This document shows positions 1 through 64,000 of a DNA stretch of 64,000 bases, one piece after another. Location: IMG/VR virus record IMGVR_UViG_3300027566_000006, positions 34,340 to 98,339 of that record; one strand, given 5' to 3'. This stretch comes from a virus. Numbering within the stretch: position 1 is the stretch's first letter; each line of letters starts with the position of its first letter. A program made the position numbers and the translations under genes. The notes beneath the pieces are model-generated. The model searched no databases, was not told where the DNA came from, and was given only the letters and a program-made list of their open reading frames with translations.

Positions 1-394
1 ACCTTTACACAGATATCCATTTGTCATAGGCACATCTATATCAGTCAATGTTGCTATATAATCATCTGCATATTGTTGTTCTTTTATTTTTATAGTTTCT
101 CCTACTAGATTTTTATACCACCAATCAGGACTACTACACTTTACTATTTTTACTTTTCTCAATTATAAAACCTCCTTTTTATAATTTATAAATCCCAATA
201 TAACGGCATCTATCTTTGCACCAAAACCCAGGTTTTGTAATGATTTTAATATAAATCAATTTACTGCCCACCTCAGTAATTTGACTTATATTAAAACGTC
301 CTAAGTAAACCCTAACCGTATATGAGAGGTTTATTATATTATTTCTTTGGTGGGTGAGGTAGCCAACCTCAAAAGAATTAATACCTATATTGGC

Positions 395-739
395 CTAAAC
401 TGAAATGTTAACTCTAAGTTTATTTAATTTATCTTGTAATTCTTCGACTACCCTTTCTACATCTTCCTTACCTATCAAATTACAAGAAACGTTAATAGTA
501 AGTTCATCTTTGCTTTCTTCTTCATTATTTTCAAGTAAGTTACCTATATAATTTAAACTTTTAATCCCACCACCGTAATCTGCCACTATATTTAAATCGC
601 ATTCTTTAATAATTAATATAGGTTTTCTACCTAAATTTATATATTTTCCATAATAATCATTGTGACATACTTTATAATATACCATTTCCATTATTGTTTC
701 GGATTTAACATCAAAAAATTCAATACTATATACCTGCAT
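395..739 (-). CDS. hypothetical phage protein
   Basis: 114-aa ORF with purine-rich RBS, co-oriented with neighbours. Confidence 0.6.
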   Translation of the reverse strand: MQVYSIEFFDVKSETIMEMVYYKVCHNDYYGKYINLGRKPILIIKECDLNIVADYGGGIKSLNYIGNLLENNEEESKDELTINVSCNLIGKEDVERVVEELQDKLNKLRVNISV

Positions 740-791
740 AATACTAATTCCTTCTTTCTTTTCATAGTTTTATTTTATTTTTTTAATATAA

Positions 792-1610
792 TTAACCTTC
801 TAATTTATATCCCAATCTTGTTTTTACTGTTTGTTTTTTGTTGTAACATTCTAATATTGCCTTAGCATATTTTAAATCTCCTCTTGCACTCATATCACTA
901 TTACCCATTCTTTTAATCATCATTGGTTCATATTTACTCAAATTTTTAACAAATATTTTTTCTTCAATATCATCACCATATATTTTTACTAACAGATATG
1001 TACCCATAAGAATATGTCTATCTAAAGAAGATGAAACACCAAACCATGTTTCTTTAATTAATCTTAAAACTCTTTCTAATCCTTCTTCTCCTAAATCATT
1101 ATAAATAACTTCTATTGCTTTAAGAGCAATAATTTTGTTATTACCCTTACCTCCAGAAAACGGCATTTCTAAACCAACTTTTTTTGCAGTATTCGCCATA
1201 GCAACTACATCCTTATCTCCACCAATATATAATGCTTTTAAACTATCCATTAATGAAAAAGAACTGGTATTTTTTCTAATTCTTCCTACTAAAATAGCTT
1301 CTTCTTCTTTTGTAAGACCATAATGAACTATGCAAGGTACTAAAAATTCTTTCCCTTCGTGAATTTTCTTTAAAGCTGAAAATCTGTTTTGACCATCAAA
1401 TATATTATACTTGCCATCTCTATAACTAACACTGATAATTCCTAATTGGTGAGGATCGTAATTTTTTATAATTCTTTTAATTACCAAAGGTTTTAATAAT
1501 CTTTGATATTCTTCACCTGAAGTTAAACTTTTAGATGATATTAATTGTAATTGAGTATAAGTTCCTTGCTCCACTAAACTAACAACTTTTTTATTCAACA
1601 TATTAATCAT
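792..1610 (-). CDS. ParB/Srx-fold (DUF6551-like) protein
   Basis: YQR...IFDGQNR motif of the ParB/DndB/DUF262 superfamily. Confidence 0.65.
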   Translation of the reverse strand: MINMLNKKVVSLVEQGTYTQLQLISSKSLTSGEEYQRLLKPLVIKRIIKNYDPHQLGIISVSYRDGKYNIFDGQNRFSALKKIHEGKEFLVPCIVHYGLTKEEEAILVGRIRKNTSSFSLMDSLKALYIGGDKDVVAMANTAKKVGLEMPFSGGKGNNKIIALKAIEVIYNDLGEEGLERVLRLIKETWFGVSSSLDRHILMGTYLLVKIYGDDIEEKIFVKNLSKYEPMMIKRMGNSDMSARGDLKYAKAILECYNKKQTVKTRLGYKLEG

Positions 1611-1616
1611 TCTCCT

Positions 1617-2723
1617 TTAAATTAATTTATTTTTTAATTCGTTTATTGTCATTTCAATATTATTTATCGCAGTAAGTAATTTGTTTTTACATATTAATTC
1701 CATATCTTCATATGAATCGCCCCCTTCTACATATCTTTTTACTGAAAAAACAAATGTGTTTATTGCTGCTTCTATTTCCATAGTTATATCTTCATCGTCA
1801 TAATCATTAATACTTTTATTGAGATTTTTTACATCTGCTTCTAAAGCTTCCATATCAATCCCTTCAAACATTTTTTTCTTTGCCTTTGGCTTATCATGAC
1901 AATCCCTGCATTCTGCTCTACCTTTATAAAATTCTAATATTGATTTTGTTTGTCCACATTGACTACATACTTTCTCACTTCCTTCTTCTTTTCCATTATT
2001 TTTTTTCATCCCATCATTAACGATCCCTAAGTCTTTCCTTATTGTTTGTACTGCTTTCTGAACAGGTATTTCTTTATTAATTACCTGTTTTTTTATTTCT
2101 TCTGATATATCTTCTAATGAATCTAACTCTGCTAAATCACTAGCTCCTCTAGCAGATTCATTAAGAACAGTTTTAAGAAACTCTGCGTCCTTTTCATTAC
2201 CTTGTTTTTTTAAATTATCTATTTTTTTTACTGCTGATTTTGCTCTGTCATATGTCTTACCTGAACCGATACCAACTTTTTCGGCAAGAATTTCACGTAC
2301 TTCACCTTTATTTGCTTCCGGTACATTGTCCGTAAGCAAAATACCACCCTGACCTCCAGATTGTCTCTGTCTAGCTTTCTCTTTTTCAATTACCTCCCAA
2401 ACTTCCGCTTCTTTCATTTTTTGATATGTAGATTTATCTCTATATTGATTCTCAAGAAGTAATCTTTCAAGTTCTTCATTTTCATTACTAAATGTAATTT
2501 TCTCACATGGCAATTCTTTTTTACCTAAACTTACACAAGCATAATATCGCCTATGACCACTAATTATTATATTATCTTGATTAACAATTAGATTAGTAAT
2601 TATATTACTTTTCTTTATCTGTTCTGCTAACTCTTTTATATTTTCTTCACCGTATATATCCTTGTTCATTGGATGAGGTTTCAACTTACTTATATTTATA
2701 TTGTTCATTTTTACTCCTTTCAA
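1617..2723 (-). CDS. ParB N-terminal domain protein with C-terminal Cys pairs
   Basis: LKPHPMN...IISGHRRY ParB/Srx motif; CSQC/CRDC. Confidence 0.75.
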   Translation of the reverse strand: MKGVKMNNINISKLKPHPMNKDIYGEENIKELAEQIKKSNIITNLIVNQDNIIISGHRRYYACVSLGKKELPCEKITFSNENEELERLLLENQYRDKSTYQKMKEAEVWEVIEKEKARQRQSGGQGGILLTDNVPEANKGEVREILAEKVGIGSGKTYDRAKSAVKKIDNLKKQGNEKDAEFLKTVLNESARGASDLAELDSLEDISEEIKKQVINKEIPVQKAVQTIRKDLGIVNDGMKKNNGKEEGSEKVCSQCGQTKSILEFYKGRAECRDCHDKPKAKKKMFEGIDMEALEADVKNLNKSINDYDDEDITMEIEAAINTFVFSVKRYVEGGDSYEDMELICKNKLLTAINNIEMTINELKNKLI

Positions 2724-3712
2724 CTTGCAAAATCAATTAAACTATTATTAGCCAATTCAATCCGTTTTATTATTTTATCTTTATGGGTACTCCCTTGCCC
2801 ACAGTATTGAGCATATTCACATTGAGGGTTATAATCTACTATAAAACCATTTACCCATTTAATAAATTGCTCAAATGATATCGTTAAATCTTGACAAGTC
2901 TTTAAAGTCATAATGAATATTGGTATATTAATCTTTTTAATTTGTTTATGTTTCTCTTTAAAAGCCGAATCAAGTAATCTAAATAACTCCTGGCATTGCT
3001 CTAATTCTTCTTCTTTGTAATTGTTTCTATATTGTTCAGCAAACTCTAAAACATCGTCATTGTTAAATGTTTTATATTTATAATTTGTTAGAAGAATTAA
3101 TGATTGTAGTACACAAGTTTGATCTTCTCCTCTTCTTAATTGATGAGGTGTAAAATATGCTTTCGTTTTGAAAAAATCTAATTCTAATATTTCATCTATA
3201 AACTTAGCTAACCTATCACCTAATCTAATTCTTGTTTTTTGATCTTTAGTAAGTGCAGTTCCGTTATTAAGTCTAAAAAATATTTCTTCAATTTCATCAT
3301 CCGTACAATCTTCAAATATATACATAAGTAAATTTGCGGTTGTTAGTTCTTCTTTTACTTCTTCAGGCAATTGAGAAAATTTCATTTTACTTATATCATA
3401 TACTTGATCGTCAATTGTTGTCTCTGGCATACCTTTTATCAATGCCCATTCACCTTTAATATAGCTTTTTATAGTGGTTAACCTTTGCTTTCCATCTAGT
3501 ATTGAATACTTCCCTGCATTCTCTCCTTGCTCTTGTATCGCATATAGAGGGGGTACAGGGTAATCAGATAATAAACTATGTATTAATAGACTTTTTTGCT
3601 CATCTGACCATTGCCCTGCTTTTCGTTGTATTGGATGATTAAATAATACATTCTCCTTGTCTATATTTTGGATTATTTTTTTAATAGTCCAAGATATGTT
3701 TAGTTTCTTCAT
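2720..3712 (-). CDS. DUF262 (GmrS-like ParB-fold) protein
   Basis: IQR..QW, LIHSLL, ILDGKQRLTT and IFFRLNNG are DUF262 hallmarks. Confidence 0.8.
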   Translation of the reverse strand: MKKLNISWTIKKIIQNIDKENVLFNHPIQRKAGQWSDEQKSLLIHSLLSDYPVPPLYAIQEQGENAGKYSILDGKQRLTTIKSYIKGEWALIKGMPETTIDDQVYDISKMKFSQLPEEVKEELTTANLLMYIFEDCTDDEIEEIFFRLNNGTALTKDQKTRIRLGDRLAKFIDEILELDFFKTKAYFTPHQLRRGEDQTCVLQSLILLTNYKYKTFNNDDVLEFAEQYRNNYKEEELEQCQELFRLLDSAFKEKHKQIKKINIPIFIMTLKTCQDLTISFEQFIKWVNGFIVDYNPQCEYAQYCGQGSTHKDKIIKRIELANNSLIDFAS

Positions 3713-3744
3713 AATTATATTTCCTTTCTATAATTTTTGTTACA

Positions 3745-3944
3745 TTATTTTTTAATATATTCCACTATATCGCCTGGTTGACAATCTAAAACTTTGCAAA
3801 TCTTATCAATCACCTCAAGAGATACATATTCATTTGAACTTAATCTAGCCAAAGTGGAAGAAGAAATACTTATCATATCTTTAAGTTGTGTTTTTTAATA
3901 TCCCTATCAATCAATAGTTTTTGTAATTTTTTATAGCTAATCGT
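3745..3944 (-). pseudogene. inactivated Cro/C1-type (HTH_26-like) regulator
   Basis: Reconstructs to (M)ISYKKLQKLLIDRDIKKTQLKDMISISSSTLARLSSNEYVSLEVIDKICKVLDCQPGDIVEY only if start ACG is read as ATG and one A is added to the A6 run at 3891-3896; RBS GAGGTG intact. Confidence 0.8.
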
Positions 3945-3975
3945 AGGTATCACCTCTTTTAATTACATTTATATT

Positions 3976-4004
3976 ATTATACAAATATAATTTAGATTAG
4001 TCAA
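3976..4004 (-). promoter_or_regulatory. sigmaA promoter
   Basis: TTGACT-17-TATAAT. Confidence 0.75.
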
Positions 4005-4040
4005 ACTTATTTGATCCAAATGATTGTTTGACGTTGTTAT

Positions 4041-4352
4041 TTACCATCCACTAATATGCATTCCTTCTGTACTGTATATTCTTACATATTTATATTGTTG
4101 TTCTAAACAACTGTTATTGTTTATGTAATCAATTGCTTCATCCTCTGTTTTAAATTCCTCTGATACCTGTTGAAAGTCTCCACCATTATCTTCTTTAACT
4201 CTTACGTTATACCCCGTTGCGGTTCTGTTTGCTTTGCTAGTATAGCTCTCTATATGTTTTCCTTCTGGTAATCCATCAAAAGGCATACTTAAACACGGTT
4301 GAATTGCTTTATTTCTACGTTTATTAAACTTCATTGCTTTAGCATAACTCAT
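4041..4352 (-). CDS. hypothetical protein (cassette-like)
   Basis: ORF with RBS, bounded by palindromic sites at 4016 and 4379. Confidence 0.65.
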   Translation of the reverse strand: MSYAKAMKFNKRRNKAIQPCLSMPFDGLPEGKHIESYTSKANRTATGYNVRVKEDNGGDFQQVSEEFKTEDEAIDYINNNSCLEQQYKYVRIYSTEGMHISGW

Positions 4353-4395
4353 TTGTTTGCCCCTTCCCTGTTATTGATCCAAATACCTATTTGGT

Positions 4396-4590
4396 TTAAA
4401 TATATGCTTCCCACCATACCATATCATAATTAAATCCACCAACTATAGTTTCACATCTTTGACAATAAAACTTATTATCTTTAAAACTTAAATAATCTCT
4501 TTGTGTCCAATAAGCATCCCAACAATGTTCATTTTCCATAAGGTAATCTATTAATTCTTGTTTAGTTTGAAAATGTTCCCACATCATCAT
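4396..4590 (-). CDS. hypothetical protein
   Basis: ORF with AAGGAG RBS. Confidence 0.6.
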   Translation of the reverse strand: MMMWEHFQTKQELIDYLMENEHCWDAYWTQRDYLSFKDNKFYCQRCETIVGGFNYDMVWWEAYI

Positions 4591-4626
4591 TTATCACTCC
4601 TTTAATTTATTATATCTTATAATATA

Positions 4627-4655
4627 ATTATAAGTCTATATGTTGCTATTGTCAA
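4627..4655 (-). promoter_or_regulatory. sigmaA promoter
   Basis: perfect TTGACA-17-TATAAT. Confidence 0.85.
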
Positions 4656-4671
4656 CATGATTTTTATACTT

Positions 4672-5544
4672 TTATTTTAATATGTATTTAAAAATATGTG
4701 CTATAACATCAACAGTCCAGCCATTACCAAGCATTTTATATCTTTGTGTATTGCTTACCCCTTCAGTATAATTATCAGGTAATGTTTGAAGTCTTTCACA
4801 TTCTACAGGTGTTGCCATTCTTAAATCCTTTGCTAAAATTACACTTCTTTTTCCGTCTGCTCCTTTAAAATAATTAGCATCTAAACATAAAAATTTACTA
4901 TTATTAAGATCATCAATAATACAATCTTTATATCCTAATCCTTTTTCTTTTGCTCTTATGTTTATTTTAACTAATCTTTCTACTGCTATGTCGGTAAGAT
5001 AATATTTATTTTCAATTTCTAAATCATCTTGTAATATATCAACAACATATATATTTTTATTTTCTGGTTGAATAATATTAGGTATGTTAGTCCAATATAA
5101 TCTTTCCCTATTTAAAGCTGATACTAATGATGAATTGATTGATATTGGTTGCACTCCTAATTCTTTTGAAATTATATCTCTATCTATCTTCTTCATACTT
5201 GCTACATTTTCAAAAAGAAAATATTTTGGTTTGACACTTTTCAATGCTTCGATATATTTCCAAAACAGACCACTTTTACTTCCATTAATACCCTGCCTGT
5301 CTTTTTTAGCAATACTTAAATCTTGACAAGGGCTACCTCCTATAAGTAGATCAATATTATCAAATTGCTTCAAATTAATGTTGTTTATATCTCCTAATTG
5401 TATAGTGCCAGGATAGTTCTTTTGAGTAATCTGTATAGCATACTTATCAATTTCACTAGCATAATATGTATCCACTTTAATTCCTGCTCTTTCGAGAGCA
5501 ATCTGGCCGCAACTCATACCATCGAATAAACTTAAAACATTCAA
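4672..5544 (-). CDS. DNA (cytosine-5) methyltransferase, orphan
   Basis: Motifs I (SLFDG), IV (GGSPCQ), VI (FENV), IX/X (ERLQTLP, LGNGW). Confidence 0.92.
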   Translation of the reverse strand: MNVLSLFDGMSCGQIALERAGIKVDTYYASEIDKYAIQITQKNYPGTIQLGDINNINLKQFDNIDLLIGGSPCQDLSIAKKDRQGINGSKSGLFWKYIEALKSVKPKYFLFENVASMKKIDRDIISKELGVQPISINSSLVSALNRERLYWTNIPNIIQPENKNIYVVDILQDDLEIENKYYLTDIAVERLVKINIRAKEKGLGYKDCIIDDLNNSKFLCLDANYFKGADGKRSVILAKDLRMATPVECERLQTLPDNYTEGVSNTQRYKMLGNGWTVDVIAHIFKYILK

Positions 5545-5647
5545 TTAAATATTTTACCCTCCTTATATTTATATTATATAACTATTAAATATTTATAAAT
5601 ACTTTCAATAAGCCTCACATCCTTTAATATTTATCTTTAAACGCAAA

Positions 5648-5708
5648 AAAGCGGTATTGGTTTTATTAATCTAAATGTTATCAGACTAAATCCACCAATA
5701 CCGCTTTA
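5648..5708. terminator. intergenic stem-loop/terminator
   Basis: AAAGCGGTATTGGT...ACCAATACCGCTTT inverted repeat. Confidence 0.6.
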
Positions 5709-5754
5709 AGTCTAATATATTCAATTTTATTTTAAACTTATATTACATTCTTGT

Positions 5755-5946
5755 TTATACTTGCCTTTTATCGTATTCTGCTTTAGTAATTTCTACATAA
5801 GTCATTAACTCATCTTTCTCTAAGGTAAATTCATCTAAACCTATTTCATTGACCATGATGATTTTATTACCTTCTTCTTTGCCTCTATACACCCATCCGA
5901 ATTCACATGAATCTTTGTTGATATCCATAAAATATTTATAAGGCAT
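5755..5946 (-). CDS. hypothetical protein
   Basis: ORF with AAGGAG RBS. Confidence 0.6.
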   Translation of the reverse strand: MPYKYFMDINKDSCEFGWVYRGKEEGNKIIMVNEIGLDEFTLEKDELMTYVEITKAEYDKRQV

Positions 5947-6035
5947 GATTCAACACTCCTTTTTATTTATTCTAAAGGCATATTATTAAAATGTCAACCA
6001 TATTTATTTTTACCCTTTAATATCATATTTTTAAC

Positions 6036-6170
6036 TTAGTTACATTCTTTACAAAAATAACATTCTTCGTTATCATGAATTTCAATAGTATAATCTTTAT
6101 TTAAAATTAAATTATTTAAATCAATTTTTCTTCCACATTGGCTGCATTCAACATAAAAACTATCTAACAT
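6036..6170 (-). CDS. small Zn-ribbon protein (not in ORF track)
   Basis: MLDSFYVECSQCGRK...CYFCKECN with AGGAG RBS. Confidence 0.55.
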   Translation of the reverse strand: MLDSFYVECSQCGRKIDLNNLILNKDYTIEIHDNEECYFCKECN

Positions 6171-6256
6171 TTTAAATCTCCTTCAATCTCCTTTATACTC
6201 TATTATACTATGTTTTTCCAAACTCAAAATCGTTACAAAATGCCTGATTTATTTTG

Positions 6257-6589
6257 TTATGCTTTTAGTAATTCAATAATATAGTCTACTGCTCCGCTAA
6301 AATCATCATATCTGAAATATTTAGAACTACTCCAAAATTTATCCGAATATTGAAAAGCACTTGATTCATGTTTCACACTACTATAAACAACAATTTCATC
6401 ACTGTTTCTATTCTCACTAAAAGCAATTGTTTGAATTTTTGCTTCATCGTTATAATTGCAAACTCTATACCCTTGCTCTCTGCAATTTTCAAACATTTCA
6501 AAACTGGACTTAATATTTTGTGTGCGGGTATCCTCCATTAGCATATTTTTAATCTTTTCAGCATATTCAATCTTTCCTAATTCTAACAT
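6257..6589 (-). CDS. hypothetical protein
   Basis: ORF with RBS. Confidence 0.65.
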   Translation of the reverse strand: MLELGKIEYAEKIKNMLMEDTRTQNIKSSFEMFENCREQGYRVCNYNDEAKIQTIAFSENRNSDEIVVYSSVKHESSAFQYSDKFWSSSKYFRYDDFSGAVDYIIELLKA

Positions 6590-6627
6590 TTCAAATCCCT
6601 TCCTTTCATCCTTATAAAATATTAGTT

Positions 6628-6903
6628 TTATCCAATGTCCATTAATTCTGCCGTAATATTTAATGTTTTTCCGTTTATATCATACTGTGTAAACACTGTC
6701 CCGCCATCTGCAACATATCCTAATTCGTCTTCTCCTCTTAGAATTATGTTTAGGAATGTGTTATCCTCAACACCTTTTAAAAACTCTTTCAGTTCTCCAA
6801 CTGTTGTAATATTAACATTACATTCTTTGTATAATTCTTTCCGGTCTGCCTTTTTAGTTGTTTTTCTTTCCTCTTTAAATTCTTCTATTGAATATGGTAA
6901 CAT
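6628..6903 (-). CDS. hypothetical protein
   Basis: ORF with RBS. Confidence 0.65.
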   Translation of the reverse strand: MLPYSIEEFKEERKTTKKADRKELYKECNVNITTVGELKEFLKGVEDNTFLNIILRGEDELGYVADGGTVFTQYDINGKTLNITAELMDIG

Positions 6904-6958
6904 TTCAATACACTTCCTTTCAATTCGTTATAGAATCTGAATTTCAAACAAATATTTA

Positions 6959-7252
6959 TTATGCTGTCAATACTGGCATTTCTGTGATTTTAACTTTTAA
7001 GGTGTATTTATCAAAATCATGTGTCCCGCAAATTACTTTAAATAACTTTGTAGTTACCGTCACATCCTCTGAATACTTAACTGTTTTTTCTTCTAAATAT
7101 TTTACTTTTATTTCTTCTGCTTTTTTAGACCACTTGTTCATTAAAGTTTCTACAATGGCCTTTTTTAATTTTTGATTAGATGGAATTTTATTGTAGACTA
7201 AAATTGTTGAGTATTTAAATTCTAACTCCACATATTGAATGGTTCTACTCAT
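6959..7252 (-). CDS. hypothetical protein
   Basis: ORF with RBS. Confidence 0.65.
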   Translation of the reverse strand: MSRTIQYVELEFKYSTILVYNKIPSNQKLKKAIVETLMNKWSKKAEEIKVKYLEEKTVKYSEDVTVTTKLFKVICGTHDFDKYTLKVKITEMPVLTA

Positions 7253-7302
7253 TTTCTACCCTTCCTTTCTTGATAAAAAAGTTATTTGGTTTTGATGTAT
7301 TA

Positions 7303-7332
7303 ATTATACCATACTCACAACATGATATGCAA
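7303..7332 (-). promoter_or_regulatory. sigmaA promoter (extended -10)
   Basis: TTGCAT-18-TATAAT with TG. Confidence 0.6.
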
Positions 7333-7358
7333 GCACATTCTTTATTTTATTCTTTTGT

Positions 7359-7541
7359 TTACGCTACCCTCTTGAGGTAACTTTGTCTCGCTGTTATATG
7401 CCTATTCATTCTTGTTTTCTTTATCTCTAGAGCGTTTTTCATTGATAAGTAATTAACCATAAAGCAACTAAATACAATTAGTATCCATCCGGCTGCAAAG
7501 TATTTAATGACTAGGGAAGAGACTGTTATTATATCATTCAT
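7359..7541 (-). CDS. small membrane protein
   Basis: single hydrophobic helix, GGAGG RBS. Confidence 0.6.
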   Translation of the reverse strand: MNDIITVSSLVIKYFAAGWILIVFSCFMVNYLSMKNALEIKKTRMNRHITARQSYLKRVA

Positions 7542-7631
7542 TGTTATACCTCCTTTAGTTTATTTTTTATATTATAGTTATAAGGTTTTTGAATTAAGCA
7601 GAACCTTTTAAACTGCTGTTATTGTTTTAGT

Positions 7632-9200
7632 TTACATTGCCGAACTATTTATATTTAACCTGTTCATCTCTTTTAATATCCTTTTAAATGCTTCTTGATA
7701 ATCTGTATCGCATGCTTTAGTACCCCATGCCATTTTACCAGTTATGTGATTCTTAATTATTGTTATTGCCTGTTCAAAGGTTTTATACTCGGCTGATTCT
7801 TTAATCATTGGGAATTTATAACCTTGTTGTAATACTTCTTTTAATGCCTTACCTGTTATAATAGTTTCCCAATTTCCCATATTGATAAAACGCTGATCAT
7901 CATCAAAATGCGGTCTGTTATAGAAGTTAGAGATAGTATATATTTTATTCTCAATTATATTATGGTTTTCTATTGCTGTTACTTTACGGTTACATTTATA
8001 AATAATTGTCGGTTCTGTATCATTTCCAGTATATACTTCATCCTCCCAAAACAATTCTGATCCTGTTAATAGTTCGGAGATTTTATGATATTTCTTGCTG
8101 TTATTATCCATTTTTAAGTAAGTTACTGTATATAGAGTATTTTCTTCAACATCTTCTGGAGTGATATTTTTAACTTCTGCCAACATACTGTTATTGTAAT
8201 TTTCAAGTTCTTCTGCTTCTTTTCTTCTTCTCTGTTCTCCTTTTTTTATATTGCAGTTCTCATCAAAGTATAATGTATTGCTGTCAAAACTATGGCAATT
8301 AAAGCTTAACGGTGTTATACCTTCTTTTGTTTCTCCTGCTGATACCCACCAACCTGAAGAACTTTCGATTATTCTTTCTGCTAAATGTATTAAATCAAGT
8401 GATGAGCCTCTTCCATAATTACATGCTGCATCATAAGCATAATCATCTGAATAATACCCGTCTTTTACTCCTTTGAATATTTGACCTGATAAAATAGCTT
8501 TCCAAACATGAGCAATAGTCCATTTTTTTGGTGTTTTAATTGGTTTGATTTCAACGAATGGAGAAAAGGTATTAATTCCTTTTTGTGAACCTTTGTCTAT
8601 CTCTAAAGTTTCAATATTCAATGAATCGGTTATTATTGCGTTATGAAATGCTTTTACGGTTTCAATTTCGCCGATGTTCCACAATTCTGTTAATACAGAT
8701 TTATGGTCATCCCATACATTTTTACGGATTGAATAACGATTACATTCTTTACCAATTTTTAATGCATTGGTAAGGTCGATTAATACTGCACTATCAGCAT
8801 AAAAATGAATATATGCGTTAATATCTGCAAAGTAGCCGGAAACTCTGCTATTCAATTCTATATCGCTTGATTTAAAGATTTCTGTACTACCTACAGTATT
8901 GTAAGAGGGAAAATAAGATTGTTCTGGTTTGGTTGTTGTGGTCTGGTTGCTATTATCTGTTATTACTAATTCTTGATCCTGGTTAATTTCTCCGCTTAAT
9001 TCTTGAGCCAATTTTAAAGTTTTTTCTGATTGTTTGGCATACCACAATTCTTTTTTCCATGAGAATCTAAATCCTGCATCTTTTAGAATGTTTTTAATGG
9101 TGTTATTTGGTTTCTCATCTTTAGGCCAATATAATTCCACTCCGTTTAATTCCTCATTGATTGCCATTTTAATACTGTTATTGTCTGACATTGCCAACAC
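7632..9200 (-). CDS. large polyvalent-type early protein
   Basis: N-terminal GVELY..KP...LK.AGFR...WYAK motif of the kind seen in phage/plasmid polyvalent proteins; likely ATG start at 9191. Confidence 0.5.
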   Translation of the reverse strand: MLAMSDNNSIKMAINEELNGVELYWPKDEKPNNTIKNILKDAGFRFSWKKELWYAKQSEKTLKLAQELSGEINQDQELVITDNSNQTTTTKPEQSYFPSYNTVGSTEIFKSSDIELNSRVSGYFADINAYIHFYADSAVLIDLTNALKIGKECNRYSIRKNVWDDHKSVLTELWNIGEIETVKAFHNAIITDSLNIETLEIDKGSQKGINTFSPFVEIKPIKTPKKWTIAHVWKAILSGQIFKGVKDGYYSDDYAYDAACNYGRGSSLDLIHLAERIIESSSGWWVSAGETKEGITPLSFNCHSFDSNTLYFDENCNIKKGEQRRRKEAEELENYNNSMLAEVKNITPEDVEENTLYTVTYLKMDNNSKKYHKISELLTGSELFWEDEVYTGNDTEPTIIYKCNRKVTAIENHNIIENKIYTISNFYNRPHFDDDQRFINMGNWETIITGKALKEVLQQGYKFPMIKESAEYKTFEQAITIIKNHITGKMAWGTKACDTDYQEAFKRILKEMNRLNINSSAM

Positions 9201-9271
9201 TCCTTTTATTTTTATTAATTAAACTCTTATTTTGGGATACTACTTAGAGCATCCCAACTATAAGAATTCAC

Positions 9272-9676
9272 TTAATTATTTTCGTAAAATTCTATAGTCT
9301 CAGCTATTGCAACTTGATACTCTTCAATGCTGTTATACTGATTTACCGTTATATCACCTTCGCAGTATGTGTATATATTATATGCGTTGTTATCGGCTAA
9401 TACTGCTCTATATCCGTCAACAAAGAGACAACTGGTGTTATAATGTTTATTTACTATGGATTGGAATGTGTAACAATCTCCGCATATATGGCCTCCATAA
9501 TATAGAATAGAATTATCTTCTTTAATTCTGGAATGTAAGCATATATCAATTATTTTATTACCTGTTAAGGGATAGTCTGGAATGATTTCATATTTATTAA
9601 AATTGATTCCCTTATAGTTATTATCACTTAGAATAGTTTGAAATTGTTCTGCTGTTACCTTAATTATATTTTCCAT
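9272..9676 (-). CDS. hypothetical early protein
   Basis: ORF with AAGGAG RBS. Confidence 0.65.
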   Translation of the reverse strand: MENIIKVTAEQFQTILSDNNYKGINFNKYEIIPDYPLTGNKIIDICLHSRIKEDNSILYYGGHICGDCYTFQSIVNKHYNTSCLFVDGYRAVLADNNAYNIYTYCEGDITVNQYNSIEEYQVAIAETIEFYENN

Positions 9677-9714
9677 TTTATAACACTCCTTTTTTCTTTA
9701 AACTTTATATTATA

Positions 9715-9743
9715 ATTATAATGGTTTAGTTTCATGTTGTCAA
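9715..9743 (-). promoter_or_regulatory. sigmaA promoter
   Basis: perfect TTGACA-17-TATAAT. Confidence 0.85.
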
Positions 9744-9753
9744 CATTATTTTC

Positions 9754-9924
9754 TTAGCCTGTAGGCTCAAGATTATATTTTTCACACCATGAGCAAAATA
9801 CATCAATATTAGCTTTTACTCCTTGCTGCTGTCTTACTGCTTGATATTGGTTATAATCTGCGTACCAACATCCTGCTACCTTATAAGCCTTTACCCCGTT
9901 AATGTGTCTTGTTTTCTTTTCCAT
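9754..9924 (-). CDS. small hypothetical protein (56 aa, not in track)
   Basis: MEKKTRHINGVKAYKVAGCWY..., AAGGAG RBS. Confidence 0.5.
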   Translation of the reverse strand: MEKKTRHINGVKAYKVAGCWYADYNQYQAVRQQQGVKANIDVFCSWCEKYNLEPTG

Positions 9925-10042
9925 TATTTCCAACTCCTTTTTTGTTTTTTATTTTTATTTAAGCTTAACACTTACAGAGGTTAACACTGGCTGTTATTAT
10001 ATTTTGTTTGTGTTATGTGTTAACCTTTAAAATGTTAATTCG

Positions 10043-10222
10043 TTATTTGGTTACATACCATGCCACAAATTTATTTTCTGTTCCATCTTGACTACTCCAA
10101 GGCGTATAATGTGCCTTATGATTTTTTCTAATATAGGTATTTAGATTTTCATTATTGCAAAATATTTTTGCTTGTTCTTCAGTATCAAAAAACTTAAATG
10201 TTGACTTATATCTGATGCTCAT
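10043..10222 (-). CDS. small hypothetical protein (59 aa, not in track)
   Basis: MSIRYKSTFKFFDTEEQAK..., AAGGAG upstream. Confidence 0.5.
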   Translation of the reverse strand: MSIRYKSTFKFFDTEEQAKIFCNNENLNTYIRKNHKAHYTPWSSQDGTENKFVAWYVTK

Positions 10223-10258
10223 AATATAAACATACTCCTTTTTATTTTTTGTTCTGTA

Positions 10259-10489
10259 CTAATTTGTTTTAATGGCAGGAATATTATATAAAACAATTTT
10301 CCCACTATCATTATATATATTATTGCAAACGCTCATTTTAAAATATTTTTTACCTTTTTTGATTCCTTCTATTACAAAGGATAATCCTTTTTCCTCCGCT
10401 TCTTTTAGTTCTAATTCCTCGAAAGATGTATTGTTGCTCCATCCATCTTTTATGAATTTATTTGTTATTTGTTCCACTGTTTTAAACAT
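10259..10489 (-). CDS. hypothetical protein (start revised to MFKTV)
   Basis: GGAGG RBS precedes ATG at 10489. Confidence 0.55.
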   Translation of the reverse strand: MFKTVEQITNKFIKDGWSNNTSFEELELKEAEEKGLSFVIEGIKKGKKYFKMSVCNNIYNDSGKIVLYNIPAIKTN

Positions 10490-10545
10490 TATTGTTATAC
10501 CTCCTTCCATTTTTTCACTTTGAATCAAATTTGCTATTGGTTTTG

Positions 10546-10824
10546 TTATTTGCATATTTCGCATATGCAATGTTGTGATCCACCTGTAAATATTCCTTTG
10601 TATACATCTGATTCAAGAATAAGACTCTTATAATTTCTTCTTGAATCTCCTGTATACATTACTTTAATTATGCCAGAAACATAATTCCGTAAAGTATACC
10701 CAGTAGCAAGGATTTTATTATCATCCATGCATCTAATTTGATATTTAAAGAAGTTTACCTTCTCACATACCAAATTTTGATTACCTAAGTATTTTTCGAG
10801 TTCTCCTGCTTTTAAAGTTTTCAT
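10546..10824 (-). CDS. hypothetical protein (start revised to MKTLK)
   Basis: GGAG RBS precedes the internal ATG. Confidence 0.5.
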   Translation of the reverse strand: MKTLKAGELEKYLGNQNLVCEKVNFFKYQIRCMDDNKILATGYTLRNYVSGIIKVMYTGDSRRNYKSLILESDVYKGIFTGGSQHCICEICK

Positions 10825-11125
10825 TCCTATCCACTCCATTCTGTTATTATTTTTATTTCCTTTTAATACCCTCAATTATGCCCAAATTGGGCATACTGGA
10901 AGGTACTGCTGTTATACTAAATAAATTTTAATTCCTAAATATATTTGTGAATCAATTCTAATTTTCTCAATTTCCCGTTCCTTGTATTCTTTTGGTATTT
11001 TGTGCCGTAAAATGTAATTGCAGACCATCAACATGCAATTCTATATTTTCTTTACCATCAAGAGTTTTTAATAAGTCATCAAATTTCATTCTGCTCCACT
11101 CCTTTTTTAATTCTGTTATTACCTA

Positions 11126-11155
11126 ATTCTAACAGATTTACTTTCATGTTGTCAA
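11126..11155 (-). promoter_or_regulatory. sigmaA promoter
   Basis: TTGACA-18-TAGAAT; shares TTGACAACATGAAA with the 9743 promoter. Confidence 0.65.
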
Positions 11156-11240
11156 TAGTATTTTATGCTTACAATTATATCTTTATTCTGTTATTTAGTG
11201 ATAAAATCAATCTTTCATCACAAGTATAGTTTAACTGCTG

Positions 11241-11534
11241 TTATACCGCTTGAGGGTAAAGTTTGCAGTATTCATCAAACAATTTCTCTGTTTCCCTTTT
11301 TGCATCTTTTAGCAGTTTAAACCTTCCAATAATATCTTGAGATTCTTTTTCCGTATTTTCTACTATGCCATAATAAAAAGGTCTTTTGATTGAATCGTGA
11401 CTGTATTCTTTTTCCATTTCTTGATATACAACTACTCTAATGGTTTCTAATGTATTGCAGGGATCACGGGCTTCAAAAGTATAACGGGGAGAATCGTCTA
11501 ACCAGTCATAACCTTTTGTCCATTTTTTAGTCAT
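11241..11534 (-). CDS. hypothetical protein
   Basis: ORF with AAGGAG RBS. Confidence 0.65.
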   Translation of the reverse strand: MTKKWTKGYDWLDDSPRYTFEARDPCNTLETIRVVVYQEMEKEYSHDSIKRPFYYGIVENTEKESQDIIGRFKLLKDAKRETEKLFDEYCKLYPQAV

Positions 11535-11569
11535 ATGATTTTCACTCCTTAATTATTTTATTAATCTGG

Positions 11570-11926
11570 TTATTGCTGATATGCACAAATAACCTTGTCA
11601 CCTAAATCAATGGCAAATCCTTTTTTACTCGGTAAAGGTTTGATCATATCAATAAATTTAGACTTTGTGTTATACTCAATTCCTGCTGCATCGATAAAAT
11701 TATCATTGAAATAATCCCAGGTTTTATAATTCTTATTGATAGTCTGCTCTAAGTAACATACTAGAGCTTTGTTGGCTGGTAAAGTGTATAGCGCATGGTC
11801 TGTTATAGTTCCCTGCTCGTCAATAGACTTGATAATTGATTTTTGGTTGTTCATTATGTTTCCTTCTTTCTTAATAATTATTTTTAGTTTGTTATACTGC
11901 GTATGAATATCTTCTACCTTCTTCAT
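11570..11926 (-). CDS. hypothetical protein
   Basis: ORF; true start probably MNNQK at 11854. Confidence 0.55.
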   Translation of the reverse strand: MKKVEDIHTQYNKLKIIIKKEGNIMNNQKSIIKSIDEQGTITDHALYTLPANKALVCYLEQTINKNYKTWDYFNDNFIDAAGIEYNTKSKFIDMIKPLPSKKGFAIDLGDKVICAYQQ

Positions 11927-12149
11927 CTATTAGATAAATATATTTGACTGAAGTTATTTTGTATTCTGCTCCTTTTGTTTTATGCCATTCAAATGTTCGG
12001 TCAACATGAATTATATATTCATTGTTATAAATTAGCATGTATTCAAATGTATCATACTCAGTTTTTTCTATTTCTAATAATTTCTCAAGGTCTTTTATTT
12101 TGATTTTTCCTTTTATTGATTCGGGCATAGATTTTTTATTGATATACAT
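11892..12149 (-). CDS. hypothetical protein
   Basis: ORF with GGAGG RBS. Confidence 0.6.
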   Translation of the reverse strand: MYINKKSMPESIKGKIKIKDLEKLLEIEKTEYDTFEYMLIYNNEYIIHVDRTFEWHKTKGAEYKITSVKYIYLIDEEGRRYSYAV

Positions 12150-12274
12150 TATGTTTTTACCTCCTTCCCTTATTACTATTCTGTTATTATTAATTCCTCT
12201 ATAGAATATTAAAATCTGTTATATCTTATTTATAGTTTGATTTTAACACTCTAACAAAAATTAATTGCTTGCTG

Positions 12275-12601
12275 TTATTGTGCGCTTGATCCGCTAACAT
12301 GAGCATAATTAGTTAAAAACCATTCTGTATATTTTTCAGCTTTAAACCATTTCGCTAGTTTATAATAACTTAATTCTCCTATTCCTGGTATTGGTTGCGG
12401 TTTTATTAATGCTTTTTTAGGTATCCAGCAAGTATATTTTGATAATTCCATGCTTTTAGATTCCATGTTATAACCTTGTAATTGTATAGCCTTATCTGTT
12501 ATTGCCGTTATACGTCCATGAAACATTCTACTAAATATTGCCGTCTCTGCTATTGCTCCACCTAAAGAAATGCTGATTTCTTGATATTCTCTAAAATCCA
12601 T
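12275..12601 (-). CDS. hypothetical protein
   Basis: ORF with GAGGA RBS. Confidence 0.6.
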   Translation of the reverse strand: MDFREYQEISISLGGAIAETAIFSRMFHGRITAITDKAIQLQGYNMESKSMELSKYTCWIPKKALIKPQPIPGIGELSYYKLAKWFKAEKYTEWFLTNYAHVSGSSAQ

Positions 12602-12606
12602 TATTG

Positions 12607-12861
12607 TTATTCCTCCTCTATAAATTCAACTATGTGCAAACCTTTATTCCAATTGTATTTACATATTTGACCACTAAAAATGTTATTGTCTGCATCAAGA
12701 AATAAGGTAATGTTATTAACATCTTTTTTCATTCCTTCCCGATATGGTTTGATATATGTTCTACAGATTAAGTGGGGAATGGTTCCTGCTACATTGTATA
12801 GGTCTGCAAACTGTCCACCTGGAGTAAATACGCTAGTTCTGATTTCTTCAATATTTACCAT
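12607..12861 (-). CDS. hypothetical protein
   Basis: ORF with AGGAGG RBS. Confidence 0.65.
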   Translation of the reverse strand: MVNIEEIRTSVFTPGGQFADLYNVAGTIPHLICRTYIKPYREGMKKDVNNITLFLDADNNIFSGQICKYNWNKGLHIVEFIEEE

Positions 12862-12958
12862 ATTTATCCTCCTTTATATTTTTGTTTTACTACTAATAAG
12901 CCTTGACAAGTGGTGCTAATTGTTATTTGTTATTAGTACCACTTAATAAGAATTATTG

Positions 12959-13195
12959 TTATTGATTTTTAGATGATATCCGACTGATATAGTTTTGAAA
13001 ATCCAGTATTGATATTTTAGTCATTGGCTGAGATGATATTTTATTTTTAGCTTTATATACCTTTAAATTTGTTTCTCTGGTGTCAAACTTGTATTCGCCT
13101 ATATGATACATTCCCCACCTATCAATGGTAGCTCCTGCTTGCTCTAGGATGGTATTAAGATCATTAATATGTTTTAACCTTTGGATTTTTGTCAA
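12959..13195 (-). CDS. hypothetical protein
   Basis: TTG start with GGGAG RBS. Confidence 0.55.
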   Translation of the reverse strand: MTKIQRLKHINDLNTILEQAGATIDRWGMYHIGEYKFDTRETNLKVYKAKNKISSQPMTKISILDFQNYISRISSKNQ

Positions 13196-13228
13196 TGTTA
13201 TCGACTCCCTTTATTTATTTTATGCCTC

Positions 13229-13258
13229 ATTATATCATACTGGTAATATGATTGTAAA
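13229..13258 (-). promoter_or_regulatory. sigmaA promoter (extended -10)
   Basis: TTTACA-18-TATAAT with TG. Confidence 0.65.
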
Positions 13259-13312
13259 GAGTGGATATTTATTTTTATTAAATGATATACTGCTCGTGAT
13301 AGGATAAGTCTG

Positions 13313-13495
13313 TTATATCATTTCTATTTTAATATCATTATGTTTTTCTTTATCTTTCATTACATCAACTATAAAGTGCATATTTGGAGTAATAGTTTCA
13401 TATTTTGTAGCATCTTCTATGTCGTCTACCATTTTGGGGAACACTTCTCGAACAATAAATTTTAAGTATTGATTTTCACATTTAATCACATACAT
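13313..13495 (-). CDS. hypothetical protein
   Basis: AGGAGG RBS. Confidence 0.6.
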   Translation of the reverse strand: MYVIKCENQYLKFIVREVFPKMVDDIEDATKYETITPNMHFIVDVMKDKEKHNDIKIEMI

Positions 13496-13545
13496 ATAAT
13501 AACCTCCTTTTCACTTGATTCCAAACGGTTATTTTATGCTGAGTG

Positions 13546-13842
13546 CTAATTTATTTTTACAAATTTTAATATACTTGATTCAACCCAAGTTTTCAATTCT
13601 TTATCTGTTATAGTCTTTTCCCAAATAAAACTTTTAAAATCTGTACTATAACAATGTAATTGACAACGGCCTATGATCCATAGATTATCTTGTAATACTT
13701 CATATATTCCATTATAGCAATCAAATTGATTTTGAATAATTACATGATTTATTTTTATATTGTCTTTTTCAGTTACCAAAATATATTTTACATTATTTTT
13801 ACCACAAAAGTCTGGTAGTATATCATTGTTATTGTTATTCAT
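13546..13842 (-). CDS. hypothetical protein
   Basis: GGAGG RBS. Confidence 0.6.
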   Translation of the reverse strand: MNNNNNDILPDFCGKNNVKYILVTEKDNIKINHVIIQNQFDCYNGIYEVLQDNLWIIGRCQLHCYSTDFKSFIWEKTITDKELKTWVESSILKFVKIN

Positions 13843-13873
13843 TTTTATTCCTCCAATTCATTTTTTTAATCTG

Positions 13874-14218
13874 TTATAGATTTACCGCTATAGTTCCGCT
13901 TTTAATCCAGCAATCACAATTAGCAATGACTGTTATTATTGTTATGGTATTATTTGTAATATTGCAAACTATCGAAAAATTGTTTGGTTTATCTTGTATA
14001 AAAATATCTCTGTTGCTACCAGCATAGGCTGTTATTGTTTTTTCTCCTAGACTGAGTATTGATCCTGTTACTTGGTAAAGATCAATTTGTCGTTGCTGTA
14101 GTCTGAGTTCTGCATGGTTTGTTAAGCGGATAGAATAGGTATTATTATTAATAGTGAATGTATTAATGGAAGTTCCCGCCTTTCTTTTGTGGTTGTGGTT
14201 GGTTGTGGTGTTATACAT
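13874..14218 (-). CDS. DUF4258/BECR-like small protein
   Basis: IRLTNHAELRLQQRQI and C-terminal ITIITVI pattern resemble RelE-like BECR RNase folds. Confidence 0.4.
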   Translation of the reverse strand: MYNTTTNHNHKRKAGTSINTFTINNNTYSIRLTNHAELRLQQRQIDLYQVTGSILSLGEKTITAYAGSNRDIFIQDKPNNFSIVCNITNNTITIITVIANCDCWIKSGTIAVNL

Positions 14219-14522
14219 TTATTATACTCCTTTCTTTTGTTATTTGTAATTGTATTCGGTTTATAATCTTTGACAATGGGTATTATATTTATTTTGATTC
14301 TATAATACCTATTAATAAGGATTATATTGTGATAGTGTTATGCAGGTCTTACAATTAGTTCATTATTCTTAATTTCTACTACTTGGAGCTTGCAAGTAGT
14401 GTTTTTTAATTTAAAGGTATCATTCACTTTATAATCCTTTTTAACCTTGCCTATTAGATTTAGACAACCGGGTGATCTAAAATATACTTTTTTCATTTTG
14501 TTGTGCTCCTTCCATTAGTCTG

Positions 14523-14729
14523 TTATATCATTCCAAGATATTCGCAGTATTCGCCACCATGATTATTATATAGTTTAGTTTGTTTCATTAGTGTATAGTC
14601 TTCTAATATGCTACATTGTACTAATAGTGTTAATTCTTTTAATGTTGCGTGTACTTGTATTCTCTTTGTGGCCATTTTAGATTTTAGGTTTCTGGCTTGG
14701 TTTGTTATTGTCTTTTGGTCTTTTGTCAT
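14523..14729 (-). CDS. hypothetical protein
   Basis: ORF with RBS. Confidence 0.5.
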   Translation of the reverse strand: MTKDQKTITNQARNLKSKMATKRIQVHATLKELTLLVQCSILEDYTLMKQTKLYNNHGGEYCEYLGMI

Positions 14730-14844
14730 TTTGTTATTTCCTTCTTTCTTTTTATTATTGTTCTGTTATTGTGTTTTAAATATTCTCTATAGAGCTAATT
14801 TTATTTTATACTTCTAATTAGCTCTAACAAAATATTATTTGGTG

Positions 14845-15219
14845 TTATGCTGCCGTTATGGTTTGTTCTGTTATTGTTTGTTCAGCTAATTGAATTAATT
14901 CTTTTAGGCTAAATCTATTACTTTCTTTTAGTTCGGTTTCTTTGTGTTCTTTTGTTATGCTCCATATGTTGCCATCATTGTTCTTAGTGGCTGAATAGGT
15001 TTCCGTAAAATATTTACCAATTCCATTACAATACTTAAAATAATAAAACCTAGTGTATTGTTTTTCCGTTTCCGTCTCGTTTGTTAATTTGATTAATGAA
15101 GGGTATTCATGATCATGCGATGGATTATAGATATAATTTGCTAGATCAATTTTAAAATTATTTGCGGTTTGGATTTGAGATAGTTTTTTAAGGTTTTCCT
15201 TTTTGAGATTTCTTGCCAT
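14845..15219 (-). CDS. hypothetical protein
   Basis: ORF with RBS. Confidence 0.65.
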   Translation of the reverse strand: MARNLKKENLKKLSQIQTANNFKIDLANYIYNPSHDHEYPSLIKLTNETETEKQYTRFYYFKYCNGIGKYFTETYSATKNNDGNIWSITKEHKETELKESNRFSLKELIQLAEQTITEQTITAA

Positions 15220-15317
15220 TTTAATTCCTTCTTCCTTTTATTTGTTATTTTGTGTATCTGTTATATCCTCTATAAAGCATATACTTAACTGTTATAGGTA
15301 TATGCTTTAACAAGATA

Positions 15318-15680
15318 TTAAGATATGAAATGTAATTCCCCATTAACTTCTAAACTTATTGCATCTTGATTAGCCATTGTTAGTAATTGTTCGCCTATTT
15401 CAATAGCTGACTCAATTGCAATTTCTAGGTTATTTGTGTAGCTGAATACTACGGTAATTTTTTCTTTTATCAATTCCCCTGATGCTGATTTCCAGTAACC
15501 TAGTGCGGATGTAGAAGTAGCTCCCCCATTAACCTGGGAGAACGTAGAAGCTGTTAAGTCAACCATTTTATTAATTAGTTCCTGTGATAATTCAATATTG
15601 TTTTTGTCTTTTGTCGGAACGTATAAAGAGATTTTATGGGATAATTTGAATAGGTTTTTCAAGGTTTTTTTGTTTTCCAT
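15318..15680 (-). CDS. conserved small phage protein (GGAT...G.W...E motif, DUF3574-like)
   Basis: NGGATST.ALGYWKS..GELIKEK; start revised to the ATG behind GAAGGA. Confidence 0.5.
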   Translation of the reverse strand: MENKKTLKNLFKLSHKISLYVPTKDKNNIELSQELINKMVDLTASTFSQVNGGATSTSALGYWKSASGELIKEKITVVFSYTNNLEIAIESAIEIGEQLLTMANQDAISLEVNGELHFIS

Positions 15681-15750
15681 TAGTGTTATTCCTTCTTTCA
15701 TTTTTTGTTATTTTAGCATCAAATCTCGGTTTTATACTGAGTGATATTAA

Positions 15751-15921
15751 TTATTCTTCGTTTATTACTACTCGTTCTATTATATTACTAATTACATTTT
15801 GCAATCCAAAAAGTTCTTTTAATGTTAGGGTTCCTTCCTCTTCAACTAATTTTTCTAATATGCTTTGATTTCTTAATATTTCGCTAGCTCTTTCTAGTGT
15901 TATATGTTGTTTATTTGCCAT
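15751..15921 (-). CDS. hypothetical protein, first ORF of early operon
   Basis: AAAGGAG RBS before ATG (MANKQ). Confidence 0.6.
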   Translation of the reverse strand: MANKQHITLERASEILRNQSILEKLVEEEGTLTLKELFGLQNVISNIIERVVINEE

Positions 15922-15944
15922 TTTGATATCTCCTTTCATTTTAT

Positions 15945-16265
15945 TTTAGACTTCTAAAAACCTTCAAGCAAGATAATGTTTGTTGGTTGTTATCTTGATT
16001 CAAGATTCTCTATTCTCGGTTACTGCACTCTGTTCATATCTTTCAATTTATCTCTACTATACTTGTGCCGGGTCAATGCCTCCAGCTATACGGCTTAGTA
16101 GGTTAGAGTGCTATATTAGTATTTATATCCTCCACGATTCAATAAATACTTTTTGTATTAGAGCTTGCATGAGGTAAAGGTAACTCGAATCTGAATCGGC
16201 TGGCCTTTAGGTCTAAGCGGTCTAGGCTGTCGGCCTGTTGTTCGTGTGTCTGTATCTCTTATCTG
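15945..16265 (-). ncRNA. putative structured leader RNA
   Basis: GC-richer, ORF-free on the sense strand, at least 6 complementary segment pairs, directly after a consensus promoter. Confidence 0.55.
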
Positions 16266-16270
16266 AATTC

Positions 16271-16299
16271 AGTATATCAGGTTGGGAATATGAAGTCAA
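16271..16299 (-). promoter_or_regulatory. sigmaA promoter of early operon
   Basis: TTGACT-17-TATACT with TG extension and AT-rich UP element. Confidence 0.8.
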
Positions 16300-16555
16300 T
16301 AGTTTTTTTGAATATTTTTATATTTTTATTTTGATGATTGATTGAGAATAGGTTGGTATTAGATTGATAATATAATGGTGGTTGCAGCATGATTTGATTG
16401 TATAGGTGGTTATATGGCTCAAGGTTGGACGGTAGTATGTTTTATGATGTTTTGTATTCAGTTGGTTGGTTTATGGTGGTTGTTGGGGAGTATGAGAGGA
16501 GGTAATTTAATAGAAGATAAAAAATTGAACATTTACACGGTATAATAAGAGAATT

Positions 16556-16622
16556 AAAAAAGTTGTCCGTCAAAACCTATATAGAAATAAATCTATTATA
16601 TAGTATTCGACAGACAACTTTT
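16556..16622. repeat. long imperfect inverted repeat
   Basis: AAAGTTGTCcGTCaAA..CTATATA / TATATAG..TTcGACaGACAACTTT. Confidence 0.7.
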
Positions 16623-16639
16623 ATTTTATATTCATAATA

Positions 16640-17677
16640 TTATAGTTTAATCAATAATTCCGCTAACTCTTGTTGAGCATATAAATATACATCATTCAAT
16701 CGGAAAAATTTACTCAATGACATTTCGGACGGTTTGCCGATAATATGATTCATATATTCTTCTACTTGCTGATCATATTGTTCCTGACTTTTATCATATT
16801 TCTTTTGTGCTTGCTCATTTACCGCAAGAACTATCTTATCATTTAACATTCTCTTTTGTATTAATAATTCTGCTTGCTGCAAGGCATCATCTATATATTT
16901 TTTGGTGAATGATATCTTAATATCTTTATAGGTATAATTTATATTATGCCTTTCTTTTAATAATTGGTTGACTCTAGAATAAAATTCTTTTTGCTTAAAT
17001 TTGAGATGCATTATAGTAATGCTTTCAAGATTCATATTAATTAATGTTTCCTTTTCAATATCTCTTATAATATCCTTTTCTTCTTCTGTGGCCTCACGTT
17101 CTATTGTTGCATTGGTTGTATTTACTTCTCTTATATTAATCATTGTCAATTCTTCATAGTCTATTAACCGTCTATTCTTTAAGTTATTTAAAGTGCTGAA
17201 TATTATTTCCCTTAGTTTTTGGTAAGTTCTTTGGTAAAAATGATTAATATGGTAATCGGTAATAAAATCAGAGTCAGCTTTTATATTTTCCTTATCCTCT
17301 TGTATATAGTTAATATTGATCATACCTAATAATAAGAATAACTTTTTAAGTGTAATTCTTGTTTGTTTTCCATCTTGTCTGGATAGATGATTCAATAATA
17401 ATAATTCAATGTGTTTGATATAAATAGAGTTATTACCATATAAATAATTATCATCTTTGGGTAATGGAGTGCTATGTATTTTAGTGATTATATATTTTTG
17501 TTTATCCTTTTCATAATCAAAATATCTGAGCCATTCTTTTACTTGATAGATTTTTGCATTCCCGGTCTTTGGTTCTTCGGATAATAGAGTGCATAAAGTC
17601 TTATAATTCTTTATTGTTTGGCCTATTGTTAGGTTGGTTTGGATAAGGTTGTATAATGGGTCTTGTTGTGGTGTCAT
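16640..17677 (-). CDS. hypothetical DNA-binding (wHTH-like) phage protein
   Basis: 345 aa, AAGGAG RBS, own promoter TTGCAA-17-TACAAT (17725-17753). Confidence 0.55.
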   Translation of the reverse strand: MTPQQDPLYNLIQTNLTIGQTIKNYKTLCTLLSEEPKTGNAKIYQVKEWLRYFDYEKDKQKYIITKIHSTPLPKDDNYLYGNNSIYIKHIELLLLNHLSRQDGKQTRITLKKLFLLLGMININYIQEDKENIKADSDFITDYHINHFYQRTYQKLREIIFSTLNNLKNRRLIDYEELTMINIREVNTTNATIEREATEEEKDIIRDIEKETLINMNLESITIMHLKFKQKEFYSRVNQLLKERHNINYTYKDIKISFTKKYIDDALQQAELLIQKRMLNDKIVLAVNEQAQKKYDKSQEQYDQQVEEYMNHIIGKPSEMSLSKFFRLNDVYLYAQQELAELLIKL

Positions 17678-18434
17678 GGTTTATTAGTCTCCTTTATTAT
17701 TTATTTGTTTACATAGTTATTATTATTGTATCATGTATGGTATTGGTTTGCAAGTATATTTATATTGTGGTTTTGTTAGAGTAAGACCAGACACAATGTT
17801 ACTCATATTGTATTATTATTTTGTATATATGACGCATATATAGTTTAATGTGCTATACTAATTAAATTATTATATGGTAATATGAGTATTATTTGTTTAG
17901 ATGTGAGGCATATATGGTGTAATATAGGATTAAATAGGTTTAATATGATGTAATGTGATGTTTAATTGTGTGATATTGTGGTTATTATGTATCATATATG
18001 ATGATTAATTAGTTTAATGTGTGTCATATTTAAGTTAATGTGATATACTATTTGTATGTCTTCCATAGTTGATTCCCTGTTATCATCCCCGAAAATTTGT
18101 CAAGTAATTTCCCTTGGCAGACTCCAACCGATAGCAATGAACAGTATCAAAACACATCAAGACCAGCCAAACTGATCCTATTAGTATAGTTTGCTCTATT
18201 CGGCTTATTTCTATCCATATTTCATGCTATCGGCAGCAAATATCAGTACAAAATACCTCTTTCATAGCGTCCATAATCAAATATAGAGGTACAACACATA
18301 TTCTGTAGTATTATTTCATGGTCTATAAATCCCATTATATCGGTATTCTTAGCACTTTAAGTAAGATTAACAGATTATCAATATAATTGACTAGGTATGC
18401 CCGCCCTACTTTACAAACTTTAGGGTAAAATTAT

Positions 18435-18448
18435 CGAACACATGTTCT
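18435..18448. promoter_or_regulatory. Gram-positive LexA (Cheo) box
   Basis: CGAACACATGTTCT fits GAAC-N4-GTTC. Confidence 0.55.
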
Positions 18449-18754
18449 ACATCTCTTCCCTATCGACATCGCGGTTCATTCCGATTCCGAGTAACAACGG
18501 TAAATATAAAATTCTAATAAATTTAATTCAAAATACATTCACTATGTAATCGTAAAACATACCAAAAATATTATAGTTTTAACCCTAAACACCACAGGGG
18601 TATATTAATAAATTTCAATAGATTTTTAATAATAACACCATACTAACTAACCCTCAATCCCTTATAAATCTACTTCTAACCTATTTACTTAATAAAAAAT
18701 AGTAGTTAATATACGAACCCATACATTAACTACTATCGAATATACTATATATCT

Positions 18755-20488
18755 TTATTTTATTAGTTTAATCTTTTCATAAAATCCTTTCCAATCGCCT
18801 TTTATATCATTTGGATACAAATATATCATCTCTCCATAAGGTAGTGTACGATATTTTTCCATCTTATTTTTCATCTTATCAATATAATATTTAATTCTAG
18901 TATTATATTGTTGCTGTTCTAAAGCAATTCCAAAATACTCAACAATATAAATATTATTATCAGTAAGTATAATCCAATCTGGGTTCATATTTTTTACAGT
19001 AATTTCATTTTCGCTGTTTCTATTATTATAAATAACCGTTTGAAATTCTTTTCTTAACATTTCATCTATAATACTTTCTTCCACTGAATCAAATTTATTC
19101 CTAATAATACCGATATCAAAATCCTGTTCAATAAACTTATCTGGATATAATCTATTAATCCATTCAAATAAAGAGTTGTCAAATCTTTTTTTATAAAGAA
19201 TATTATATAAGGTATCAGATTGCTTTCTTATGCCGTACTTAGTGATATATAAAGGTATTTTCTCAATTGGTAGTTGCATATCTTTTTCAATTAAATACCG
19301 CATAGCTTGATCTACATTATCTCTACTTTGCCAGTATTTTTGTCCTGTTATTGATTTGAACTTATAAGCTCCGTACTCATTATTAAAATATTTCATAATA
19401 AATCCTAATTTATCTTTTTCAACATTAATCACATACCAATAAGCCTTAGATTCTTTAAGCAAAGTATTATAATCATATGTATATACATCGTCTATATTTA
19501 TATTATTATTTTGTAGATACATATTAATAAGTTCTACTGCATCTTCAAACGTTATTTTTTGAATTATCTTTTTATTTTTTTCTCCTAAATTACTTTTTAG
19601 TATTTCTTTATTTTTCAATTTTTTATAAAAGTATTTGTCTACTGATTTCATACTTATGTATTCAATAGGTATTTTTGTTATTTCACTTAAAAACTCTTGA
19701 TTACATTTGTCTAAATTCTCTAATATTATTTCTTTATAAAATTTATTAAGTATGTTAACAACATTCAAACTATTATGTAATATGGACGGATAATAAATAA
19801 TCTTACCTTTTAAATACAATTCATATGTTTCATATATATTTTTGTTTTTATATTTATATATATTATATAGATCCTCCCCACCTTCGTAATAAGCTTTTGT
19901 AAATTCTTTATTGTTAATATATTCAATATGTAATTGTTCGCAATTATTACATGTAGTTCTTAAAGGTTTCTTATTATTTTTATTTACTTCTTTAACCCAA
20001 AAGTTTTTATGATAGGGATAATATTTATTACACTTATTACACCTTTGCCATATAATTTCTCCTTCAAATTCTTTTATAAATGCATTAATACATTCTTTAG
20101 ACCAGAAGTCATGTTGCTCTATTTCTTCTTCAGTTATACAATCTTTAAATTTCTCATTAAAGTTTATATCCACTTCTAAGTGTAAATAATCACATGCCTC
20201 TTTCATAGCTTTCCTTTGTTCAACAGATAACCTACCAATCTTGCTATTTCCTAATACAACCTTTAAACCATCTTTAGATATACAATATGTATTTTGTAGC
20301 CCACCAGTATTTTCTCCATAATCAATTTGAAATTCTTTTATGTATTCTCCATATCCATTCTGTTTTAATTGTGACGGTGATAAATTCTTTAATAATACTT
20401 TACTACCTATATAACTTAATGGATACCATACACCTCCTTCCTCCATTATCGGAACATTTGTTCTATTAATTACTATTTCCTTCTGCAA
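18755..20488 (-). CDS. multidomain protein: antirepressor-like N-term, Zn finger, C-terminal PD-(D/E)xK-like endonuclease
   Basis: CNKC/CNNC; FDSVEE...NPDWIIL...IVEYFG; TTG start at 20488 behind AGGAGGT; promoter TTGACA-17-TATAAT at 20537-20565. Confidence 0.55.
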   Translation of the reverse strand: MQKEIVINRTNVPIMEEGGVWYPLSYIGSKVLLKNLSPSQLKQNGYGEYIKEFQIDYGENTGGLQNTYCISKDGLKVVLGNSKIGRLSVEQRKAMKEACDYLHLEVDINFNEKFKDCITEEEIEQHDFWSKECINAFIKEFEGEIIWQRCNKCNKYYPYHKNFWVKEVNKNNKKPLRTTCNNCEQLHIEYINNKEFTKAYYEGGEDLYNIYKYKNKNIYETYELYLKGKIIYYPSILHNSLNVVNILNKFYKEIILENLDKCNQEFLSEITKIPIEYISMKSVDKYFYKKLKNKEILKSNLGEKNKKIIQKITFEDAVELINMYLQNNNINIDDVYTYDYNTLLKESKAYWYVINVEKDKLGFIMKYFNNEYGAYKFKSITGQKYWQSRDNVDQAMRYLIEKDMQLPIEKIPLYITKYGIRKQSDTLYNILYKKRFDNSLFEWINRLYPDKFIEQDFDIGIIRNKFDSVEESIIDEMLRKEFQTVIYNNRNSENEITVKNMNPDWIILTDNNIYIVEYFGIALEQQQYNTRIKYYIDKMKNKMEKYRTLPYGEMIYLYPNDIKGDWKGFYEKIKLIK

Positions 20489-21283
20489 ACTATAATAATA
20501 CCTCCTATTATTTCTAGGCATAGTATGCCTGATATTATTATATTACTATTATAATACAATGTCAACTATTTTATTTATATATTTATATTTTATTTTTAAT
20601 ACTTATTTTAATCACAAATTCCTCTCCAAAAACCCTTCCAATTTCTCAACCTAACCTTTCATACCACCCAACATCTTTCCTCTCAACCTTGAACCAATTT
20701 TATAATAAAATACAATAGTTTTTACCTATAAAAATCACACACTTAACTTTCTCTTTATCTCTGGTCAAATCACATATAAATCAATCCTAAATCTCATACC
20801 ATAATTTACTATGATTAAAATTAATCAATCCATTCTATTTCAGTTCTAATTTCACACACGCCCACATATATTTGCTATGCAATAGTAAATAACATAGGAT
20901 ATTTCTAACCTATTAACACTTTTAATCCTTTACCCCTCAATACACCTTTCTATTACCTTTCAATTACTCACTATTTATTAATCATAGTCATAAACATATT
21001 CATTTCATTTAAACGTACTCATACTATTATCTATTTCTTCATATCATTCATTTCTAATACCCTTTACCCATTAACATTCTTATTGCACAATAACATTTCT
21101 AACATTTCAATTGTTACTATTTAAAATTAATGTTAATTATACCTTCACATCTCACCAATTAAACTTTAACATAATTCCACTATTTACCCTTCTAATCTAC
21201 TTATATATTTCGTATATATCACTAACCACACAATATATAAAAAGTATATAAACCACAAATCCAATAGAAAGGAGCAATTTAAA

Positions 21284-22204
21284 ATGACCCAATCAGTAGC
21301 TATAGATAACGGATTTCATACAACAAAAATTTACCAACAATCCCCTATCCCTAAATCTTATTCTTTTCGCTCTAAATTTCAATCTACCACCTCCCCACTC
21401 ACTTATCCTAATACTCATTCAATCACTTATAAAAATAATAATTATCTTATAGGAGATCATGCAGAAGAGATTGATATTAATCTGAATAAAAATAATTCTC
21501 TTTTACACTATCTCACAACTCTCACTGGCTTAGGTTTATTATCATCCACACTAACACAACACATACAATATAATCTTGTTGCAAATATCCCTATTAATCT
21601 TTATAACCAATCTAACAAGGAAGCATTTGAAAATTATCTACGTTCCACTACTCCTATCACTTATTCATTAAATAATAAACCCATATCCATCTCAATCCCA
21701 AATGTAGTGGTATTTCCTCAAGCACTATCGTGTATTTATGTCAACCACATTAAATCAAACCTTATAGGTATTCTTGATTGTGGAGGAATCACGATCCAAG
21801 GGTGTATATGTGAAAACAAAAATCTTATCCATTCAACCGTGTTCACTGAAAATCAAGGAATATTAATTTTATTAAATAAAATAAAGAAAGCACTCAATGC
21901 TCAATACAACATCAATATCAATGATTATGAACTAGAATCAATCCTCAAAAATGGTTTATTACAAGATAAAGAAAAATCTCTACAAATAATATCCTCTATA
22001 TGCACTTCTCATATTGAACAAATAATTAAAATAATGAAGTTATCAGGCTGGAATCTTGAAAACACTGAAATCCTTTGTGTAGGAGGTGGTTCTTTATTAT
22101 TAGAGCAATATCTATTAAAATTATTACCTAAATACCGTATATCCAATAATCCAGCTATGGATAATGTTCTTGGTTTGTGGGAGGTAGCTAAGAATGTATT
22201 CTAA
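21284..22204 (+). CDS. parM: ParM/StbA-family actin-like ATPase
   Basis: IDNGFHTTK, VFPQ, LDCGG.T, VGGGS, NVLG actin-fold motifs. Confidence 0.85.
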   Translation: MTQSVAIDNGFHTTKIYQQSPIPKSYSFRSKFQSTTSPLTYPNTHSITYKNNNYLIGDHAEEIDINLNKNNSLLHYLTTLTGLGLLSSTLTQHIQYNLVANIPINLYNQSNKEAFENYLRSTTPITYSLNNKPISISIPNVVVFPQALSCIYVNHIKSNLIGILDCGGITIQGCICENKNLIHSTVFTENQGILILLNKIKKALNAQYNININDYELESILKNGLLQDKEKSLQIISSICTSHIEQIIKIMKLSGWNLENTEILCVGGGSLLLEQYLLKLLPKYRISNNPAMDNVLGLWEVAKNVF

Positions 22205-22481
22205 AAAGAAATTATTTATCTTTCATAATAAAGAGGTAATTGATTATTTAGAGCAACAATCAAATCAAAGTTATTATGTTGAAAATTTAATATTAAATAA
22301 TATGAATAATACTACTAATAATGATATAAACATTAATTCAAATGTATATTACTTACTCAATGAAATTAAACAGCATATCAATAAAGTATCAATAACCCCA
22401 ATAAAAAATGAAGAGATAGAATTAAATAATAATGATAACTCTACATCTTCATCTATAATGAATATCTTAAATTTTAAATAA
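22194..22481 (+). CDS. ParR-like adaptor
   Basis: overlaps parM stop; RHH-like LEQQSNQSYYVENLI; acidic/hydrophobic tail. Confidence 0.6.
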   Translation: MYSKKKLFIFHNKEVIDYLEQQSNQSYYVENLILNNMNNTTNNDININSNVYYLLNEIKQHINKVSITPIKNEEIELNNNDNSTSSSIMNILNFK

Positions 22482-22499
22482 ACACAAGGAGGAACCCCT

Positions 22500-22727
22500 A
22501 TGGAAGAAATGCAAAAATTATTAAATATTATGTTTAATGTAAGTGATCATTTAGAAAATTATGATGATAAATTAACAAACACTAACCTACCCGATATCGC
22601 TAATGAATCTTATGAATTACTAACTGATTTATTTATAGAAATAACCCCATATCTAACTATTATAAAAAATGCTAAATTTAAAGAAGATTTAGAAAGTATG
22701 GTAAAAAATATTATTAAGGAGGATTAA
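22500..22727 (+). CDS. hypothetical protein
   Basis: AGGAGG RBS. Confidence 0.6.
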   Translation: MEEMQKLLNIMFNVSDHLENYDDKLTNTNLPDIANESYELLTDLFIEITPYLTIIKNAKFKEDLESMVKNIIKED

Positions 22728-22729
22728 TA

Positions 22730-22855
22730 ATGGAAGAAAAACTTACTATCGAAGGTCTTCTTATATTTACATTTAGAGGTTTATTTCTTTATTGTTTTTT
22801 GAATTTAATAACTGGAACTACATTTATTCATTGGATATTAAAATTAACTCAATAA
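22730..22855 (+). CDS. small membrane peptide (41 aa)
   Basis: MEEKLTIEGLLIFTFRGLFLYCFLNLITG...; AGGAGG RBS. Confidence 0.6.
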   Translation: MEEKLTIEGLLIFTFRGLFLYCFLNLITGTTFIHWILKLTQ

Positions 22856-22876
22856 TAAATTTAAGGAGGTATATTT

Positions 22877-22972
22877 ATGAATATATTAATAGGAACAGGT
22901 AAGGTTTTATGTCTTTGTTCAATATTTTATGGCATATTCTATTTGTTTAAAATTAAAAAACAAAGTAGGTAA
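22877..22972 (+). CDS. small membrane peptide (31 aa)
   Basis: MNILIGTGKVLCLCSIFYGIFYLFKIKKQSR; AAGGAGG RBS. Confidence 0.6.
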   Translation: MNILIGTGKVLCLCSIFYGIFYLFKIKKQSR

Positions 22973-22977
22973 TTCTT

Positions 22978-23250
22978 ATGACAAATTCAAACACAAAATC
23001 ATCACGCAAAAATATAATTCTACACGAAGAAAAGGCTATTACTCACTTAGAGCAACAGCCTAATCAATCCAGGTATATAGAAAATCTTATTCTTAGTGAT
23101 CTTATATCTACTGAATTCAACGATATATTTCAACATTTGAGAAAGTTAAAACAACATTTCAATAGTTTACCAGAATCTAATAATCAAAATACTACTACCA
23201 TTAACTCAGATATTCAAGATTCAATCTCTAGTATTTTATCGTTAGTTTAA
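22978..23250 (+). CDS. second ParR-like paralog
   Basis: LEQQPNQSRYIENLI and C-terminal SISSIL match 22194..22481. Confidence 0.6.
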   Translation: MTNSNTKSSRKNIILHEEKAITHLEQQPNQSRYIENLILSDLISTEFNDIFQHLRKLKQHFNSLPESNNQNTTTINSDIQDSISSILSLV

Positions 23251-23396
23251 ATCTAATCAATTAAATAAAATGACTAATTCCATCCAGAATCATCATACCA
23301 CCGACACCAATAACTAACCAAATCATATTCTCACTTCCTTTCGTATCATTATTTTAACCAATTAAAAAATCATTTATTCATAAGGAGGTTATAAAG

Positions 23397-23486
23397 ATGT
23401 TAGATAATCTCATTGGAGCTGGTAAAATCATATGTGGAGTTTTATTCATCATTTTTAGTATATCGGTTATTAGGAAAGGAAGATAA
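23397..23486 (+). CDS. small membrane peptide (29 aa)
   Basis: MLDNLIGAGKIICGVLFIIFSISVIRKGR; AAGGAGG RBS; resembles the 22877 peptide. Confidence 0.6.
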   Translation: MLDNLIGAGKIICGVLFIIFSISVIRKGR

Positions 23487-23489
23487 AAT

Positions 23490-23744
23490 ATGGATATTTG
23501 TATATTTGGCGAAGGCGCAGGTTTATATGATGCTTTTAGATCAGGTATTGCTCCTATTTTTGCTGATATAGCTAAAACTTTATTTTGGTGTTCTACTGTT
23601 TACGGTGCTTATTATGTAATACAGATGAGATATACAGAAGGTATAAATAGAATTAAATATGCAGCAATAGGATATATAATTTTTAGAATGGCAGATAATT
23701 TCTTAGTATTGGTTGATAGAATAGCTGACAACATGAAAGTGTAG
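23490..23744 (+). CDS. TrbC/VirB2 pilin-like membrane protein
   Basis: two TM helices joined by EGINRIKYAAIGY, typical of Gram-positive VirB2-like proteins. Confidence 0.5.
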   Translation: MDICIFGEGAGLYDAFRSGIAPIFADIAKTLFWCSTVYGAYYVIQMRYTEGINRIKYAAIGYIIFRMADNFLVLVDRIADNMKV

Positions 23745-23747
23745 AAG

Positions 23748-24044
23748 GTGATTCAAATGGATATTATATCCAATAAACTAAATGAAATAGTAACTAATTT
23801 TACCAGTAATATTCATACTTCTTTAATAGATAAATTTAATGATGCAGAATTATTTGTAATGGTTACTTTTTGGCAAAATGTTACTGATTTATTACTTTGT
23901 ATATTAATGATTTATATATATTGGTGCTGTTTTTGTATCATTATGTCTAGAGAAAAAGTTTCTCTACCGCCATTTGGTGACGCAAAACCCTCTGACCAAC
24001 TATTTTTTTTATTTTGTTTCTATTTCATTATTAAGTTAGTTTAA
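23748..24044 (+). CDS. membrane protein (VirB3-position)
   Basis: hydrophobic helices; lies between the pilin-like and ATPase genes. Confidence 0.45.
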   Translation: MIQMDIISNKLNEIVTNFTSNIHTSLIDKFNDAELFVMVTFWQNVTDLLLCILMIYIYWCCFCIIMSREKVSLPPFGDAKPSDQLFFLFCFYFIIKLV

Positions 24045-24058
24045 GGAGGTTATAAACA

Positions 24059-26629
24059 ATGGAATTAACATTACCTGTACCTGTACCTGTACCTAATACC
24101 TTCCCCATACCTTTACAATTACCAAAACAAATAGAATTACCTACTTGGGACAAGTTAAAATCAATTAAATCTATAAATCTTGAATCAATTAAATCATTAA
24201 TAGAAATACAAACAGAACCACAAGTTTGTCTACAAATAATTCCTCATTTTAATGTTACCAATGGCTTAAAAATAGAGAAAATATTAGATGGTATTCATTC
24301 ACTTGATATTCCAATTCATCAACGCTTTAAATACCAGGACAATAAACTAATCTACACTACTAAACAAACATTCTCATATGCAATTCTACTTGAATCAACT
24401 AATATCTCTTTCTACTATACAATACCTCAATCAATCCAAGATTGGTTTATACAACGTGTATATTCAAACTGGACTAATCAAGTAACTATTATACCTGCTA
24501 CTATCCCCTATTTATCTAAATTTAACAACACTAATCTTATTGAATGGCAATTAAAACCTAAATACCCAACCTACAAATCTCTACGGGACGATTATCGTGA
24601 TACCCCTATACCATCTATATTATCTTGTTCAAAAGATTTATCAGATACTACTAATGATCGTATATTATTAGAATTTACTTTCTCTCCTATTCATGATTCA
24701 TTTTGGAAAGAGAAAACCCTAGAGAATCAACAAAAATATAGAAAAGGTTTATTACCCGATAATATTAGAACGGGTATAGGTTGGTCTTTTGGTGATTGGG
24801 TAATGAAATTTTTTGATGGTGTATTTGAATTTTCTAATATCCTATTTGAAGTTAAACCTAAAAAGAGATCCTATTATTATTCTCACTCAACCAATGAAAT
24901 GCTTGAATCTTATAATCCTAAAACTAATGAGGTTAAATATAATATGAATAAAAATAGACTAGAATCATCTTCTCGCCAAAAGATTAATCATAATGGTTTT
25001 ATTGGTAAGTTAAGAATCTTATCTCAATCTGAGGACAAGGTTAAGAGAGATATATTTGCTAAAACAATGCAAGTAGCACTAAGAGAATTACATGATGATA
25101 ATGAGTTTGTGGTGAGTAAGAAGAAAGTATTGAATAATGAAAAAGACAAGCATAAGAATGGTAAGAATAATGATGATAATAATAATAATGATGGTAAGAA
25201 TGAAATAAAACCAATGAAAGTTAATTTCTTATTTGATAACTTTGTATATTCATCAAAAGAAATAGGTCAATTATTACAACTCCCTACTAAACAATGGCAG
25301 ACAGAATATAAGATTGAGAAAGTTGATACACAAGAAATTAACCTACCGCCCGTACTTTTAAAAGGTGGTATACAACAAGGTACTGCTAAATATAAGGGAC
25401 AAGTACAAACAGTATATTGGAATAATACTGATCGGGATGTTGCATGTTTACCTAAGTGCTGGTTTGGTATACAAGGATCAGGTAAAACTAAAGCACTAAC
25501 TAGATATGGAGTTGAATCAGTTGAAAATGGTAGAGGTTTAATAGTATTGGATGGAATACAAGAATGTGAATTGTCAAATGAAATTAGAGATCACTTACCT
25601 GCTGATTTCCCCGAAGATAAAATTATAGAACTTAACTTCTCAGATTTAGAAAATGTAATACCTTTATCTTGGAATGAAATTAATATTAATAAACTAACTA
25701 AAGAAACAGATAGATTAAAATTCTCTAATAATCTCTCCCAAGAATTAATTAAATTTCTTGATTCTATGGTAGAAGATAATTCACAAAAGTTATCACCTAA
25801 GATGAAAAGATATTTAAGTAATGCTGGATTATTATCATTCTCAGTAAGCAATACTACTATAATGGATGTTTTAATGTGTTTGATTGAATTCGATAAACGT
25901 CATGAACTAATAGATAAGAGTGGTTTGTCACAAGATAATCGTATTGTACAATCATTATTAGAATTGGATGATAAGAATGGAGATACTAAATTAAACTTAG
26001 TACAAGGTATTATTGATAGATTAGATTTATTGCTAGGTGATTATGTATTAAGTAATTTATTCTCTACTAAAGGTACTAATAAAATAGATTTTACAAAATG
26101 GATAACCGAGGGATGTGCGGTATTCTGTAAAATGCCACAATCAGAATTAAATGATGCTACTATTAAAACTTTAACAACATTCCTTATAAGTAAGATATGG
26201 TTTGCTAAATTAATGTTAGGCAAAGATATTCACCATACGGTTGTAATTTGTGATGAAGTGCATCGTACTTCGCTTAAATTTGAGAATATCAGAGAAATGA
26301 GAAAATATGGTTTAGAATATATATTTTCAGCACATCAACCTAGTGATTTTAAGCATATATTGAATACTCTTAAATCTGCTGGATGTTCATTTACTTTACT
26401 TACAACAACAAAAGATAATGTAAAACATTTTGAGTCAGAGATAAAACCTTATACTATTGATGAGGTTTTAGATTTAAAGAAATATCATGGATTAAGTATA
26501 TGTAATTATGATAAGGCATATATAGCATTTGAAATTACTTTGCCCGATATATATGGTAAAGATAGATTTATTAATAGAAGTTATTTAAGTAATAAATGTG
26601 CCGAAAAATATGGAATTAAACAAGGATAA
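24059..26629 (+). CDS. VirB4/TraG/HerA-family ATPase
   Basis: Walker A GIQGSGKT, Walker B VICDEVH, EMRKYGL..IFSAHQ. Confidence 0.75.
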   Translation: MELTLPVPVPVPNTFPIPLQLPKQIELPTWDKLKSIKSINLESIKSLIEIQTEPQVCLQIIPHFNVTNGLKIEKILDGIHSLDIPIHQRFKYQDNKLIYTTKQTFSYAILLESTNISFYYTIPQSIQDWFIQRVYSNWTNQVTIIPATIPYLSKFNNTNLIEWQLKPKYPTYKSLRDDYRDTPIPSILSCSKDLSDTTNDRILLEFTFSPIHDSFWKEKTLENQQKYRKGLLPDNIRTGIGWSFGDWVMKFFDGVFEFSNILFEVKPKKRSYYYSHSTNEMLESYNPKTNEVKYNMNKNRLESSSRQKINHNGFIGKLRILSQSEDKVKRDIFAKTMQVALRELHDDNEFVVSKKKVLNNEKDKHKNGKNNDDNNNNDGKNEIKPMKVNFLFDNFVYSSKEIGQLLQLPTKQWQTEYKIEKVDTQEINLPPVLLKGGIQQGTAKYKGQVQTVYWNNTDRDVACLPKCWFGIQGSGKTKALTRYGVESVENGRGLIVLDGIQECELSNEIRDHLPADFPEDKIIELNFSDLENVIPLSWNEININKLTKETDRLKFSNNLSQELIKFLDSMVEDNSQKLSPKMKRYLSNAGLLSFSVSNTTIMDVLMCLIEFDKRHELIDKSGLSQDNRIVQSLLELDDKNGDTKLNLVQGIIDRLDLLLGDYVLSNLFSTKGTNKIDFTKWITEGCAVFCKMPQSELNDATIKTLTTFLISKIWFAKLMLGKDIHHTVVICDEVHRTSLKFENIREMRKYGLEYIFSAHQPSDFKHILNTLKSAGCSFTLLTTTKDNVKHFESEIKPYTIDEVLDLKKYHGLSICNYDKAYIAFEITLPDIYGKDRFINRSYLSNKCAEKYGIKQG

Positions 26630-26697
26630 TCTTTGATATTTTTAATTATGTCGATTTTATTTTATGAATATTTTTAAATATTTATTTTATAATTTTC

Positions 26698-26726
26698 TTG
26701 ACTTCAATAATATTCTATAGTATTAT
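26698..26726 (+). promoter_or_regulatory. sigmaA promoter
   Basis: TTGACT-17-TATTAT. Confidence 0.6.
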
Positions 26727-26789
26727 TTAATTACACCAAGCATATACTAAATTATATTACTACTATAAAGAATTGAAGGAGAGTTAAAT

Positions 26790-27680
26790 ATGAATACAAA
26801 TACTACTAATAATACTATTGAGGTCAACTTTTTACCCTTATACACCCAACATCTAACCACTAATGGTAAATCAACCAATACAATAAAATCCTATACTCAT
26901 GATATTGAATTATTCTTTAATCACTTTAACCTATCCCCTAGTATTGTGCAAAGAGATCAAGTAATTCGTTATAAAGATTATCTTTTGAATACTAAAAATA
27001 ATGATGCTAAAACGGTTAATCGGATTCTAAGTGCTATTAAGAGTTATAATGAGTTTTTGGTATTGGATGGGTTGCAGGAGAATTTGGTTGTACTGTCTCA
27101 AGACTATAGAAAGGTTCAAAAATCATCTTCTTCTCCGGTTAAAGTATCAACACCTGAAGTATTTAAATTTCTTAATAAACTTAAAGATAATGAACCGTAT
27201 AGAAATTATGCAATAGCAGTAGTGCTTGCTAATACTGGTTTAAGGATATCTGAAATATTAAATATTAAATTGAATAAACTAGTTACTTTAAAAGATGATG
27301 AATTAACTATCATAGGTAAAGGAAATAAGCAAAGACTTATTATAGTTAATCCTAAAGCAATTGGAGTTATTAAGGAGTATATTGCTAATCATAGGAGCAA
27401 ATCAAAATATGCTAGTGAATCAGAATATTTATTTGTTAGCAATAAAGGTGAAAAACTTAATACTTTTACAATACAAAGAATATTTAATAAATATAGCAAT
27501 AAAATTACACCACACCAATTACGTCATCGTTATGCATCAGATATATTAGAAAATAAAATATGGGATGTTCGACAATTGCAGGATCAGTTAGGCCACGCAC
27601 AATTAAATACAGTTATGATATATACCCATACAAGTAAAGAAAAGATGAAAGAGAATTTGAGTGGATTTAGTATTGGGTAA
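26790..27680 (+). CDS. XerC/D-like tyrosine recombinase
   Basis: TGLRISE, GKGNKQR, HQLRH, LGHA, TVMIY catalytic set. Confidence 0.92.
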   Translation: MNTNTTNNTIEVNFLPLYTQHLTTNGKSTNTIKSYTHDIELFFNHFNLSPSIVQRDQVIRYKDYLLNTKNNDAKTVNRILSAIKSYNEFLVLDGLQENLVVLSQDYRKVQKSSSSPVKVSTPEVFKFLNKLKDNEPYRNYAIAVVLANTGLRISEILNIKLNKLVTLKDDELTIIGKGNKQRLIIVNPKAIGVIKEYIANHRSKSKYASESEYLFVSNKGEKLNTFTIQRIFNKYSNKITPHQLRHRYASDILENKIWDVRQLQDQLGHAQLNTVMIYTHTSKEKMKENLSGFSIG

Positions 27681-27709
27681 ATTAATGCAAAAATATTTTA
27701 ATACTACGC

Positions 27710-27738
27710 TTGACATATATTTATATTAGTATTATAAT
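27710..27738 (+). promoter_or_regulatory. sigmaA promoter
   Basis: perfect TTGACA-17-TATAAT. Confidence 0.8.
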
Positions 27739-27849
27739 AATGTTAAGTATAGTATTATGAGGTGATAATTATAAAAACATAAGTAAAAATTCCATTAAAA
27801 GCATAATATAAATATTAGGAAATTTAATCAATTATGAAAGAAGGATTAT

Positions 27850-28689
27850 ATGACTAAAGGTATCTACAAAATAGAAAATATATGGGATGGTAAGGTCTAT
27901 ATAGGCGAAAGTAATGATATTGAAACCAGATGGCAAGTACATAAAGAAGATTTAAATAATAATAAACATCATTCATATAAACTTCAGCAAGCTTGGAATA
28001 AAGATGGTGAAATTAGTTTTGTATTTGAAATAATTCAAGAAGTTAATAATTCAAATCAATTTATGTTGCAATGTTTACTATTTATATATGAAGATTTTTA
28101 TATTAAACAATATAATAGTATTAATAATGGGTATAACATTGAAGATACACTAAAATTAATTTTCAATGATAAAAAACCAATTATTGATGGGCAAATAGTA
28201 ACATATAAAAATAAATCTATATTAAAACAATTAATAAAAAATATAGAAAAAAATAATGGTGTGTATATTCCATCTGTAAATGTCAAAAAAGAAATTACAT
28301 TAACACAAAATGATATTATAAACATAGTAAATAAATATAGAGATTATGAGTTCAAACAGGAATATGAAGAAATGAGTGAAGTATTTAAGGAAAATGGTTT
28401 AAATATTGGTAAGACATTTCGGTTATTAAGAGATATTAATATATTAGATATTCAAAATAAATGTTTAATAAATGATGAAAATATGTTTAAATCTTATAAA
28501 CACACAATAGTACATAAAGAAACAAATGAAATTACAAATGAATACTATATTACATATATAACTAAGAAAGGTTTTAAATATCTCTTGCATAAAATTTTAA
28601 CAGAATATAAAAATAATAATATTATGGTATTTACGCAACAATTTATTAAGGAAATTAAATCAAATAATAATAAAAAAATAATAGTATAA
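27850..28689 (+). CDS. GIY-YIG endonuclease
   Basis: GIYKIEN...VYIGES...RW..H, GYN. Confidence 0.85.
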   Translation: MTKGIYKIENIWDGKVYIGESNDIETRWQVHKEDLNNNKHHSYKLQQAWNKDGEISFVFEIIQEVNNSNQFMLQCLLFIYEDFYIKQYNSINNGYNIEDTLKLIFNDKKPIIDGQIVTYKNKSILKQLIKNIEKNNGVYIPSVNVKKEITLTQNDIINIVNKYRDYEFKQEYEEMSEVFKENGLNIGKTFRLLRDINILDIQNKCLINDENMFKSYKHTIVHKETNEITNEYYITYITKKGFKYLLHKILTEYKNNNIMVFTQQFIKEIKSNNNKKIIV

Positions 28690-28770
28690 TTAACAACAAG
28701 GAATAATTTTATTAGTTATTTTAATTTATTTAATATTATGTATATATTACTACACTTACATCTTGGGGTA

Positions 28771-28860
28771 GTTTTGGTTCGTGATTTTACATATGTGTGT
28801 CACCGTTTTGGTTCGTGATTTTCAATAAACATATATTTTTGGAACCATATTGGTGACACA
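28771..28860. repeat. direct plus inverted repeats (candidate origin/operator)
   Basis: GTTTTGGTTCGTGATTTT twice (28771, 28805); TGTGTCACC/GGTGACACA inverted repeat. Confidence 0.65.
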
Positions 28861-28900
28861 CCAACTTTTAGGCATTTCAAAATAGAAAGGAATATAAACT

Positions 28901-29089
28901 ATGAATTATCGGGTAATACATAAGAAATATCTAGCAGAAGCATTATCATTTTTAGGATTTAACTATTATAAATTTAATGAGTTTGACCAAAACAATAAGC
29001 AGATAATTAAATATTCATTTGTTGAAACTCCAGAATTTAATAGTGCGGTAAATGATTTATTAACATTAAAACAAAAATACAGTAATTAA
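28901..29089 (+). CDS. small phage protein (DUF5659-like)
   Basis: LAEALSFLGF...YSFVETPEF pattern. Confidence 0.55.
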   Translation: MNYRVIHKKYLAEALSFLGFNYYKFNEFDQNNKQIIKYSFVETPEFNSAVNDLLTLKQKYSN

Positions 29090-29102
29090 GATAAGGAGAT
29101 AT

Positions 29103-29882
29103 TTGTATTTTATGAATAACGATTTACAAGAAGGATTTATTAGAATACCTAATGAATGGCATGATGATCGGAATATAACTAATGAAGAATTGTCTATACT
29201 CACATTGCTCTATCGCAATTATTTACACTATCAATCAATAAGTTTATGTAGTGTTGAAATACTTTGTGATTATATGTATATTAATAGCAATACTAATAAA
29301 CGTATTACAAAATCTTTTTTAGATTCGATATCATCTTTAAAGAATAAGAATTTTATAGTTGATATGTATGATTTGCATTATAATAGTATTTCTGTTGATG
29401 ATATATTGAATAAGAACTATGTTTTTTATGTTGAGTTACCCCTTCCCCCAGAGAGCGCATTTTTTATTGTTAAAAATATTGATATTGATAAAATATTTAA
29501 TTATCTGAAAAATTCTAATCTGGGCAAATTCAATCTTATTAGATATTTTATTGCTTGTAGACGAACATGTAGTAATGAAAGCAAACTTGGTTATTTGGCT
29601 CAAAATAAACTTAAAAAACTAGTCACCAATACTCAATCAATACAGAGGTATAATAAGATTCTTCAAGATGAATTGCATCTAATTAGATATTGTAATGATT
29701 ATTTAACTAAAGATAAACATTATTATACTACTCTTGTTGGTTTATATGATGATAAGGAAAATTTTGATTTTCAAGTAAAGAATAAAGTTGATGAGTTAAA
29801 ATTAATTCATATAGATAAAGTTAATTCAAATATTAAAAGGAGTGTTGCACAAAAGATTAATAATAAATCATTTGATTTTTAA
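29103..29882 (+). CDS. winged-HTH replication-initiator-like protein
   Basis: FIRIPNE...ITNEEL.IL N-terminus and duplicated wHTH-like halves. Confidence 0.45.
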   Translation: MYFMNNDLQEGFIRIPNEWHDDRNITNEELSILTLLYRNYLHYQSISLCSVEILCDYMYINSNTNKRITKSFLDSISSLKNKNFIVDMYDLHYNSISVDDILNKNYVFYVELPLPPESAFFIVKNIDIDKIFNYLKNSNLGKFNLIRYFIACRRTCSNESKLGYLAQNKLKKLVTNTQSIQRYNKILQDELHLIRYCNDYLTKDKHYYTTLVGLYDDKENFDFQVKNKVDELKLIHIDKVNSNIKRSVAQKINNKSFDF

Positions 29883-30211
29883 TTGATTATATTAAATGTA
29901 TAAAATAAATATATCTTGTTTTATACATTTAATTATGGTATAATTCAATTAGGTATTTAATACATATTAACTAATTAAACAATCAAATTTAATATCCGAA
30001 ATCTAATAAAATCAAGAAAGGAGGCAACATCCTTATGACCATATCCCCAACCCCTAACAATAATAAGAATTATCTAGTTAAAGACGGTAAGATTACTTAT
30101 GCTGGTTGGCAATTTTTAAAACAGTTTAATAAGAATGTGAATGTAACATCAAATGATAAAAATAATTAAATATCAATAATAATACATATAGAAAGAAGGA
30201 ATTATATACAT

Positions 30212-30541
30212 ATGGAAAAATCCGAAAGATATATTTTCATTGGCATAGACGAAGATTTAAAGGAAGCACAAATTACGTCATACATAAGAAGTTACACTAA
30301 TTTTCTTGATAAACGATGTAAACAATTTCCAGATTCATACAAACATGTTTCAGATCAATTTGATGAAAATGGTGTTTTAGATGGAAAAGAATTTATTTGT
30401 GATAAAAAATTACTTCCTCCCACAATATTTAAAGCTCCTTCAAAGAAAAAAGAAATGACTCCTGAAGAAAAGAAGATTGCTGGAGAAAGATTAAGTAAAG
30501 CAAGAAAACCTAGAGAGAAGAAAGTTAAAGTTGAAGATTAA
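30212..30541 (+). CDS. hypothetical protein
   Basis: basic tail MTPEEKKIAGERLSKAR. Confidence 0.6.
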   Translation: MEKSERYIFIGIDEDLKEAQITSYIRSYTNFLDKRCKQFPDSYKHVSDQFDENGVLDGKEFICDKKLLPPTIFKAPSKKKEMTPEEKKIAGERLSKARKPREKKVKVED

Positions 30542-30728
30542 ATCTCTATTAAATAATCAATAAAATTACCCTCAAAAATCTTTCTATTAAAAATATAATA
30601 TAAATACTCATTATTTTATATATCGTTTAATCTGGAGTGGAATTTATAATAAAACATAATAGAAAATGGTTATAAAAATATAGGGGTTAGGGTTAATCTC
30701 AAAATAAATTATATTGGAGGAATTATTT

Positions 30729-31061
30729 ATGAATAAAACTTTTAACGGCACATTAATTTATAACGAAGATGGACAGTTTGAAATACATAATGGTAATGAG
30801 ATTATTAATATCACAGAAATATTAGATAATATTTTCTCATCACAGTTAAGACCATTAGTTTACATCAGAGTAATGAAAGGTGACAGTCTTTTATTTGAAG
30901 AAGATGGTGGAATTTTCATAAATACAGATAAATTTGGGATTAATTGTTTTTATATTTGCGGGTTAAACCTAGATTCATTGTTGCTAAATCATGAAAATGA
31001 ACATTTAGAAATTACTATAAAAAGAGAGGAAAATTTAAAATATAATGGTAAAAAAAGTTAA
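30729..31061 (+). CDS. hypothetical protein
   Basis: GGAGG RBS before ATG at 30729. Confidence 0.55.
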   Translation: MNKTFNGTLIYNEDGQFEIHNGNEIINITEILDNIFSSQLRPLVYIRVMKGDSLLFEEDGGIFINTDKFGINCFYICGLNLDSLLLNHENEHLEITIKREENLKYNGKKS

Positions 31062-31308
31062 TAATATGAAAAATAAAGATAGAATTGATAATATAAATAT
31101 TAATAATGATAGGGTAATTGATACATATATTGATGGGGATATTAAAGGGATAGTTACTGTGAAAACATATTCTTACTGTTACAAATGTTTGAAGGATATG
31201 CCCCCTTCTACAGATCCGTTTTGTTGTTGGGAATGTCAGCAGGATTATTATGCTGAACAAAGGAAAGAACTTGATGCTTGCTATCGTGAATGGATGAGAG
31301 GAGATTAA
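31045..31308 (+). CDS. Zn-finger protein
   Basis: CYKC...FCCWEC. Confidence 0.5.
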   Translation: MVKKVNNMKNKDRIDNININNDRVIDTYIDGDIKGIVTVKTYSYCYKCLKDMPPSTDPFCCWECQQDYYAEQRKELDACYREWMRGD

Positions 31309-31363
31309 AATTATATTATCTAATAGAATTGGGGAAATAAATTATAATAGATATGGTTCTGAG

Positions 31364-32068
31364 ATGAAAATTATTGAATATAAAGGTAGACATAATATTA
31401 CTGTAGAATTTACTGGACATGGAAATACTGTTTCATCTTCCTATGAGAATTTTAAAAGAGGAGTAATTAAGAATATTTATGATAAATCTGTTTATAATAT
31501 TGGTTTCATAGGAGAAGGGAAATATAAACCAACAATAAATCAAAAACATACCGCACGATATTCTGTATGGTTGGATATGTTAAGAAGATGTTTTAGTGAT
31601 AAGTTTAAAAATAAATATCCTACATATAAAAATTGTACAGTATGTGATGAATGGTTAAATTTTCAAAACTTTGCTGAATGGTATGAAGATAATTTTTATG
31701 AAGTTGGCAATCAAATTATGAATATTGATAAAGATATATTATTTAAAAAAAATAAATTATATTGTCCTAATACTTGTATATTTGTCCCTCAAGAAATTAA
31801 TCTTCTATTTATTAAATATGATAAATGTAGAGGTAATTTTCCAATAGGTGTTACTTTTAATAAAAAACATAATAAGTTTTATTCTTCTTGTGAATATAAA
31901 GATAATAATAAATATTTAGGATTTTATGATACACCTGAAGAAGCATTTGAGGCATATAAAAATTATAAAGAAAATCTAATTAAAGAAGTTGCAGATAAAT
32001 ATAAAAATATTATTCCTGATAAATTATATAATGCTATGTATAAATATCAAGTAGAAATAACAGATTAA
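31364..32068 (+). CDS. HNH/AP2-type homing endonuclease
   Basis: W.DML.RC, VCDEWLNFQNF, IDKDIL, Y.P.TC.FVP..IN, YLG.YDT.EEA. Confidence 0.85.
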   Translation: MKIIEYKGRHNITVEFTGHGNTVSSSYENFKRGVIKNIYDKSVYNIGFIGEGKYKPTINQKHTARYSVWLDMLRRCFSDKFKNKYPTYKNCTVCDEWLNFQNFAEWYEDNFYEVGNQIMNIDKDILFKKNKLYCPNTCIFVPQEINLLFIKYDKCRGNFPIGVTFNKKHNKFYSSCEYKDNNKYLGFYDTPEEAFEAYKNYKENLIKEVADKYKNIIPDKLYNAMYKYQVEITD

Positions 32069-32085
32069 AATAGGAGGATATCTTA

Positions 32086-34821
32086 TTGATCAAACAGCCC
32101 TCACAAAGATATATATACAAAATAAATTCTACAAGATTAAGAAAATCGAAATGGAATTTAAATATTGATATTGAAGAAGCAGTTAATAAAAAAGAATTGG
32201 TTTCTTTAGCTGAAAGCACCGCAATTAGATTTATAGATGGCTTGAACGGAACTAATACCGAATACATATATAATCAAATAAATAGCATTAATAAACAGCT
32301 TAAACAAATTAAAAAATTACCAACTTCTATTGAGAATCGCAGGAATATTAAATCTTTATATCAAAATAAATATAATTTATTATTGGTTAAAGATTATATC
32401 TGTATAGTTGTAGATACTATGAAAGATTTTAATAGGATGAATAGCAAAAAAGGTTTTTATATAAATGGAATTAGATATAAACATTTACTAGGAACACCAG
32501 GGGGTATAAAAAAATATTCGGTAATCTATGTTAATGAAAAAATTTATGAAGATTTAGAATCAAAAATAAATAATGGCAGAGATTTAACTAAAGAATTTAC
32601 ACCTTCAAAATTAGAGGCATATCGATCTTTAGTTTGCTCTGCTAGTATTCCTGTTTCAAATCCTAATGGTTTACTAGTAGTTAAAGATTGTGAGACAGAA
32701 TTTTTATCTAATATTATAAAAATAGACGATACTAAATCAGATTATCCAGAGATTACTTATGAAAAGGATTATCTTATAAAACTTAATGATAGTGATGGAT
32801 ATGGTCTTATATCACCAGAATTAAGTAAGCAATGGTTAAAAGAAATTGGTAGTGACGAAGATTATATACCTAGTGGTTACTGCCTTAGAAATTCCTTTTG
32901 CAAGGGTATGGTTTTTTGCATGGATTTTCAAGATTTTTCAGAGAATGTTGCGAAGAATTATATGGTGGAAGATGCGTGGGGGCATAGTATAGATATCCGT
33001 AAAGTAGATTTAGTCTTAACGACCTCGATGCTGAAGCTTTGGAATTCATATAATGACGTAAATCACTACCTAAGATGTTGTAAGGAAAATGGATATAGTT
33101 TTAGTATTACAAAACATATTTCAGAGACATTAGAAAATGAACGTAGTTTAAATTATCAATTCATTCAATCCCTTTATATGAATGATAAAGGGATTGAAGA
33201 ATTGATAAAACCAACAGTAGATGAAATTCATGATGTTTTGGATTTAGATTATAGGAAAAGTATATTATTTCTTAAAGGTATTCACTTAGATAATATAAAT
33301 TTCAATAATGAAACAAATGATTTTATTAAAGCATTAATGATTGATAAAAAAATGCTTAATGACCCTTTTGTTAAAAATAAAATACATAATATGATTAAAA
33401 AAAGAATAACCGAAGCTAAGATTGGAGTGCTAAAAACAAAATCTAATTACTCTGTAGTTTCAGGAGATCCCTTTAGTTTATGTCAAAGTATGTTTAATAT
33501 GGAAGTTACGGGATTACTTAAAAAAGGTGAATTTTATTCCAAGTATTGGAATGATAAAAATACTGATAAGGTTGCCTGTTTTCGTGCGCCAATGACTTGT
33601 CATAATAATATTAGAATTCTTAATTTAAAGAATACTGAAAAGATGCAATATTGGTATAAATATATGAAAACAGTAACAATATTTAATTCTTGGGATACTA
33701 CCGCTTATGCCTTAAATGGTTTGGATAAGGACGCAGACGCAGTTTACACAACAAATAATCAAACGATCCTTGACTCTATACGTGGTACGGATGCTATTTT
33801 CTGTGTTCAGAAATCAGCAAAATCTAAAGTGCCAAAAAAAGAAGATTTAATTCAATCTAATATAAATGGTTTTGGTGATGAAATAGGAATAACTACAAAT
33901 CACATTACTGCTATGTTTGATGTTCTTGCTAAATTTAAAGAGGATAGTTTAGAATATAACACTGTAATGGAAAGGATAATGTGTGGTCAGAACTATCAGC
34001 AAAACGCAATAGATAAAATAAAAGGTATAGTTAGTAAATCAATGCCTAAAGAATGGTATGATTACCGTTCTAATATTGATAATGAATTTAATAAAAGTAT
34101 TGTTGCTAACAAAAAACCTTATTTCTTTATCTATATATATCCTCAAAGAAAAAGGCAATATGTTAATTTTATCAAGCAAACAGAAACAACTTGTTTAATG
34201 AGATTTGGATTAACCATAGAAGAATTAATTGCTTTAGATGATAAAACAGAAGAACAAGAGAAATATCTTAAATATTATTATAATAGGATGCCAGTATCAA
34301 TAAATAAATCGCTAATGAATAAAATTTGTTGGAAAGTAGAACAAGAGTTTGATAATTATAATATAAATAAACTAGAAAGTAGTTTTGACTATAAGATACT
34401 AATGTCTGATGTTCAATATTCTAAAGGTAGATATAATGCAATTAAAAAATTATATCAAGAGTATATAGAAAAAATACAGCAATATTCACAATTAAATAAT
34501 TCAAAGAGAATTATTCAGGAAGATAAACAAATACATAAGCAAATATTAACGGATGATTTCAAAAAAAGAGCATATGAGTTATGTAATAATTCTAATGAAT
34601 TATGTAACATAGTGCTTGATATCTGCTACAAAAATAATAATTCCAAACAGTTTGCTTGGGATATATGTGGAGATGTGATTATTGATAATTTACTAAGAAA
34701 TAATAATTATAAATTTTCATACCCCGTTTTAAATCATAGTGGAGATATTGAATTTGGTGGAAATAAATTTTCTATGAAGGAATATACATTGGAGGTTATT
34801 GATGAAAATATTATTAAATGA
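32086..34821 (+). CDS. yonO: YonO-like single-subunit (RdRP-related) DNA-dependent RNA polymerase
   Basis: SDGYGLISP, FCKG, FRAP, metal-binding NGLDKDAD, AIDKIK; positioned ahead of late genes as in SPbeta. Confidence 0.85.
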   Translation: MIKQPSQRYIYKINSTRLRKSKWNLNIDIEEAVNKKELVSLAESTAIRFIDGLNGTNTEYIYNQINSINKQLKQIKKLPTSIENRRNIKSLYQNKYNLLLVKDYICIVVDTMKDFNRMNSKKGFYINGIRYKHLLGTPGGIKKYSVIYVNEKIYEDLESKINNGRDLTKEFTPSKLEAYRSLVCSASIPVSNPNGLLVVKDCETEFLSNIIKIDDTKSDYPEITYEKDYLIKLNDSDGYGLISPELSKQWLKEIGSDEDYIPSGYCLRNSFCKGMVFCMDFQDFSENVAKNYMVEDAWGHSIDIRKVDLVLTTSMLKLWNSYNDVNHYLRCCKENGYSFSITKHISETLENERSLNYQFIQSLYMNDKGIEELIKPTVDEIHDVLDLDYRKSILFLKGIHLDNINFNNETNDFIKALMIDKKMLNDPFVKNKIHNMIKKRITEAKIGVLKTKSNYSVVSGDPFSLCQSMFNMEVTGLLKKGEFYSKYWNDKNTDKVACFRAPMTCHNNIRILNLKNTEKMQYWYKYMKTVTIFNSWDTTAYALNGLDKDADAVYTTNNQTILDSIRGTDAIFCVQKSAKSKVPKKEDLIQSNINGFGDEIGITTNHITAMFDVLAKFKEDSLEYNTVMERIMCGQNYQQNAIDKIKGIVSKSMPKEWYDYRSNIDNEFNKSIVANKKPYFFIYIYPQRKRQYVNFIKQTETTCLMRFGLTIEELIALDDKTEEQEKYLKYYYNRMPVSINKSLMNKICWKVEQEFDNYNINKLESSFDYKILMSDVQYSKGRYNAIKKLYQEYIEKIQQYSQLNNSKRIIQEDKQIHKQILTDDFKKRAYELCNNSNELCNIVLDICYKNNNSKQFAWDICGDVIIDNLLRNNNYKFSYPVLNHSGDIEFGGNKFSMKEYTLEVIDENIIK

Positions 34822-35554
34822 AAAACTAATGCTTGAAAAATCATTAAATGAGGGATATATAGATAAAAAAATAACTAGTACAATAAAATTATTAGCAAAG
34901 CATTATTTTTCAATAGGGCAAAGTAAAGAACAGGTTATTAACTCAATTGAAAATTTTATGGATAAAAATTATCATAATTTTAATATTGCTGATTGGCAAA
35001 ATACTATTGAGAAATCCGTAAAATATGTATCTAAATATAAAACTTTTGAATTACTTGATATTAATAATGTTGAGATTTATAAAGAAGAATTAGAAGTTAT
35101 TGAAAGTATTAATAACTTGAGATTAGAAAAATTAGCATTTGTTTTACTTGTTTATTCTAAAATATATAATCAAATGAATAAAAATGATTCTAATTGGGTT
35201 AATTCAAGTTTAAGGGATATTTTTAGCGATACTAAAATGGCGGTTGGCACAAAAGAACAAGGTTTAATGATTAATAAATTAGGCGATATGGGGTTAGTAG
35301 AAGTATCAAAGAAAGTTGATTGTACTAATATAAAAGTTTTGTTTACTAAGAGTAATGGTGATATTACTATAGAGATTACTGATTTTAGAGATTTTGTATT
35401 GGAATATTTAAAATATAAAGGTGAGAATATTATTTATTGTGAAAAATGTAATATTCCCCTATCCCCTTCTAATAATAAAAATATATACTGTAAAGAATGT
35501 GCAAAAAAAGTCAAAAATGAACAAAATAAAAAATATTATCATTTAGGAAAATAG
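34802..35554 (+). CDS. RNAP-linked protein with wHTH-like core and C-terminal Zn finger
   Basis: overlaps the RNAP 3' end; CEKC...YCKEC. Confidence 0.65.
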   Translation: MKILLNEKLMLEKSLNEGYIDKKITSTIKLLAKHYFSIGQSKEQVINSIENFMDKNYHNFNIADWQNTIEKSVKYVSKYKTFELLDINNVEIYKEELEVIESINNLRLEKLAFVLLVYSKIYNQMNKNDSNWVNSSLRDIFSDTKMAVGTKEQGLMINKLGDMGLVEVSKKVDCTNIKVLFTKSNGDITIEITDFRDFVLEYLKYKGENIIYCEKCNIPLSPSNNKNIYCKECAKKVKNEQNKKYYHLGK

Positions 35555-35721
35555 AAATACGCTGTATTGTGCTATATATGTGTATTTGTAGGGGTTAAGC
35601 AAGAGAACCTATTATGTATAGAATAGTAATATAAATATCTATCATTATATAGCATTTAGGTCGAGATGCTATCCCCTATTTTAAAATTAGTTAATTTAAT
35701 TAAAAGGAGCAATATTAACTT

Positions 35722-35910
35722 TTGATATTAGTAAGTAAAAATCAATTCCTAGAAATGTTTTCACTAAAGATTTTTAGTAATGCACGAAACAAAGAAAAGC
35801 AATGGACTGTCACTTCAAGAAAAAAACCTAGTAGCCGTAAAAAACACTACGTAAGTGAAGAAGATTATGAAAAATATCTGTTTAAAAAGAAAAATAAAAT
35901 AAATACATAA
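35722..35910 (+). CDS. small basic protein
   Basis: AAGGAG RBS, TTG start. Confidence 0.55.
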   Translation: MILVSKNQFLEMFSLKIFSNARNKEKQWTVTSRKKPSSRKKHYVSEEDYEKYLFKKKNKINT

Positions 35911-35950
35911 GATAAAAATATAAAACCATCCTGAAAGGAATGGAAGTTTA

Positions 35951-37180
35951 TTGAGTGCAAGAATTTTCGTAGATACTAATATCCTAATGTCCCACTCCCC
36001 TGCCCTATTCAATACATATAACAATATCGATGATCAGATTTTAATTTGTGATGTAGTTTTATCCGAACTTGACAAACATAAATATTCATCTGATAAAAAT
36101 AAACAATTTCAAGCGAGGAAAGCACATAATTTAATCAAACAAAATAAAAGTAAAATTACCTTTTGTTTAAATAATAGAGGTTTTAAATTACCTGATTCTT
36201 TTGATCCAGAAGATCCAGATAATAAGATTATCAATATATTTAGAGATTTATATTTAAAAGATAATAGTTTGCTTATGTTGAGCAATGATTTGAATGTTCA
36301 ATTTAAGTGTGACTGTTTAGAATTACCTGTTGAAGAATTTGGTGAGAAAGATGATAAGGAAACCTACACTGGTTATAAGCAGTTAAGCGGAGACACAGAT
36401 TTTATCAATAATCTATTTAATGATATTAAAAATGGCGTTAATACTCATAACTTTTTAACTAATGAATATTTAATTCTCTCTAATACAGATTTAAATGATA
36501 CTTTTGAATATCGGTTTGATGGGAATAAATTTGCCGAATTAAGATTACCTCCTTCTAAAATTATTAAAGGTCGTAATAGTCTTCAAAGGTGTGCTTTGGA
36601 TTTAATAAGCAATAAAGACATTCCGATAAAAATTATTGCAGGAGGATTTGGTACAGGCAAAAGTATCTCATCAGTTAAAGTAGGTTTATATCAAACTCTT
36701 GATAGAGATTTTTATAAAACCTTGATGTATATAAGAAATCCGATACCTGTAGATGATACTGATATTGGATTTTTACCAGGAAGTAAAGCTGAAAAAATTG
36801 CAGATTATTGTAGGCCATTTTTACAGTATATTAATGATAAAAAAGGTCAACAAAGCGTTGAAGATTTAATTAAAAATGAAAAAATTAAAATGGATGCTGT
36901 CAGTTTCCTTAAAGGCGTATCTATTGAAGATAGTTTTGTAATTATGGATGAAGCGGAAGATTTAAATTTAAAATTACTTAAAACTATTGGTAGTAGAATT
37001 GGCAGTAAATCTTGCATCGTATTTACTGGTGATTGGGAACAAAGTGAAGGTAAATATAAATATGATAATGGATTACTTAAACTTATTCAACAGAAGAAAG
37101 GCGATCCTTTAATGGGTGTTGTGGTGTTGGATGAGGTATTAAGGAGTCCAGTAAGTAAGTTGTTTAATGATTTGAAATAG
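35951..37180 (+). CDS. phoH: PIN-PhoH protein
   Basis: PIN (VDTN, ELDKHK, DNKI, SND) plus GGFGTGKS, IGFLPG, IMDEAE, FTGD..Q. Confidence 0.9.
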   Translation: MSARIFVDTNILMSHSPALFNTYNNIDDQILICDVVLSELDKHKYSSDKNKQFQARKAHNLIKQNKSKITFCLNNRGFKLPDSFDPEDPDNKIINIFRDLYLKDNSLLMLSNDLNVQFKCDCLELPVEEFGEKDDKETYTGYKQLSGDTDFINNLFNDIKNGVNTHNFLTNEYLILSNTDLNDTFEYRFDGNKFAELRLPPSKIIKGRNSLQRCALDLISNKDIPIKIIAGGFGTGKSISSVKVGLYQTLDRDFYKTLMYIRNPIPVDDTDIGFLPGSKAEKIADYCRPFLQYINDKKGQQSVEDLIKNEKIKMDAVSFLKGVSIEDSFVIMDEAEDLNLKLLKTIGSRIGSKSCIVFTGDWEQSEGKYKYDNGLLKLIQQKKGDPLMGVVVLDEVLRSPVSKLFNDLK

Positions 37181-37464
37181 GAGGTTTTATTATGAATTTT
37201 GAAAGAGAATGGGAAAGAGATTTTGGTTTATTTGAAGAAACTCAAGGTTAATGTTTAGCAGATACTCGTAAGGGATTTGACTATAAAAGGTTGCAACATT
37301 GGAAACACGTTTACAAATTACTGTGATTCGTCCTTTAGTTTGTGTGATTAGTCGATATGGGATACGTGCAGTTCTCTTGAGAGGGTTTAGGGAGAATGGA
37401 ATTGTAAAATACAGAGAAATGTAGTGGCTACATTACCTCTGTATTTTAGTTTAAATATTTATAT

Positions 37465-37540
37465 GCACCAGTAGCACAATTGGTAGTGCAATCGCCTTGT
37501 AAGCGATAGGTTACGGGATCATACCCTGTCTGGTGCTCCA
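37465..37540 (+). tRNA. tRNA-Thr (UGU)
   Basis: acceptor GCACCAG/CTGGTGC, anticodon arm ATCGC-CTTGTAA-GCGAT, encoded CCA, 76 nt. Confidence 0.9.
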
Positions 37541-37568
37541 AATTAAAATATTAAAAGGAGGATACCCT

Positions 37569-38774
37569 TTGAGTGATTACATTAAAAGGGATAATGAAAC
37601 TAAATATGATTTTATAAAAAGAATCGTATATGGGAAGTTAGTTGATAAAACCATTGATGTAGATTATGAGGAGTTAAGTGAATTAATATTTGGCGAAGGA
37701 AATGCTTATAATCCTTCGGAAGTTCGCAAGAGAATGTATGGGATGAAGCATCTCATAGATGTAATTGAACAACAAAGTATTGATAGTATTCAAGATGTTG
37801 ATGTTTTAGAAAGTCTAGATTTAAAGCGAATTGACTTTGAAAAGGAGAAAATAAAGTTTCAGGATCAAAGGCGTGAATACTTTAATCTTTTAAGAGAGAG
37901 TGCAAGATTTGATCATATCAAAGAACACATAGAAAAAGTTGCTTTGGATATTTCTAAGCAAAAACCTTTGGAATGGGAACCTATTTATAAAACTGGAAAT
38001 TATAAAGAAGGCGTACTTTTAATTTCGGATTTTCATTTTGGGTTAGAGATTGAAAATTTCTTAAATACATATAACAAAGAAGAATTTATAAAAAGAATAA
38101 ACAGATTAACTTTAAAAACTATAGAGCATGGTAAATTTCATGGTATTAAAACACTTCATGTAGTTAATCTTAATGACTTAATATCTGGATTAATCCACGT
38201 TACCGTTAGAATTGCTAATACCGAAGATGTAATTGAGCAAACTCAATTTATTGCAGAGGTTTTAGCAGAAGTGTTATGTAAGTTTGCAAATGAATTTGAA
38301 GAAGTAAAATTTTATAGTGTTTTAGATAATCATAGTAGGGTTACTCCTAATAAAAAAGAAGCAATAGATGGTGAATCTTTTGCTCGTTTTATTCCTTGGT
38401 ATTTAAAACCTAGATTAAAGGATATACTTAATGTTTCAATTATAGAGAATGAATTAGATGGTGGTATTGGGGTTATGGATGTTTGTGGGCATACATGTTT
38501 CATGGTACATGGTCATGAAGATTCCGTAAAAAGTGCCACTAATGATTTAACTATGATGATTAAAAGATTTCCTGATTATGTGTTTTTAAGTCATTATCAT
38601 CATAGTCAAGAAGATGAAATACATAGTTGTGAAGTAATTGTAAATTCAAGTTTGTGCGGAACCGATGATTATGCTAAGAGGTTGAGAAAGACGAGTAAAC
38701 CAGCACAGAAGCTTATGATTTTCAACGAAGAAGAGGGACGGGAGTGTACTTATTCTATTCGGTTGGATAGGTAA
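37569..38774 (+). CDS. calcineurin-like metallophosphoesterase (YonJ-like)
   Basis: SDFHFG, NDLI, DNH, VHGH, HYHH; TTG start at 37569 behind AGGAGG. Confidence 0.8.
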   Translation: MSDYIKRDNETKYDFIKRIVYGKLVDKTIDVDYEELSELIFGEGNAYNPSEVRKRMYGMKHLIDVIEQQSIDSIQDVDVLESLDLKRIDFEKEKIKFQDQRREYFNLLRESARFDHIKEHIEKVALDISKQKPLEWEPIYKTGNYKEGVLLISDFHFGLEIENFLNTYNKEEFIKRINRLTLKTIEHGKFHGIKTLHVVNLNDLISGLIHVTVRIANTEDVIEQTQFIAEVLAEVLCKFANEFEEVKFYSVLDNHSRVTPNKKEAIDGESFARFIPWYLKPRLKDILNVSIIENELDGGIGVMDVCGHTCFMVHGHEDSVKSATNDLTMMIKRFPDYVFLSHYHHSQEDEIHSCEVIVNSSLCGTDDYAKRLRKTSKPAQKLMIFNEEEGRECTYSIRLDR

Positions 38775-38816
38775 GATATTTTTAAAAACAAAATATAATT
38801 ATAAAGGAGATTTATT

Positions 38817-39200
38817 ATGAAATTATCAAATTCTATTTATTTCGATGATCAAACTGGAGAATTTATTGCGGAAAAATTTTATATTGATGGTAATGAAGTC
38901 TGTGAAGATGATTATGAGGCAATGCTAGATGAGTTTGATGAAGTTAATAGCGAAGAAGAAGTAATGATAGATGAAAATTGTGAATGTGATTCTGAATGTT
39001 GTATGGATTGTGAATATAATACAAGTGATGAGTGTGATTGCCCTGAATGCACATTAGATAAATTTACAGAATTAATACAAGAAATAACTGGTGGATGTCC
39101 AGGGTGTATACGTGAGATATTAGCTGATTTTATGTTTGAAATTATTGATCACATAATTATAGAAGATGCGGAAGAAACTGCACCAGAATATATAAACTAG
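38817..39200 (+). CDS. highly acidic Cys-rich protein
   Basis: D/E-rich; CECDSECCMDC, CDCPEC, CPGC. Confidence 0.65.
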   Translation: MKLSNSIYFDDQTGEFIAEKFYIDGNEVCEDDYEAMLDEFDEVNSEEEVMIDENCECDSECCMDCEYNTSDECDCPECTLDKFTELIQEITGGCPGCIREILADFMFEIIDHIIIEDAEETAPEYIN

Positions 39201-39323
39201 ATAATTAAACATTCAACTTAGATTTTAATGTTCTCCCCTACCCTATTTAATTATGGGGTGGTTGAGAACATTTTTAATGTGGGTTGAAATGCTACAAATA
39301 ATTATAGAAGGTGAGGTGAAAAT

Positions 39324-40538
39324 GTGAAAGTAAATAGAGTTGAGCAACATCAAATTCATAAAACACATCCATTATATAAAACCATCGATGAATTTTCGTT
39401 TAAATCAAAAAATCTATATAATTATGCAAACTATATTATAAGACAAGAATTTATTAATAATGGAAAATATATAAAATATTATGATATAGATAAAGCATTA
39501 CATCACTCAGAACCTTATAAAGAATTAATGTCTCAGGCAGCACAATGTACTTTACAAGTGTTAGATAGGAATTGGAAATCGTTTTTTGTAGCAATTAAAG
39601 ATTGGTCAAAACATCCTGAGAAGTATTTGGGCAGACCAAAACTTCCTAAGTATAAAAAGAAGGATGGTAGGTTTCCTTGGTATTTAAAGAATAATCAAAC
39701 ATGGATCAGAGATGGTTATTTAGGTTTTGGACTTCGAGTGATGAATGGTTATAAGTTTAAAACTAATATTAAAGGGAGGTTAATTTCAGTAAGATTCGTT
39801 CCGAAAGGATTGATTTATATGATGGAAATTGTTTATGAAACTGAAGTGCCAGAAATAAAACCAGAATCTAAGAATGTTGTAGGTATTGATTTAGGAGTAA
39901 ACAACTTTGTAACTATGGTAAATAATATTGGATTACAACCGATTATTATTAATGGCAAAGGAGTTAAATCTATTAATCAATATTACAATAAACAAAAAGC
40001 TAGAATTCAATCTGAATTAAAGATTAGGAATGATAAAGATTGGAGTAATAAATTAGATAATTTAACTCGTAAAAGAGCAAATAAAATAAAGAATTATATT
40101 CATCATGTAAGTCATTATATTATTGATTACTGTAAAGAAAACCAAATAGATACAATAGTGATTGGTTTAAATAAAACATGGAAACAAGAATGCAAAATGA
40201 ATAATAAAGCAACTCAAAATTTTATATACATACCATACAATATGTTGATTAACCAATTACAATATAAATGTCAAGATAATAATGTTAATTTTATTGTAAC
40301 CGAAGAAGCATATACAAGTGGGACATCATTTTTAGATAATGAGTTACCTATAAAAAATAATTATGATAAATCTAGGCGGGTTAAGAGAGGTTTATTTAAA
40401 TCTAATAATGGTAGATATATAAATAGTGATGTAAATGGTGCTTTTCAAATAATGAGAAAGGTATTCCCTGATATATTATTAGAAGGGATAGAGGGTAGTC
40501 TGACCCCTATAATTATAAATGCAACGAAAGTTGTATGA
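39324..40538 (+). mobile_element. tnpB: solo TnpB RNA-guided nuclease (IS200/IS605/IS607 family), no TnpA
   Basis: KNLYNYANY, RPKLPKYK, GIDLG, EEAYTS, NSDVNGA. Confidence 0.88.
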
Positions 40539-40814
40539 TTTATTATAAATTAAATATTAGTAAAAATAATATTTGAACAGAATCACGATTTGGTTCAAAG
40601 TTTATAAATATAAATTAGTTAGATATTAAATATAAAGTTTTGTGGATTATATACCACTTGATGATGAAAAATCAGGTGGTATTTGTGTGTACAAAACTAT
40701 TTGTATGCTTGGGGTTAGATTTAATTCGGAGTCATGACCGAATTTCTGTGCGTCTATCCCCTATTTTATTTTTAGCACAGAAATTATAAAAGCACAGAAA
40801 GAAGGAATGGAAAA

Positions 40815-42023
40815 TTGTTAATAACAAAAGAAGTAGAAGTTGAATTAAGAGGCGCAAATTATAAGTATTATTCAGATTTAGGTTATGATATCCCAAAAGT
40901 CAAAAATAAATATGGTAATTATACAACACCTGATAGAACAAAAATCATTGTAAAAGTTAATGATTTACAAAAAGGAAGTAATGTAAAAGTCCAAGTTTTA
41001 TGTGATATTTGTAATATTAATATTTCTGATAAAGTTTATGGTGATTATATACGAAGTAAAGAAAAATCTTTAGTAGATAAAGATTGTTGTGATGATCCAA
41101 ATTGTGTCAATATTAAAAGAGAAGAATGTATGTTACTAAAGTATGGTAAAAAAAGTTCTATGCAAATTGATGAATTTAAACAAAAAGTTATTGAGACAAA
41201 TTTAGATAGATATGGTGTTAATAATCCTCAACAAAATGAATCTATTAAAGAAAAAACTAAACAGACAAGAATTGATAAATATGGCGTTGAACATATGTTG
41301 CAATTAGAAAAGTGCCGTGAGAAATCTAGAAATACAACTCAAGAAAGGTACGGAGTTGATAATTATACTCAAACACAAGAATATAAAGAAAAAACTAAAT
41401 TAACGTGTATTGATAAATATGGTTTTGAAAATCCTTTACAATCACCCGAAATAAGAGAAAAAATTAAACAAACTAATTTAGATAGGTATGGGTTTGAATG
41501 GGCACAACAGAATCCAGACATTAAATTAAAAGGATTAACAACATTATATAAAAATAATAATCAAAAAGCTTCCAATCAACAGAAATACATATTTAATTTA
41601 TTATCGGATAAACAACTATTAAGTGAATGTGAAATAAATTATCTTGTTAGTAGAATGTTTTTAGATATAGCATTCCCAGAAGAAAAGATTTATTTGGAGT
41701 ATGATGGTGGCTTTCATAATGGAAAAGTTTTATGTAATCAAATGACACAAGAAGATTTCGATTTAAAAGAATTTAAAAGAAGTTGTTTTTTAAGAGATTT
41801 GGGTTGGAAAGAAATAAGAATTATTTCAATATCAGATTTGATTCCTAGTGATGATAAAATTATTGAAATGATGAATTATGCAATTAATTATATTAATTCG
41901 GGACATAGATGGATGATTTTTGATATAGATAATAAAATTGTGAAATGTTCTCAGTTTGAAGAAAAATATGATTATGGAATATTAAGAAAAATTAAAGAAA
42001 AGGATTTAAAGGAAGTTAGTTAA
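40815..42023 (+). CDS. repeat-containing Vsr/DUF559-like homing endonuclease
   Basis: about six (D/E)(K/R)YG repeats; LDIAF...IYLEYDGGFH; GWKEIRI. Confidence 0.7.
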   Translation: MLITKEVEVELRGANYKYYSDLGYDIPKVKNKYGNYTTPDRTKIIVKVNDLQKGSNVKVQVLCDICNINISDKVYGDYIRSKEKSLVDKDCCDDPNCVNIKREECMLLKYGKKSSMQIDEFKQKVIETNLDRYGVNNPQQNESIKEKTKQTRIDKYGVEHMLQLEKCREKSRNTTQERYGVDNYTQTQEYKEKTKLTCIDKYGFENPLQSPEIREKIKQTNLDRYGFEWAQQNPDIKLKGLTTLYKNNNQKASNQQKYIFNLLSDKQLLSECEINYLVSRMFLDIAFPEEKIYLEYDGGFHNGKVLCNQMTQEDFDLKEFKRSCFLRDLGWKEIRIISISDLIPSDDKIIEMMNYAINYINSGHRWMIFDIDNKIVKCSQFEEKYDYGILRKIKEKDLKEVS

Positions 42024-42063
42024 TTTAACTTCTTTATTTTTGGATAGAAGGAGTTGAGAACAG

Positions 42064-43050
42064 ATGCCAAAATTAACAAAAACTCAAAGACAACCTAAAA
42101 TGGTGTCTGGGGATGGTTATTGCCGTATGTGTCAAAAGACACTTCCTTTAGATAAATTCTATGAAGCAACAAATCCATTTTTAGATGAAAATGGACACAT
42201 GAGTATTTGTAAAGTTCATTGTAATCAAATATATAATCATTACTTTTCTATATACAGCAATATGGAAAAAGCATTGCAATTAACATGTCAAGATTTAGAT
42301 GTTAGATTTAGTGTAAAAGCATTAGAGCAAGTTCAATCTCATATAGAAAAATTATTATCTAATGGTAAAACTGCTGAAGCTGTCTTCGGATATTATAAAA
42401 GTAAATTAAGTTCTCTCAGCAGGGGTAATGAGGGTATTGATAATTTTAGATTTAGAGATAGTGATATTTTAAATAATAATCCTCTACTAATAATTAATGA
42501 AAATAATTATGAATTAGATGAAAGTGATTTTGAAGTAACTCAGGATTTTATTAAATTTTGGGGTAGTAATTTTGATAAACATGAATATGAGTATTTATCT
42601 GAAAAATTAGAAGAATATTTAAATACTTATGAATGTGAAACTCCAGCAATGGAAGAATTATTAAAACAAGCTGCATTTGAAAGTTTAGAAATAAAAAATA
42701 AAAGGCAAAAAAGAGAAGATGCTTCTAAAAATCTTAAAAATATTCAAGATATATTAGGTTCTGCAAATATTAAACCAAATCAAGAATCTGGTGCGAATGC
42801 TACAGAACAAGCTACTTTAGGTTTATTAATAAAAAAATGGGAAACAGAAGAGCCAATACCTGAACCAGATGAAGAATGGAAGGATGTAGACGGAATTGGT
42901 AAGTTAATTAGAGTTTTCTTTTTAGGTCATCTTTGTAAGATTCTTGGAATTAATAATGAATATTCCAAAGAATATGAAGAAGAAATGGAAAGATTAAGAG
43001 TTAATTTACCTGATGCTGAAATAAATGAAGATTTAGAAGAAGGAATATAA
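42064..43050 (+). CDS. terminase small subunit-like (YonG-like)
   Basis: N-terminal Zn finger; directly upstream of TerL. Confidence 0.55.
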   Translation: MPKLTKTQRQPKMVSGDGYCRMCQKTLPLDKFYEATNPFLDENGHMSICKVHCNQIYNHYFSIYSNMEKALQLTCQDLDVRFSVKALEQVQSHIEKLLSNGKTAEAVFGYYKSKLSSLSRGNEGIDNFRFRDSDILNNNPLLIINENNYELDESDFEVTQDFIKFWGSNFDKHEYEYLSEKLEEYLNTYECETPAMEELLKQAAFESLEIKNKRQKREDASKNLKNIQDILGSANIKPNQESGANATEQATLGLLIKKWETEEPIPEPDEEWKDVDGIGKLIRVFFLGHLCKILGINNEYSKEYEEEMERLRVNLPDAEINEDLEEGI

Positions 43051-43052
43051 AT

Positions 43053-44867
43053 ATGGGATTTTTTCAAGTTAATAGAAATAAATATTCTTCTAAATCATTG
43101 GGGTTTAAGGGCAGAAATTATAATAAATCTGGAGAGAAGTATACTAAATCAGAAAGATTAATGAATGGGGTTGCTAAATGGACTTCGTTTTATAGAGAAA
43201 ATCCGCAAAAGTTTTGTAAAGATTATTTAAATATTTCTTTGCGCCCTTTTCAGGCAATTTTAATTTATATGATGTTTCATTATGTTTACATAATGTATAT
43301 TGCTGCAAGGTCACAAGGTAAAACTTGGTTGACTGCGGTTTTTTGTATTTGTCGTTGCATACTGATGCCGGGGACAAAAATTGTGGTCGCAAGTGGTTCA
43401 AAAGCTCAAGCAATGAAGATTGTAACAGAAAAAATCCCTGAAATAATGGCTAATTCTCCTAATTTAAAAAGAGAAATTGAGAAAATATCAACATCAATGA
43501 ATTCGGATGATCCTAATGTAGTGTTTAGAAATAGTAGTTGGATCAAGGTTGTTGCATCCAATGAAAAAGCGAGAAGTGCCAGAGCGCAAATTTGCATATA
43601 TGACGAATTTCGGCTTATTGATATTAATATATTAACTAGAGTTCTGCGTAGATTTTTAGGGACTCCAAGACAACCAGGATATTTAAGAAAACCACAATAT
43701 AAACATTTGCAAGAACGTAATCAAGAAATTTATTTGTCTTCAGCTTGGTTTAAATCACATTGGTCTTGGAATAGATTTCAATCATTTTTTAAGATGTTTA
43801 CAAAAGGTAAAAAATATTTTCTTTGTGGACTCCCCTATCAATTATCTATCCAAGAAGGATTACTTATGAAGGAACAGGTAATTGATGAAATGCAAGAAGA
43901 GGATTTTGATTCTTTATCTTGGGGGATTGAAATGGAATGTATGTTTTTTGGAGAGTCAGAAAATGCGTATTTCAAATATGATGATTTAACAAAAAGTAGA
44001 AATTTAACAAAACCATATTTACCTATGACAGATGAAGAATATGTTCATTATAAAGGTGAAAAGAAAAAACATAAGTTTTATAAACCTAAAAGAGATGATG
44101 AAATTAGATTTTTAGGTGTTGACTGTGCTTTAATGGGGGGTCGTGCTAACGATGCAAGTGTTTTTACTTTTATTAGATGTATTCCTAATGGAGATGAATA
44201 TATAAAAACTATTGAATATATTGAAGCTATTGAAGGTCAACATACAACAATTCAGGGATTAAGGTTAAAACAGATTTTTTATGATTTAGAATGCGATTAT
44301 TGTGTAATGGATACGGCTGGAAATGCCATTGGAATTTATGATGAAGTTACAAAGGTAACATTTGATAACGTTAGAGGTGTTGAATATCCTGCTTGGTGTG
44401 CATTAAATGATGATAAGATGCAAGAAAGAGCATATGATAAAAATGCAGTCCCATTAATATTCTCTATTAAAGTAGCTGGAGCAAATGCTTTGCAAATTGG
44501 TCATGAAATGAATACATATACAAAAAATCAATTTGAAAAGAAAAAAATAAAATTATTATGTTCTGAAATAGAAGGTAAGGATTATTTAATAGATAATAAG
44601 GATTCTTTAAAATTAGATAATAATGAAACTGCTAGAATTATAGCTACTTATTTTCAAACAACTAGATTAATACATGAAATGATTAATTTGGAACGTGAAA
44701 TTAAAGGAGGATTTATTAAATTAACAGAACCAGCAGGGCAGAGAAAGGATAGATATAGTTCTTTATCATACTGTCTTTACTATATTAAATTAAAAGAAGC
44801 GGAATTAAGAGTTGGGAAAGACGAAAGTGATGATTTGGATTTTCTTGCTCAACTTTGTTCGTTTTAA
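43053..44867 (+). CDS. terL: terminase large subunit
   Basis: AARSQGKT, YDE Walker B, YLSSA, GVD.A nuclease, KDRYSS. Confidence 0.9.
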   Translation: MGFFQVNRNKYSSKSLGFKGRNYNKSGEKYTKSERLMNGVAKWTSFYRENPQKFCKDYLNISLRPFQAILIYMMFHYVYIMYIAARSQGKTWLTAVFCICRCILMPGTKIVVASGSKAQAMKIVTEKIPEIMANSPNLKREIEKISTSMNSDDPNVVFRNSSWIKVVASNEKARSARAQICIYDEFRLIDINILTRVLRRFLGTPRQPGYLRKPQYKHLQERNQEIYLSSAWFKSHWSWNRFQSFFKMFTKGKKYFLCGLPYQLSIQEGLLMKEQVIDEMQEEDFDSLSWGIEMECMFFGESENAYFKYDDLTKSRNLTKPYLPMTDEEYVHYKGEKKKHKFYKPKRDDEIRFLGVDCALMGGRANDASVFTFIRCIPNGDEYIKTIEYIEAIEGQHTTIQGLRLKQIFYDLECDYCVMDTAGNAIGIYDEVTKVTFDNVRGVEYPAWCALNDDKMQERAYDKNAVPLIFSIKVAGANALQIGHEMNTYTKNQFEKKKIKLLCSEIEGKDYLIDNKDSLKLDNNETARIIATYFQTTRLIHEMINLEREIKGGFIKLTEPAGQRKDRYSSLSYCLYYIKLKEAELRVGKDESDDLDFLAQLCSF

Positions 44868-44907
44868 ATCATTAATATAAAAATCATCAAAGAAAGGAGG
44901 TTATCTA

Positions 44908-46530
44908 TTGCCTCGTGAAAAACCTGAAAAAAACAAAACAAAAAAAATGAAGTTAAACTTAAACGAGCAACTTACAAATGATCAGTTATATGATGTCCTT
45001 GAGTTTGCTCGTAACGTATATCAAGGTAATATAATACCTAATGTTTTTACTCCTGAATTAGTTAATGCCAGAATGAAAGACCTAAATCTAAACCCTCTTG
45101 TTGCAACTGAAACTAATATTGAAACTGCATTAAAAGATCCAAAAAACAATGAAGTACAATTAATTGGATATAGTGAATTCTTTTCTTTAACATCAATGAT
45201 ATACAAAAGATTATCTGGTTATATGGCACAAATGCCATCTTTTGATTATACATATACTTGTATAAACGCAATGAAGGAAGATTATAAGTCTAAAAAATAT
45301 AAAAAGGATTTAAAAATATTAAATGATTTTTTAGATAAATTTGATGTTAAAAGAGAATGTAAGAAAATAATGAATCAATTATTAGAAAAAGAAACTTATT
45401 ATGGAGTTTTAAGAGATGATTCAGAATCTAAATATATTTTTCAAGAACTCCCCTATTCTTATTGTAAATTAACAGGCAGAAGTGAATACTCTCTACTTTT
45501 TGATTTTAATATGCAATATTTCTTTAATCAAACTGGTGTTGATATTAATATGTTTCCTGATGCTTTTAAAGATTATTACAATAGAATAATGGATTTTAAA
45601 AATAATGGATATAACCCCGCAAATTCAATTGATAAAAGAACTGGAGAATGGATTTATTGGGTGCAAACTAGTCCAGAGGATAATATGTTTGCTTTTAAAT
45701 TTAATACTGAAAATGTTACATCAATTCCTTATCTGTCCCCATTATTTTCAGACATTGTATTAGCTCCAATGATGCGTAATTTACAAAAGAATGTAAACAT
45801 ATTAAAAGCACAAAAAATATTAGTAGGGCTAATTCCATTATTGAAAGATTCTAAAGGTGGTAGTGTAAAAGATGCAGTAGCTATTGAACCAGGAACGTTA
45901 GGTAAATTTCTTGGTCTTTTAAAAGCAGGACTTCATGAATCGGTAAAAGTTGGCGGTGTTCCTTTTAGTGATGTTAAAGAAATTGATTTTGATACTACTA
46001 ATACAAATATTTTAGATGATTATTCTAAAACAACCGCTTCAATGTCAGGTATTAATAGCAGAATGGTTTTCGCTAATGATAAAATGTCAAATTCAGAAAC
46101 TCAGGCTTCTATAAATGTGGATGAATTCTTAACTTTACACGTATACCATCAATTTAATCAATTTATGGATTATCAAATTAATAAAAGAACAAAATATTTT
46201 AAATTCAAGTTCAAATTTGAGGGGTCAGAGTTTCAAGCTAATAGACAATTTAGATTAGATAATGCATTAAAATTAGCAGAAAAGGGTATTACTCTTCCTC
46301 AAAAGATTTCAGCCGCAATTGGCATGGAACCAGCAGACTTCTATCGGCATCTTGAAGAATGTCAAGCAATGGGATTTGCAGATATGCTTACTCCTTTAAT
46401 AAGTGTATATCAACAAAGTGGGAAAGATGATAAAGGTGGTAGGGATAGAAAACCAGATGGTGAACTTAGTGAAGAAGGACAGGCAACTAGAGATGCAGGT
46501 AGTAATCTAGATAGAGGTGGGACGATATGA
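44908..46530 (+). CDS. portal protein (YonE-like)
   Basis: size and position after TerL. Confidence 0.7.
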   Translation: MPREKPEKNKTKKMKLNLNEQLTNDQLYDVLEFARNVYQGNIIPNVFTPELVNARMKDLNLNPLVATETNIETALKDPKNNEVQLIGYSEFFSLTSMIYKRLSGYMAQMPSFDYTYTCINAMKEDYKSKKYKKDLKILNDFLDKFDVKRECKKIMNQLLEKETYYGVLRDDSESKYIFQELPYSYCKLTGRSEYSLLFDFNMQYFFNQTGVDINMFPDAFKDYYNRIMDFKNNGYNPANSIDKRTGEWIYWVQTSPEDNMFAFKFNTENVTSIPYLSPLFSDIVLAPMMRNLQKNVNILKAQKILVGLIPLLKDSKGGSVKDAVAIEPGTLGKFLGLLKAGLHESVKVGGVPFSDVKEIDFDTTNTNILDDYSKTTASMSGINSRMVFANDKMSNSETQASINVDEFLTLHVYHQFNQFMDYQINKRTKYFKFKFKFEGSEFQANRQFRLDNALKLAEKGITLPQKISAAIGMEPADFYRHLEECQAMGFADMLTPLISVYQQSGKDDKGGRDRKPDGELSEEGQATRDAGSNLDRGGTI

Positions 46531-47018
46531 TTGAACGTGAAAAGCGTTGGAAATTAAAAGGTGATGTTCCCACTGACGCAATTAAAGACAAATTTATAAT
46601 TACTCAAACTTATGCAGATTCTAAAAATCCTCAAATTCGTGTGCGTAAAATTACTCGTGATAATTTTGAAGAATTTTATCATACGGTCAAATACCAACTT
46701 GATAATAAAAATGAAAGAGAAGAAATTGAACAAAGAATATCTAAGGAAAGATATGATCGTATATTTGAGGTAATTAATAAGAAACCAGTAGTTAAAGAAC
46801 GTACGATTGTTGATATTAGCAATGGATTAGTTGCTGAAGTAGATAAATTTGAGGATAGTAATGTTGTAATTGAAGTTGAATTCCCTACTGTTGAAATAAT
46901 GAATGAATTTGAGAATAATAAACCAGATTGGTTTGGTGATGAAATTAAATCTAATAAATCATTTAGTTATTTAATGTTTGCTAAGATTAATAATATAAAT
47001 ATTTCCATTTGGGATTAA
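46527..47018 (+). CDS. CYTH (triphosphate tunnel metalloenzyme) protein
   Basis: EREKRW, ITQTY, RVRK, REEIE, KER, EVD.F, IEVEF, PDWFG.EI. Confidence 0.8.
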   Translation: MIEREKRWKLKGDVPTDAIKDKFIITQTYADSKNPQIRVRKITRDNFEEFYHTVKYQLDNKNEREEIEQRISKERYDRIFEVINKKPVVKERTIVDISNGLVAEVDKFEDSNVVIEVEFPTVEIMNEFENNKPDWFGDEIKSNKSFSYLMFAKINNINISIWD

Positions 47019-47034
47019 TTATAAAGGTGATGTT

Positions 47035-47232
47035 ATGAATATTAATCAAAAATATATAAAATGTTTTAACCAAAAAAAATCTGCTGAATTAATTAAAGCA
47101 GGTTTTTCTTTTTTGTTTGAGAAGTCAGGGGTTTATTATCATTCAAACAATGAACAGATAATAAAGAATTTTAGTGATAATGATTTCCAAGTTTTGAATA
47201 ACACTAAATATTCTTCTTATATTCCCCTTTAA
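47035..47232 (+). CDS. small hypothetical protein
   Basis: AAGGTG RBS. Confidence 0.55.
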   Translation: MNINQKYIKCFNQKKSAELIKAGFSFLFEKSGVYYHSNNEQIIKNFSDNDFQVLNNTKYSSYIPL

Positions 47233-47250
47233 AGGAGGTGAAATTAATAT

Positions 47251-48840
47251 TTGAAAGATATAATAAACTTTAATTCAAAATTTTCTGAACTAGAAGTAAT
47301 TAATCCTCTCATTACAAAATACAGAATTAATATATGTCAAGCTGATATTCCTGCAAATAAATATGTTTTTTCAAAAGAAGTAATTGAAAATATGGCTACT
47401 ACTATTTGTGGGGCTGGAGTTTATTCTTATTATTTTGCAAAATACGATCAATTGGGTGGACATACTGATGATATCATAAAAATTCCACATGGTTATGCAC
47501 GTACCCCTGAAACGGTGGCATATGGTTTTTCTGACCCTTATAAAATGCCTTATTGGATGGAAATTGATGGGGAAAATTGGTATTGCGCTGATGTATATAT
47601 ATGGACTGCACTTAATCCTGAAATAGAAGATATTTTAAATAATAGTGTAGTATGGCAAAGTATGCAAGTCGCAGTAGATGAAGAACAAGAAGGGCAATAT
47701 AAGATAGTAAAAGATGCAGTATTTTTAGGATTTTGTTTATTGCAAGGGATAGACCCTGCCTATACAGGATCAACCATTACAAAGTTTTCTTTAGATGATT
47801 TTGGTTCAAAAATTGACACATTGAATTTACAACTTAATCAACTTAAACAAGAATATGAACAATTTTCAATTCAAAACCAGAATCAAAACCAATTAGATTT
47901 ACAAGTAGAAAATGATTTAGAATCTGTACAATTATCAAATAATGAAGATAATTCAGATACTAAGGAAATTAATACTTTAAATATAAACAATAATAATAAC
48001 CAAGAAAAGGAGGAAGGTGAAGAAGTGATTAAAGCGGCAATAGAAAAATTTAGTTTAACTGCAAGGCAAATAGATGAAATATTATCAAATGCTCTATCCG
48101 AATATAAATATGGAGAATATAATTATAGAAAATATTGGGTTAGAACATATGATGATGAATTAGTTTATGTTTGTGATTATGAAGATGATAGGACTTATTC
48201 TTTTAAATATACTATTGTGGATAATGTTGCAACAATAGATATGGAAAGTAAAGATGAAGTCATTGATGGTGGATTTATATCTGTTAATAAAAAAGAAATT
48301 ATTATTGAAGAAATATCTAAAGAACAAGTTACTGCGTCTTCAAATGATAATGTTGATAATATCGCAATGCAGGAATTAAATGACAAATCAGCAGAAGATA
48401 ATAAAGAACTTGCAGATGAAAATTTAGAGAATCCTGAAGAAGTTAATGCATCTGATGATAAAGACACAGTAATTATGAGTCTTAAACAGGAAATGTCTGA
48501 ATTACAAGAAAAATTTTCTAAAATGGAATCTGACATGAATGTTTGCATGGCAGAAAACACTCAACTTAAAGAATTTAAAGCAAGTATAGACAAACAAAAT
48601 AAAGATTTCTCAATAGAATCAACATTAAAAGAAGTAGTAAATATTCTTCCAAGTGAAGAAATTGATGTTTGTAGATTATCTGCTGAAAAATTTTCATTAG
48701 ATAATATTGATATTTGGAAGAATGAAGTTAAAGCTAAAGCATTTAATTTTTCCAAAAGTATTCCTGAAAAGAAACCTTTTATCCAAGTTGCATTCCCTAC
48801 TTCTGATAAACCTAAAAGTGGTACAGGACTTTGGGATTAA
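47251..48840 (+). CDS. prohead protease/scaffold (YonD-like)
   Basis: protease-like N-term (GGH, QSM, FLGFCLL...PA) plus acidic coiled coil. Confidence 0.65.
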   Translation: MKDIINFNSKFSELEVINPLITKYRINICQADIPANKYVFSKEVIENMATTICGAGVYSYYFAKYDQLGGHTDDIIKIPHGYARTPETVAYGFSDPYKMPYWMEIDGENWYCADVYIWTALNPEIEDILNNSVVWQSMQVAVDEEQEGQYKIVKDAVFLGFCLLQGIDPAYTGSTITKFSLDDFGSKIDTLNLQLNQLKQEYEQFSIQNQNQNQLDLQVENDLESVQLSNNEDNSDTKEINTLNINNNNNQEKEEGEEVIKAAIEKFSLTARQIDEILSNALSEYKYGEYNYRKYWVRTYDDELVYVCDYEDDRTYSFKYTIVDNVATIDMESKDEVIDGGFISVNKKEIIIEEISKEQVTASSNDNVDNIAMQELNDKSAEDNKELADENLENPEEVNASDDKDTVIMSLKQEMSELQEKFSKMESDMNVCMAENTQLKEFKASIDKQNKDFSIESTLKEVVNILPSEEIDVCRLSAEKFSLDNIDIWKNEVKAKAFNFSKSIPEKKPFIQVAFPTSDKPKSGTGLWD

Positions 48841-48869
48841 ATAAATAATATAAAAAGGAGGTTAATAAT

Positions 48870-49565
48870 TTGAGTACTATTACTGATGCACAAGAAACAA
48901 AAATGAATAAAATGAATAGAATCGCTCAAGATGTAAGTCTTGGTACTATTGTTCAGGGTTTACAAGTAATGAATCCAAGTGTTACATCAGGAACTATTTT
49001 AAGTAAAGTATATTTTGATCCTACCGCATCTGCTACTACTGCTAGTATAAATTACCATAAACTTTTTGCTATTGGTGACGTTACTGGCACTACCGCTTAT
49101 GGATTTGGTGATCCTGCGAAACCTACAACTGGTTTAATGGGATGTTTTGGTCGTACTGCTATTGCTACTGGAACTATTACTGATACTGGATTAGATATTA
49201 GGGTAATTAATAAATTAGTTAATACTGGTGCAAATACTATTCAAGGTGCTTATATAAAAGCCAAAAATTATGCCGATGCTACAACTGGTGGTAATTTAAT
49301 AGGTGCATTTATTGAAACTGTAAATGATGGAACTGTAACGGGTACAGTAATTGGATTAAAACTTGGGAAAGACAGTGGAACAATGACAGCAGATATTCAA
49401 TTTACAAATGGACAGTATTTAGTTACTCTTGCTACTGAAATAACAGCAAATACTACTACTACGTCTGCTCCTGCTGGTTCTATTGGTATTACTTCTCATG
49501 CGACAGGGGTAGGGAAATTATTTGTATCCGATGGTTCTAAGTGGCAGTATGCTGCGGTAGCATAA
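48870..49565 (+). CDS. virion fibre/decoration-like protein
   Basis: T/G/A-rich; C-terminal LFVSDGSKW. Confidence 0.45.
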   Translation: MSTITDAQETKMNKMNRIAQDVSLGTIVQGLQVMNPSVTSGTILSKVYFDPTASATTASINYHKLFAIGDVTGTTAYGFGDPAKPTTGLMGCFGRTAIATGTITDTGLDIRVINKLVNTGANTIQGAYIKAKNYADATTGGNLIGAFIETVNDGTVTGTVIGLKLGKDSGTMTADIQFTNGQYLVTLATEITANTTTTSAPAGSIGITSHATGVGKLFVSDGSKWQYAAVA

Positions 49566-49594
49566 TTATTTTTGGATAAAAGGAAGGTAGTAAT

Positions 49595-49762
49595 TTGAAT
49601 ATTGAATTGTTAGAAGAAAGAAAACAGCAATTAAATAATCAATTAGAACAGCAACAAAATATAATTGATCAAGCACTTGCTAATATGAACGCTATTCATG
49701 GGGCAATTCAAGAAATTGAGTATTGGATAGAACAAATTGAAAAAGTTGATATTAAAAACTAA
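49595..49762 (+). CDS. small coiled-coil protein (fibre chaperone-like)
   Basis: TTG start with RBS; heptad-rich 55 aa. Confidence 0.5.
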   Translation: MNIELLEERKQQLNNQLEQQQNIIDQALANMNAIHGAIQEIEYWIEQIEKVDIKN

Positions 49763-49787
49763 TTATAATTAAGGAGGAATATATAAT

Positions 49788-50333
49788 ATGTCATACGCCG
49801 TATTGGTACAGGATGCTGTACAAGCAATGAATATTGATGCTTTAAACCGTAGTGCTGTTTGCGCTGCCAATGTTGATAATGGTAATATTTTTTATTTAGC
49901 TACTAAATCTACTACTGCTGGTGAGGGTGAAGTTTGGACTGCCACACAGCCTGCAACTGGGAGTGGTTTATTGTGTTCGTTTAAATTGGTTGGTACTACT
50001 TATATTTCTATCGCTGATGGTAGTATTGGTACTCAAAGAGTTACTGCTTACCAACTTGAATGTGTAAGTAATTCTACTGGTGTTTGGATGGCTTATAGTC
50101 CTGAGATTGTAACTGTAACATCTGGTAGTTCGCAGTATAGAGGTCTTAATAGCGATCCTAGAAACTTTACTAATCTTGCTACTGAAATATTTGATGCTTT
50201 TAAACCACAAGTTGGCGATATTATTACAATAACTGCCGATGGCGTTGGGGATACTGCTATTGGGACGAATACTTTTGCTGTTGCTAAAGATGGTCAGTAT
50301 AAGTTAGATTGGGCTGCTACAGCTAATAGTTAA
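49788..50333 (+). CDS. head decoration protein (YonC position)
   Basis: immediately upstream of the MCP; VDNG motif. Confidence 0.55.
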   Translation: MSYAVLVQDAVQAMNIDALNRSAVCAANVDNGNIFYLATKSTTAGEGEVWTATQPATGSGLLCSFKLVGTTYISIADGSIGTQRVTAYQLECVSNSTGVWMAYSPEIVTVTSGSSQYRGLNSDPRNFTNLATEIFDAFKPQVGDIITITADGVGDTAIGTNTFAVAKDGQYKLDWAATANS

Positions 50334-50388
50334 TCTTATCATTTTATTAATATAATATTTTATTAAATTTAAGGAGGAATAATTTAAA

Positions 50389-51468
50389 ATGAAGATACCT
50401 ACTAATGTAATCGCCTTTGCTGGCGAAAAAATAAAGATATATGAGCAATTTAAGGATTATTTCAATCATTACCATAAAAAGGGTTCATGGGATGAAACTG
50501 TTTCTTTATCAGATAAAGAAAATAAAATTAATGTTGCTGTAAAAGATGAAATTGCAAGACTTTCTAATCTTCCTACGGTAGACGGAATAGCTCCTGAAGT
50601 ATTAGCTACACATCCCGCATATTCATGGGCTACCTTTGCGGTGATTGGTGCGATGGTAGATTCTATTCTCCCTGAAGCAATAATTGATTCTGTTGGTTTG
50701 TATACTAATACTCTTATAGGGGGTTATGGGGATTCATTTGCCATAGATATTAAACCTCGTGATCTATTTGTTGTTTCTAAATCGGGCAAAGGAAAGAGAA
50801 CCTCTGAAGTACATAAGCAGTTTGAAGGTCAGGTTACTATTGTTCCTGAATTCCATGATATTACTGTACAAGTCGCTCTTTATAAAGTTCTTGCAGGTCA
50901 AGAGAATCTTGCCGAATTTGCAATGAAAGCCGCTAAATCTTTAGAAGCACAGATGACTATTGATGCATTTAATTGTTTTAATACTGCTATGGAAGCCTTA
51001 GATAATGCTGGCGATGATCTTCTTAGAGTTGCTGGATATTCTCAGTCTACCCTCGTTGAACTTTGTCAGAAAGTAACTGCTTGGAATGGTGGAAATAAAG
51101 CGGTTGTTGTTGGCACACAGTTAGCTTTACAAAATGTACTTCCGAATGACGCTAATTATAGATATGACCTTACTAGCGATTTTGTTAAGATAGGATATGT
51201 TAAAACTGCCTTCAATTATGATTTGATGGCACTTCCCCAAGTAGCAGATTATAAGACCCCCTTCAAATTGGCATTAGATGATAATAACATTTATATTCTT
51301 TCTCCTTCTGCTCAGAAGCTTATTAATTTAGCTATTGAAGGAGCTACAATTTCTATTACAAATGGTCTCTATGATAATGCTAATCTAACTCAGAATACTA
51401 CTATGAAAAAGAGTTATGCCGTAGCTGTGGGTACTAGTGCGGTTGCGGGAATTATTACCCTAGCTTAA
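50389..51468 (+). CDS. major capsid protein
   Basis: 359 aa, strong RBS, position in head module, followed by a terminator. Confidence 0.78.
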   Translation: MKIPTNVIAFAGEKIKIYEQFKDYFNHYHKKGSWDETVSLSDKENKINVAVKDEIARLSNLPTVDGIAPEVLATHPAYSWATFAVIGAMVDSILPEAIIDSVGLYTNTLIGGYGDSFAIDIKPRDLFVVSKSGKGKRTSEVHKQFEGQVTIVPEFHDITVQVALYKVLAGQENLAEFAMKAAKSLEAQMTIDAFNCFNTAMEALDNAGDDLLRVAGYSQSTLVELCQKVTAWNGGNKAVVVGTQLALQNVLPNDANYRYDLTSDFVKIGYVKTAFNYDLMALPQVADYKTPFKLALDDNNIYILSPSAQKLINLAIEGATISITNGLYDNANLTQNTTMKKSYAVAVGTSAVAGIITLA

Positions 51469-51482
51469 TTATATAGTAATAA

Positions 51483-51509
51483 AATAAGAGGGGTTAATCC
51501 CCTCTTATT
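51483..51509 (+). terminator. intrinsic terminator
   Basis: AATAAGAGGGG-TTAAT-CCCCTCTTATT. Confidence 0.7.
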
Positions 51510-51544
51510 AAATTATTTATGAATAAAAGGAGTGAATTTTAAAT

Positions 51545-52252
51545 ATGGGAAGACCGAAAAAAATATCTAACTCAGAGATTAATGAGGATAAGATAAAAAA
51601 TATTCCCAATCCATCAATCAATTTAGAACAGGAAAATAAACAATTACGTTCAGAACTAGATGAACTTAAACAAATGGTTTTAAATTTAACTCAAAATCAA
51701 GTAAATCAGCAATCTATACAAAATATTGCTGAATCTCAATCATTTAATACAACAATTGATGAAGACGATTCTGATATTAGACCAAATAAATATATAAAAG
51801 TTATGTCTTTAAATTTTGGCAAACTTGTTTTATCTACGGAATCAAAAGGTCAAGGTAAAGTTTTTGTATTTAATAAATTTGGAGATGTAAAAAATATTGT
51901 TTATTCTGAATTAGCAAATTTAATTCATCATCAACAGTCATTTGCTGAACAGGGTAGATTTTATGTATTTGACAAACAGGTAATTAAAAATCATGGGTTA
52001 ATTGAATATTATAATAAATTTATGACTAAAGAAATGATTGATAATATTCTTAATCATAATAGAGAAGAGATTATTGCCTTATTTAATAATACCACTAAAA
52101 CTCAAAGGGATATTATTGTAAATCTTTTAATTAAAAAAATAGTAGATGGTATAGATGTGGATATAACAAAGGTAGATATTATTAGCAGATTGGCAGAAGT
52201 GAATATTTATGATATTGCTAGAGATAAAATAGAATCAAAGAAAATAGAATAG
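51545..52252 (+). CDS. virion assembly protein (YonA position)
   Basis: synteny. Confidence 0.5.
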   Translation: MGRPKKISNSEINEDKIKNIPNPSINLEQENKQLRSELDELKQMVLNLTQNQVNQQSIQNIAESQSFNTTIDEDDSDIRPNKYIKVMSLNFGKLVLSTESKGQGKVFVFNKFGDVKNIVYSELANLIHHQQSFAEQGRFYVFDKQVIKNHGLIEYYNKFMTKEMIDNILNHNREEIIALFNNTTKTQRDIIVNLLIKKIVDGIDVDITKVDIISRLAEVNIYDIARDKIESKKIE

Positions 52253-52266
52253 TGGGTGATTAACGT

Positions 52267-52728
52267 ATGACTACCACTAACACTACGTTTGACGAAATAT
52301 ATGATCTTGCATTAATTAGTTTTAAAGATTATAAACTTGACACTTTATATAATACTTCCCCATCTGATTTTACTAATGTTTTACAAGGATATTTATATAA
52401 AGCTATCCCAAAATTTACAAATTGTTTGCAAGATTTAGAAGATTTTGATTCTACAACTAAAGTGTTTAATAGTGTTTTAACTCTTACTGAAAAAGTGTTG
52501 CTTTCTGATTTCATGATAATTGAATGGATGACTCCACAAATTCTAGATATAACACAGATGGAATTACATTTGAATGATACGGATTTTAAAATTTTCAGTG
52601 AAGAAAGAAATTTAAAAGGTAAAATTGAAGTTCAAAATATTTTAATAGAACGAATTGATAAACAGTTAACAAGCTATGGATTAAAAAATGTTCCTTGGAC
52701 TGATTGGGGTAATGGGGTGTTTACATAA
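52267..52728 (+). CDS. head-tail connector
   Basis: synteny; T.FDEIY N-terminus. Confidence 0.5.
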   Translation: MTTTNTTFDEIYDLALISFKDYKLDTLYNTSPSDFTNVLQGYLYKAIPKFTNCLQDLEDFDSTTKVFNSVLTLTEKVLLSDFMIIEWMTPQILDITQMELHLNDTDFKIFSEERNLKGKIEVQNILIERIDKQLTSYGLKNVPWTDWGNGVFT

Positions 52729-53070
52729 ATGGAACATAAAGAATTATTAATTAAATACTATAAAGGTTTGATTAATTCCTGTTTCAAACTAATTCCACTC
52801 TATAATGGAGAGAAATATAAATCTAAAGAAATAATTTATAATTCTGAAGAAGCTTTTAAAAATTATCAGATTTATTTAAGTAATCTTCTCGTTGAATTAC
52901 ATGGAAATAGTCAATTTATTTGTTCTGATACTTCTATAAAATTAATTAGTATTTTAATTGGGATGATACAAGAAATACATCAAAATGAACATCAAAAAGT
53001 TAAAAGATTAACGATGGAGTGCATTAATCTTTGTAAAAAAATTATTAAAGAAATTGAATCAGAAGAGTGA
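52729..53070 (+). CDS. hypothetical morphogenesis-region protein
   Basis: synteny. Confidence 0.5.
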   Translation: MEHKELLIKYYKGLINSCFKLIPLYNGEKYKSKEIIYNSEEAFKNYQIYLSNLLVELHGNSQFICSDTSIKLISILIGMIQEIHQNEHQKVKRLTMECINLCKKIIKEIESEE

Positions 53071-53081
53071 GGTGAAGGATA

Positions 53082-54266
53082 TTGGTTTTATCATTTTATA
53101 ATTCTTTGAGAACTATATCCTCTACTCCTACGGAATATTGGAAAGATAGTATGGAAGCATTGGTTGATGCAAAATTTGATAATTCTCCAACAATAAAAAC
53201 AGTTACTCATAATGGCACTAGTATTGTGGTAAGAGTAGTTGGTAAATTCAATACTGAAACATTAAGTAGAAATAATGATAATTATCAAAAAATTATATTT
53301 AAAGATTCTGATTACACGGTTGATATTGGTGATTTATTTGTATTTGATAGTTTGACATGGCTTTGTACCGATGTTAGTTCAACTCCTGTTTCAAAATCAT
53401 GTTCAGTCCAACTTTGTAACAACACCCTCTCCTATTACTCAACCACAACTTCTACCTTATATTCTATCCCCTGCATCATCACAGATAAACTTTTACTTAA
53501 TCAAGATGAAAATAAATATATAACTACGGTTGACAATCAAGTCTATATGATTGTTTCTAATACCACAACTACAAGACAGATTAATCCAAGTGATATATTC
53601 AAAATAGGTATTTATAATTATGAAGTTGTGAGTACTCCTGATGATATAACTAAATCTGGATTATTGGTGTTTAAGTTGAAGTATAGTGAAGTTGAACAAG
53701 TGTTACCCGTATTCACCGTAGAAATTTTAAATGGTTCAACACTAACCACAGGGGTAGGAACTAATGTGCAATTAAATTGTGTTGTTAAAAATGGAACCAC
53801 TCCCCTTTCTCCTACTCCTTCATTAATTTACAGTTCAAGTAGTACAAGTGTATGTACTGTTTCAAGTACGGGTCTAGTTACACCAGTTATAAATGGGAGT
53901 GCAACTATTACTGTAAAACTTGCAAGTGATTTAACTATTTTAGATACGATTGCTGTGACTGTAAGTGTAACACAAAATAATTATACTTATACTCTTTCAT
54001 CTACAAGTACCCCTGATACTGAGATTAAGTTAAATCAGACAAAGACATATACTGCACAAAAATATAATAATGGCGTTGCTGTGGTTCAGACGTTTACATT
54101 TTCAGTTAGTGGGGATGCAACTGCTTATACATTGACAACTGTTGATGGTAATAATTGTACAATTAAGTGTTTAAAAAGTGGATATACTGTGGTTTTGAGT
54201 GCGACTGATATTAGTGACGTTACTAAGGTTACTACGAAAACGATTACATTGAAGAGTTTATTTTAA
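53082..54266 (+). CDS. head-closure protein with Ig-like domain
   Basis: YSSS..V.TVSSTGLVT...G.ATITV Big_2 motif. Confidence 0.6.
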   Translation: MVLSFYNSLRTISSTPTEYWKDSMEALVDAKFDNSPTIKTVTHNGTSIVVRVVGKFNTETLSRNNDNYQKIIFKDSDYTVDIGDLFVFDSLTWLCTDVSSTPVSKSCSVQLCNNTLSYYSTTTSTLYSIPCIITDKLLLNQDENKYITTVDNQVYMIVSNTTTTRQINPSDIFKIGIYNYEVVSTPDDITKSGLLVFKLKYSEVEQVLPVFTVEILNGSTLTTGVGTNVQLNCVVKNGTTPLSPTPSLIYSSSSTSVCTVSSTGLVTPVINGSATITVKLASDLTILDTIAVTVSVTQNNYTYTLSSTSTPDTEIKLNQTKTYTAQKYNNGVAVVQTFTFSVSGDATAYTLTTVDGNNCTIKCLKSGYTVVLSATDISDVTKVTTKTITLKSLF

Positions 54267-54284
54267 GGAGGTGATAGAGCAACT

Positions 54285-54794
54285 ATGTCAGAATTAATTC
54301 AACTAGATAATTTAGATAATATTCTAACCAATATTGCTATAAAAATAGTAGATAATCTTGATTTAATGAGATGCCTCAAGTTTAATACAACAAACGCTCT
54401 ATCACAATCCATAACTGAATCTGAGCGTTATGAATTAATAAATCAAGATGGTGATATTTCAAATACAAGAGTATTTTTTCAACCATTTAATAATTTAACA
54501 ATAACGGAAGCACGTAGTGAATTAAGAATATATCATGCTAGTTTTAAACCTGAAAGTATTTATTTAACTAATATTCATATAGGGTTTGATATTGTTGTAC
54601 ATAATGATTTGTGGCGATTAGATGATGGGAAACGTAGACCAACTACTATTATAAAATTATTATTAGAATCTTTAAACGGTCAAGATGTAGGAGGGATAGG
54701 ACTTTTAACTTTTGTAGATAGACCAATTTCATTAAGATATTTTAATGATTCTTTTACAGGGTATACGTTATATTTAAAAACGAGGTCAACATAA
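54285..54794 (+). CDS. tail terminator/completion-like protein
   Basis: synteny. Confidence 0.45.
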   Translation: MSELIQLDNLDNILTNIAIKIVDNLDLMRCLKFNTTNALSQSITESERYELINQDGDISNTRVFFQPFNNLTITEARSELRIYHASFKPESIYLTNIHIGFDIVVHNDLWRLDDGKRRPTTIIKLLLESLNGQDVGGIGLLTFVDRPISLRYFNDSFTGYTLYLKTRST

Positions 54795-55708
54795 TGGATA
54801 ACCGTGATATTTATGATAATTATTATATCTATGATGATCCCGTTCCTTATATTTCAGAGATTTCAATGAAGTGTAGAAAAGTAATGGAAGAAGAAATAAA
54901 TAAAATACAATCAAACTCTGAAATAACTGATGATATTAAATTAGAATTATTAACAATATTAAAAGATGATTACGAAAAACAAGTATTATTTATAAAACCA
55001 GTAAAAATGAAAGATTATATGCGTTTTTATACTTCTGTTAATTGTATTTCTTTAGATAAAAATAAAACCCCTGATCCTAAAATTATTAGTATGAGTTATT
55101 TAGATTTTCTTTTTTATTTAATAGATAATAATCCTAATGGTGTATATTATAGCGTTATGCTATGTGATTTATTAAATTTATGCTGTGGAGTTGCAAATGA
55201 AAATATTAAATATATAAGAGATGAAAACAATAAAGTCAATCTAATTTTAGAAGTAAAACAAGAAGACGGAAGTTTTATAACTCAAACATTAAATAAAAAA
55301 GATTTTGATAATATTAAAAATATAATATTAAGACAGAATATGCCAAACTATGACGATACTTATATTGATCCAAAAGTTGAACAAGCTTTAAAAGAAGCAG
55401 ATGATTTTATTAATAGGCATAAGAAAAAGATGTGTTCTTTAGAAGATCAATTAATATGTGTTTTAATTAGTACTTCTTTAAATATGGATGAGATTCAAAA
55501 TCTTACAATTAGAAAATTTACAAAAATACTCCAAAGAGTAGATTATAAACTACATTATGAAATTTATAAAACCGCTTCTATGAGTGGTTTTGTTTCATTT
55601 AAGGAAGAAATTGACCATTGGATGACTGATATTTCCAATGAAAAATATTCAAACGCCATTGTTGAATATGGTCAATTTAAAAATAAATTAGAAAATGTTA
55701 CTAAATAA
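54794..55708 (+). CDS. tail-region protein (YomV-like)
   Basis: synteny; LTIRKF...HW motif. Confidence 0.5.
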   Translation: MDNRDIYDNYYIYDDPVPYISEISMKCRKVMEEEINKIQSNSEITDDIKLELLTILKDDYEKQVLFIKPVKMKDYMRFYTSVNCISLDKNKTPDPKIISMSYLDFLFYLIDNNPNGVYYSVMLCDLLNLCCGVANENIKYIRDENNKVNLILEVKQEDGSFITQTLNKKDFDNIKNIILRQNMPNYDDTYIDPKVEQALKEADDFINRHKKKMCSLEDQLICVLISTSLNMDEIQNLTIRKFTKILQRVDYKLHYEIYKTASMSGFVSFKEEIDHWMTDISNEKYSNAIVEYGQFKNKLENVTK

Positions 55709-55723
55709 AAAGGAGGAGTTTTA

Positions 55724-56743
55724 GTGAAAAAATTTTTATGTGGTGTAGCAAAAGCTTATGCCTATGATACTAATGATAATCTTATATTTTCTTCAAAAAC
55801 AATGCTAACAGATTCAATTGATATTACTACAGATAAACAGGAAATAAGAGCAGGCCAAGGGAATCAATTGCAAACTGTATATTTCCATACTTCAGCAATG
55901 AATATTGCTTTAGAAGAACAGCAATTTAATCTCTCTATGATTGCTAAAGCACTAGGTAGTTCTGTTGTTACTGGTGCAAATATATGGAAAGAAGAAACGG
56001 TTACTCTTACTGGTGGGGCAGGTTCAGTATTAGGAACCCCTATTGCTACTTCAAGTGGAACTATTTATGGTTGGGCTGAATTATCAGATGGATCAACTGA
56101 AAGATTTACTTTCTCAACTAAGGCTTTTACTCTTGTTGGGCAATCAACTGGTGATGTAATTGTAAGGTATTATGAGGCAGATGCAAATGCTAGATCAGTA
56201 AATGTTAGTGCAAATATTATACCTTCAGTTATGAGAATTGTTTTGGATGCACAATTATTCTCAGGAGAAAGTACAACAACATCTACTTTAATTGGTAACG
56301 TTTTAGTAGAAATACCTAAAGCACAATTAGATGGAAGTGTATCTTTAGAACTTAGTTCTACTGGTGTATCAAAAACTCCATTAAAAGCTATGGCTTTATC
56401 TTCTGTTGTTTCTGGTGCTAGTATTTATGCAACAATTACTGAATCTATTGATTCTTCAAATTGGTATGATTCTGTAACTATGCTTGCTATACAAGATGAT
56501 ACTGTTGCGCTTACTCATCCTGATACAGAAACCTTAGTTGTTTGGGCAATTCCTTCAAATGGTGATGCTCCATTTATTGCTCCTGTAGCGGATCTTTCAT
56601 TTACTAGTGGGACTGTTGGAACTTGTACTGTGGGATTGCATACAGGTTTAATAACAACTGTAGCGGCAGGAACTTCAGTGATAACATGCGTAATTACAAG
56701 TAAAAATACGGTTGGAACTACTGCCAATGTTACTGTAAGCTAG
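55724..56743 (+). CDS. major tail tube protein with C-terminal Ig domain
   Basis: EIRAGQGN motif; C-terminal GLITTVAAGTSVIT. Confidence 0.7.
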   Translation: MKKFLCGVAKAYAYDTNDNLIFSSKTMLTDSIDITTDKQEIRAGQGNQLQTVYFHTSAMNIALEEQQFNLSMIAKALGSSVVTGANIWKEETVTLTGGAGSVLGTPIATSSGTIYGWAELSDGSTERFTFSTKAFTLVGQSTGDVIVRYYEADANARSVNVSANIIPSVMRIVLDAQLFSGESTTTSTLIGNVLVEIPKAQLDGSVSLELSSTGVSKTPLKAMALSSVVSGASIYATITESIDSSNWYDSVTMLAIQDDTVALTHPDTETLVVWAIPSNGDAPFIAPVADLSFTSGTVGTCTVGLHTGLITTVAAGTSVITCVITSKNTVGTTANVTVS

Positions 56744-56863
56744 TTAGTTAAATTAGCAATATAAATATCAGAGAGATTTTATGTTTCTAAATATATTATC
56801 TCTCTTTTATTTTAACAAATTATATTATCAAACCCCAATTTCATCATGTTTTGTGATGGCTGT

Positions 56864-56892
56864 AACCCCCATTTATAGGGGTTTTTATTTTT
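56864..56892 (+). terminator. intrinsic terminator
   Basis: AACCCC...GGGGTT followed by a T-run. Confidence 0.6.
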
Positions 56893-56954
56893 GTGGACTT
56901 TTAGATTTTGTTTAAGAATTTATTAGGATTTTATAGAACGAAAGGAAACACCCA

Positions 56955-57452
56955 ATGGCAAAAAATGAAGGTAAAAAATTTGAAGATGACTTTAAACAGT
57001 CTTGTGACAAGGTAGATAATTTATTTGTGTATAGATTCAGGGATGGCACTAGCTCTTGGGGGCAAGGAGAAGATAATAAAACAAGATTCCAAGCAACAAA
57101 TATATGTGATATGGAAATATTTTATCAAGGTAAATTAGTATTATTAGAATTAAAAAGTGTATTAAAAAGTTCATTGCCCTTTGGTAATATAAAAAATTCA
57201 CAGTTAGAAGGACTCACTAAAGCATTTAATAAAAATGCGAACCATATGTTTATCGGGTTTCTAATAAATTTTAGAGATCATGAAGAAACATATTTTATGT
57301 CAATTGAGCAATTCAATCAGTACATAATTGAAGCAGATCGAAAGTCTATACCTATTGATTATTGCAGGGATAATTGTATTCTTGTAGAACAGAAGAAAAA
57401 GAAAGTTAGGTATGGTTATGATATAGAAAAATTTATGGATAGTTTAAATTAA
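56955..57452 (+). CDS. recU: RecU-like Holliday junction resolvase
   Basis: GKKFE, CD...ELKS...LPF..IK..Q. Confidence 0.78.
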   Translation: MAKNEGKKFEDDFKQSCDKVDNLFVYRFRDGTSSWGQGEDNKTRFQATNICDMEIFYQGKLVLLELKSVLKSSLPFGNIKNSQLEGLTKAFNKNANHMFIGFLINFRDHEETYFMSIEQFNQYIIEADRKSIPIDYCRDNCILVEQKKKKVRYGYDIEKFMDSLN

Positions 57453-57459
57453 TAGCAAC

Positions 57460-57533
57460 AAAACGATAATATAAAAATATGATTGACTCCCCTACTCAAA
57501 TAACCTATAATTAAAACGATAATATAAAAATAT
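57460..57533 (+). promoter_or_regulatory. sigmaA promoter flanked by 21-bp direct repeats
   Basis: AAAACGATAATATAAAAATAT at 57460 and 57513; TTGACT-17-TATAAT at 57483-57511. Confidence 0.75.
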
Positions 57534-57557
57534 AAATATAACGGAGGAATTATACAT

Positions 57558-58067
57558 ATGGCAAAGAGAACAAATAAATTGGATTTATCGGTAATTAAAA
57601 ATGCTTCATCTAAACAATTTACTACAAAGACGGTTTGTATTCCAGTAGACGGTAAGGATTATTTTGTTGAAATCGATACTGTTTTCAAAACTACAAAGAT
57701 TGAAAAGATGATTATGGATTTTCTCAAATCTGAGAATGTTAAGAAACTTGAGGAATTGGATGAATGTTCTAAGATTAGTTACTTCATGTTGATGATAATT
57801 TGCAATTTTACTTCTTTAGAAATTCCAAAGGATTTAGAATTTGCAGAACAACTAAATTTAATTTCTAATTTAATTGATTTGGGAATATTCGAGAAATTGA
57901 TTGAACAAATTTCTGATGATGAAATTAAGAAAGTAAATGAATTTATGCAGAAGTTTAATATGAATTTAAATAAAGCATTAGAAGAATTAAATGAGAGTAA
58001 AGAAGATAATATAAATGTTGAAGATTTTGCTGTTGATAATGAAGTAGTTGATTCAAGTGGCAAATAA
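57558..58067 (+). CDS. tail assembly chaperone-like protein
   Basis: synteny. Confidence 0.45.
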   Translation: MAKRTNKLDLSVIKNASSKQFTTKTVCIPVDGKDYFVEIDTVFKTTKIEKMIMDFLKSENVKKLEELDECSKISYFMLMIICNFTSLEIPKDLEFAEQLNLISNLIDLGIFEKLIEQISDDEIKKVNEFMQKFNMNLNKALEELNESKEDNINVEDFAVDNEVVDSSGK

Positions 58068-58506
58068 CACAGCATCTACCCTAGCAGAACTTGAAAAACT
58101 AATTTTGGCAAAAGTGGCTTCTGCACAAAATGTAGAAGTTGCCCAAACCGTTAAAATCGAAACTCAAAAAGCAGTTGATGAGAAAATTTACAAAAGTGGA
58201 AATCCTGTTTGGTACGATAGGCGTGACCTAACAAATGGATCATTGGGAGATACTAATGAGATGAATCATGATGTAAATATAAGTGGTTCAGAAATTTCAT
58301 TAAAGGTTTGGGATGAGGCCAAAAGTAAATTACCGTGGGACTTAGATTTAACTTCTGCAATGGTATACGGGTATGGGTCAAAAGACCAATGGTGGAATGA
58401 GCCACGGGACTTTCTGGAAACGGCAAGAGAGAATATGGAAAATAGCAAATCTCATGTTGATGCTATGAAGGCCGGATTAATTCGACAAGGATTAATAGTG
58501 GTTTAA
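58048..58506 (+). CDS. tail completion (YomN/HK97 gp10-like) protein
   Basis: YDRR..G.L.D and PRDF motifs. Confidence 0.5.
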   Translation: MIQVANNTASTLAELEKLILAKVASAQNVEVAQTVKIETQKAVDEKIYKSGNPVWYDRRDLTNGSLGDTNEMNHDVNISGSEISLKVWDEAKSKLPWDLDLTSAMVYGYGSKDQWWNEPRDFLETARENMENSKSHVDAMKAGLIRQGLIVV

Positions 58507-58741
58507 ACATTAATTTAATAATTGATGATTTAGAGTAGTGGATTTTTATTAATTTATTAATCCCCTGCTCTATTTATATTTACAGAGAAAATTTGTGGTC
58601 AGTGAGAATACCCACTCCTTTTATAATTATTTGACGAGATGAGATGAGATGAATATAGAAAATAGAGCCGCCTAGAAATAGGTTGAAGGCTCTATTTTGC
58701 TATGTCGCAAATTATAATTATGGAAGGATGATATTATTTTT

Positions 58742-59500
58742 ATGAAAAATGAATTACAGGTATTTACTAATGAGCAATTTGGAGAAGTAAGAACTATTGA
58801 AATTAAAGGAGAACCTTGGTTTGTTGCAAAAGATATTGCAAGTATCCTTGACTTCAAAGATGCATGGAGTATGACAAAGGGTTTAGATGAAGATGAAAAG
58901 GATACTACTAATTGTAGTACCCTTGGTGGGAATCAAGAAATGACGGTGATTAATGAATCTGGTCTATATTCTGCAATTATAAGAAGTAGAAAACCAGAAG
59001 CTAAACAATTCAAAAAATGGGTTACATCTGAATTATTACCTTCTGTTCGTAAACATGGTGCATATATGACAGAAGAAGTCATTGAGAAAACATTGTCTGA
59101 TCCTGATTTTATTATTCAATTAGCAACTCAACTTAAAGAAGAGAGAGCAAAGAGGATTGAAATAGAAAAGAAAGTTGAAGAACAAAAACCTTTAGTAGTG
59201 TTTGCTGAAACAGCATTAAAATCAAAAGATAATATTCTTATGCGTGAATTAGCAAAAGTAGTTAATGATGAAGGTATAAATATTGGACAGAATAGATTAT
59301 TTAATAAGTTGAGAGAATGGAAAATGATTATGCAAAAACCTTCAACTGAACCATATCAAACAGCAATGAATTCAGGTATTTTTGTGGTCGAAGAAAGAAG
59401 TGTTGATACTCCTTATGGGACAAAACTCACAAGAACAACTAAAGTTACTCCAAAAGGGCAAATATACATAGTTGAAAAACTAAAGAAGGAATTAGCATAA
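58742..59500 (+). CDS. BRO-N + KilA-C antirepressor
   Basis: FGEVRTI...PWFVAKD, INESGLY, KVTPKGQ. Confidence 0.88.
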   Translation: MKNELQVFTNEQFGEVRTIEIKGEPWFVAKDIASILDFKDAWSMTKGLDEDEKDTTNCSTLGGNQEMTVINESGLYSAIIRSRKPEAKQFKKWVTSELLPSVRKHGAYMTEEVIEKTLSDPDFIIQLATQLKEERAKRIEIEKKVEEQKPLVVFAETALKSKDNILMRELAKVVNDEGINIGQNRLFNKLREWKMIMQKPSTEPYQTAMNSGIFVVEERSVDTPYGTKLTRTTKVTPKGQIYIVEKLKKELA

Positions 59501-59595
59501 TTTTTATAATTATAATATAAATAAAATCAACATAACCAATGCCTATTGCTTTAGTAGGCATTTATTTGTGTTGAGATTAAACGAATATAAAGGAG

Positions 59596-60642
59596 TTGTT
59601 TACCATAGCTAAAATAATTAAAATAAAATACTTTACTAAAGAACGTAAAGCTAAAATAAATCCTGAAAATCAATCAAAATATAATAAATATCTCAAATCC
59701 AATATAATCAAAAATAAAGACGTAGAAGAAACTACTTTCGCTACATATTCTGCAAATTTCATGCAATTCTTAGTTTATCTATCTGAAGAATGGGATAATA
59801 TCGATTTATATTCACAAGATATTTTTGATAATGCCGTAGATATTATGGAAGGTTTTATTTCATTCTGTGTTGAGACTCTCAAAAATAATAAGAAAACAGT
59901 TAATAATAAATTAGCGGCAGTTTCAACTTTTTATCTTTGGTCAATGAAACGTGGATTAATTGATAGGCATCCTTTTGATAAGAAATTAGAGAGAATGAAA
60001 TATGCGAATGATGAACATATTATAAATTCATATTTTCTAACTGATGATCAGATTGAACAAATACGTGCGGGATTAAAAGATGAAAAGAAATTTGATATTA
60101 TTGATAGGTTACTATTTGAAATAATGTTGGATAGTGCAAATAGGATAGGGGCAATAGAAAGACTTAAAATTAGTGATTTGGATATGGATAATTGTGTATT
60201 CACTAATATAAGGGAAAAACGAGGATATAAAGTTGAAGTCAGTATTAGTGATGAAACTTTATTACTTATTCAAGAATGGTTTGAATTAAGAAAAGAATTA
60301 GATAATCTTGAAGTAGATGCTATCTTTTTAAGTTTTTATGGGAAACAATACAATAAAATGAGTAAAGGATCTTTACAAAGAAGAATTACAAAGATAGGCA
60401 CTATTATTGGGTTAGAAGATTTCCACAGTCATTGCGTAAGAAAAACATCTTTGAATGGAATTTATGAGAAAACTGGGGATCTTAGTTTAGCGGCTGAGAT
60501 GGGAAATCACAAGAGTACGGAAACAACTAGAGCTTCCTATATAAAGCCAAAAAGTAAGGCAGAAGTTAGAGATAAGATCAAAGAAATGATTAATAAGAAA
60601 ATGAATAGTAAGACTGAAATTAAGGAAGAAGAAAAGTTGTAG
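59596..60642 (+). CDS. tyrosine recombinase (YomM-like)
   Basis: SANRIGA, EKRG, HCVRK, GNH...Y. Confidence 0.75.
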   Translation: MFTIAKIIKIKYFTKERKAKINPENQSKYNKYLKSNIIKNKDVEETTFATYSANFMQFLVYLSEEWDNIDLYSQDIFDNAVDIMEGFISFCVETLKNNKKTVNNKLAAVSTFYLWSMKRGLIDRHPFDKKLERMKYANDEHIINSYFLTDDQIEQIRAGLKDEKKFDIIDRLLFEIMLDSANRIGAIERLKISDLDMDNCVFTNIREKRGYKVEVSISDETLLLIQEWFELRKELDNLEVDAIFLSFYGKQYNKMSKGSLQRRITKIGTIIGLEDFHSHCVRKTSLNGIYEKTGDLSLAAEMGNHKSTETTRASYIKPKSKAEVRDKIKEMINKKMNSKTEIKEEEKL

Positions 60643-60845
60643 TCAATATCCCAATTGGTAATGATTTTTGGATTTACAAATCCCAATTTATAGGCATTTA
60701 ACTAGCGTGAAAATATACTTGTTGTGTGACAATTAAACTCTCCAAATCTTCAATTCTCCAATCACCCCAAAAACAAATTAGGATAGTTCGTGCCTATCCT
60801 AAAAATAGAATAGAGAGTAGCTGGTCACTACTCCCTATTACGTGC

Positions 60846-60938
60846 TTACCTTATGTATATGAGAATTACACCATAAATACTTGCGATTGCTCCCAAAATA
60901 TAAAGGGTGGTCAACCCACAGTTATAAAGTTGTTTCAT
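60846..60938 (-). CDS. putative type I toxin (30-aa membrane peptide)
   Basis: MKQLYNCGLTTLYILGAIASIYGVILIYIR with GAGGTG RBS, inside a fold-back RNA. Confidence 0.65.
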   Translation of the reverse strand: MKQLYNCGLTTLYILGAIASIYGVILIYIR

Positions 60939-61223
60939 AAAATCACCTCATGATTGCAGAATAAACATTGGAGAGTTTGATCCTGAATCACAACGAGTAT
61001 TTAACCACGCTGTTTAATTATAGAATATTTGGAAGATGTTTACCAGAGTTTTGATTATAATCTATTTTCTATCCCCTATTTATTAATATAATATTTATCC
61101 TATTTAATTTTATTTATTTTTATAGTATAATAATCCACACTTTTACATAACCTTTAACTAATTAAACTATAAACTGTACAATTTACTTATAAAATTGTAC
61201 TATTAATTAGGAGGTGTAAATAA

Positions 61224-61958
61224 ATGGATAGAATAGATAAATTGGATAGAATAGATGATTTATATGGGATTGGTAAAAGGGATAGGATAAGTGGAGTAGA
61301 TCGTAAGGATAGAAGATTTAATAGGTATGCAAGGTATGTGTTTGTTGCTTTTGTATTGAGTGGTTTATTTGGTTTGATGAGTTTGGTTAGTGGATGTAAG
61401 GATGAGGTTATAAGTAGTAATAGTGAGCAATCAAGCGAGCAAGTTATAGAGCAAAGTAATCAGACTAATAAACAAACAGAACAAAATACAACCTTAAGTT
61501 TCCCAGTTAAGATTTTTGATACCCCTGCCCTATCTTTTAATTATCCTGCAAGTTGGGAAGAAGATAGAGAAATGTTTGATCAATATACAATCACTTCACT
61601 AGCTAACTTAAAAGAAATACAAGGGAAAGAATTTACAGATAAAAGAATTGATTTAACAGTAAGTAAATTAAATATTCCTAATGTAAATACCATTGAGGGT
61701 TTTAAGAAATATTTTTATCAATATAAACTATCTAAAATTGATTATAAAATGATAGATGATGGTAGTTTTATAAATGGGAATATCTCTATTATTGAATATA
61801 CTGATTATAGTTAAAGTCCGTTTTTAAGGAATAAGTTTTATATTTGGACTAATGGTAATTGTAAATTTTATGTAATAAGTATTTGTTGTGATGAATCAAA
61901 CGCTGGTAATATCAAAGAGATTATTAATGTTTTTGAAAAAACATTAAAGTTTAAATAA
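61224..61958 (+). pseudogene. lipoprotein (PsbP-like) with in-frame TAA
   Basis: lipobox VSGC, FNYPASW; after TAA at 61812-61814 the frame stays open for 47 codons to EKTLKFK*. Confidence 0.6.
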
Positions 61959-62044
61959 GATTTATTATCACTATTTAGATATAATTTAAGAGTGGTTTTT
62001 AACTACTTTTAAATTATATATTAAAACAATAATATAAATATTAT

Positions 62045-62074
62045 TTGACATTGGTGCATATACTATGATAAGAT
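62045..62074 (+). promoter_or_regulatory. sigmaA promoter
   Basis: TTGACA-18-TAAGAT with TG. Confidence 0.6.
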
Positions 62075-62140
62075 AACAATACAAACACAATCTCTTAATA
62101 CATATGGTATTAAAACATATGATATAATTGTGGTATAGGA

Positions 62141-62377
62141 GTGTGGATGAAATTGCAGATTAAAATAATTAATAAGATAGAAGAAAGAATAACTGAATAT
62201 CAAAATAAAACAGGAGCAACTAAAACTTGGATTGCCAAACAATTAGGTATCAGTAAATCAAGACTTTATCAAATTATGCAAACAGATAATATGATGATTG
62301 ATGTTGCATTAAAATTTGCCATATTTTTTGATTGTAAAGTTGATGATTTATTTGATTATATTATTATAGACGAATAG
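62141..62377 (+). CDS. XRE/Cro-type HTH regulator
   Basis: TWIAKQLGISKSRLYQI...FDCKVDDLF. Confidence 0.85.
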   Translation: MWMKLQIKIINKIEERITEYQNKTGATKTWIAKQLGISKSRLYQIMQTDNMMIDVALKFAIFFDCKVDDLFDYIIIDE

Positions 62378-62410
62378 TAAAATTTTTATTAAATAATCGT
62401 AAAAAAATTA

Positions 62411-62439
62411 TTGACATTTTGTATGCTTACCTCTATACT
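62411..62439 (+). promoter_or_regulatory. sigmaA promoter
   Basis: TTGACA-17-TATACT. Confidence 0.75.
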
Positions 62440-62482
62440 GATAATCGTAGGGTAGTTCATAACTATCTTAACTATTATTTAT

Positions 62483-63019
62483 ATGGAGGCTTTTATAATG
62501 GAAAATCAAAGGAATTATCAACTACTAGATCAATTTGCAGAGAGGAAATGTGAGGTTTGTTTTCATTCTTTATTAGAAAGTATTGTATCAGCAACTTATG
62601 TCTATCAAAATTTTACCTATTATATTGATTCAGATAATCAAATTTATTTTCAAGATCAAACAGAAGAAGAATCTAATACTTATTTTGAACTAGATAAGGT
62701 AATTGAAATTACAAATTTATGGAATGATGATGTTTATCATGATGTTATAACTTTTAAAACCAATGAATTTGTAATTGATATTTGTTTGTTAGAAAAAGAA
62801 CCTAAGTACCCTATTTGTCAAAAATGCGGTAAAGACATACTAATACCCGAAGCAGTTAATTGGCATGTTTGTGGTTATGATTGTTATGAAAATCCATATG
62901 ATGGATATAGTGATGTGGTTAACGGATTATCTTTCTGTAGTGATTGTATTGCAGAATTCGTAGGTGAAATTGAAGTTCCTGAAGAACCTGATTGTTTCGG
63001 TGGTGAATACCATGAATGA
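62483..63019 (+). CDS. hypothetical Zn-finger protein
   Basis: CQKC...CSDC; likely start at 62498 behind GGAGG. Confidence 0.6.
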   Translation: MEAFIMENQRNYQLLDQFAERKCEVCFHSLLESIVSATYVYQNFTYYIDSDNQIYFQDQTEEESNTYFELDKVIEITNLWNDDVYHDVITFKTNEFVIDICLLEKEPKYPICQKCGKDILIPEAVNWHVCGYDCYENPYDGYSDVVNGLSFCSDCIAEFVGEIEVPEEPDCFGGEYHE

Positions 63020-63728
63020 TTTGGTGCTATATAAATCAGAACAATTTCAAGGTATTGAGTGTGATTTTTGGAAGAATCAGAATGATGAAGTTTTAATGAC
63101 AGGTCAACAATTAGGTACAATTTTAGGATATTCCGATCCAGGTAAATCTATAAGAAAACTTGCTGAAAGAAATGAATATCTTAAAAATAGTGAATTTTCA
63201 GGTAGCGTCAGAATGACTTCCCCTTCTGGAATGCAAGAAACAAGGGTTTTTACTGAAGATGGCATATATGAAGTAACAATGTTAGCAAGAACTGAAACAG
63301 CTAAGGAGTTTCGCTCTTGGGTAAGGCAAATATTAAAAGGTTTAAGAAGAAATGAATTGGAAATACTTCAAAAACAACTTGAACAAAATAAACCCAAATT
63401 AGAATTATATGAGCAAGTAATCAATTTAAAAACCAATATGACTATGCTCCAAGTTGCCAAAGTATTAAAGCTTAAAGGTCGTAATAAGTTATTCAAATTT
63501 CTTAGAGATGAAGATATATTAATGTCGAAAAGCGAACGTCATAATTTACCTAAACAACAATTTTGTGACGCAGGATATTTTTCCGTAGTGGTGAAACCTA
63601 TGCTGATTAAAGGTGAAGTTGTAGATATTCCAGTTACACTTGTGAGTGCCAGAGGGGTAGACTATATATTAAAACGATGGAAAAAGAAAGTTGGCTTTGC
63701 CCAACAACAAAACCAACTAACAAATTAA
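63012..63728 (+). CDS. BRO-like + KilA-C antirepressor
   Basis: FTEDGIYEV, AKEFR.W, GRNKLFKFLR, VSARG; start revised to ATG 63012. Confidence 0.82.
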   Translation: MNDLVLYKSEQFQGIECDFWKNQNDEVLMTGQQLGTILGYSDPGKSIRKLAERNEYLKNSEFSGSVRMTSPSGMQETRVFTEDGIYEVTMLARTETAKEFRSWVRQILKGLRRNELEILQKQLEQNKPKLELYEQVINLKTNMTMLQVAKVLKLKGRNKLFKFLRDEDILMSKSERHNLPKQQFCDAGYFSVVVKPMLIKGEVVDIPVTLVSARGVDYILKRWKKKVGFAQQQNQLTN

Positions 63729-63753
63729 AAAGCATTAATAGTATAACAGGAAT

Positions 63754-63793
63754 AGAGGGGTTTGTAAACTTAATTAATTTCAATCCCCTCTTT
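63754..63793 (+). terminator. intrinsic terminator
   Basis: AGAGGGG...CCCCTCTTT. Confidence 0.6.
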
Positions 63794-63807
63794 ACTCAAG
63801 TTTTTTC

Positions 63808-63837
63808 TTGACATTTAATTACAGTTAGTGGCATACT
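63808..63837 (+). promoter_or_regulatory. sigmaA promoter of repeat RNA
   Basis: TTGACA-18-CATACT with TG extension. Confidence 0.7.
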
Positions 63838-63854
63838 ATATCTAAGGTAATACT

Positions 63855-64000
63855 AAAAGCGGTTTACTCATCCAACCAAAATGAGAACTTTAAAAGCGGT
63901 TTGTCTATCCAGTTAAAATAGGCACTTTAAAAGCGGTTTACTCATCCAACCAAAATGAGAACTTTAAAAGCGGTTTGTCTATCCAGTTAAAATAGGCACT
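63855..64000 (+). ncRNA. 37-nt tandem repeat RNA, type III TA antitoxin-like (truncated by window edge)
   Basis: units start at 63855, 63892, 63929 and 63966, alternating A/B, with a covarying stem. Confidence 0.65.

Follow-up and report, generated by a model that had tools for sequence, protein, structure and literature searches.

In the operons of temperate cluster A mycobacteriophages, dozens of short sites, the stoperators, occupy short intergenic spaces; they are asymmetric, 13 bp long and aligned with the direction of transcription, and the immunity repressor (gp71 in phage L5) binds them. In engineering practice, heterospecific lox or FRT sites carry identical arms and different spacers, only cognate sites recombine, and the order of segments is preserved. 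Dependence on host XerC and XerD is generally ascribed to pdif modules, as are asymmetric C and D arms that alternate in orientation. The Xer-type pdif sites of Acinetobacter plasmids flank small accessory modules (dif modules), which occur in varied contexts (PMC6449649). A tyrosine-recombinase core site is defined by inverted arms of ~11 bp around a central region of 6–8 bp, as in difH, the arms of which are AGTTATGAAAA and AAAAGTTTGA (PMC5357621). The PeSL elements of T4-type phages consist of a strong promoter and a terminator hairpin, and any of their copies can recombine by homology to give mini-circles (PMC2839356). In SPbeta, a repeated intergenic element called SPBRE is the operator of MrpR (PMC10516654). 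The yopP gene is a core gene of SPbeta-like phages and is transcribed in lysogens (PMC10516654), and it is given no function in PMC8612738 or PMC10516654.

The stretch of virus DNA analyzed here (the window) is 64,000 nucleotides long and comes from a contig of 98 kb in full, the remaining 34 kb of which, upstream of the window, served as independent check DNA. Its phage, a distant member of the SPbeta-like group, has genes for MrpR-, YopQ- and YopP-like proteins; the MrpR homologue matches Pfam MrpR_N_CB with 44 bits. The early minus-strand gene junctions are punctuated by sites with ~5-bp inverted arms (extended to ~11 bp) around a 6-bp center. All 14 copies listed in an earlier, sequence-only reading are found at the positions given there. 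Seven of them fit its consensus, YMAAA-N6-TTTKR, exactly, six have one mismatch and one, at 6931, has two. The early sites, which are assigned no strand, and the two recombinase genes of the window are as follows.

222–237, no strand: junction site, exact match CAAAA-N6-TTTTG; a longer repeated element comes next
4016–4031, no strand: junction site, exact, 9 nt past a stop codon and directly upstream of a sigma-A-type promoter (4004–3976, minus strand)
4379–4394, no strand: junction site, exact CCAAA-N6-TTTGG, 1 nt past a stop codon and 26 nt ahead of an ATG
6018–6033, no strand: degenerate junction site, one mismatch
6236–6251, no strand: junction site, one mismatch to the strict pattern, matches the loose pattern
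6615–6630, no strand: junction site, exact, TAAAA-N6-TTTTA as in SPbeta; shares bases with the stop codon upstream
6931–6946, no strand: weak junction site, two mismatches; separates minus-strand ORFs 6628–6903 and 6959–7252
7274–7289, no strand: junction site, exact, in a 5' leader with a TATAAT box on one side and a Shine-Dalgarno sequence on the other
10525–10540, no strand: possible site of doubtful status, one mismatch, inside the overlap of two called ORFs
11202–11217, no strand: junction site, loose pattern, upstream of the promoter at 11155–11126
13521–13536, no strand: junction site, exact
15719–15734, no strand: junction site, exact
18249–18264, no strand: additional site, loose pattern, absent from the earlier list
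26790–27680, plus strand: Xer-type tyrosine recombinase, 296 residues; full-length match to XerA (E 4e-30), XerC-like and XerD proteins; PHROG integrase
59596–60642, plus strand: YopP-like tyrosine recombinase, 348 residues; Pfam Phage_integrase, 87 bits; weak match to SPbeta yopP

Between 6018 and 7289, five sites flank four consecutive minus-strand ORFs, as had been proposed, with the reservation that the sites at 6018 and 6931 are degenerate. The suggestion that such ORFs form an anti-defense array finds no support: eight of the ten bracketed ORFs have no PHROG match, and the other two match families of unknown function only.

The predicted enrichment over shuffled intergenic DNA is clear. 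Early intergenic DNA across the 98-kb contig contains 13 matches to the strict pattern, versus 1.05 ± 1.05 in 500 dinucleotide shuffles (maximum, five matches). The excess is present at the 6-bp spacer only, with 0–3 matches for each spacer of 2–5 and 7–11 bp in the same DNA. It is replicated in the 34 kb upstream of the window, both with the strict pattern (6 versus 0.88) and with the loose one (29 versus 5.5 ± 2.4). The two late-region copies that had been included in the array (40578 and 56828) are at chance level, the late intergenic DNA containing one strict match versus 0.58 expected and four loose ones versus 4.5. Of the sites, 36 of 41 are found −3 to +10 nt past the upstream stop codon and, where a start could be assigned, the next ATG is 21–28 nt away in 20 of 36. 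They occur in three intergenic contexts, namely between a stop codon and a Shine-Dalgarno sequence, between a stop codon and a promoter (4016 and 11202), and between a promoter and a Shine-Dalgarno sequence (7274, and yosX in SPbeta). Most sites have no promoter of their own, and several sigma-A-type consensus promoters are scattered through the array. Some sites precede the next gene's promoter or follow a terminator, and are hence outside the leader of that gene. A reading of the sites as promoters, with nATGAT past the site as a −10-like box or TTGA as a −35 box, was rejected, as the spacings do not fit and the real consensus promoters are elsewhere. A Gibbs motif search in the 80 nt upstream of genes, into which coding DNA was mixed, did not converge, and 5-mer enrichment in intergenic DNA returned Shine-Dalgarno words only.

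Logos of oriented sites (32 from SPbeta and 43 from the window's phage) show mirror symmetry that continues to ±6 nt beyond the 5-bp arms, and a spacer fixed at 6 bp. The dyad spans ~28 bp, with an 11-6-11 organization. The SPbeta sites resemble TCTrrA-TAAAA-N6-TTTTA-TyyAGA, whereas the arms in the window's phage are YMAAW and WTTKR, more degenerate than TAAAA and TTTTA, with flank symmetry at −5 (Y) and +5 (R) and at −1 (A) and +1 (T). All 43 centers found within this one genome are different. Within-site base-pair covariation is not seen (2.72 pairs observed versus 2.87 expected), and the predicted RNA fold is weak, with a median of −1.1 kcal/mol; a hairpin reading was rejected on these grounds. 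Because the sites are symmetric, lack covariation and form weak hairpins, a symmetric protein probably recognizes them at the DNA level.

The proposed likeness to tyrosine-recombinase core sites, i.e. inverted arms around a 6-bp center, extends to the full 11-6-11 dyad, and the sites match the Xer/dif core site in architecture, with recombinase binding and cleavage being putative. Inverted arms of ~11 bp and a 6-bp center are shared with dif, Bsdif, archaeal dif/XerA, difH/XerH and difSL/XerS, and the inner AAAA and TTTT arms resemble the A- and T-runs of dif, difH and difSL (PMC5357621). Unlike dif, which is a single site, there are ~40 sites per genome at gene junctions, with differing centers and nearly perfectly symmetric arms. 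The window's phage carries recombinases of the Xer family, and protein matches confirm both genes claimed for it. The 26790 protein matches XerA, XerC-like and XerD proteins from end to end (E 4e-30 to 3e-20) and IntI4 over 46 residues only. When the 59596 protein is aligned with XerA, XerH and a XerC-like chain, its R...HxxR...H...Y motif proves to be intact, and the protein has homologues in large Firmicutes phages. This YopP-like protein is a candidate reader of the sites.

Sites of the class TAAAA-N6-TTTTA are enriched in SPbeta, phi3T, Goe phages and the C. difficile phage phiCD211. SPbeta has 46 at spacer 6 versus 11–18 at other spacers; phi3T, Goe11 and Goe14 have 16, 14 and 11 versus 0–5; and phiCD211 has 26 versus 2–12. 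The class is not enriched in SPP1, and this single control makes a host factor or a general feature of Bacillus phages unlikely. In LC76P1, Sundance and KKP_3916, which have a YopP-like gene, a simple scan gave no clear site signal, and a search by phyletic pattern for the protein that reads the sites gave no information at such distances. The literature searched, which did not include the 1999 paper on the SPbeta genome, yielded no description of this element. Relatives of the early region were found neither by megablast against phages nor by a related-locus search with the 522-residue, 368-residue and YopQ-like proteins, and the terminase relatives, which extend over late genes only, show no site signal. 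As close relatives of the early region were not found, the function of the sites in the window's phage is read by homology: they may have the crossover role suggested for the SPbeta group.

In nine Spbetavirus genomes, the 6-bp centers are kept in one order and the flanking modules are reassorted. Among 413 pairs of sites with the same center, the flanks are homologous on one side only in 151 and on neither side in 169, and at least three of the four gametes are present at 10 of 17 site positions. Of 106 distinct left-flank pairs, 88 lose their identity on the non-homologous side within 0–2 nt of the 16-mer; a control for other conserved 16-mers, made with orphan shared 14-mers, was too noisy to use. 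The idea that genes are exchanged at the sites is supported for the SPbeta group, where homologous sites mark the places at which modules have been swapped. The reassorted modules join at sites with identical centers, as descent or plain homology would also predict. In a BLAST-endpoint test of four Spbetavirus genomes, breakpoints are found in 24 of 41 intergenic regions with a site and in 36 of 86 without one, a modest association (odds ratio 1.96, p = 0.09). Roughly half of these breakpoints fall inside genes and, given the modest association, the sites are therefore not the only joints. The window's phage has a sole paralogous gene pair (contig positions 12530–12724 and 26758–26943); sites bracket both copies, and the DNA similarity of the pair fades at the sites.

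We give an even chance to the explanation that the sites are position-addressed crossover joints between cognate positions of related phage genomes. Each site would be a position-specific joint, with the same site and the same center at the same rank in related genomes, and the gene modules to its left would be swapped separately from those to its right, each meeting the site where the 16-mer ends. The free insertion or shuffling of cassettes that had been proposed does not agree with the centers: since all 43 differ, canonical recombination between different sites of one genome is not expected, and what is seen agrees with exchange at cognate positions between related genomes. The diverged YMAAW/WTTKR sites of the window's phage would do the same job as the SPbeta sites. 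The exchange may be catalyzed by a phage tyrosine recombinase (candidate, the conserved YopP-like protein), which would need matching centers, rather than result from short-homology recombination. Plain homology over 16 bp, recombinase-free, would yield the same exchange pattern, and the conservation of the centers can be explained by descent alone because the shared blocks are 87–99% identical. In its most specific form, which we put forward tentatively and as rather less than probable, the explanation amounts to natural recombinase-mediated cassette exchange in SPbeta-like phages, the window's phage included, with ~40 heterospecific sites and a YopP-like reader. All sites would share their arms, every gene junction would have a 6-bp overlap of its own, and phages in co-infection, or resident prophages, could swap any module with its positional counterpart, leaving the gene order unscrambled.

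Such joints have parallels elsewhere. Like pdif modules, the accessory modules of Spbetavirus are flanked by sites and occur in different contexts of related replicons, as does, at two loci, the paralogous gene of the window's phage, but the arms are symmetric, the centers are position-specific, the order of the joints is fixed, and the element belongs to a phage. Like PeSL, the sites are repeated intergenic elements among small non-essential early genes, where relatives differ by insertion, deletion or replacement of ORFs; unlike PeSL, they are 16-bp dyads with unique centers and with neither a promoter nor a stable hairpin. The combination of the same arms with different spacers is that of heterospecific lox/FRT cassette exchange, which is artificial and for which the present sites are a proposed natural counterpart.

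The alternative that survives best, and that the earlier reading also named, is that the sites are a 'stoperator'-like operator array, at which a putative dimeric phage DNA-binding protein would block or tune transcription of the long early operons, with crossovers as a by-product of a conserved 16-bp patch. The dyad symmetry without covariation suits such a protein, the presence of sites in every intergenic context is what a roadblock would predict, and the enrichment in the window's phage is in early and not in late intergenic DNA. The stoperators of cluster A mycobacteriophages are an analogous arrangement of many short sites within short intergenic spaces, but they are asymmetric and oriented with transcription, whereas the core and flanks of the present sites are mirror-symmetric. 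Within the SPbeta group itself, the recombinase-fold protein MrpR acts as a repressor at the repeated SPBRE (PMC10516654). SPBRE is, like the present sites, a repeated intergenic element of this phage group, and it is read by a protein with a tyrosine-recombinase fold. However, it is a different sequence, a 15-bp motif with the core AATATGTATA and ~10–14 copies at promoters, next to which the present sites are a second, more numerous element; SPBRE-like words are not in excess at the sites, and an identity of the two was rejected. Furthermore, ChAP-seq of MrpR in SPbeta gave ten peaks only, every one at SPBRE (PMC10516654). Sites are not significantly sparser in the lysogeny module than in the rest of the genome (3/11 versus 37/81, p = 0.34). 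An operator array alone also leaves unexplained why unrelated modules abut the 16-mer within 0–2 nt, on either side and at most positions. We regard it as possible but doubtful.

It is improbable that the sites are an mRNA element upstream of the Shine-Dalgarno sequence, recognized by a translational regulator or by an endoribonuclease that processes the polycistronic early RNA. In the window's phage, SPbeta and phiCD211, most short intergenic regions have 6–15 nt between the end of the site and the Shine-Dalgarno sequence, but this tight spacing is largely imposed by intergenic regions of ~45 nt. The word T(A/C)ATGA(T/G) recurs downstream in the window's phage. Set against this element are flanks that are mirror-symmetric without compensatory changes, predicted hairpins that are marginal, and the sites outside the leader of the next gene.

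An integron-like system was proposed at the outset. A true one, in which an IntI-type integrase would capture free circles of one gene each at the sites and excise them again, with expression from a common promoter, is very hard to credit: the window does have tyrosine recombinases and small ORFs that point the same way, have an RBS apiece and in many cases lie between two sites, but the sites are simple, weakly folding dyads of 16–28 bp and not attC structures (57–141-bp imperfect palindromes recombined as folded single strands), their centers are all different within a genome and fixed in order among relatives, which is the opposite of free cassette shuffling, neither recombinase (26790, Xer-like; 59596, YopP/Xer-like) is of the IntI type with its IntI-specific insertion, several sigma-A-type promoters are spread through the array, and attI and Pc were not found. 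In integrons, promoterless cassettes of one orientation are read from one Pc beside attI.

If the sites are addressed crossover joints, phage mosaicism would not arise solely from rare illegitimate events filtered by selection; a built-in mechanism would shuffle accessory genes while the gene order holds. The conserved yopP gene would also gain a function, and the idea points to orthogonal recombination sites that exist as a set in nature. Since SPbeta is readily accessible to genetics, the idea is directly testable. The window extends the site class to a very AT-rich, uncultivated SPbeta relative with diverged arms (CCAAA/TTTGG and TCAAA/TTTGA), as would be expected if site and reader co-evolve.

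The early region of this phage carries a recurrent 16-bp junction site between genes, which consists of a 5-bp arm, a 6-bp centre and an inverted 5-bp arm. All 14 copies listed in a sequence-only reading are present at their coordinates. The consensus given with them (YMAAA-N6-TTTKR) is matched exactly by seven, with one mismatch by six and with two by one. The strict pattern [CT][AC]AAA-N6-TTT[GT][AG] is found 13 times in early intergenic DNA versus 1.05 ± 1.05 times in 500 dinucleotide shuffles, and the same arms with spacers of 2–5 and 7–11 bp are found 0–3 times. The junction enrichment over shuffled DNA, put forward as a check on that reading, is thus present, at the 6-bp spacer. The pattern was defined without the 34 kb that precede the window, so this DNA can test it independently; the counts there are 6 versus 0.88 for the strict pattern and 29 versus 5.5 ± 2.4 for a looser symmetric one. 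Late intergenic DNA has no excess of sites, so the copies claimed at 40578 and 56828 are at chance level. About 43 of the 92 early intergenic regions contain a site. It starts −3 to +10 nt past the upstream stop codon in 36 of 41 cases, and, of the 36 sites to which a start codon could be assigned, 20 have the next ATG 21–28 nt downstream. A few sites precede a promoter (4016, 11202) or are inside a leader, downstream of the promoter (7274).

Judging by its predicted proteins, the IMG/VR viral contig (98,339 bp, of which the window covers 34340–98339; ~28% G+C, estimated completeness 56%) derives from a distant SPbeta-like phage, since its terminase is 48% identical to an SPbeta-group Bacillus phage terminase and its genes include those for a homologue of MrpR (44 bits to Pfam MrpR_N_CB), for a YopQ-like protein adjoining it and for a YopP-like recombinase. 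Close relatives of the early region were not found by megablast against phages or by protein-based locus searches with 522-aa, 368-aa and YopQ-like queries. Contig positions 1–54,860 (window up to 20,521) contain about 115 genes, most of them small and every one on the minus strand, and the plus-strand remainder includes terminase, portal and two integrase-family genes. The main features are as follows.

Contig 15,500–20,000 (L021, outside the window): lysogeny module with MrpR homologue, YopQ-like and AgrB-family proteins
Contig 16318–17280: MrpR homologue (Pfam MrpR_N_CB/MrpR_C_cat)
Contig 17282–18649: YopQ-like protein, DndB/ParB-fold
Contig 19225–19962: AgrB-family protein
Window 792–3712, minus strand: three consecutive ParB-like-fold proteins (DUF6551, ParB_N, GmrSD_N)
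Window 4672–5544: C5 cytosine methylase, after the three ParB-like-fold proteins
Window 21284–22204, plus strand: actin-like segregation protein (Pfam ALP_N)
Window 24059–26629, plus strand: 856-aa protein (phrog_5156, without a Pfam match)
Window 26790: Xer-type tyrosine recombinase
Window 59596: YopP-like protein, which keeps R...HxxR...H...Y
Window 63854–64000 (contig 98193–98339): perfect tandem direct repeat (73 bp) at the extreme end of the contig

The AgrB-family gene in the lysogeny module suggests agr-type signalling where SPbeta has arbitrium. The ALP_N protein and the Xer-type recombinase suggest that the prophage may be maintained as a plasmid. The 856-aa protein shows weak similarity to YonO, the single-subunit RNA polymerase of SPbeta (E 4e-5), and to gene 32 of SPP1; a YonO-type polymerase is its probable identity. 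The 73-bp repeat may be an assembly or a terminal repeat.

An identical regular expression is enriched in SPbeta at spacer 6 only: 8 versus 0.66 copies in early intergenic DNA, 9 versus 1.4 in the remaining intergenic DNA, and 46 in the whole genome versus 11–18 at other spacers. The SPbeta form of the site is TAAAA-N6-TTTTA. Early-region copies number 16 in phi3T, 14 in Goe11 and 11 in Goe14 (versus 0–5), and phiCD211, a phage of Clostridioides, carries 26 exact copies (versus 2–12). The same scan gave no enrichment in Bacillus phage SPP1, and a simple scan gave no clear site signal in LC76P1, Sundance and KKP_3916. The junction site is a different element from SPBRE, the published MrpR operator (PMC10516654), the core of which is AATATGTATA in SPbeta. 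A literature search, beyond the reach of which lay the original SPbeta genome paper, found no description of the junction element.

In oriented logos, the symmetry of the site reaches past the 5-bp arms (Y at −5 and R at +5, A at −1 and T at +1 in this phage; roughly TCTrrA-TAAAA-N6-TTTTA-TyyAGA in SPbeta). Complementarity between the two flanks of one site is no higher than between flanks taken from different sites (2.72 pairs observed, 2.87 expected), and RNA folding predictions are marginal (median −1.1 kcal/mol). Taken together, these properties give the sites the signature of DNA read by a putative two-fold symmetric protein. Dif-type Xer sites have an 11-6-11 geometry and A-run/T-run inner arms, which the junction sites match (PMC5357621). 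The centres are all different within a genome (43 of 43 in this phage, 34 of 34 in SPbeta), and in this phage their G+C content is 0.39 versus 0.25 in the surrounding intergenic DNA.

Across nine Spbetavirus genomes (SPbeta, phi3T, Goe11, Goe13, Goe14, SPR, BUCT083, SPbetaL1 and SPbetaL3), the centres make up a single ordered series. Among 413 same-centre site pairs, the 150-nt flanks are homologous on both sides in 93, on one side in 151 and on neither in 169 (score threshold 30; null 99th percentile 12.5). More than one flank type is found at 14 of the 17 positions present in at least four genomes, and at least three of the four left/right combinations at 10 of them, a figure computed at the sites alone. 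One identical 16-mer, that with centre GATCAA, is bordered by six unrelated left flanks and four right flanks. The sequence-only reading had suggested asking whether gene breakpoints in related genomes coincide with the sites. Where the left flanks are non-homologous, identity ends within 0–2 nt of the 16-mer for 88 of 106 distinct pairs; where the right flanks are, it ends within 0–4 nt for 65 of 94. A first test, based on the endpoints of BLAST matches between SPbeta, phi3T, Goe11 and Goe14, was only suggestive: a breakpoint occurs in 24 of 41 intergenic regions with a site and in 36 of 86 site-free ones (odds ratio 1.96, p = 0.09), and about half of the breakpoints are within genes. The ordered centres, the reassorted flanks and the identity ending at the 16-mer argue that the SPbeta-group sites are crossover joints. 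In this phage, one internal hint of exchange comes from its only paralogous gene pair, both copies of which are bracketed by sites at which similarity fades.

By homology, the sites of this phage may be addressed crossover joints, the leading reading, which we rate about as likely as not. A version of it that involves a recombinase fits the data but is less likely: a phage tyrosine recombinase would read the sites and, since strand exchange would require matching centres, recombination would occur between cognate positions only. The two tyrosine recombinases claimed from the sequence, Xer-type and YopP-like, are both encoded in the window. In SPbeta-like phages, yopP is a core gene transcribed in lysogens (PMC10516654); it has no stated function in PMC8612738 and PMC10516654.

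A second model that fits, possible but less favoured, is that the sites serve mainly as operators of a dimeric regulator, with incidental recombination. Sixteen base pairs of identity would be enough for occasional homology-driven exchange. Conserved centres need no selection, because the blocks shared among Spbetavirus genomes are 87–99% identical. That the sites are an RNA element is highly improbable, and the mirror symmetry, the lack of flank complementarity and the marginal folds speak against a hairpin. The integron-like system proposed earlier disagrees with the site type, the integrase type and the lack of free shuffling. Its supposed anti-defence array is unsupported: when ten ORFs bracketed by sites were scanned against PHROG, eight had no family match, and the hits of the other two were confined to families of unknown function.

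Other repeats occur near the junction sites. The Spbetavirus loci compared (L018–L020, L062–L071) contain a second intergenic element, AGAATAAAAATAAAATTAG followed by TGGAGG, which forms a conserved leader with its Shine-Dalgarno sequence and lies downstream of several junction sites; some module junctions fall just past this element and not at the junction site. In this phage, a ~39-bp repeat is present in inverted copies at contig 7119–7157 and 27271–27309 (90% identity), each adjoining a junction site, and a related copy at window about 190–237 abuts site 222. The heptamer ATAACAG, which often directly follows a junction site or precedes a Shine-Dalgarno sequence, has an extreme strand polarity: in the 7.9 kb of window 7391–15295 there are 31 copies on the minus (coding) strand and none on the plus strand, and across the whole early region the counts are 39 versus 0.

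Follow-up and report, generated by a model that had tools for sequence, protein, structure and literature searches.

In the early gene arm of a large SPbeta/c-st-like phage we found dozens of copies of the word ATAACAG, all on the coding strand and packed into a block of about 8 kb, and the same word, on the same strand, fills the corresponding place in at least eight relatives, with a ninth showing the same skew by whole-record counts only; this is a real one-directional signal, whose reader was not identified here and which most resembles the end-clustered Chi sites of some other phages. The window analysed is a stretch of 64,000 nucleotides (positions 34,340 to 98,339 of the IMG/VR record IMGVR_UViG_3300027566_000006, a contig of 98 kb), and the features discussed below are collected in the table. 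The original prediction had counted 34 copies of CTGTTA on the + strand (TAACAG on the sense strand of the leftward genes) between 7391 and 15294, one copy in the opposite orientation and a rough expectation of about three, and had described the word as lying in coding sequence, overlapping stop codons, occurring in hairpin loops and being sparse elsewhere. This observation is confirmed and is even stronger than proposed: we count 37 copies over the same interval and 38 up to 15556, against a single inverted one, whereas the expected counts for the 8.4-kb block on the sense strand are 4.1 (order 0), 4.2 (order 1) and 7.9 (order 2). The other ~90 kb of the contig holds 14 copies on that strand, and an unbiased local k-mer scan of the whole contig ranks TGTTAT on + (ATAACA in sense) first, with P about 1e-52. 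The true core of the word is ATAACA, which occurs 64 times in sense and twice in antisense and is followed by G (31), A (20), C (9) and rarely T (4); the full ATAACAG is often followed by C.

Coordinates of the array and of associated features in the 64,000-nt window
Position	Strand	Feature
7391..15556	-	Array of 38 TAACAG (31 ATAACAG; 64 ATAACA), all on the sense strand of about 20-25 small leftward ORFs without known family (no PHROG or Pfam match), and in their spacers
11130..11135	+	The only copy in the opposite orientation inside the array
12272..12277	-	Example of a copy whose TAA is the stop codon of an ORF (12275-12601); the same occurs at 10909 (a doubtful 40-aa ORF), 11238, 13310, 13871 and 14520
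15258..15294	-	Two intergenic copies; one sits in the loop of an 11-bp hairpin downstream of ORF 15318-15701 (read from the sequence)
4111..4373	-	Two stray sense copies downstream of the array
18077..19350	-	Two stray sense copies upstream of the array: 19345 inside the 588-aa first gene of the arm (18755-20521), 18077 in the spacer downstream of it
16271..16299	-	Sigma-A-like promoter (TTGACT-17-TATACT with TG) that opens the transcription unit in which the array begins
15950..16270	-	About 320-nt G+C-richer, non-coding leader between that promoter and the first array gene; no Rfam match; role inferred only
20522..21283	.	Divergence point of the early (leftward) and late/RNAP (rightward) arms; the word points away from it on both arms; corresponds to the yonP/yonR gap, which holds the SPbeta opening point
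35951..37180	+	PhoH-family protein (PIN+PhoH by alignment with that of the relative G001), just downstream of the YonO-type RNA polymerase; weak candidate reader (partial co-occurrence only)

The excess is not explained by codon usage or by the encoded peptides, and loss under a codon model had, together with absence from related phages, been named beforehand as a ground for rejecting the signal; neither ground holds. Inside coding sequences TAACAG occurs 23 times, against 3.4 +/- 1.8 in codon-order shuffles and 8.4 +/- 2.1 in synonymous-codon shuffles, both non-stop frames are about 7-fold enriched, and the density is highest in the spacers; over the Markov, codon-order and synonymous nulls we put the excess at 5-15-fold. 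The overlap with stop codons holds for six ORFs. The proposed location in hairpin loops holds for one clear case only, near 15289, and overall the word is only slightly more unpaired than composition-matched hexamers (0.65 vs 0.57, P = 0.03). Gaps between copies range from 24 to 843 bp without period and the flanks are not conserved, which does not fit the contiguous, regularly spaced repeats of iteron or centromere arrays. No Rfam family was found in positions 1-24000.

Among related phage records (designated here by G numbers), the same word fills the same place, that is, the proximal part of the arm diverging from the late/RNA-polymerase arm, in G001, G002, G010, G011, G012, G013, G420 and G421, within the first 8-25 kb of the arm, while G429 shows the skew in whole-record counts only (23 vs 5), unplaced. 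Copy numbers in the two orientations are 31/0 in the phage studied here, 26/0, 9/0, 17/0 and 16/2 in relatives, and 60/8 and 46/7 in G421 and G420, respectively. The genes in this place are not homologous between the three phages compared (our phage, G001 and G002), and in relatives the word is patchy gene by gene. However, the close relatives G014-G017, c-st and SPbeta lack the array, and neither SPbeta nor c-st has a comparable local word of its own; an enrichment of TACATA/UACAU noticed in motif-free relatives is, in G016, a genome-wide sense-strand bias and not a local array. Single-protein scans with the 522-aa, 345-aa and 856-aa proteins found no relatives.

The polarity of the word flips at the divergence point, since in the right arm ATAACA is found 17 times on + and 4 times on -, the layout of Chi on bacterial replichores. 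Furthermore, the reverse word TGTTAT is depleted on mRNA-sense strands outside the array against a codon-aware null, with ratios of 0.31 in our phage (z -5.2), 0.18 in G002, 0.48 in G010, 0.56 in G011 and 0.56 in G420; under an order-3 model it ranks 2-19 among about 3000 hexamers, and the base preference at position 7 is mirrored in the depletion. It should be noted, however, that this depletion is weak in G001, G012 and G421 (0.65-0.78) and partly present in motif-free relatives (0.71-0.85). The sense word outside the array is at expectation (0.76-1.28 of codon shuffles).

A search for the reader among phage proteins gave no convincing candidate. The type of RNA polymerase does not track the motif, as G014 has the same polymerase clade without an array, and G010 and G420 have a different clade with one. 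MazF sequences do not separate carriers from non-carriers in an alignment. A PIN-PhoH protein of about 390-420 aa tracks the word only partly: it is present in eight carriers (our phage, G001, G002, G011, G012, G013, G420 and G421) and absent from c-st, G004, G015, G016, G017 and G019, with G014 having only a PIN-less 217-aa PhoH, but it was not found on the 65-kb fragment of the carrier G010, the PhoH proteins of carriers are only 24-28% identical to that of the window, and most of the 34 PhoH-bearing phage records checked show no overall excess or strand skew of the word. G003 also has PIN-PhoH, but its contig lacks the early arm. TAACAG fits the Myb site CNGTTR, yet RsfA-like Myb genes sit beside MazF in both carriers and non-carriers, and none is found in our phage, G001 or G011. 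An antisense extended -10 promoter, an AR9-type AACA-N6-TW promoter and complementarity to tRNA anticodon loops were likewise rejected, because the flanks do not fit. A literature search for the word found only plant and animal MYB sites. No protein found only in carriers was identified beyond weak integrase-like and PhoH hits.

The original prediction offered two readings of the signal, an RNA-protein site (antitermination or mRNA protection) or a Chi-/KOPS-like DNA motif acting on first-injected DNA, and this interpretation is partly supported: the data show a polar, selected nucleic-acid signal, which by analogy with c-st and SPbeta lies next to the genome opening point, but they do not decide between the two levels, and neither KOPS proper nor antitermination is supported. 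Tentatively, and without regarding it as more likely than not, we favour the view that ATAACAG is a strand-specific recognition word read on DNA, and that the array is a dense, co-oriented block of Chi-like control sites for a helicase-nuclease of the AddAB/RecBCD kind, covering the zone of the early arm in which the ends of packaged genomes fall. In this view, a nuclease entering the exposed end of the injected DNA would meet a correctly oriented site within a few hundred bases, would then stop degrading and would leave a recombinogenic 3' tail that can be used to circularise the genome. What our analysis demonstrates is the word, its polarity, its selection independently of coding, its conservation in position but not in gene content among the relatives, and the counter-selection of the reverse orientation in several carriers; that the virion ends lie in this zone, that the reader is a host helicase-nuclease, that it recognises the word and is attenuated by it, and everything following recognition are inferences. 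The DNA-level reading gains from the depletion of the reverse orientation in our phage and four of the carriers tested, from the flip of polarity at the divergence point and from the position of the 404-bp terminal repeat of c-st, which lies about 6 kb into the early arm, while the opening point of SPbeta lies in the yonP/yonR gap and the array here starts 4.8 kb from the divergence point. The independence of the motif from polymerase clade and MazF type fits a reader that is host-encoded or otherwise conserved.

Caution is nevertheless required. The virion ends are placed by analogy only: just two groundwater runs hold the stretch, both as contigs, and the Logan contigs run straight through the block without visible ends, no RNA data set holding it is listed, and which strand would be active depends on the packaging direction. 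With regard to the host, a scan of genome contigs gave one 4.4-kb MAG contig and a class-wide polymerase search returned no taxon names; the only candidate, a 1.3-Mb Bacilli MAG with a contig carrying a 64-65%-identical polymerase, holds 245 copies of the word against 172 of the control (1.4 times), and the 301 genomes of its class range from 0.2 to about 3.3 times the control. Known Chi words of Firmicutes are G-rich, the array is about ten times denser than any described Chi cluster, and the first 4.8 kb of the arm carries almost no copies. The array also stops abruptly at operon-like boundaries, at the promoter and leader at 16299 and at a new promoter near 7330, which looks like a property of transcripts.

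A less likely, but still serious, rival is an RNA-level tag, in which AUAACAG would mark immediate-early transcripts for a sequence-specific RNA-binding protein or endoribonuclease, for example the phage PIN-PhoH protein, the phage HTH-MazF or a host RNase, so that the early, anti-defence-type messages would be shut off, or stabilised, together, following the logic of T4 RegB or of the proposed MazF cleavage of lytic transcripts in phi3T. Beside the operon-like borders, the slight excess of single-strandedness, the patchiness gene by gene and the partial co-occurrence of PIN-PhoH, it speaks for this reading that the word is confined to the sense strand of operons with strong sigma-A-like promoters, that a MazF sits in the lysogeny module, and that MazF has been suggested to cleave lytic transcripts (PMC10769878). 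However, an RNA tag gives no reason to purge the reverse word UGUUAU from all other mRNAs while the sense word there stays at expectation, so that the other phage messages do not avoid the word, and the evidence on MazF and PhoH given above further weakens it.

Co-oriented binding or loading sites for another directional DNA machine or polar DNA-binding protein appear unlikely, be it a KOPS/SRS-like guide for an FtsK/SpoIIIE-type pump or a Tus-like polar barrier protein coating the early block, with the orientation chosen to let transcription and forks moving away from the divergence point pass. The word does point away from the divergence point on both arms, the non-permissive orientation is depleted, c-st encodes an FtsK/SpoIIIE-like protein (CST193) as the second gene of its early arm, and G001 encodes a RecD2-like helicase there. 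Yet outside the array the permissive orientation is not enriched, the 588-aa first early gene of the window is not related to the c-st protein, which has no homolog at the start of this arm, and has no Pfam match, and c-st itself has no such array. A by-product of restriction evasion by strand bias (TAACAG also has the shape of BREX or type III sites, the word is an asymmetric 6-7-mer in one orientation, the opposite orientation is purged, and the strong avoidance of the palindromes AGATCT, CTTAAG and AGTACT shows that restriction pressure on this genome is real), or of composition or common descent of the block, is very unlikely and already largely refuted, since evasion explains bias but not a 10-fold excess, the flip between the arms gives head-to-head pairs on a circle or on a genome opened at the divergence point, the excess survives all composition and codon nulls, and the block genes are not homologous between the three phages compared.

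It remains possible, though doubtful, that ATAACAG is the recognition word of a previously undescribed one-directional control system, which would define the first-entering, immediate-early domain of a widespread group of large Firmicutes phage-plasmids and be read either on RNA, for example by the PIN-PhoH helicase-nuclease, giving that ubiquitous phage protein a function, or on DNA by a reader unrelated to RecBCD/AddAB or FtsK. If the array is Chi-like, it would reveal the Chi word of an uncultured low-G+C host group and show that large temperate Firmicutes phages protect or circularise their incoming DNA with an extreme site array instead of an inhibitor protein; if it is read on RNA, it would be a new way to regulate a whole block of anti-defence genes together, and could give a function to phage PhoH/PIN proteins or to the MazF step in SPbeta-type lysis-lysogeny decisions. 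In either case the word is a simple marker, locating the early, anti-defence gene block in uncharacterised phage contigs, and is directly accessible to experiment.

The closest known systems are the terminally clustered, co-oriented Chi sites of the phages LLS (20 of 23 Chi in the active orientation, clustered at one end), MD8 (32 vs 0) and P1 (50 Chi) (PMC12315714), which share with our array a short asymmetric word, many copies nearly all in one orientation, concentration towards one genome end, a location inside coding sequence, and presence in some phages of a group but absence from close relatives. Here, however, the word is not a known Chi, no link to RecBCD/AddAB has been shown, the density is one per 130-270 bp against one per about 1.9 kb in LLS and P1, and the block has sharp, operon-like borders. 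The KOPS (FtsK) and SRS (SpoIIIE) guide words are likewise polar 7-8-mers pointing away from a central point on both arms with the reverse orientation counter-selected, but they are spread genome-wide and enriched towards the terminus, whereas here the excess is confined to one 8-25-kb block and no FtsK-like reader is encoded in the early arm of this contig. The GGAG sites of T4 RegB and MazF-site-rich transcripts resemble the array as short words enriched in early messages of a phage which also encodes toxin-type endoribonucleases (PIN-PhoH, MazF), but RegB sites sit about one per gene in ribosome-binding sites, while here the copies are scattered through coding sequence, the late genes do not avoid the word, and it is the reverse complement that is purged. 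Finally, the EcoP15I sites of T7 share with the array that all copies of an asymmetric hexamer lie on one strand, with none inverted, but T7 shows a single orientation across the whole genome and a modest excess, whereas here the polarity flips at the divergence point and the local excess is about 10-fold.

The 98,339-bp IMG/VR phage contig, of which the window is bases 34340-98339 and which comes from a groundwater metagenome, is estimated by CheckV to be 56% complete, and its G+C is about 28%. The single-chain, YonO-type RNA polymerase that it encodes is 44% identical to that of Clostridium phage c-st, and a ParM-like protein, a terminase and a portal are encoded as well. The left 54.8 kb of the contig is transcribed leftwards and the rest rightwards, which is the layout of SPbeta and c-st. 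The positions of the features discussed here are collected in the following table.

Features of the window that bear on the array, with positions in window coordinates
Feature	Position	Strand	Remark
Array of CTGTTA	7391-15556	+	TAACAG on the sense strand of the block
New promoter where the array ends	near 7330		
Promoter just upstream of the leader and array	16299-16271	-	sigma-A-like
C/A-rich spacer	about 16340-16540	-	followed by the sigma-A-like promoter
Spacer, promoter and leader region	15950-16540	-	320-nt G+C-richer non-coding stretch ending in a hairpin just before the array
Perfect TTGACA-17-TATAAT promoters (three)	20537-20565, 9715-9743, 4627-4655	-	leftward, in the early arm
Divergence of the two arms	20521/21284		
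YonO-type RNA polymerase	32086-34821		
PhoH-family protein	35951-37180	+	PIN+PhoH by alignment with that of the relative G001; beside the polymerase
tRNA-Thr(UGU)	37465-37540	+	single phage tRNA
IS605-type transposase-like gene and homing-endonuclease gene	39324-42023	+	between the exonuclease and the terminase genes

The strand-polarised accumulation of TAACAG that had been claimed by the original prediction is confirmed, although the core of the word proved to be wider than the prediction had recognised. CTGTTA occurs 38 times on the + strand of the array and only once in the other orientation, whereas Markov models of order 0, 1 and 2 expect 4.1, 4.2 and 7.9 TAACAG on the sense strand of this 8.4-kb block; the remaining ~90 kb of the contig holds 14 copies on that strand. 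ATAACA is found 64 times in sense and twice in antisense, followed by G in 31 cases, A in 20, C in 9 and T in 4, preceded by A or T, and often followed by C. A blind scan for locally enriched words ranked it first, at about 1e-52, and nothing else in the contig came near.

The enrichment is not a by-product of coding. Inside the ORFs 23 TAACAG are present, in comparison to 3.4 +/- 1.8 in codon-order shuffles and 8.4 +/- 2.1 in shuffles that keep every protein as well as the codon usage. The two frames that do not create a stop are each about 7-fold enriched, while in frame 0 the word ends 6 ORFs; nine copies lie in about 1.5 kb of spacers, which is the highest density. The single phage tRNA, Thr(UGU), reads ACA, the codon inside the word in its commonest frame (xTA ACA Gxx). 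Since the flanks carry almost no information, the array is not a dispersed repeat, and the ORFs of the block have no PHROG or Pfam family. These ORFs are driven by several consensus sigma-A-type promoters; besides the three perfect promoters of the early arm several others match 11 of 12 positions, all pointing leftwards. The array begins just downstream of a promoter and a 320-nt non-coding stretch without Rfam match, which could be a leader or a small RNA, and it ends where a new promoter starts.

Related loci were found by searching with the polymerase, with a methylase-helicase from the relative G001 and with the PhoH protein, and they show the same word on the sense strand, in the proximal 8-25 kb of the arm that diverges from the late arm. 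Counted as ATAACAG copies in array versus opposite orientation, the related records gave 26 vs 0 (G001), 9 vs 0 (G002), 17 vs 0 (G010) and 16 vs 2 (G011), with about 17-21 copies in G012/G013; counts over the whole record gave 46 vs 7 in G420 and 60 vs 8 in G421, and 23 vs 5 in G429, where the whole-record count alone shows the skew. Weaker clusters are seen in G428, G423, G424 and G449. Of the carriers, G001 (IMG taxon 2654587505) and G010 (2547132108) are proviruses in isolates. The block genes of our contig, G001 and G002 are not homologous to each other; in relatives they include a methylase-SNF2 helicase and amidoligase/GATase-type proteins, which is typical early anti-defence cargo. Neither an array nor a substitute word was found in the complete relatives G014-G017 and G019, nor in c-st and SPbeta; G014 is close to G001 (polymerase 56%, methylase-helicase 66%). 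In G016, one of these motif-free relatives, ATACATA/TACATA, which contains the UACAU site of Bacillus-type MazF, is about 2.5-fold enriched on the sense strand across about 100 kb, the whole minus arm (L084-L094).

A second signature is the depletion of the reverse complement, TGTTAT, on mRNA-sense strands outside the array. Under an order-3 model it ranks 2nd of about 3000 hexamers in our contig, G002 and G010, and 7th-19th in G011, G001 and G012, but about 1100th in c-st and 204th-246th in G015 and G016, with G014 (71st) and SPbeta (87th) lying closer. Against codon-order shuffles the ratios are 0.31 in our contig (z -5.2), 0.18 in G002, 0.48 in G010, 0.56 in G011 and 0.56 in G420, yet only 0.65-0.78 in G001, G012 and G421, and motif-free relatives give 0.71-0.85; the effect is therefore real but uneven. 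The sense word outside the array is at expectation (0.76-1.28). The depletion mirrors the preference at position 7, CTGTTAT and TTGTTAT being the most depleted and ATGTTAT the least, and polarity follows the arm, as in the right arm ATAACA is found 17 times on + and 4 times on -. Outside the array the palindromes AGATCT (0 vs 14.9 expected), CTTAAG (2 vs 14.1) and AGTACT (4 vs 17.4) are also strongly avoided in the whole contig, whereas G001 avoids CCWGG, GGATCC and CCATGG; these look like footprints of different host restriction systems.

Regarding the putative reader of the word, neither the polymerase clade nor the MazF type tracks the array. A PIN-PhoH protein next to the polymerase is present in every carrier with enough sequence and absent from seven non-carriers; in G014 the syntenic gene is missing and only a 217-aa, PIN-less PhoH exists elsewhere. 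However, these proteins are only 24-28% identical to the one of the window, many PhoH-bearing phages have no array, and none was found on the fragment available for the carrier G010. A Myb-like candidate failed as well: in G012-G017, which comprise both carriers (G012, G013) and relatives without the array, a 157-180-aa Myb_DNA-bind_6 (RsfA-like) protein is divergently adjacent to the phage MazF, while in our contig MazF is instead fused to an HTH domain. The exact conservation of a 7-mer across such diverged phages suggests a host-encoded or otherwise conserved reader. A candidate MAG for the host and 301 genomes of its class show at most a 3.3-fold excess of the word.

The interpretation put forward by the original prediction, a polar signal acting either as an RNA-protein site or as a Chi-/KOPS-like DNA motif, is partly supported: the data show a polar, selected signal but do not decide between the two. 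Tentatively, and short of an even chance, we favour a Chi-like polar DNA signal, because the copies are co-oriented and the reverse orientation is counter-selected. The array length (8-25 kb) would also fit the spread of headful ends downstream of a pac site. Against this reading stand the unidentified host, the extreme density, the A/T-rich word and the operon-like borders. It should be noted that the word, its polarity and its independence from coding are shown by the analysis, whereas its recognition by any protein, the Chi-like function and the relation to headful ends are inferred.

The main rival, which we consider less likely, is an RNA tag on immediate-early messages that would be read by PIN-PhoH, MazF or a host RNase. 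It fits the borders and the partial PhoH association, as well as the suggestion that MazF cleaves lytic transcripts in phi3T (PMC10769878), but it does not explain why the reverse word is purged while the sense word is tolerated elsewhere. A KOPS-like guide or a polar barrier fits less well and seems improbable, and restriction evasion or composition is the least likely of all.

Comparison with known systems adds to the reasons for preferring the Chi-like reading. The polarity of the word flips at a central point, as that of Chi does on replichores. In c-st the terminal repeat lies about 6 kb into the early arm, and in SPbeta the opening point lies in the yonP/yonR gap. A precedent is provided by the phages LLS, MD8 and P1 (PMC12315714).

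Follow-up and report, generated by a model that had tools for sequence, protein, structure and literature searches.

The roughly 325 nt of minus strand that separate a promoter from the first ribosome-binding site (RBS) of a small-gene array form the noncoding 5′ leader of the first transcription unit in that array, as established from the sequence. The leader is a real and probably functional noncoding element. Our preferred reading, to which we assign a probability of about 0.45, is that it is a promoter-proximal attenuation or antitermination leader. As proposed, it would be transcribed from a strong extended −10 promoter, and a hairpin at its 3′ end would serve as an intrinsic terminator or attenuator at which most transcripts would end unless an alternative fold were adopted. 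In the alternative fold, a segment further upstream, referred to below as block B, would capture the lower 5′ arm of the 3′ hairpin and thereby block the terminator; this pairing would enclose two inner hairpin domains and produce a multibranched structure. The invariant first 50 nt, with a GC-rich box, would be where the choice between the two folds is made, by a factor of the phage or of the host or by the polymerase. In this way the leader would gate the entry of RNA polymerase into the genes from 15921 to the next internal promoters.

[quoted passage not shown] If the leader gates the approximately 35 small genes downstream, whose products probably serve host takeover or anti-defence, it would act as the switch of the earliest programme of the phage, and it would also provide a compact regulatory part for low-GC hosts. 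At present it is a two-member candidate, a lead and not a result.

The analysed window is a 64-kb stretch of DNA that forms part of a 98-kb IMG/VR virus record, the completeness of which was estimated by CheckV as ~56%. Terminase and portal genes are present in the record, and the only function named by the gene scan is a partition protein (21284–22204). Coordinates refer to the window unless a locus is named, and the features of the leader and its flanks are collected in Table 1.

Table 1. Features of the leader and flanking sequences, with nucleotide identity to the homologous locus L020
Feature	Coordinates	Strand	Identity with L020	Description
345-aa gene	17677–16640	−		Same strand as the leader, upstream of it
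Promoter	16271–16299	−	72% over 36 columns, much of the spacer included	Sigma-A/sigma-70-type, extended −10; A-rich tract upstream
Motif copy 1	16254–16266	−		TCAGATNNGAGNT; straddles the presumed transcription start
First ~50 nt of transcript	16216–16265	−	86%	
Small hairpin in GC box	16224–16236	−		4-bp stem, 5-nt loop
Motif copy 2 (block B)	16182–16194	−		Candidate anti-terminator strand
Leader middle			34% over 240 columns	
9-bp hairpin	16118–16150	−		Perfect stem, z = −3.39
Inner domain	16025–16111	−		87 nt, closed by a 7-bp helix, z = −1.89
3′ hairpin	15956–16010	−		Arms 16007–15990 and 15976–15959, two internal mismatches
End of the alignment			63% over the last 75 columns	
First small ORF region	15919–15955	−		Conserved A-rich spacer, RBS 15936–15930, start codon 15921–15919

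Extent, composition and relatives of the leader

The promoter comprises a −35 box (16299–16294), a 17-nt spacer ending in TG (16279–16278) and a −10 box (16276–16271), and it scores 10 of 12 plus the TG extension. We infer that it is strong and that transcription starts near A16264. From about +28 to +50 the transcript contains a 23-nt segment (16216–16238) with 61% GC, further referred to as the GC box, which is invariant between the window and its relative L020 and occurs once in the window. The hairpin within it does not vary between the two copies and is therefore uninformative about covariation. Pairing over a long range between the GC box and the inner domain was set aside as marginal (p ~0.06 in each sequence). 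A 13-nt motif, TCAGATNNGAGNT, has exactly two matches in the 64 kb, both within the leader and 72 nt apart; L020 has both copies, the second one with a one-base insertion.

No ORF of at least 30 aa is present on the RNA (minus) strand between the promoter and the RBS, and, apart from the identical 5′ block, a six-frame comparison of the window with L020 gave no sign of conserved coding sequence. On these grounds, the idea of a conserved upstream or antisense ORF was rejected. The first small ORF has its likely start at 15921 and runs to 15751.

The initial annotation had described this stretch as GC-richer than its surroundings, and it is in fact the GC-richest part of the window: its GC content is 38.9%, whereas the window as a whole has 28.1%; as high a value is found in just 0.25% of 320-nt windows, and the window-wide maximum is 39.4%. 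In L020, GC equals 0.449 in the leader, 0.292 in the flanking gene and 0.221 in the spacer. The enrichment holds for the unalignable middle as well (0.388 in the window and 0.458 in L020). In an AT-rich genome, a noncoding stretch that stays GC-rich despite sequence drift is what is expected of a structured RNA. We consider the GC-richness kept across the diverged middle to be the best single argument for selection on the RNA itself; the noncoding and GC-enriched character of both homologues also speaks for an attenuation leader. The notion of a noncoding GC-enriched leader is thus borne out, with one relative of the same layout. The initial annotation had also recognised no known riboswitch here, and none was found: with Rfam 15 the sole match in the whole window at the gathering score is one tRNA, and a search of 15600–16700 with E-values up to 10 gave nothing inside the leader.

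For the search for relatives, 45 loci containing genes of the 345-aa family were fetched, plus two from species genomes. A homologue of the leader was found by nhmmer in one locus only, L020 (E = 7e-12), a 2,072-nt metagenome contig whose 345-aa family protein is 63% identical to that of the window; a fuzzy GC-box search of the same 45 loci likewise gave L020 alone. There was no leader match in phage and plasmid collections searched by blastn. In IMG/VR, exact matching of a 19-mer, a 16-mer and a 15-mer gave either nothing or chance matches in unrelated, mostly GC-rich contigs, and an exact 22-mer was absent from 185,579 species genomes. Whole-record searches of five related viral records yielded only matches of 14–18 nt with E-values of 0.06–0.56, which were taken as chance. 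In the window's own record the leader is single-copy.

The alignment with L020 is conserved at its ends, whereas the middle is effectively unalignable (Table 1). The GC box, the duplicated motif and the 3′ hairpin are the firmest of the features kept in both copies. A conserved promoter, 5′ end and 3′ end set against a drifted middle, next to a gene with 63% protein identity, speak for an attenuation leader. In the other loci the region 3′ of the gene is a mosaic, always with a G-poor tract first, followed by other promoters and shorter or different leaders. L019 (2329–3120) and L020 (1377–1700) are 98% identical over the first 118 nt after the gene and have the A-rich tract and the −35 box in common; then they diverge inside the promoter spacer. 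The point of divergence appears to mark a recombination junction at which the long leader was exchanged for a short one, and since it lies inside the spacer, the leader behaves like an independent module. L019 has a short leader, which was also considered and dropped, as it has no comparable structure.

The ORF following the leader in L020 (2000–2072) starts with a hydrophobic peptide and is unrelated to the first ORF of the window; therefore the leader module has been kept while the downstream gene differs. The same circumstance would suit a stand-alone small RNA of ~310 nt with its own terminator, acting in trans as a decoy, antisense or immunity RNA, with the downstream genes expressed by leakage only. 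The strong promoter, the terminator-like 3′ end and the GC-rich noncoding content would all agree with such an RNA. However, a conserved spacer and RBS lie within 20 nt of the hairpin without a promoter of their own, and no Rfam family of phage regulatory RNAs is matched, which makes this explanation very unlikely in our view.

Predicted secondary structure and possible alternative folds

The 3′ hairpin is the firmest of the predicted structural elements of the leader, and it had been missed, together with its U tract, by the initial annotation. It contains 18 or more pairs, a C/A-rich loop of 13 nt and a U5 tract at 15960–15956, and it is located ~20–25 nt ahead of the first RBS. Its free energy is −15.0 kcal/mol in the window (z = −3.27) and −13.8 kcal/mol in L020 (z = −2.72). 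In the RNAalifold consensus of the two sequences all its pairs are kept in L020, three of them being changed on both sides. The hairpin is followed by U5 in the window and by U6 in L020, and then by the conserved A-rich spacer and the RBS; on the transcribed strand it thus has the form of an intrinsic terminator, a stable stem-loop with a run of U directly behind it. The advantage over shuffled sequences in both copies, the compensatory changes and the U5/U6 tracts thus argue for an attenuation leader. Against it count the AU-rich stem and the large loop (13–18 nt) of the hairpin, which was not called by a strict terminator scan, and its strength as a terminator is uncertain.

The whole stretch folds with −64.6 kcal/mol (z = −2.33), 1 of 100 shuffles being as good. 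Seven complementary pairs, mostly nested, had been listed in the initial annotation and read as a multibranched RNA. All seven are present at exactly those positions, and with the outer helix forced and the inner helices kept, the fold of the window is only 0.7 kcal/mol above the MFE at full length and 1.0 kcal/mol above it when the sequence is truncated before the 3′ arm. However, the outer helix uses bases of the lower stem of the 3′ hairpin, and because of this the multibranched fold and the full 3′ hairpin are mutually exclusive.

The outer helix is the pairing of block B with the 5′ arm of the 3′ hairpin and spans ~180 nt. When all upstream 22-nt windows were scanned as partners of this arm, the block B region ranked first in both sequences (position 69, −13.0 kcal/mol in the window; position 67, −11.5 kcal/mol in L020). 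Measured against shuffled versions of block B, the pairing reaches p = 0.004 for the window and p = 0.10 for L020. Motif copy 1 pairs weakly with the arm (−6.9 and −5.1 kcal/mol). That block B is the best partner of the arm in both sequences suggests alternative terminator and anti-terminator folds. The ranking, the low p-value in the window and the small energy difference of 0.7–1.0 kcal/mol there support an attenuation leader, whereas the L020 p-value speaks against it, as does the outer-helix fold of L020, which is 10–12 kcal/mol worse than the MFE. Long-range pairings of the L020 MFE structure were dropped, as they are not reproducible in the window, and so was a second long-range helix in the window (+50 to +67 with the U tract), absent from the L020 sequence.

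A processive-antitermination RNA of the put/EAR type, a protein decoy and an independent ncRNA had all been offered initially as possible roles. Since the leader ends in a conserved terminator-like hairpin that competes with the outer helix, attenuation or antitermination is to be placed above a decoy; a put/EAR-like RNA is less favoured.

When the leader is folded by domain, only the 3′ hairpin and the hairpin at 16118–16150 clearly beat shuffled sequences. In L020, the equivalent of the latter is an unrelated 6-bp hairpin. The inner domain holds a small conserved hairpin with a GAAA loop (16038–16047); its L020 counterpart is 116 nt long and closed by a different 7-bp helix (z = −1.10). In the gap-free register three of the seven pairs of the inner closing helix differ on both sides, while MAFFT prefers another register, and compensatory changes in this helix are suggestive only. 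The 5′ third is no better than shuffles (z = −1.2 in the window and −0.66 in L020). The absence of a clear gain over shuffles in the 5′ third and the inner domain counts against an attenuation leader, and so does the comparison of two sequences only, which hence provides no statistical covariation.

The weak z-scores of the 5′ third and the inner domain would also fit a plain long 5′ UTR that has no particular function and in which hairpins arise by chance. The known copies number just two, and a stretch of 320 nt should contain many short complementary pairs by chance alone. Nevertheless, we find this highly improbable given the GC enrichment common to both homologues, the invariant GC box inside a diverged region, the compensatory changes in the 3′ hairpin and the exact motif duplication restricted to the leader.

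The downstream array and the upstream gene

The leader heads a 10-kb minus-strand array of small ORFs with no function assigned by the scan. The next promoter-like sites downstream are at ~14276 and ~13258. The hairpin and the RBS are separated by 25 nt, too few to accommodate a promoter, and the genes from 15921 to ~14276 or ~13258 would therefore need read-through; this lack of promoter space is a further point for an attenuation leader. A relaxed scan of 15960–5650 gave three weak hairpin-plus-U sites (−7.8 to −10.0 kcal/mol) and none stronger than −10 kcal/mol, and at least the site at 8805 lies within a gene. The only strong minus-strand terminator-like site found downstream is a hairpin at ~5650–5705 (−26.9 kcal/mol, followed by U6), which is the probable end of transcription of the array.

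Intergenic hairpins are present in the array at 12175–12280, 12880–12970, 14250–14340, 14765–14850 and 15250–15330 (minus strand). They are AU-rich, contain 20–25 bp with internal loops and large loops and, unlike the 3′ hairpin, none has a U tract; they may be processing sites. The missing U tract in these other long hairpins of the array is counted in favour of an attenuation leader.

The ATAACAG heptamer occurs 38 times in the window compared with 13.5 expected. Of these copies, 33 are on the minus strand at 4111–15295, downstream of the leader, and none is inside it. The initial annotation had suggested that the leader may form one early-expression system with the TAACAG motifs and hairpins. 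The link to the motifs is positional only.

An alternative would be processive antitermination by an RNA like conAn2, put of HK022 or EAR, in which the nascent leader binds polymerase, alone or with a small protein, and polymerase then reads through the 3′ terminator of the leader and later signals over the ~10-kb array. The layout resembles that of conAn2 (PMC8191782), with the GC box at +28 to +50 and a middle part that is unalignable between the homologues. On the other hand, with only weak hairpin-plus-U sites between 15960 and 5650, processivity is not obviously needed. Further, the conAn protein gene precedes its RNA, whereas in the window a strong terminator separates the upstream gene from the leader. 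Neither ConAn1 (PF17362) nor a NusG paralogue nor a Q-type protein was found in the 98-kb record (~56% complete), and the leader shows no sequence similarity to Rfam antitermination RNAs. We regard processive antitermination as unlikely, and the attenuation or antitermination leader acting at its own 3′ hairpin is preferred.

Upstream, the 345-aa gene is closed by a 26-bp terminator hairpin (16558–16622), and a G-depleted tract of ~250 nt lies between this terminator and the leader promoter. Neither a Pfam family nor a PDB sequence match was found for the 345-aa protein. Its structural model (pLDDT 79) has a weak Foldseek likeness to the tandem winged-helix proteins MukE, ScpB and JetB, with no E-value at or below 0.001 (the best one is 0.016). 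The family includes at least 98 homologues from metagenomes and clostridial genomes; P0002, with 81% identity, is among the closest relatives, and others are from a Syntrophomonas wolfei genome, Caproiciproducens and Lachnospiraceae. Distant homologues were found on plasmids of Clostridium botulinum, one of 12 kb; among the 7 of its 13 features that were inspected, none was an annotated replication gene. Since relatives of the protein sit in clostridial genomes and plasmids, the phage host is probably a clostridial Firmicute. The protein itself is a candidate replication initiator or regulator.

The 1-kb gap upstream of this gene (17678–18760) was considered as a second structured RNA and dropped, as its conserved blocks look like DNA sites and its consensus fold is only −3.7 kcal/mol. 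A Firmicute LexA box of the Cheo type, GAAC-N4-GTTC (18435–18448, minus strand), is located ~750 nt upstream of the gene. It is conserved across the four related loci (the window, L027, L019 and L022), as are several further blocks of sequence, and because of this conservation the gap looks like an SOS-controlled regulatory region and not like a structured RNA.

An ORF-less tract of 220–1,100 nt follows the terminator of the 345-aa family gene; the window copy is at 16300–16520 (minus strand). The tract was also seen 3′ of the gene in L013, L014, L016, L019, L024, L025, L031, L032, L036 and L037, and it is G-depleted and C/A-rich in the loci inspected for this (L014, L016, L019 and L032). It contains repeats, AACCACC three times in the window and GCTACC/GTTACC-type ones in L014 and L032. 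The G-poor tract could consist of origin iterons or an operator array, or could be a Rho-loading site.

A regulator of the phage might also act at the level of DNA, with the motif copies and the palindromic GC box as its operators and the 3′ hairpin as an element for processing or stabilising the RNA. Motif copy 1 lies across the presumed transcription start and hence is only partly in the RNA; the two copies are 72 bp apart, that is, about seven helical turns; the GC box contains a 4+4 inverted repeat; and conservation starts at the −35 box and includes the spacer. The other long hairpins of the array could be RNase III-type sites, and the 345-aa protein encoded upstream has a weak resemblance to proteins of the tandem winged-helix type. 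However, operators leave unexplained both the GC-richness of 240 unalignable nucleotides in the two homologues and the conserved U tract after the hairpin, and the GC box is found nowhere else in the window despite several other promoters in the array. We consider action at the DNA level to be quite unlikely and retain an attenuation or antitermination leader as the preferred reading.

Comparison with known systems

By its sequence features the leader appears to be an element of a known kind, a promoter-proximal termination-control leader; no catalogued family matches it, and it is represented by two sequences so far. In Firmicutes, riboswitch and attenuator platforms (T-box, RAT/BglG-type, PyrR and TRAP) have a promoter-proximal terminator and an upstream segment complementary to its 5′ arm. 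Similarly, the leader has a putative terminator before the first gene and mutually exclusive folds. It differs from these platforms in having no match to an Rfam aptamer or binding motif (E-value up to 10) and in that its anti-terminator helix would span ~180 nt, whereas theirs is local.

The nutL/N and PR′-tR′ 6S RNA/Q leaders of lambdoid phages are untranslated RNAs of 190–220 nt with an antitermination site near the 5′ end. The leader resembles them in its strong promoter of a constitutive or early type, in being an untranslated RNA and in the large hairpin or terminator before the first gene. In contrast to them, it has no boxA-like sequence, as judged by reading the leader, its 4-bp stem and loop are unlike boxB, no N- or Q-like protein was found, and the probable host is a Firmicute. 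The product of the first ORF is not arginine-rich, and the Q-type family (PF06530) has no match in the 98-kb record; since N-like proteins have no sensitive model, this is a weak test of membership in the lambda N/Q group.

In P4 (CI RNA) and P1/P7 (c4), leaders of phage-plasmid early operons contain short repeats and their complement within the same leader, which control premature termination. The two motif copies and the complementary arm of the 3′ hairpin are reminiscent of this arrangement. Unlike P4 CI and P1 c4, the leader has no C4- or CI-type match in Rfam and no identified processing signals, and its copy 1 pairs weakly with the arm. The lambdoid leaders and the P4 CI and P1 c4 RNAs are treated as analogies and not as memberships.

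The conAn2 element of pLS20 is an RNA of 260–600 nt that heads a long operon in mobile elements of Gram-positive bacteria (PMC8191782). An essential GC-rich box is located ~50 nt from its 5′ end, it also has stem-loops and inverted repeats on its flanks, and different conAn2 regions have a mutual identity of only 30–40% (PMC8191782). Alone, conAn2 is enough for short-range antitermination, and it is made processive by ConAn1 (PF17362), whose members diverge strongly from one another (PMC8191782). The ~325-nt leader, with its 61%-GC box at +28 to +50 and its hairpins, has a similar layout; at 30–40% identity among conAn2 members there is no sequence homology by which to compare it with them.

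There are also differences. conAn2 is preceded on its transcript by the conAn1 gene and belongs to conjugation operons, whereas the leader directly follows its promoter and heads an array of small phage genes; and, unlike conAn2, the leader ends in its own terminator-like hairpin, antitermination being putative here. The ConAn1 domain (pXO2-34) had no match at E-values up to 1 in the 98-kb record (~56% complete), and the NusG paralogue (PF02357) by which a LoaP-type system would be recognised had none in the record either. Membership in the conAn group fails on the missing PF17362 gene, the different gene order and the lack of an obvious task for processivity.

A bolder proposal, which we find rather improbable, is that the leader is the first member of a previously undescribed class of large antitermination RNAs that act in cis in clostridial phages or phage-plasmids. 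Such an RNA would be a functional counterpart of conAn2 or put that lacks their known protein partner, would load on polymerase at the GC box, and would form one early-expression system with the strand-specific ATAACAG motifs of the array and its hairpins lacking a U tract.

By function, conAn2 is the closest analogue that we found. Like it, the leader is a large noncoding RNA that heads a long co-oriented operon, with a GC-rich box near the 5′ end, hairpins and long-range inverted repeats, and in both cases sequence conservation between members is very poor.
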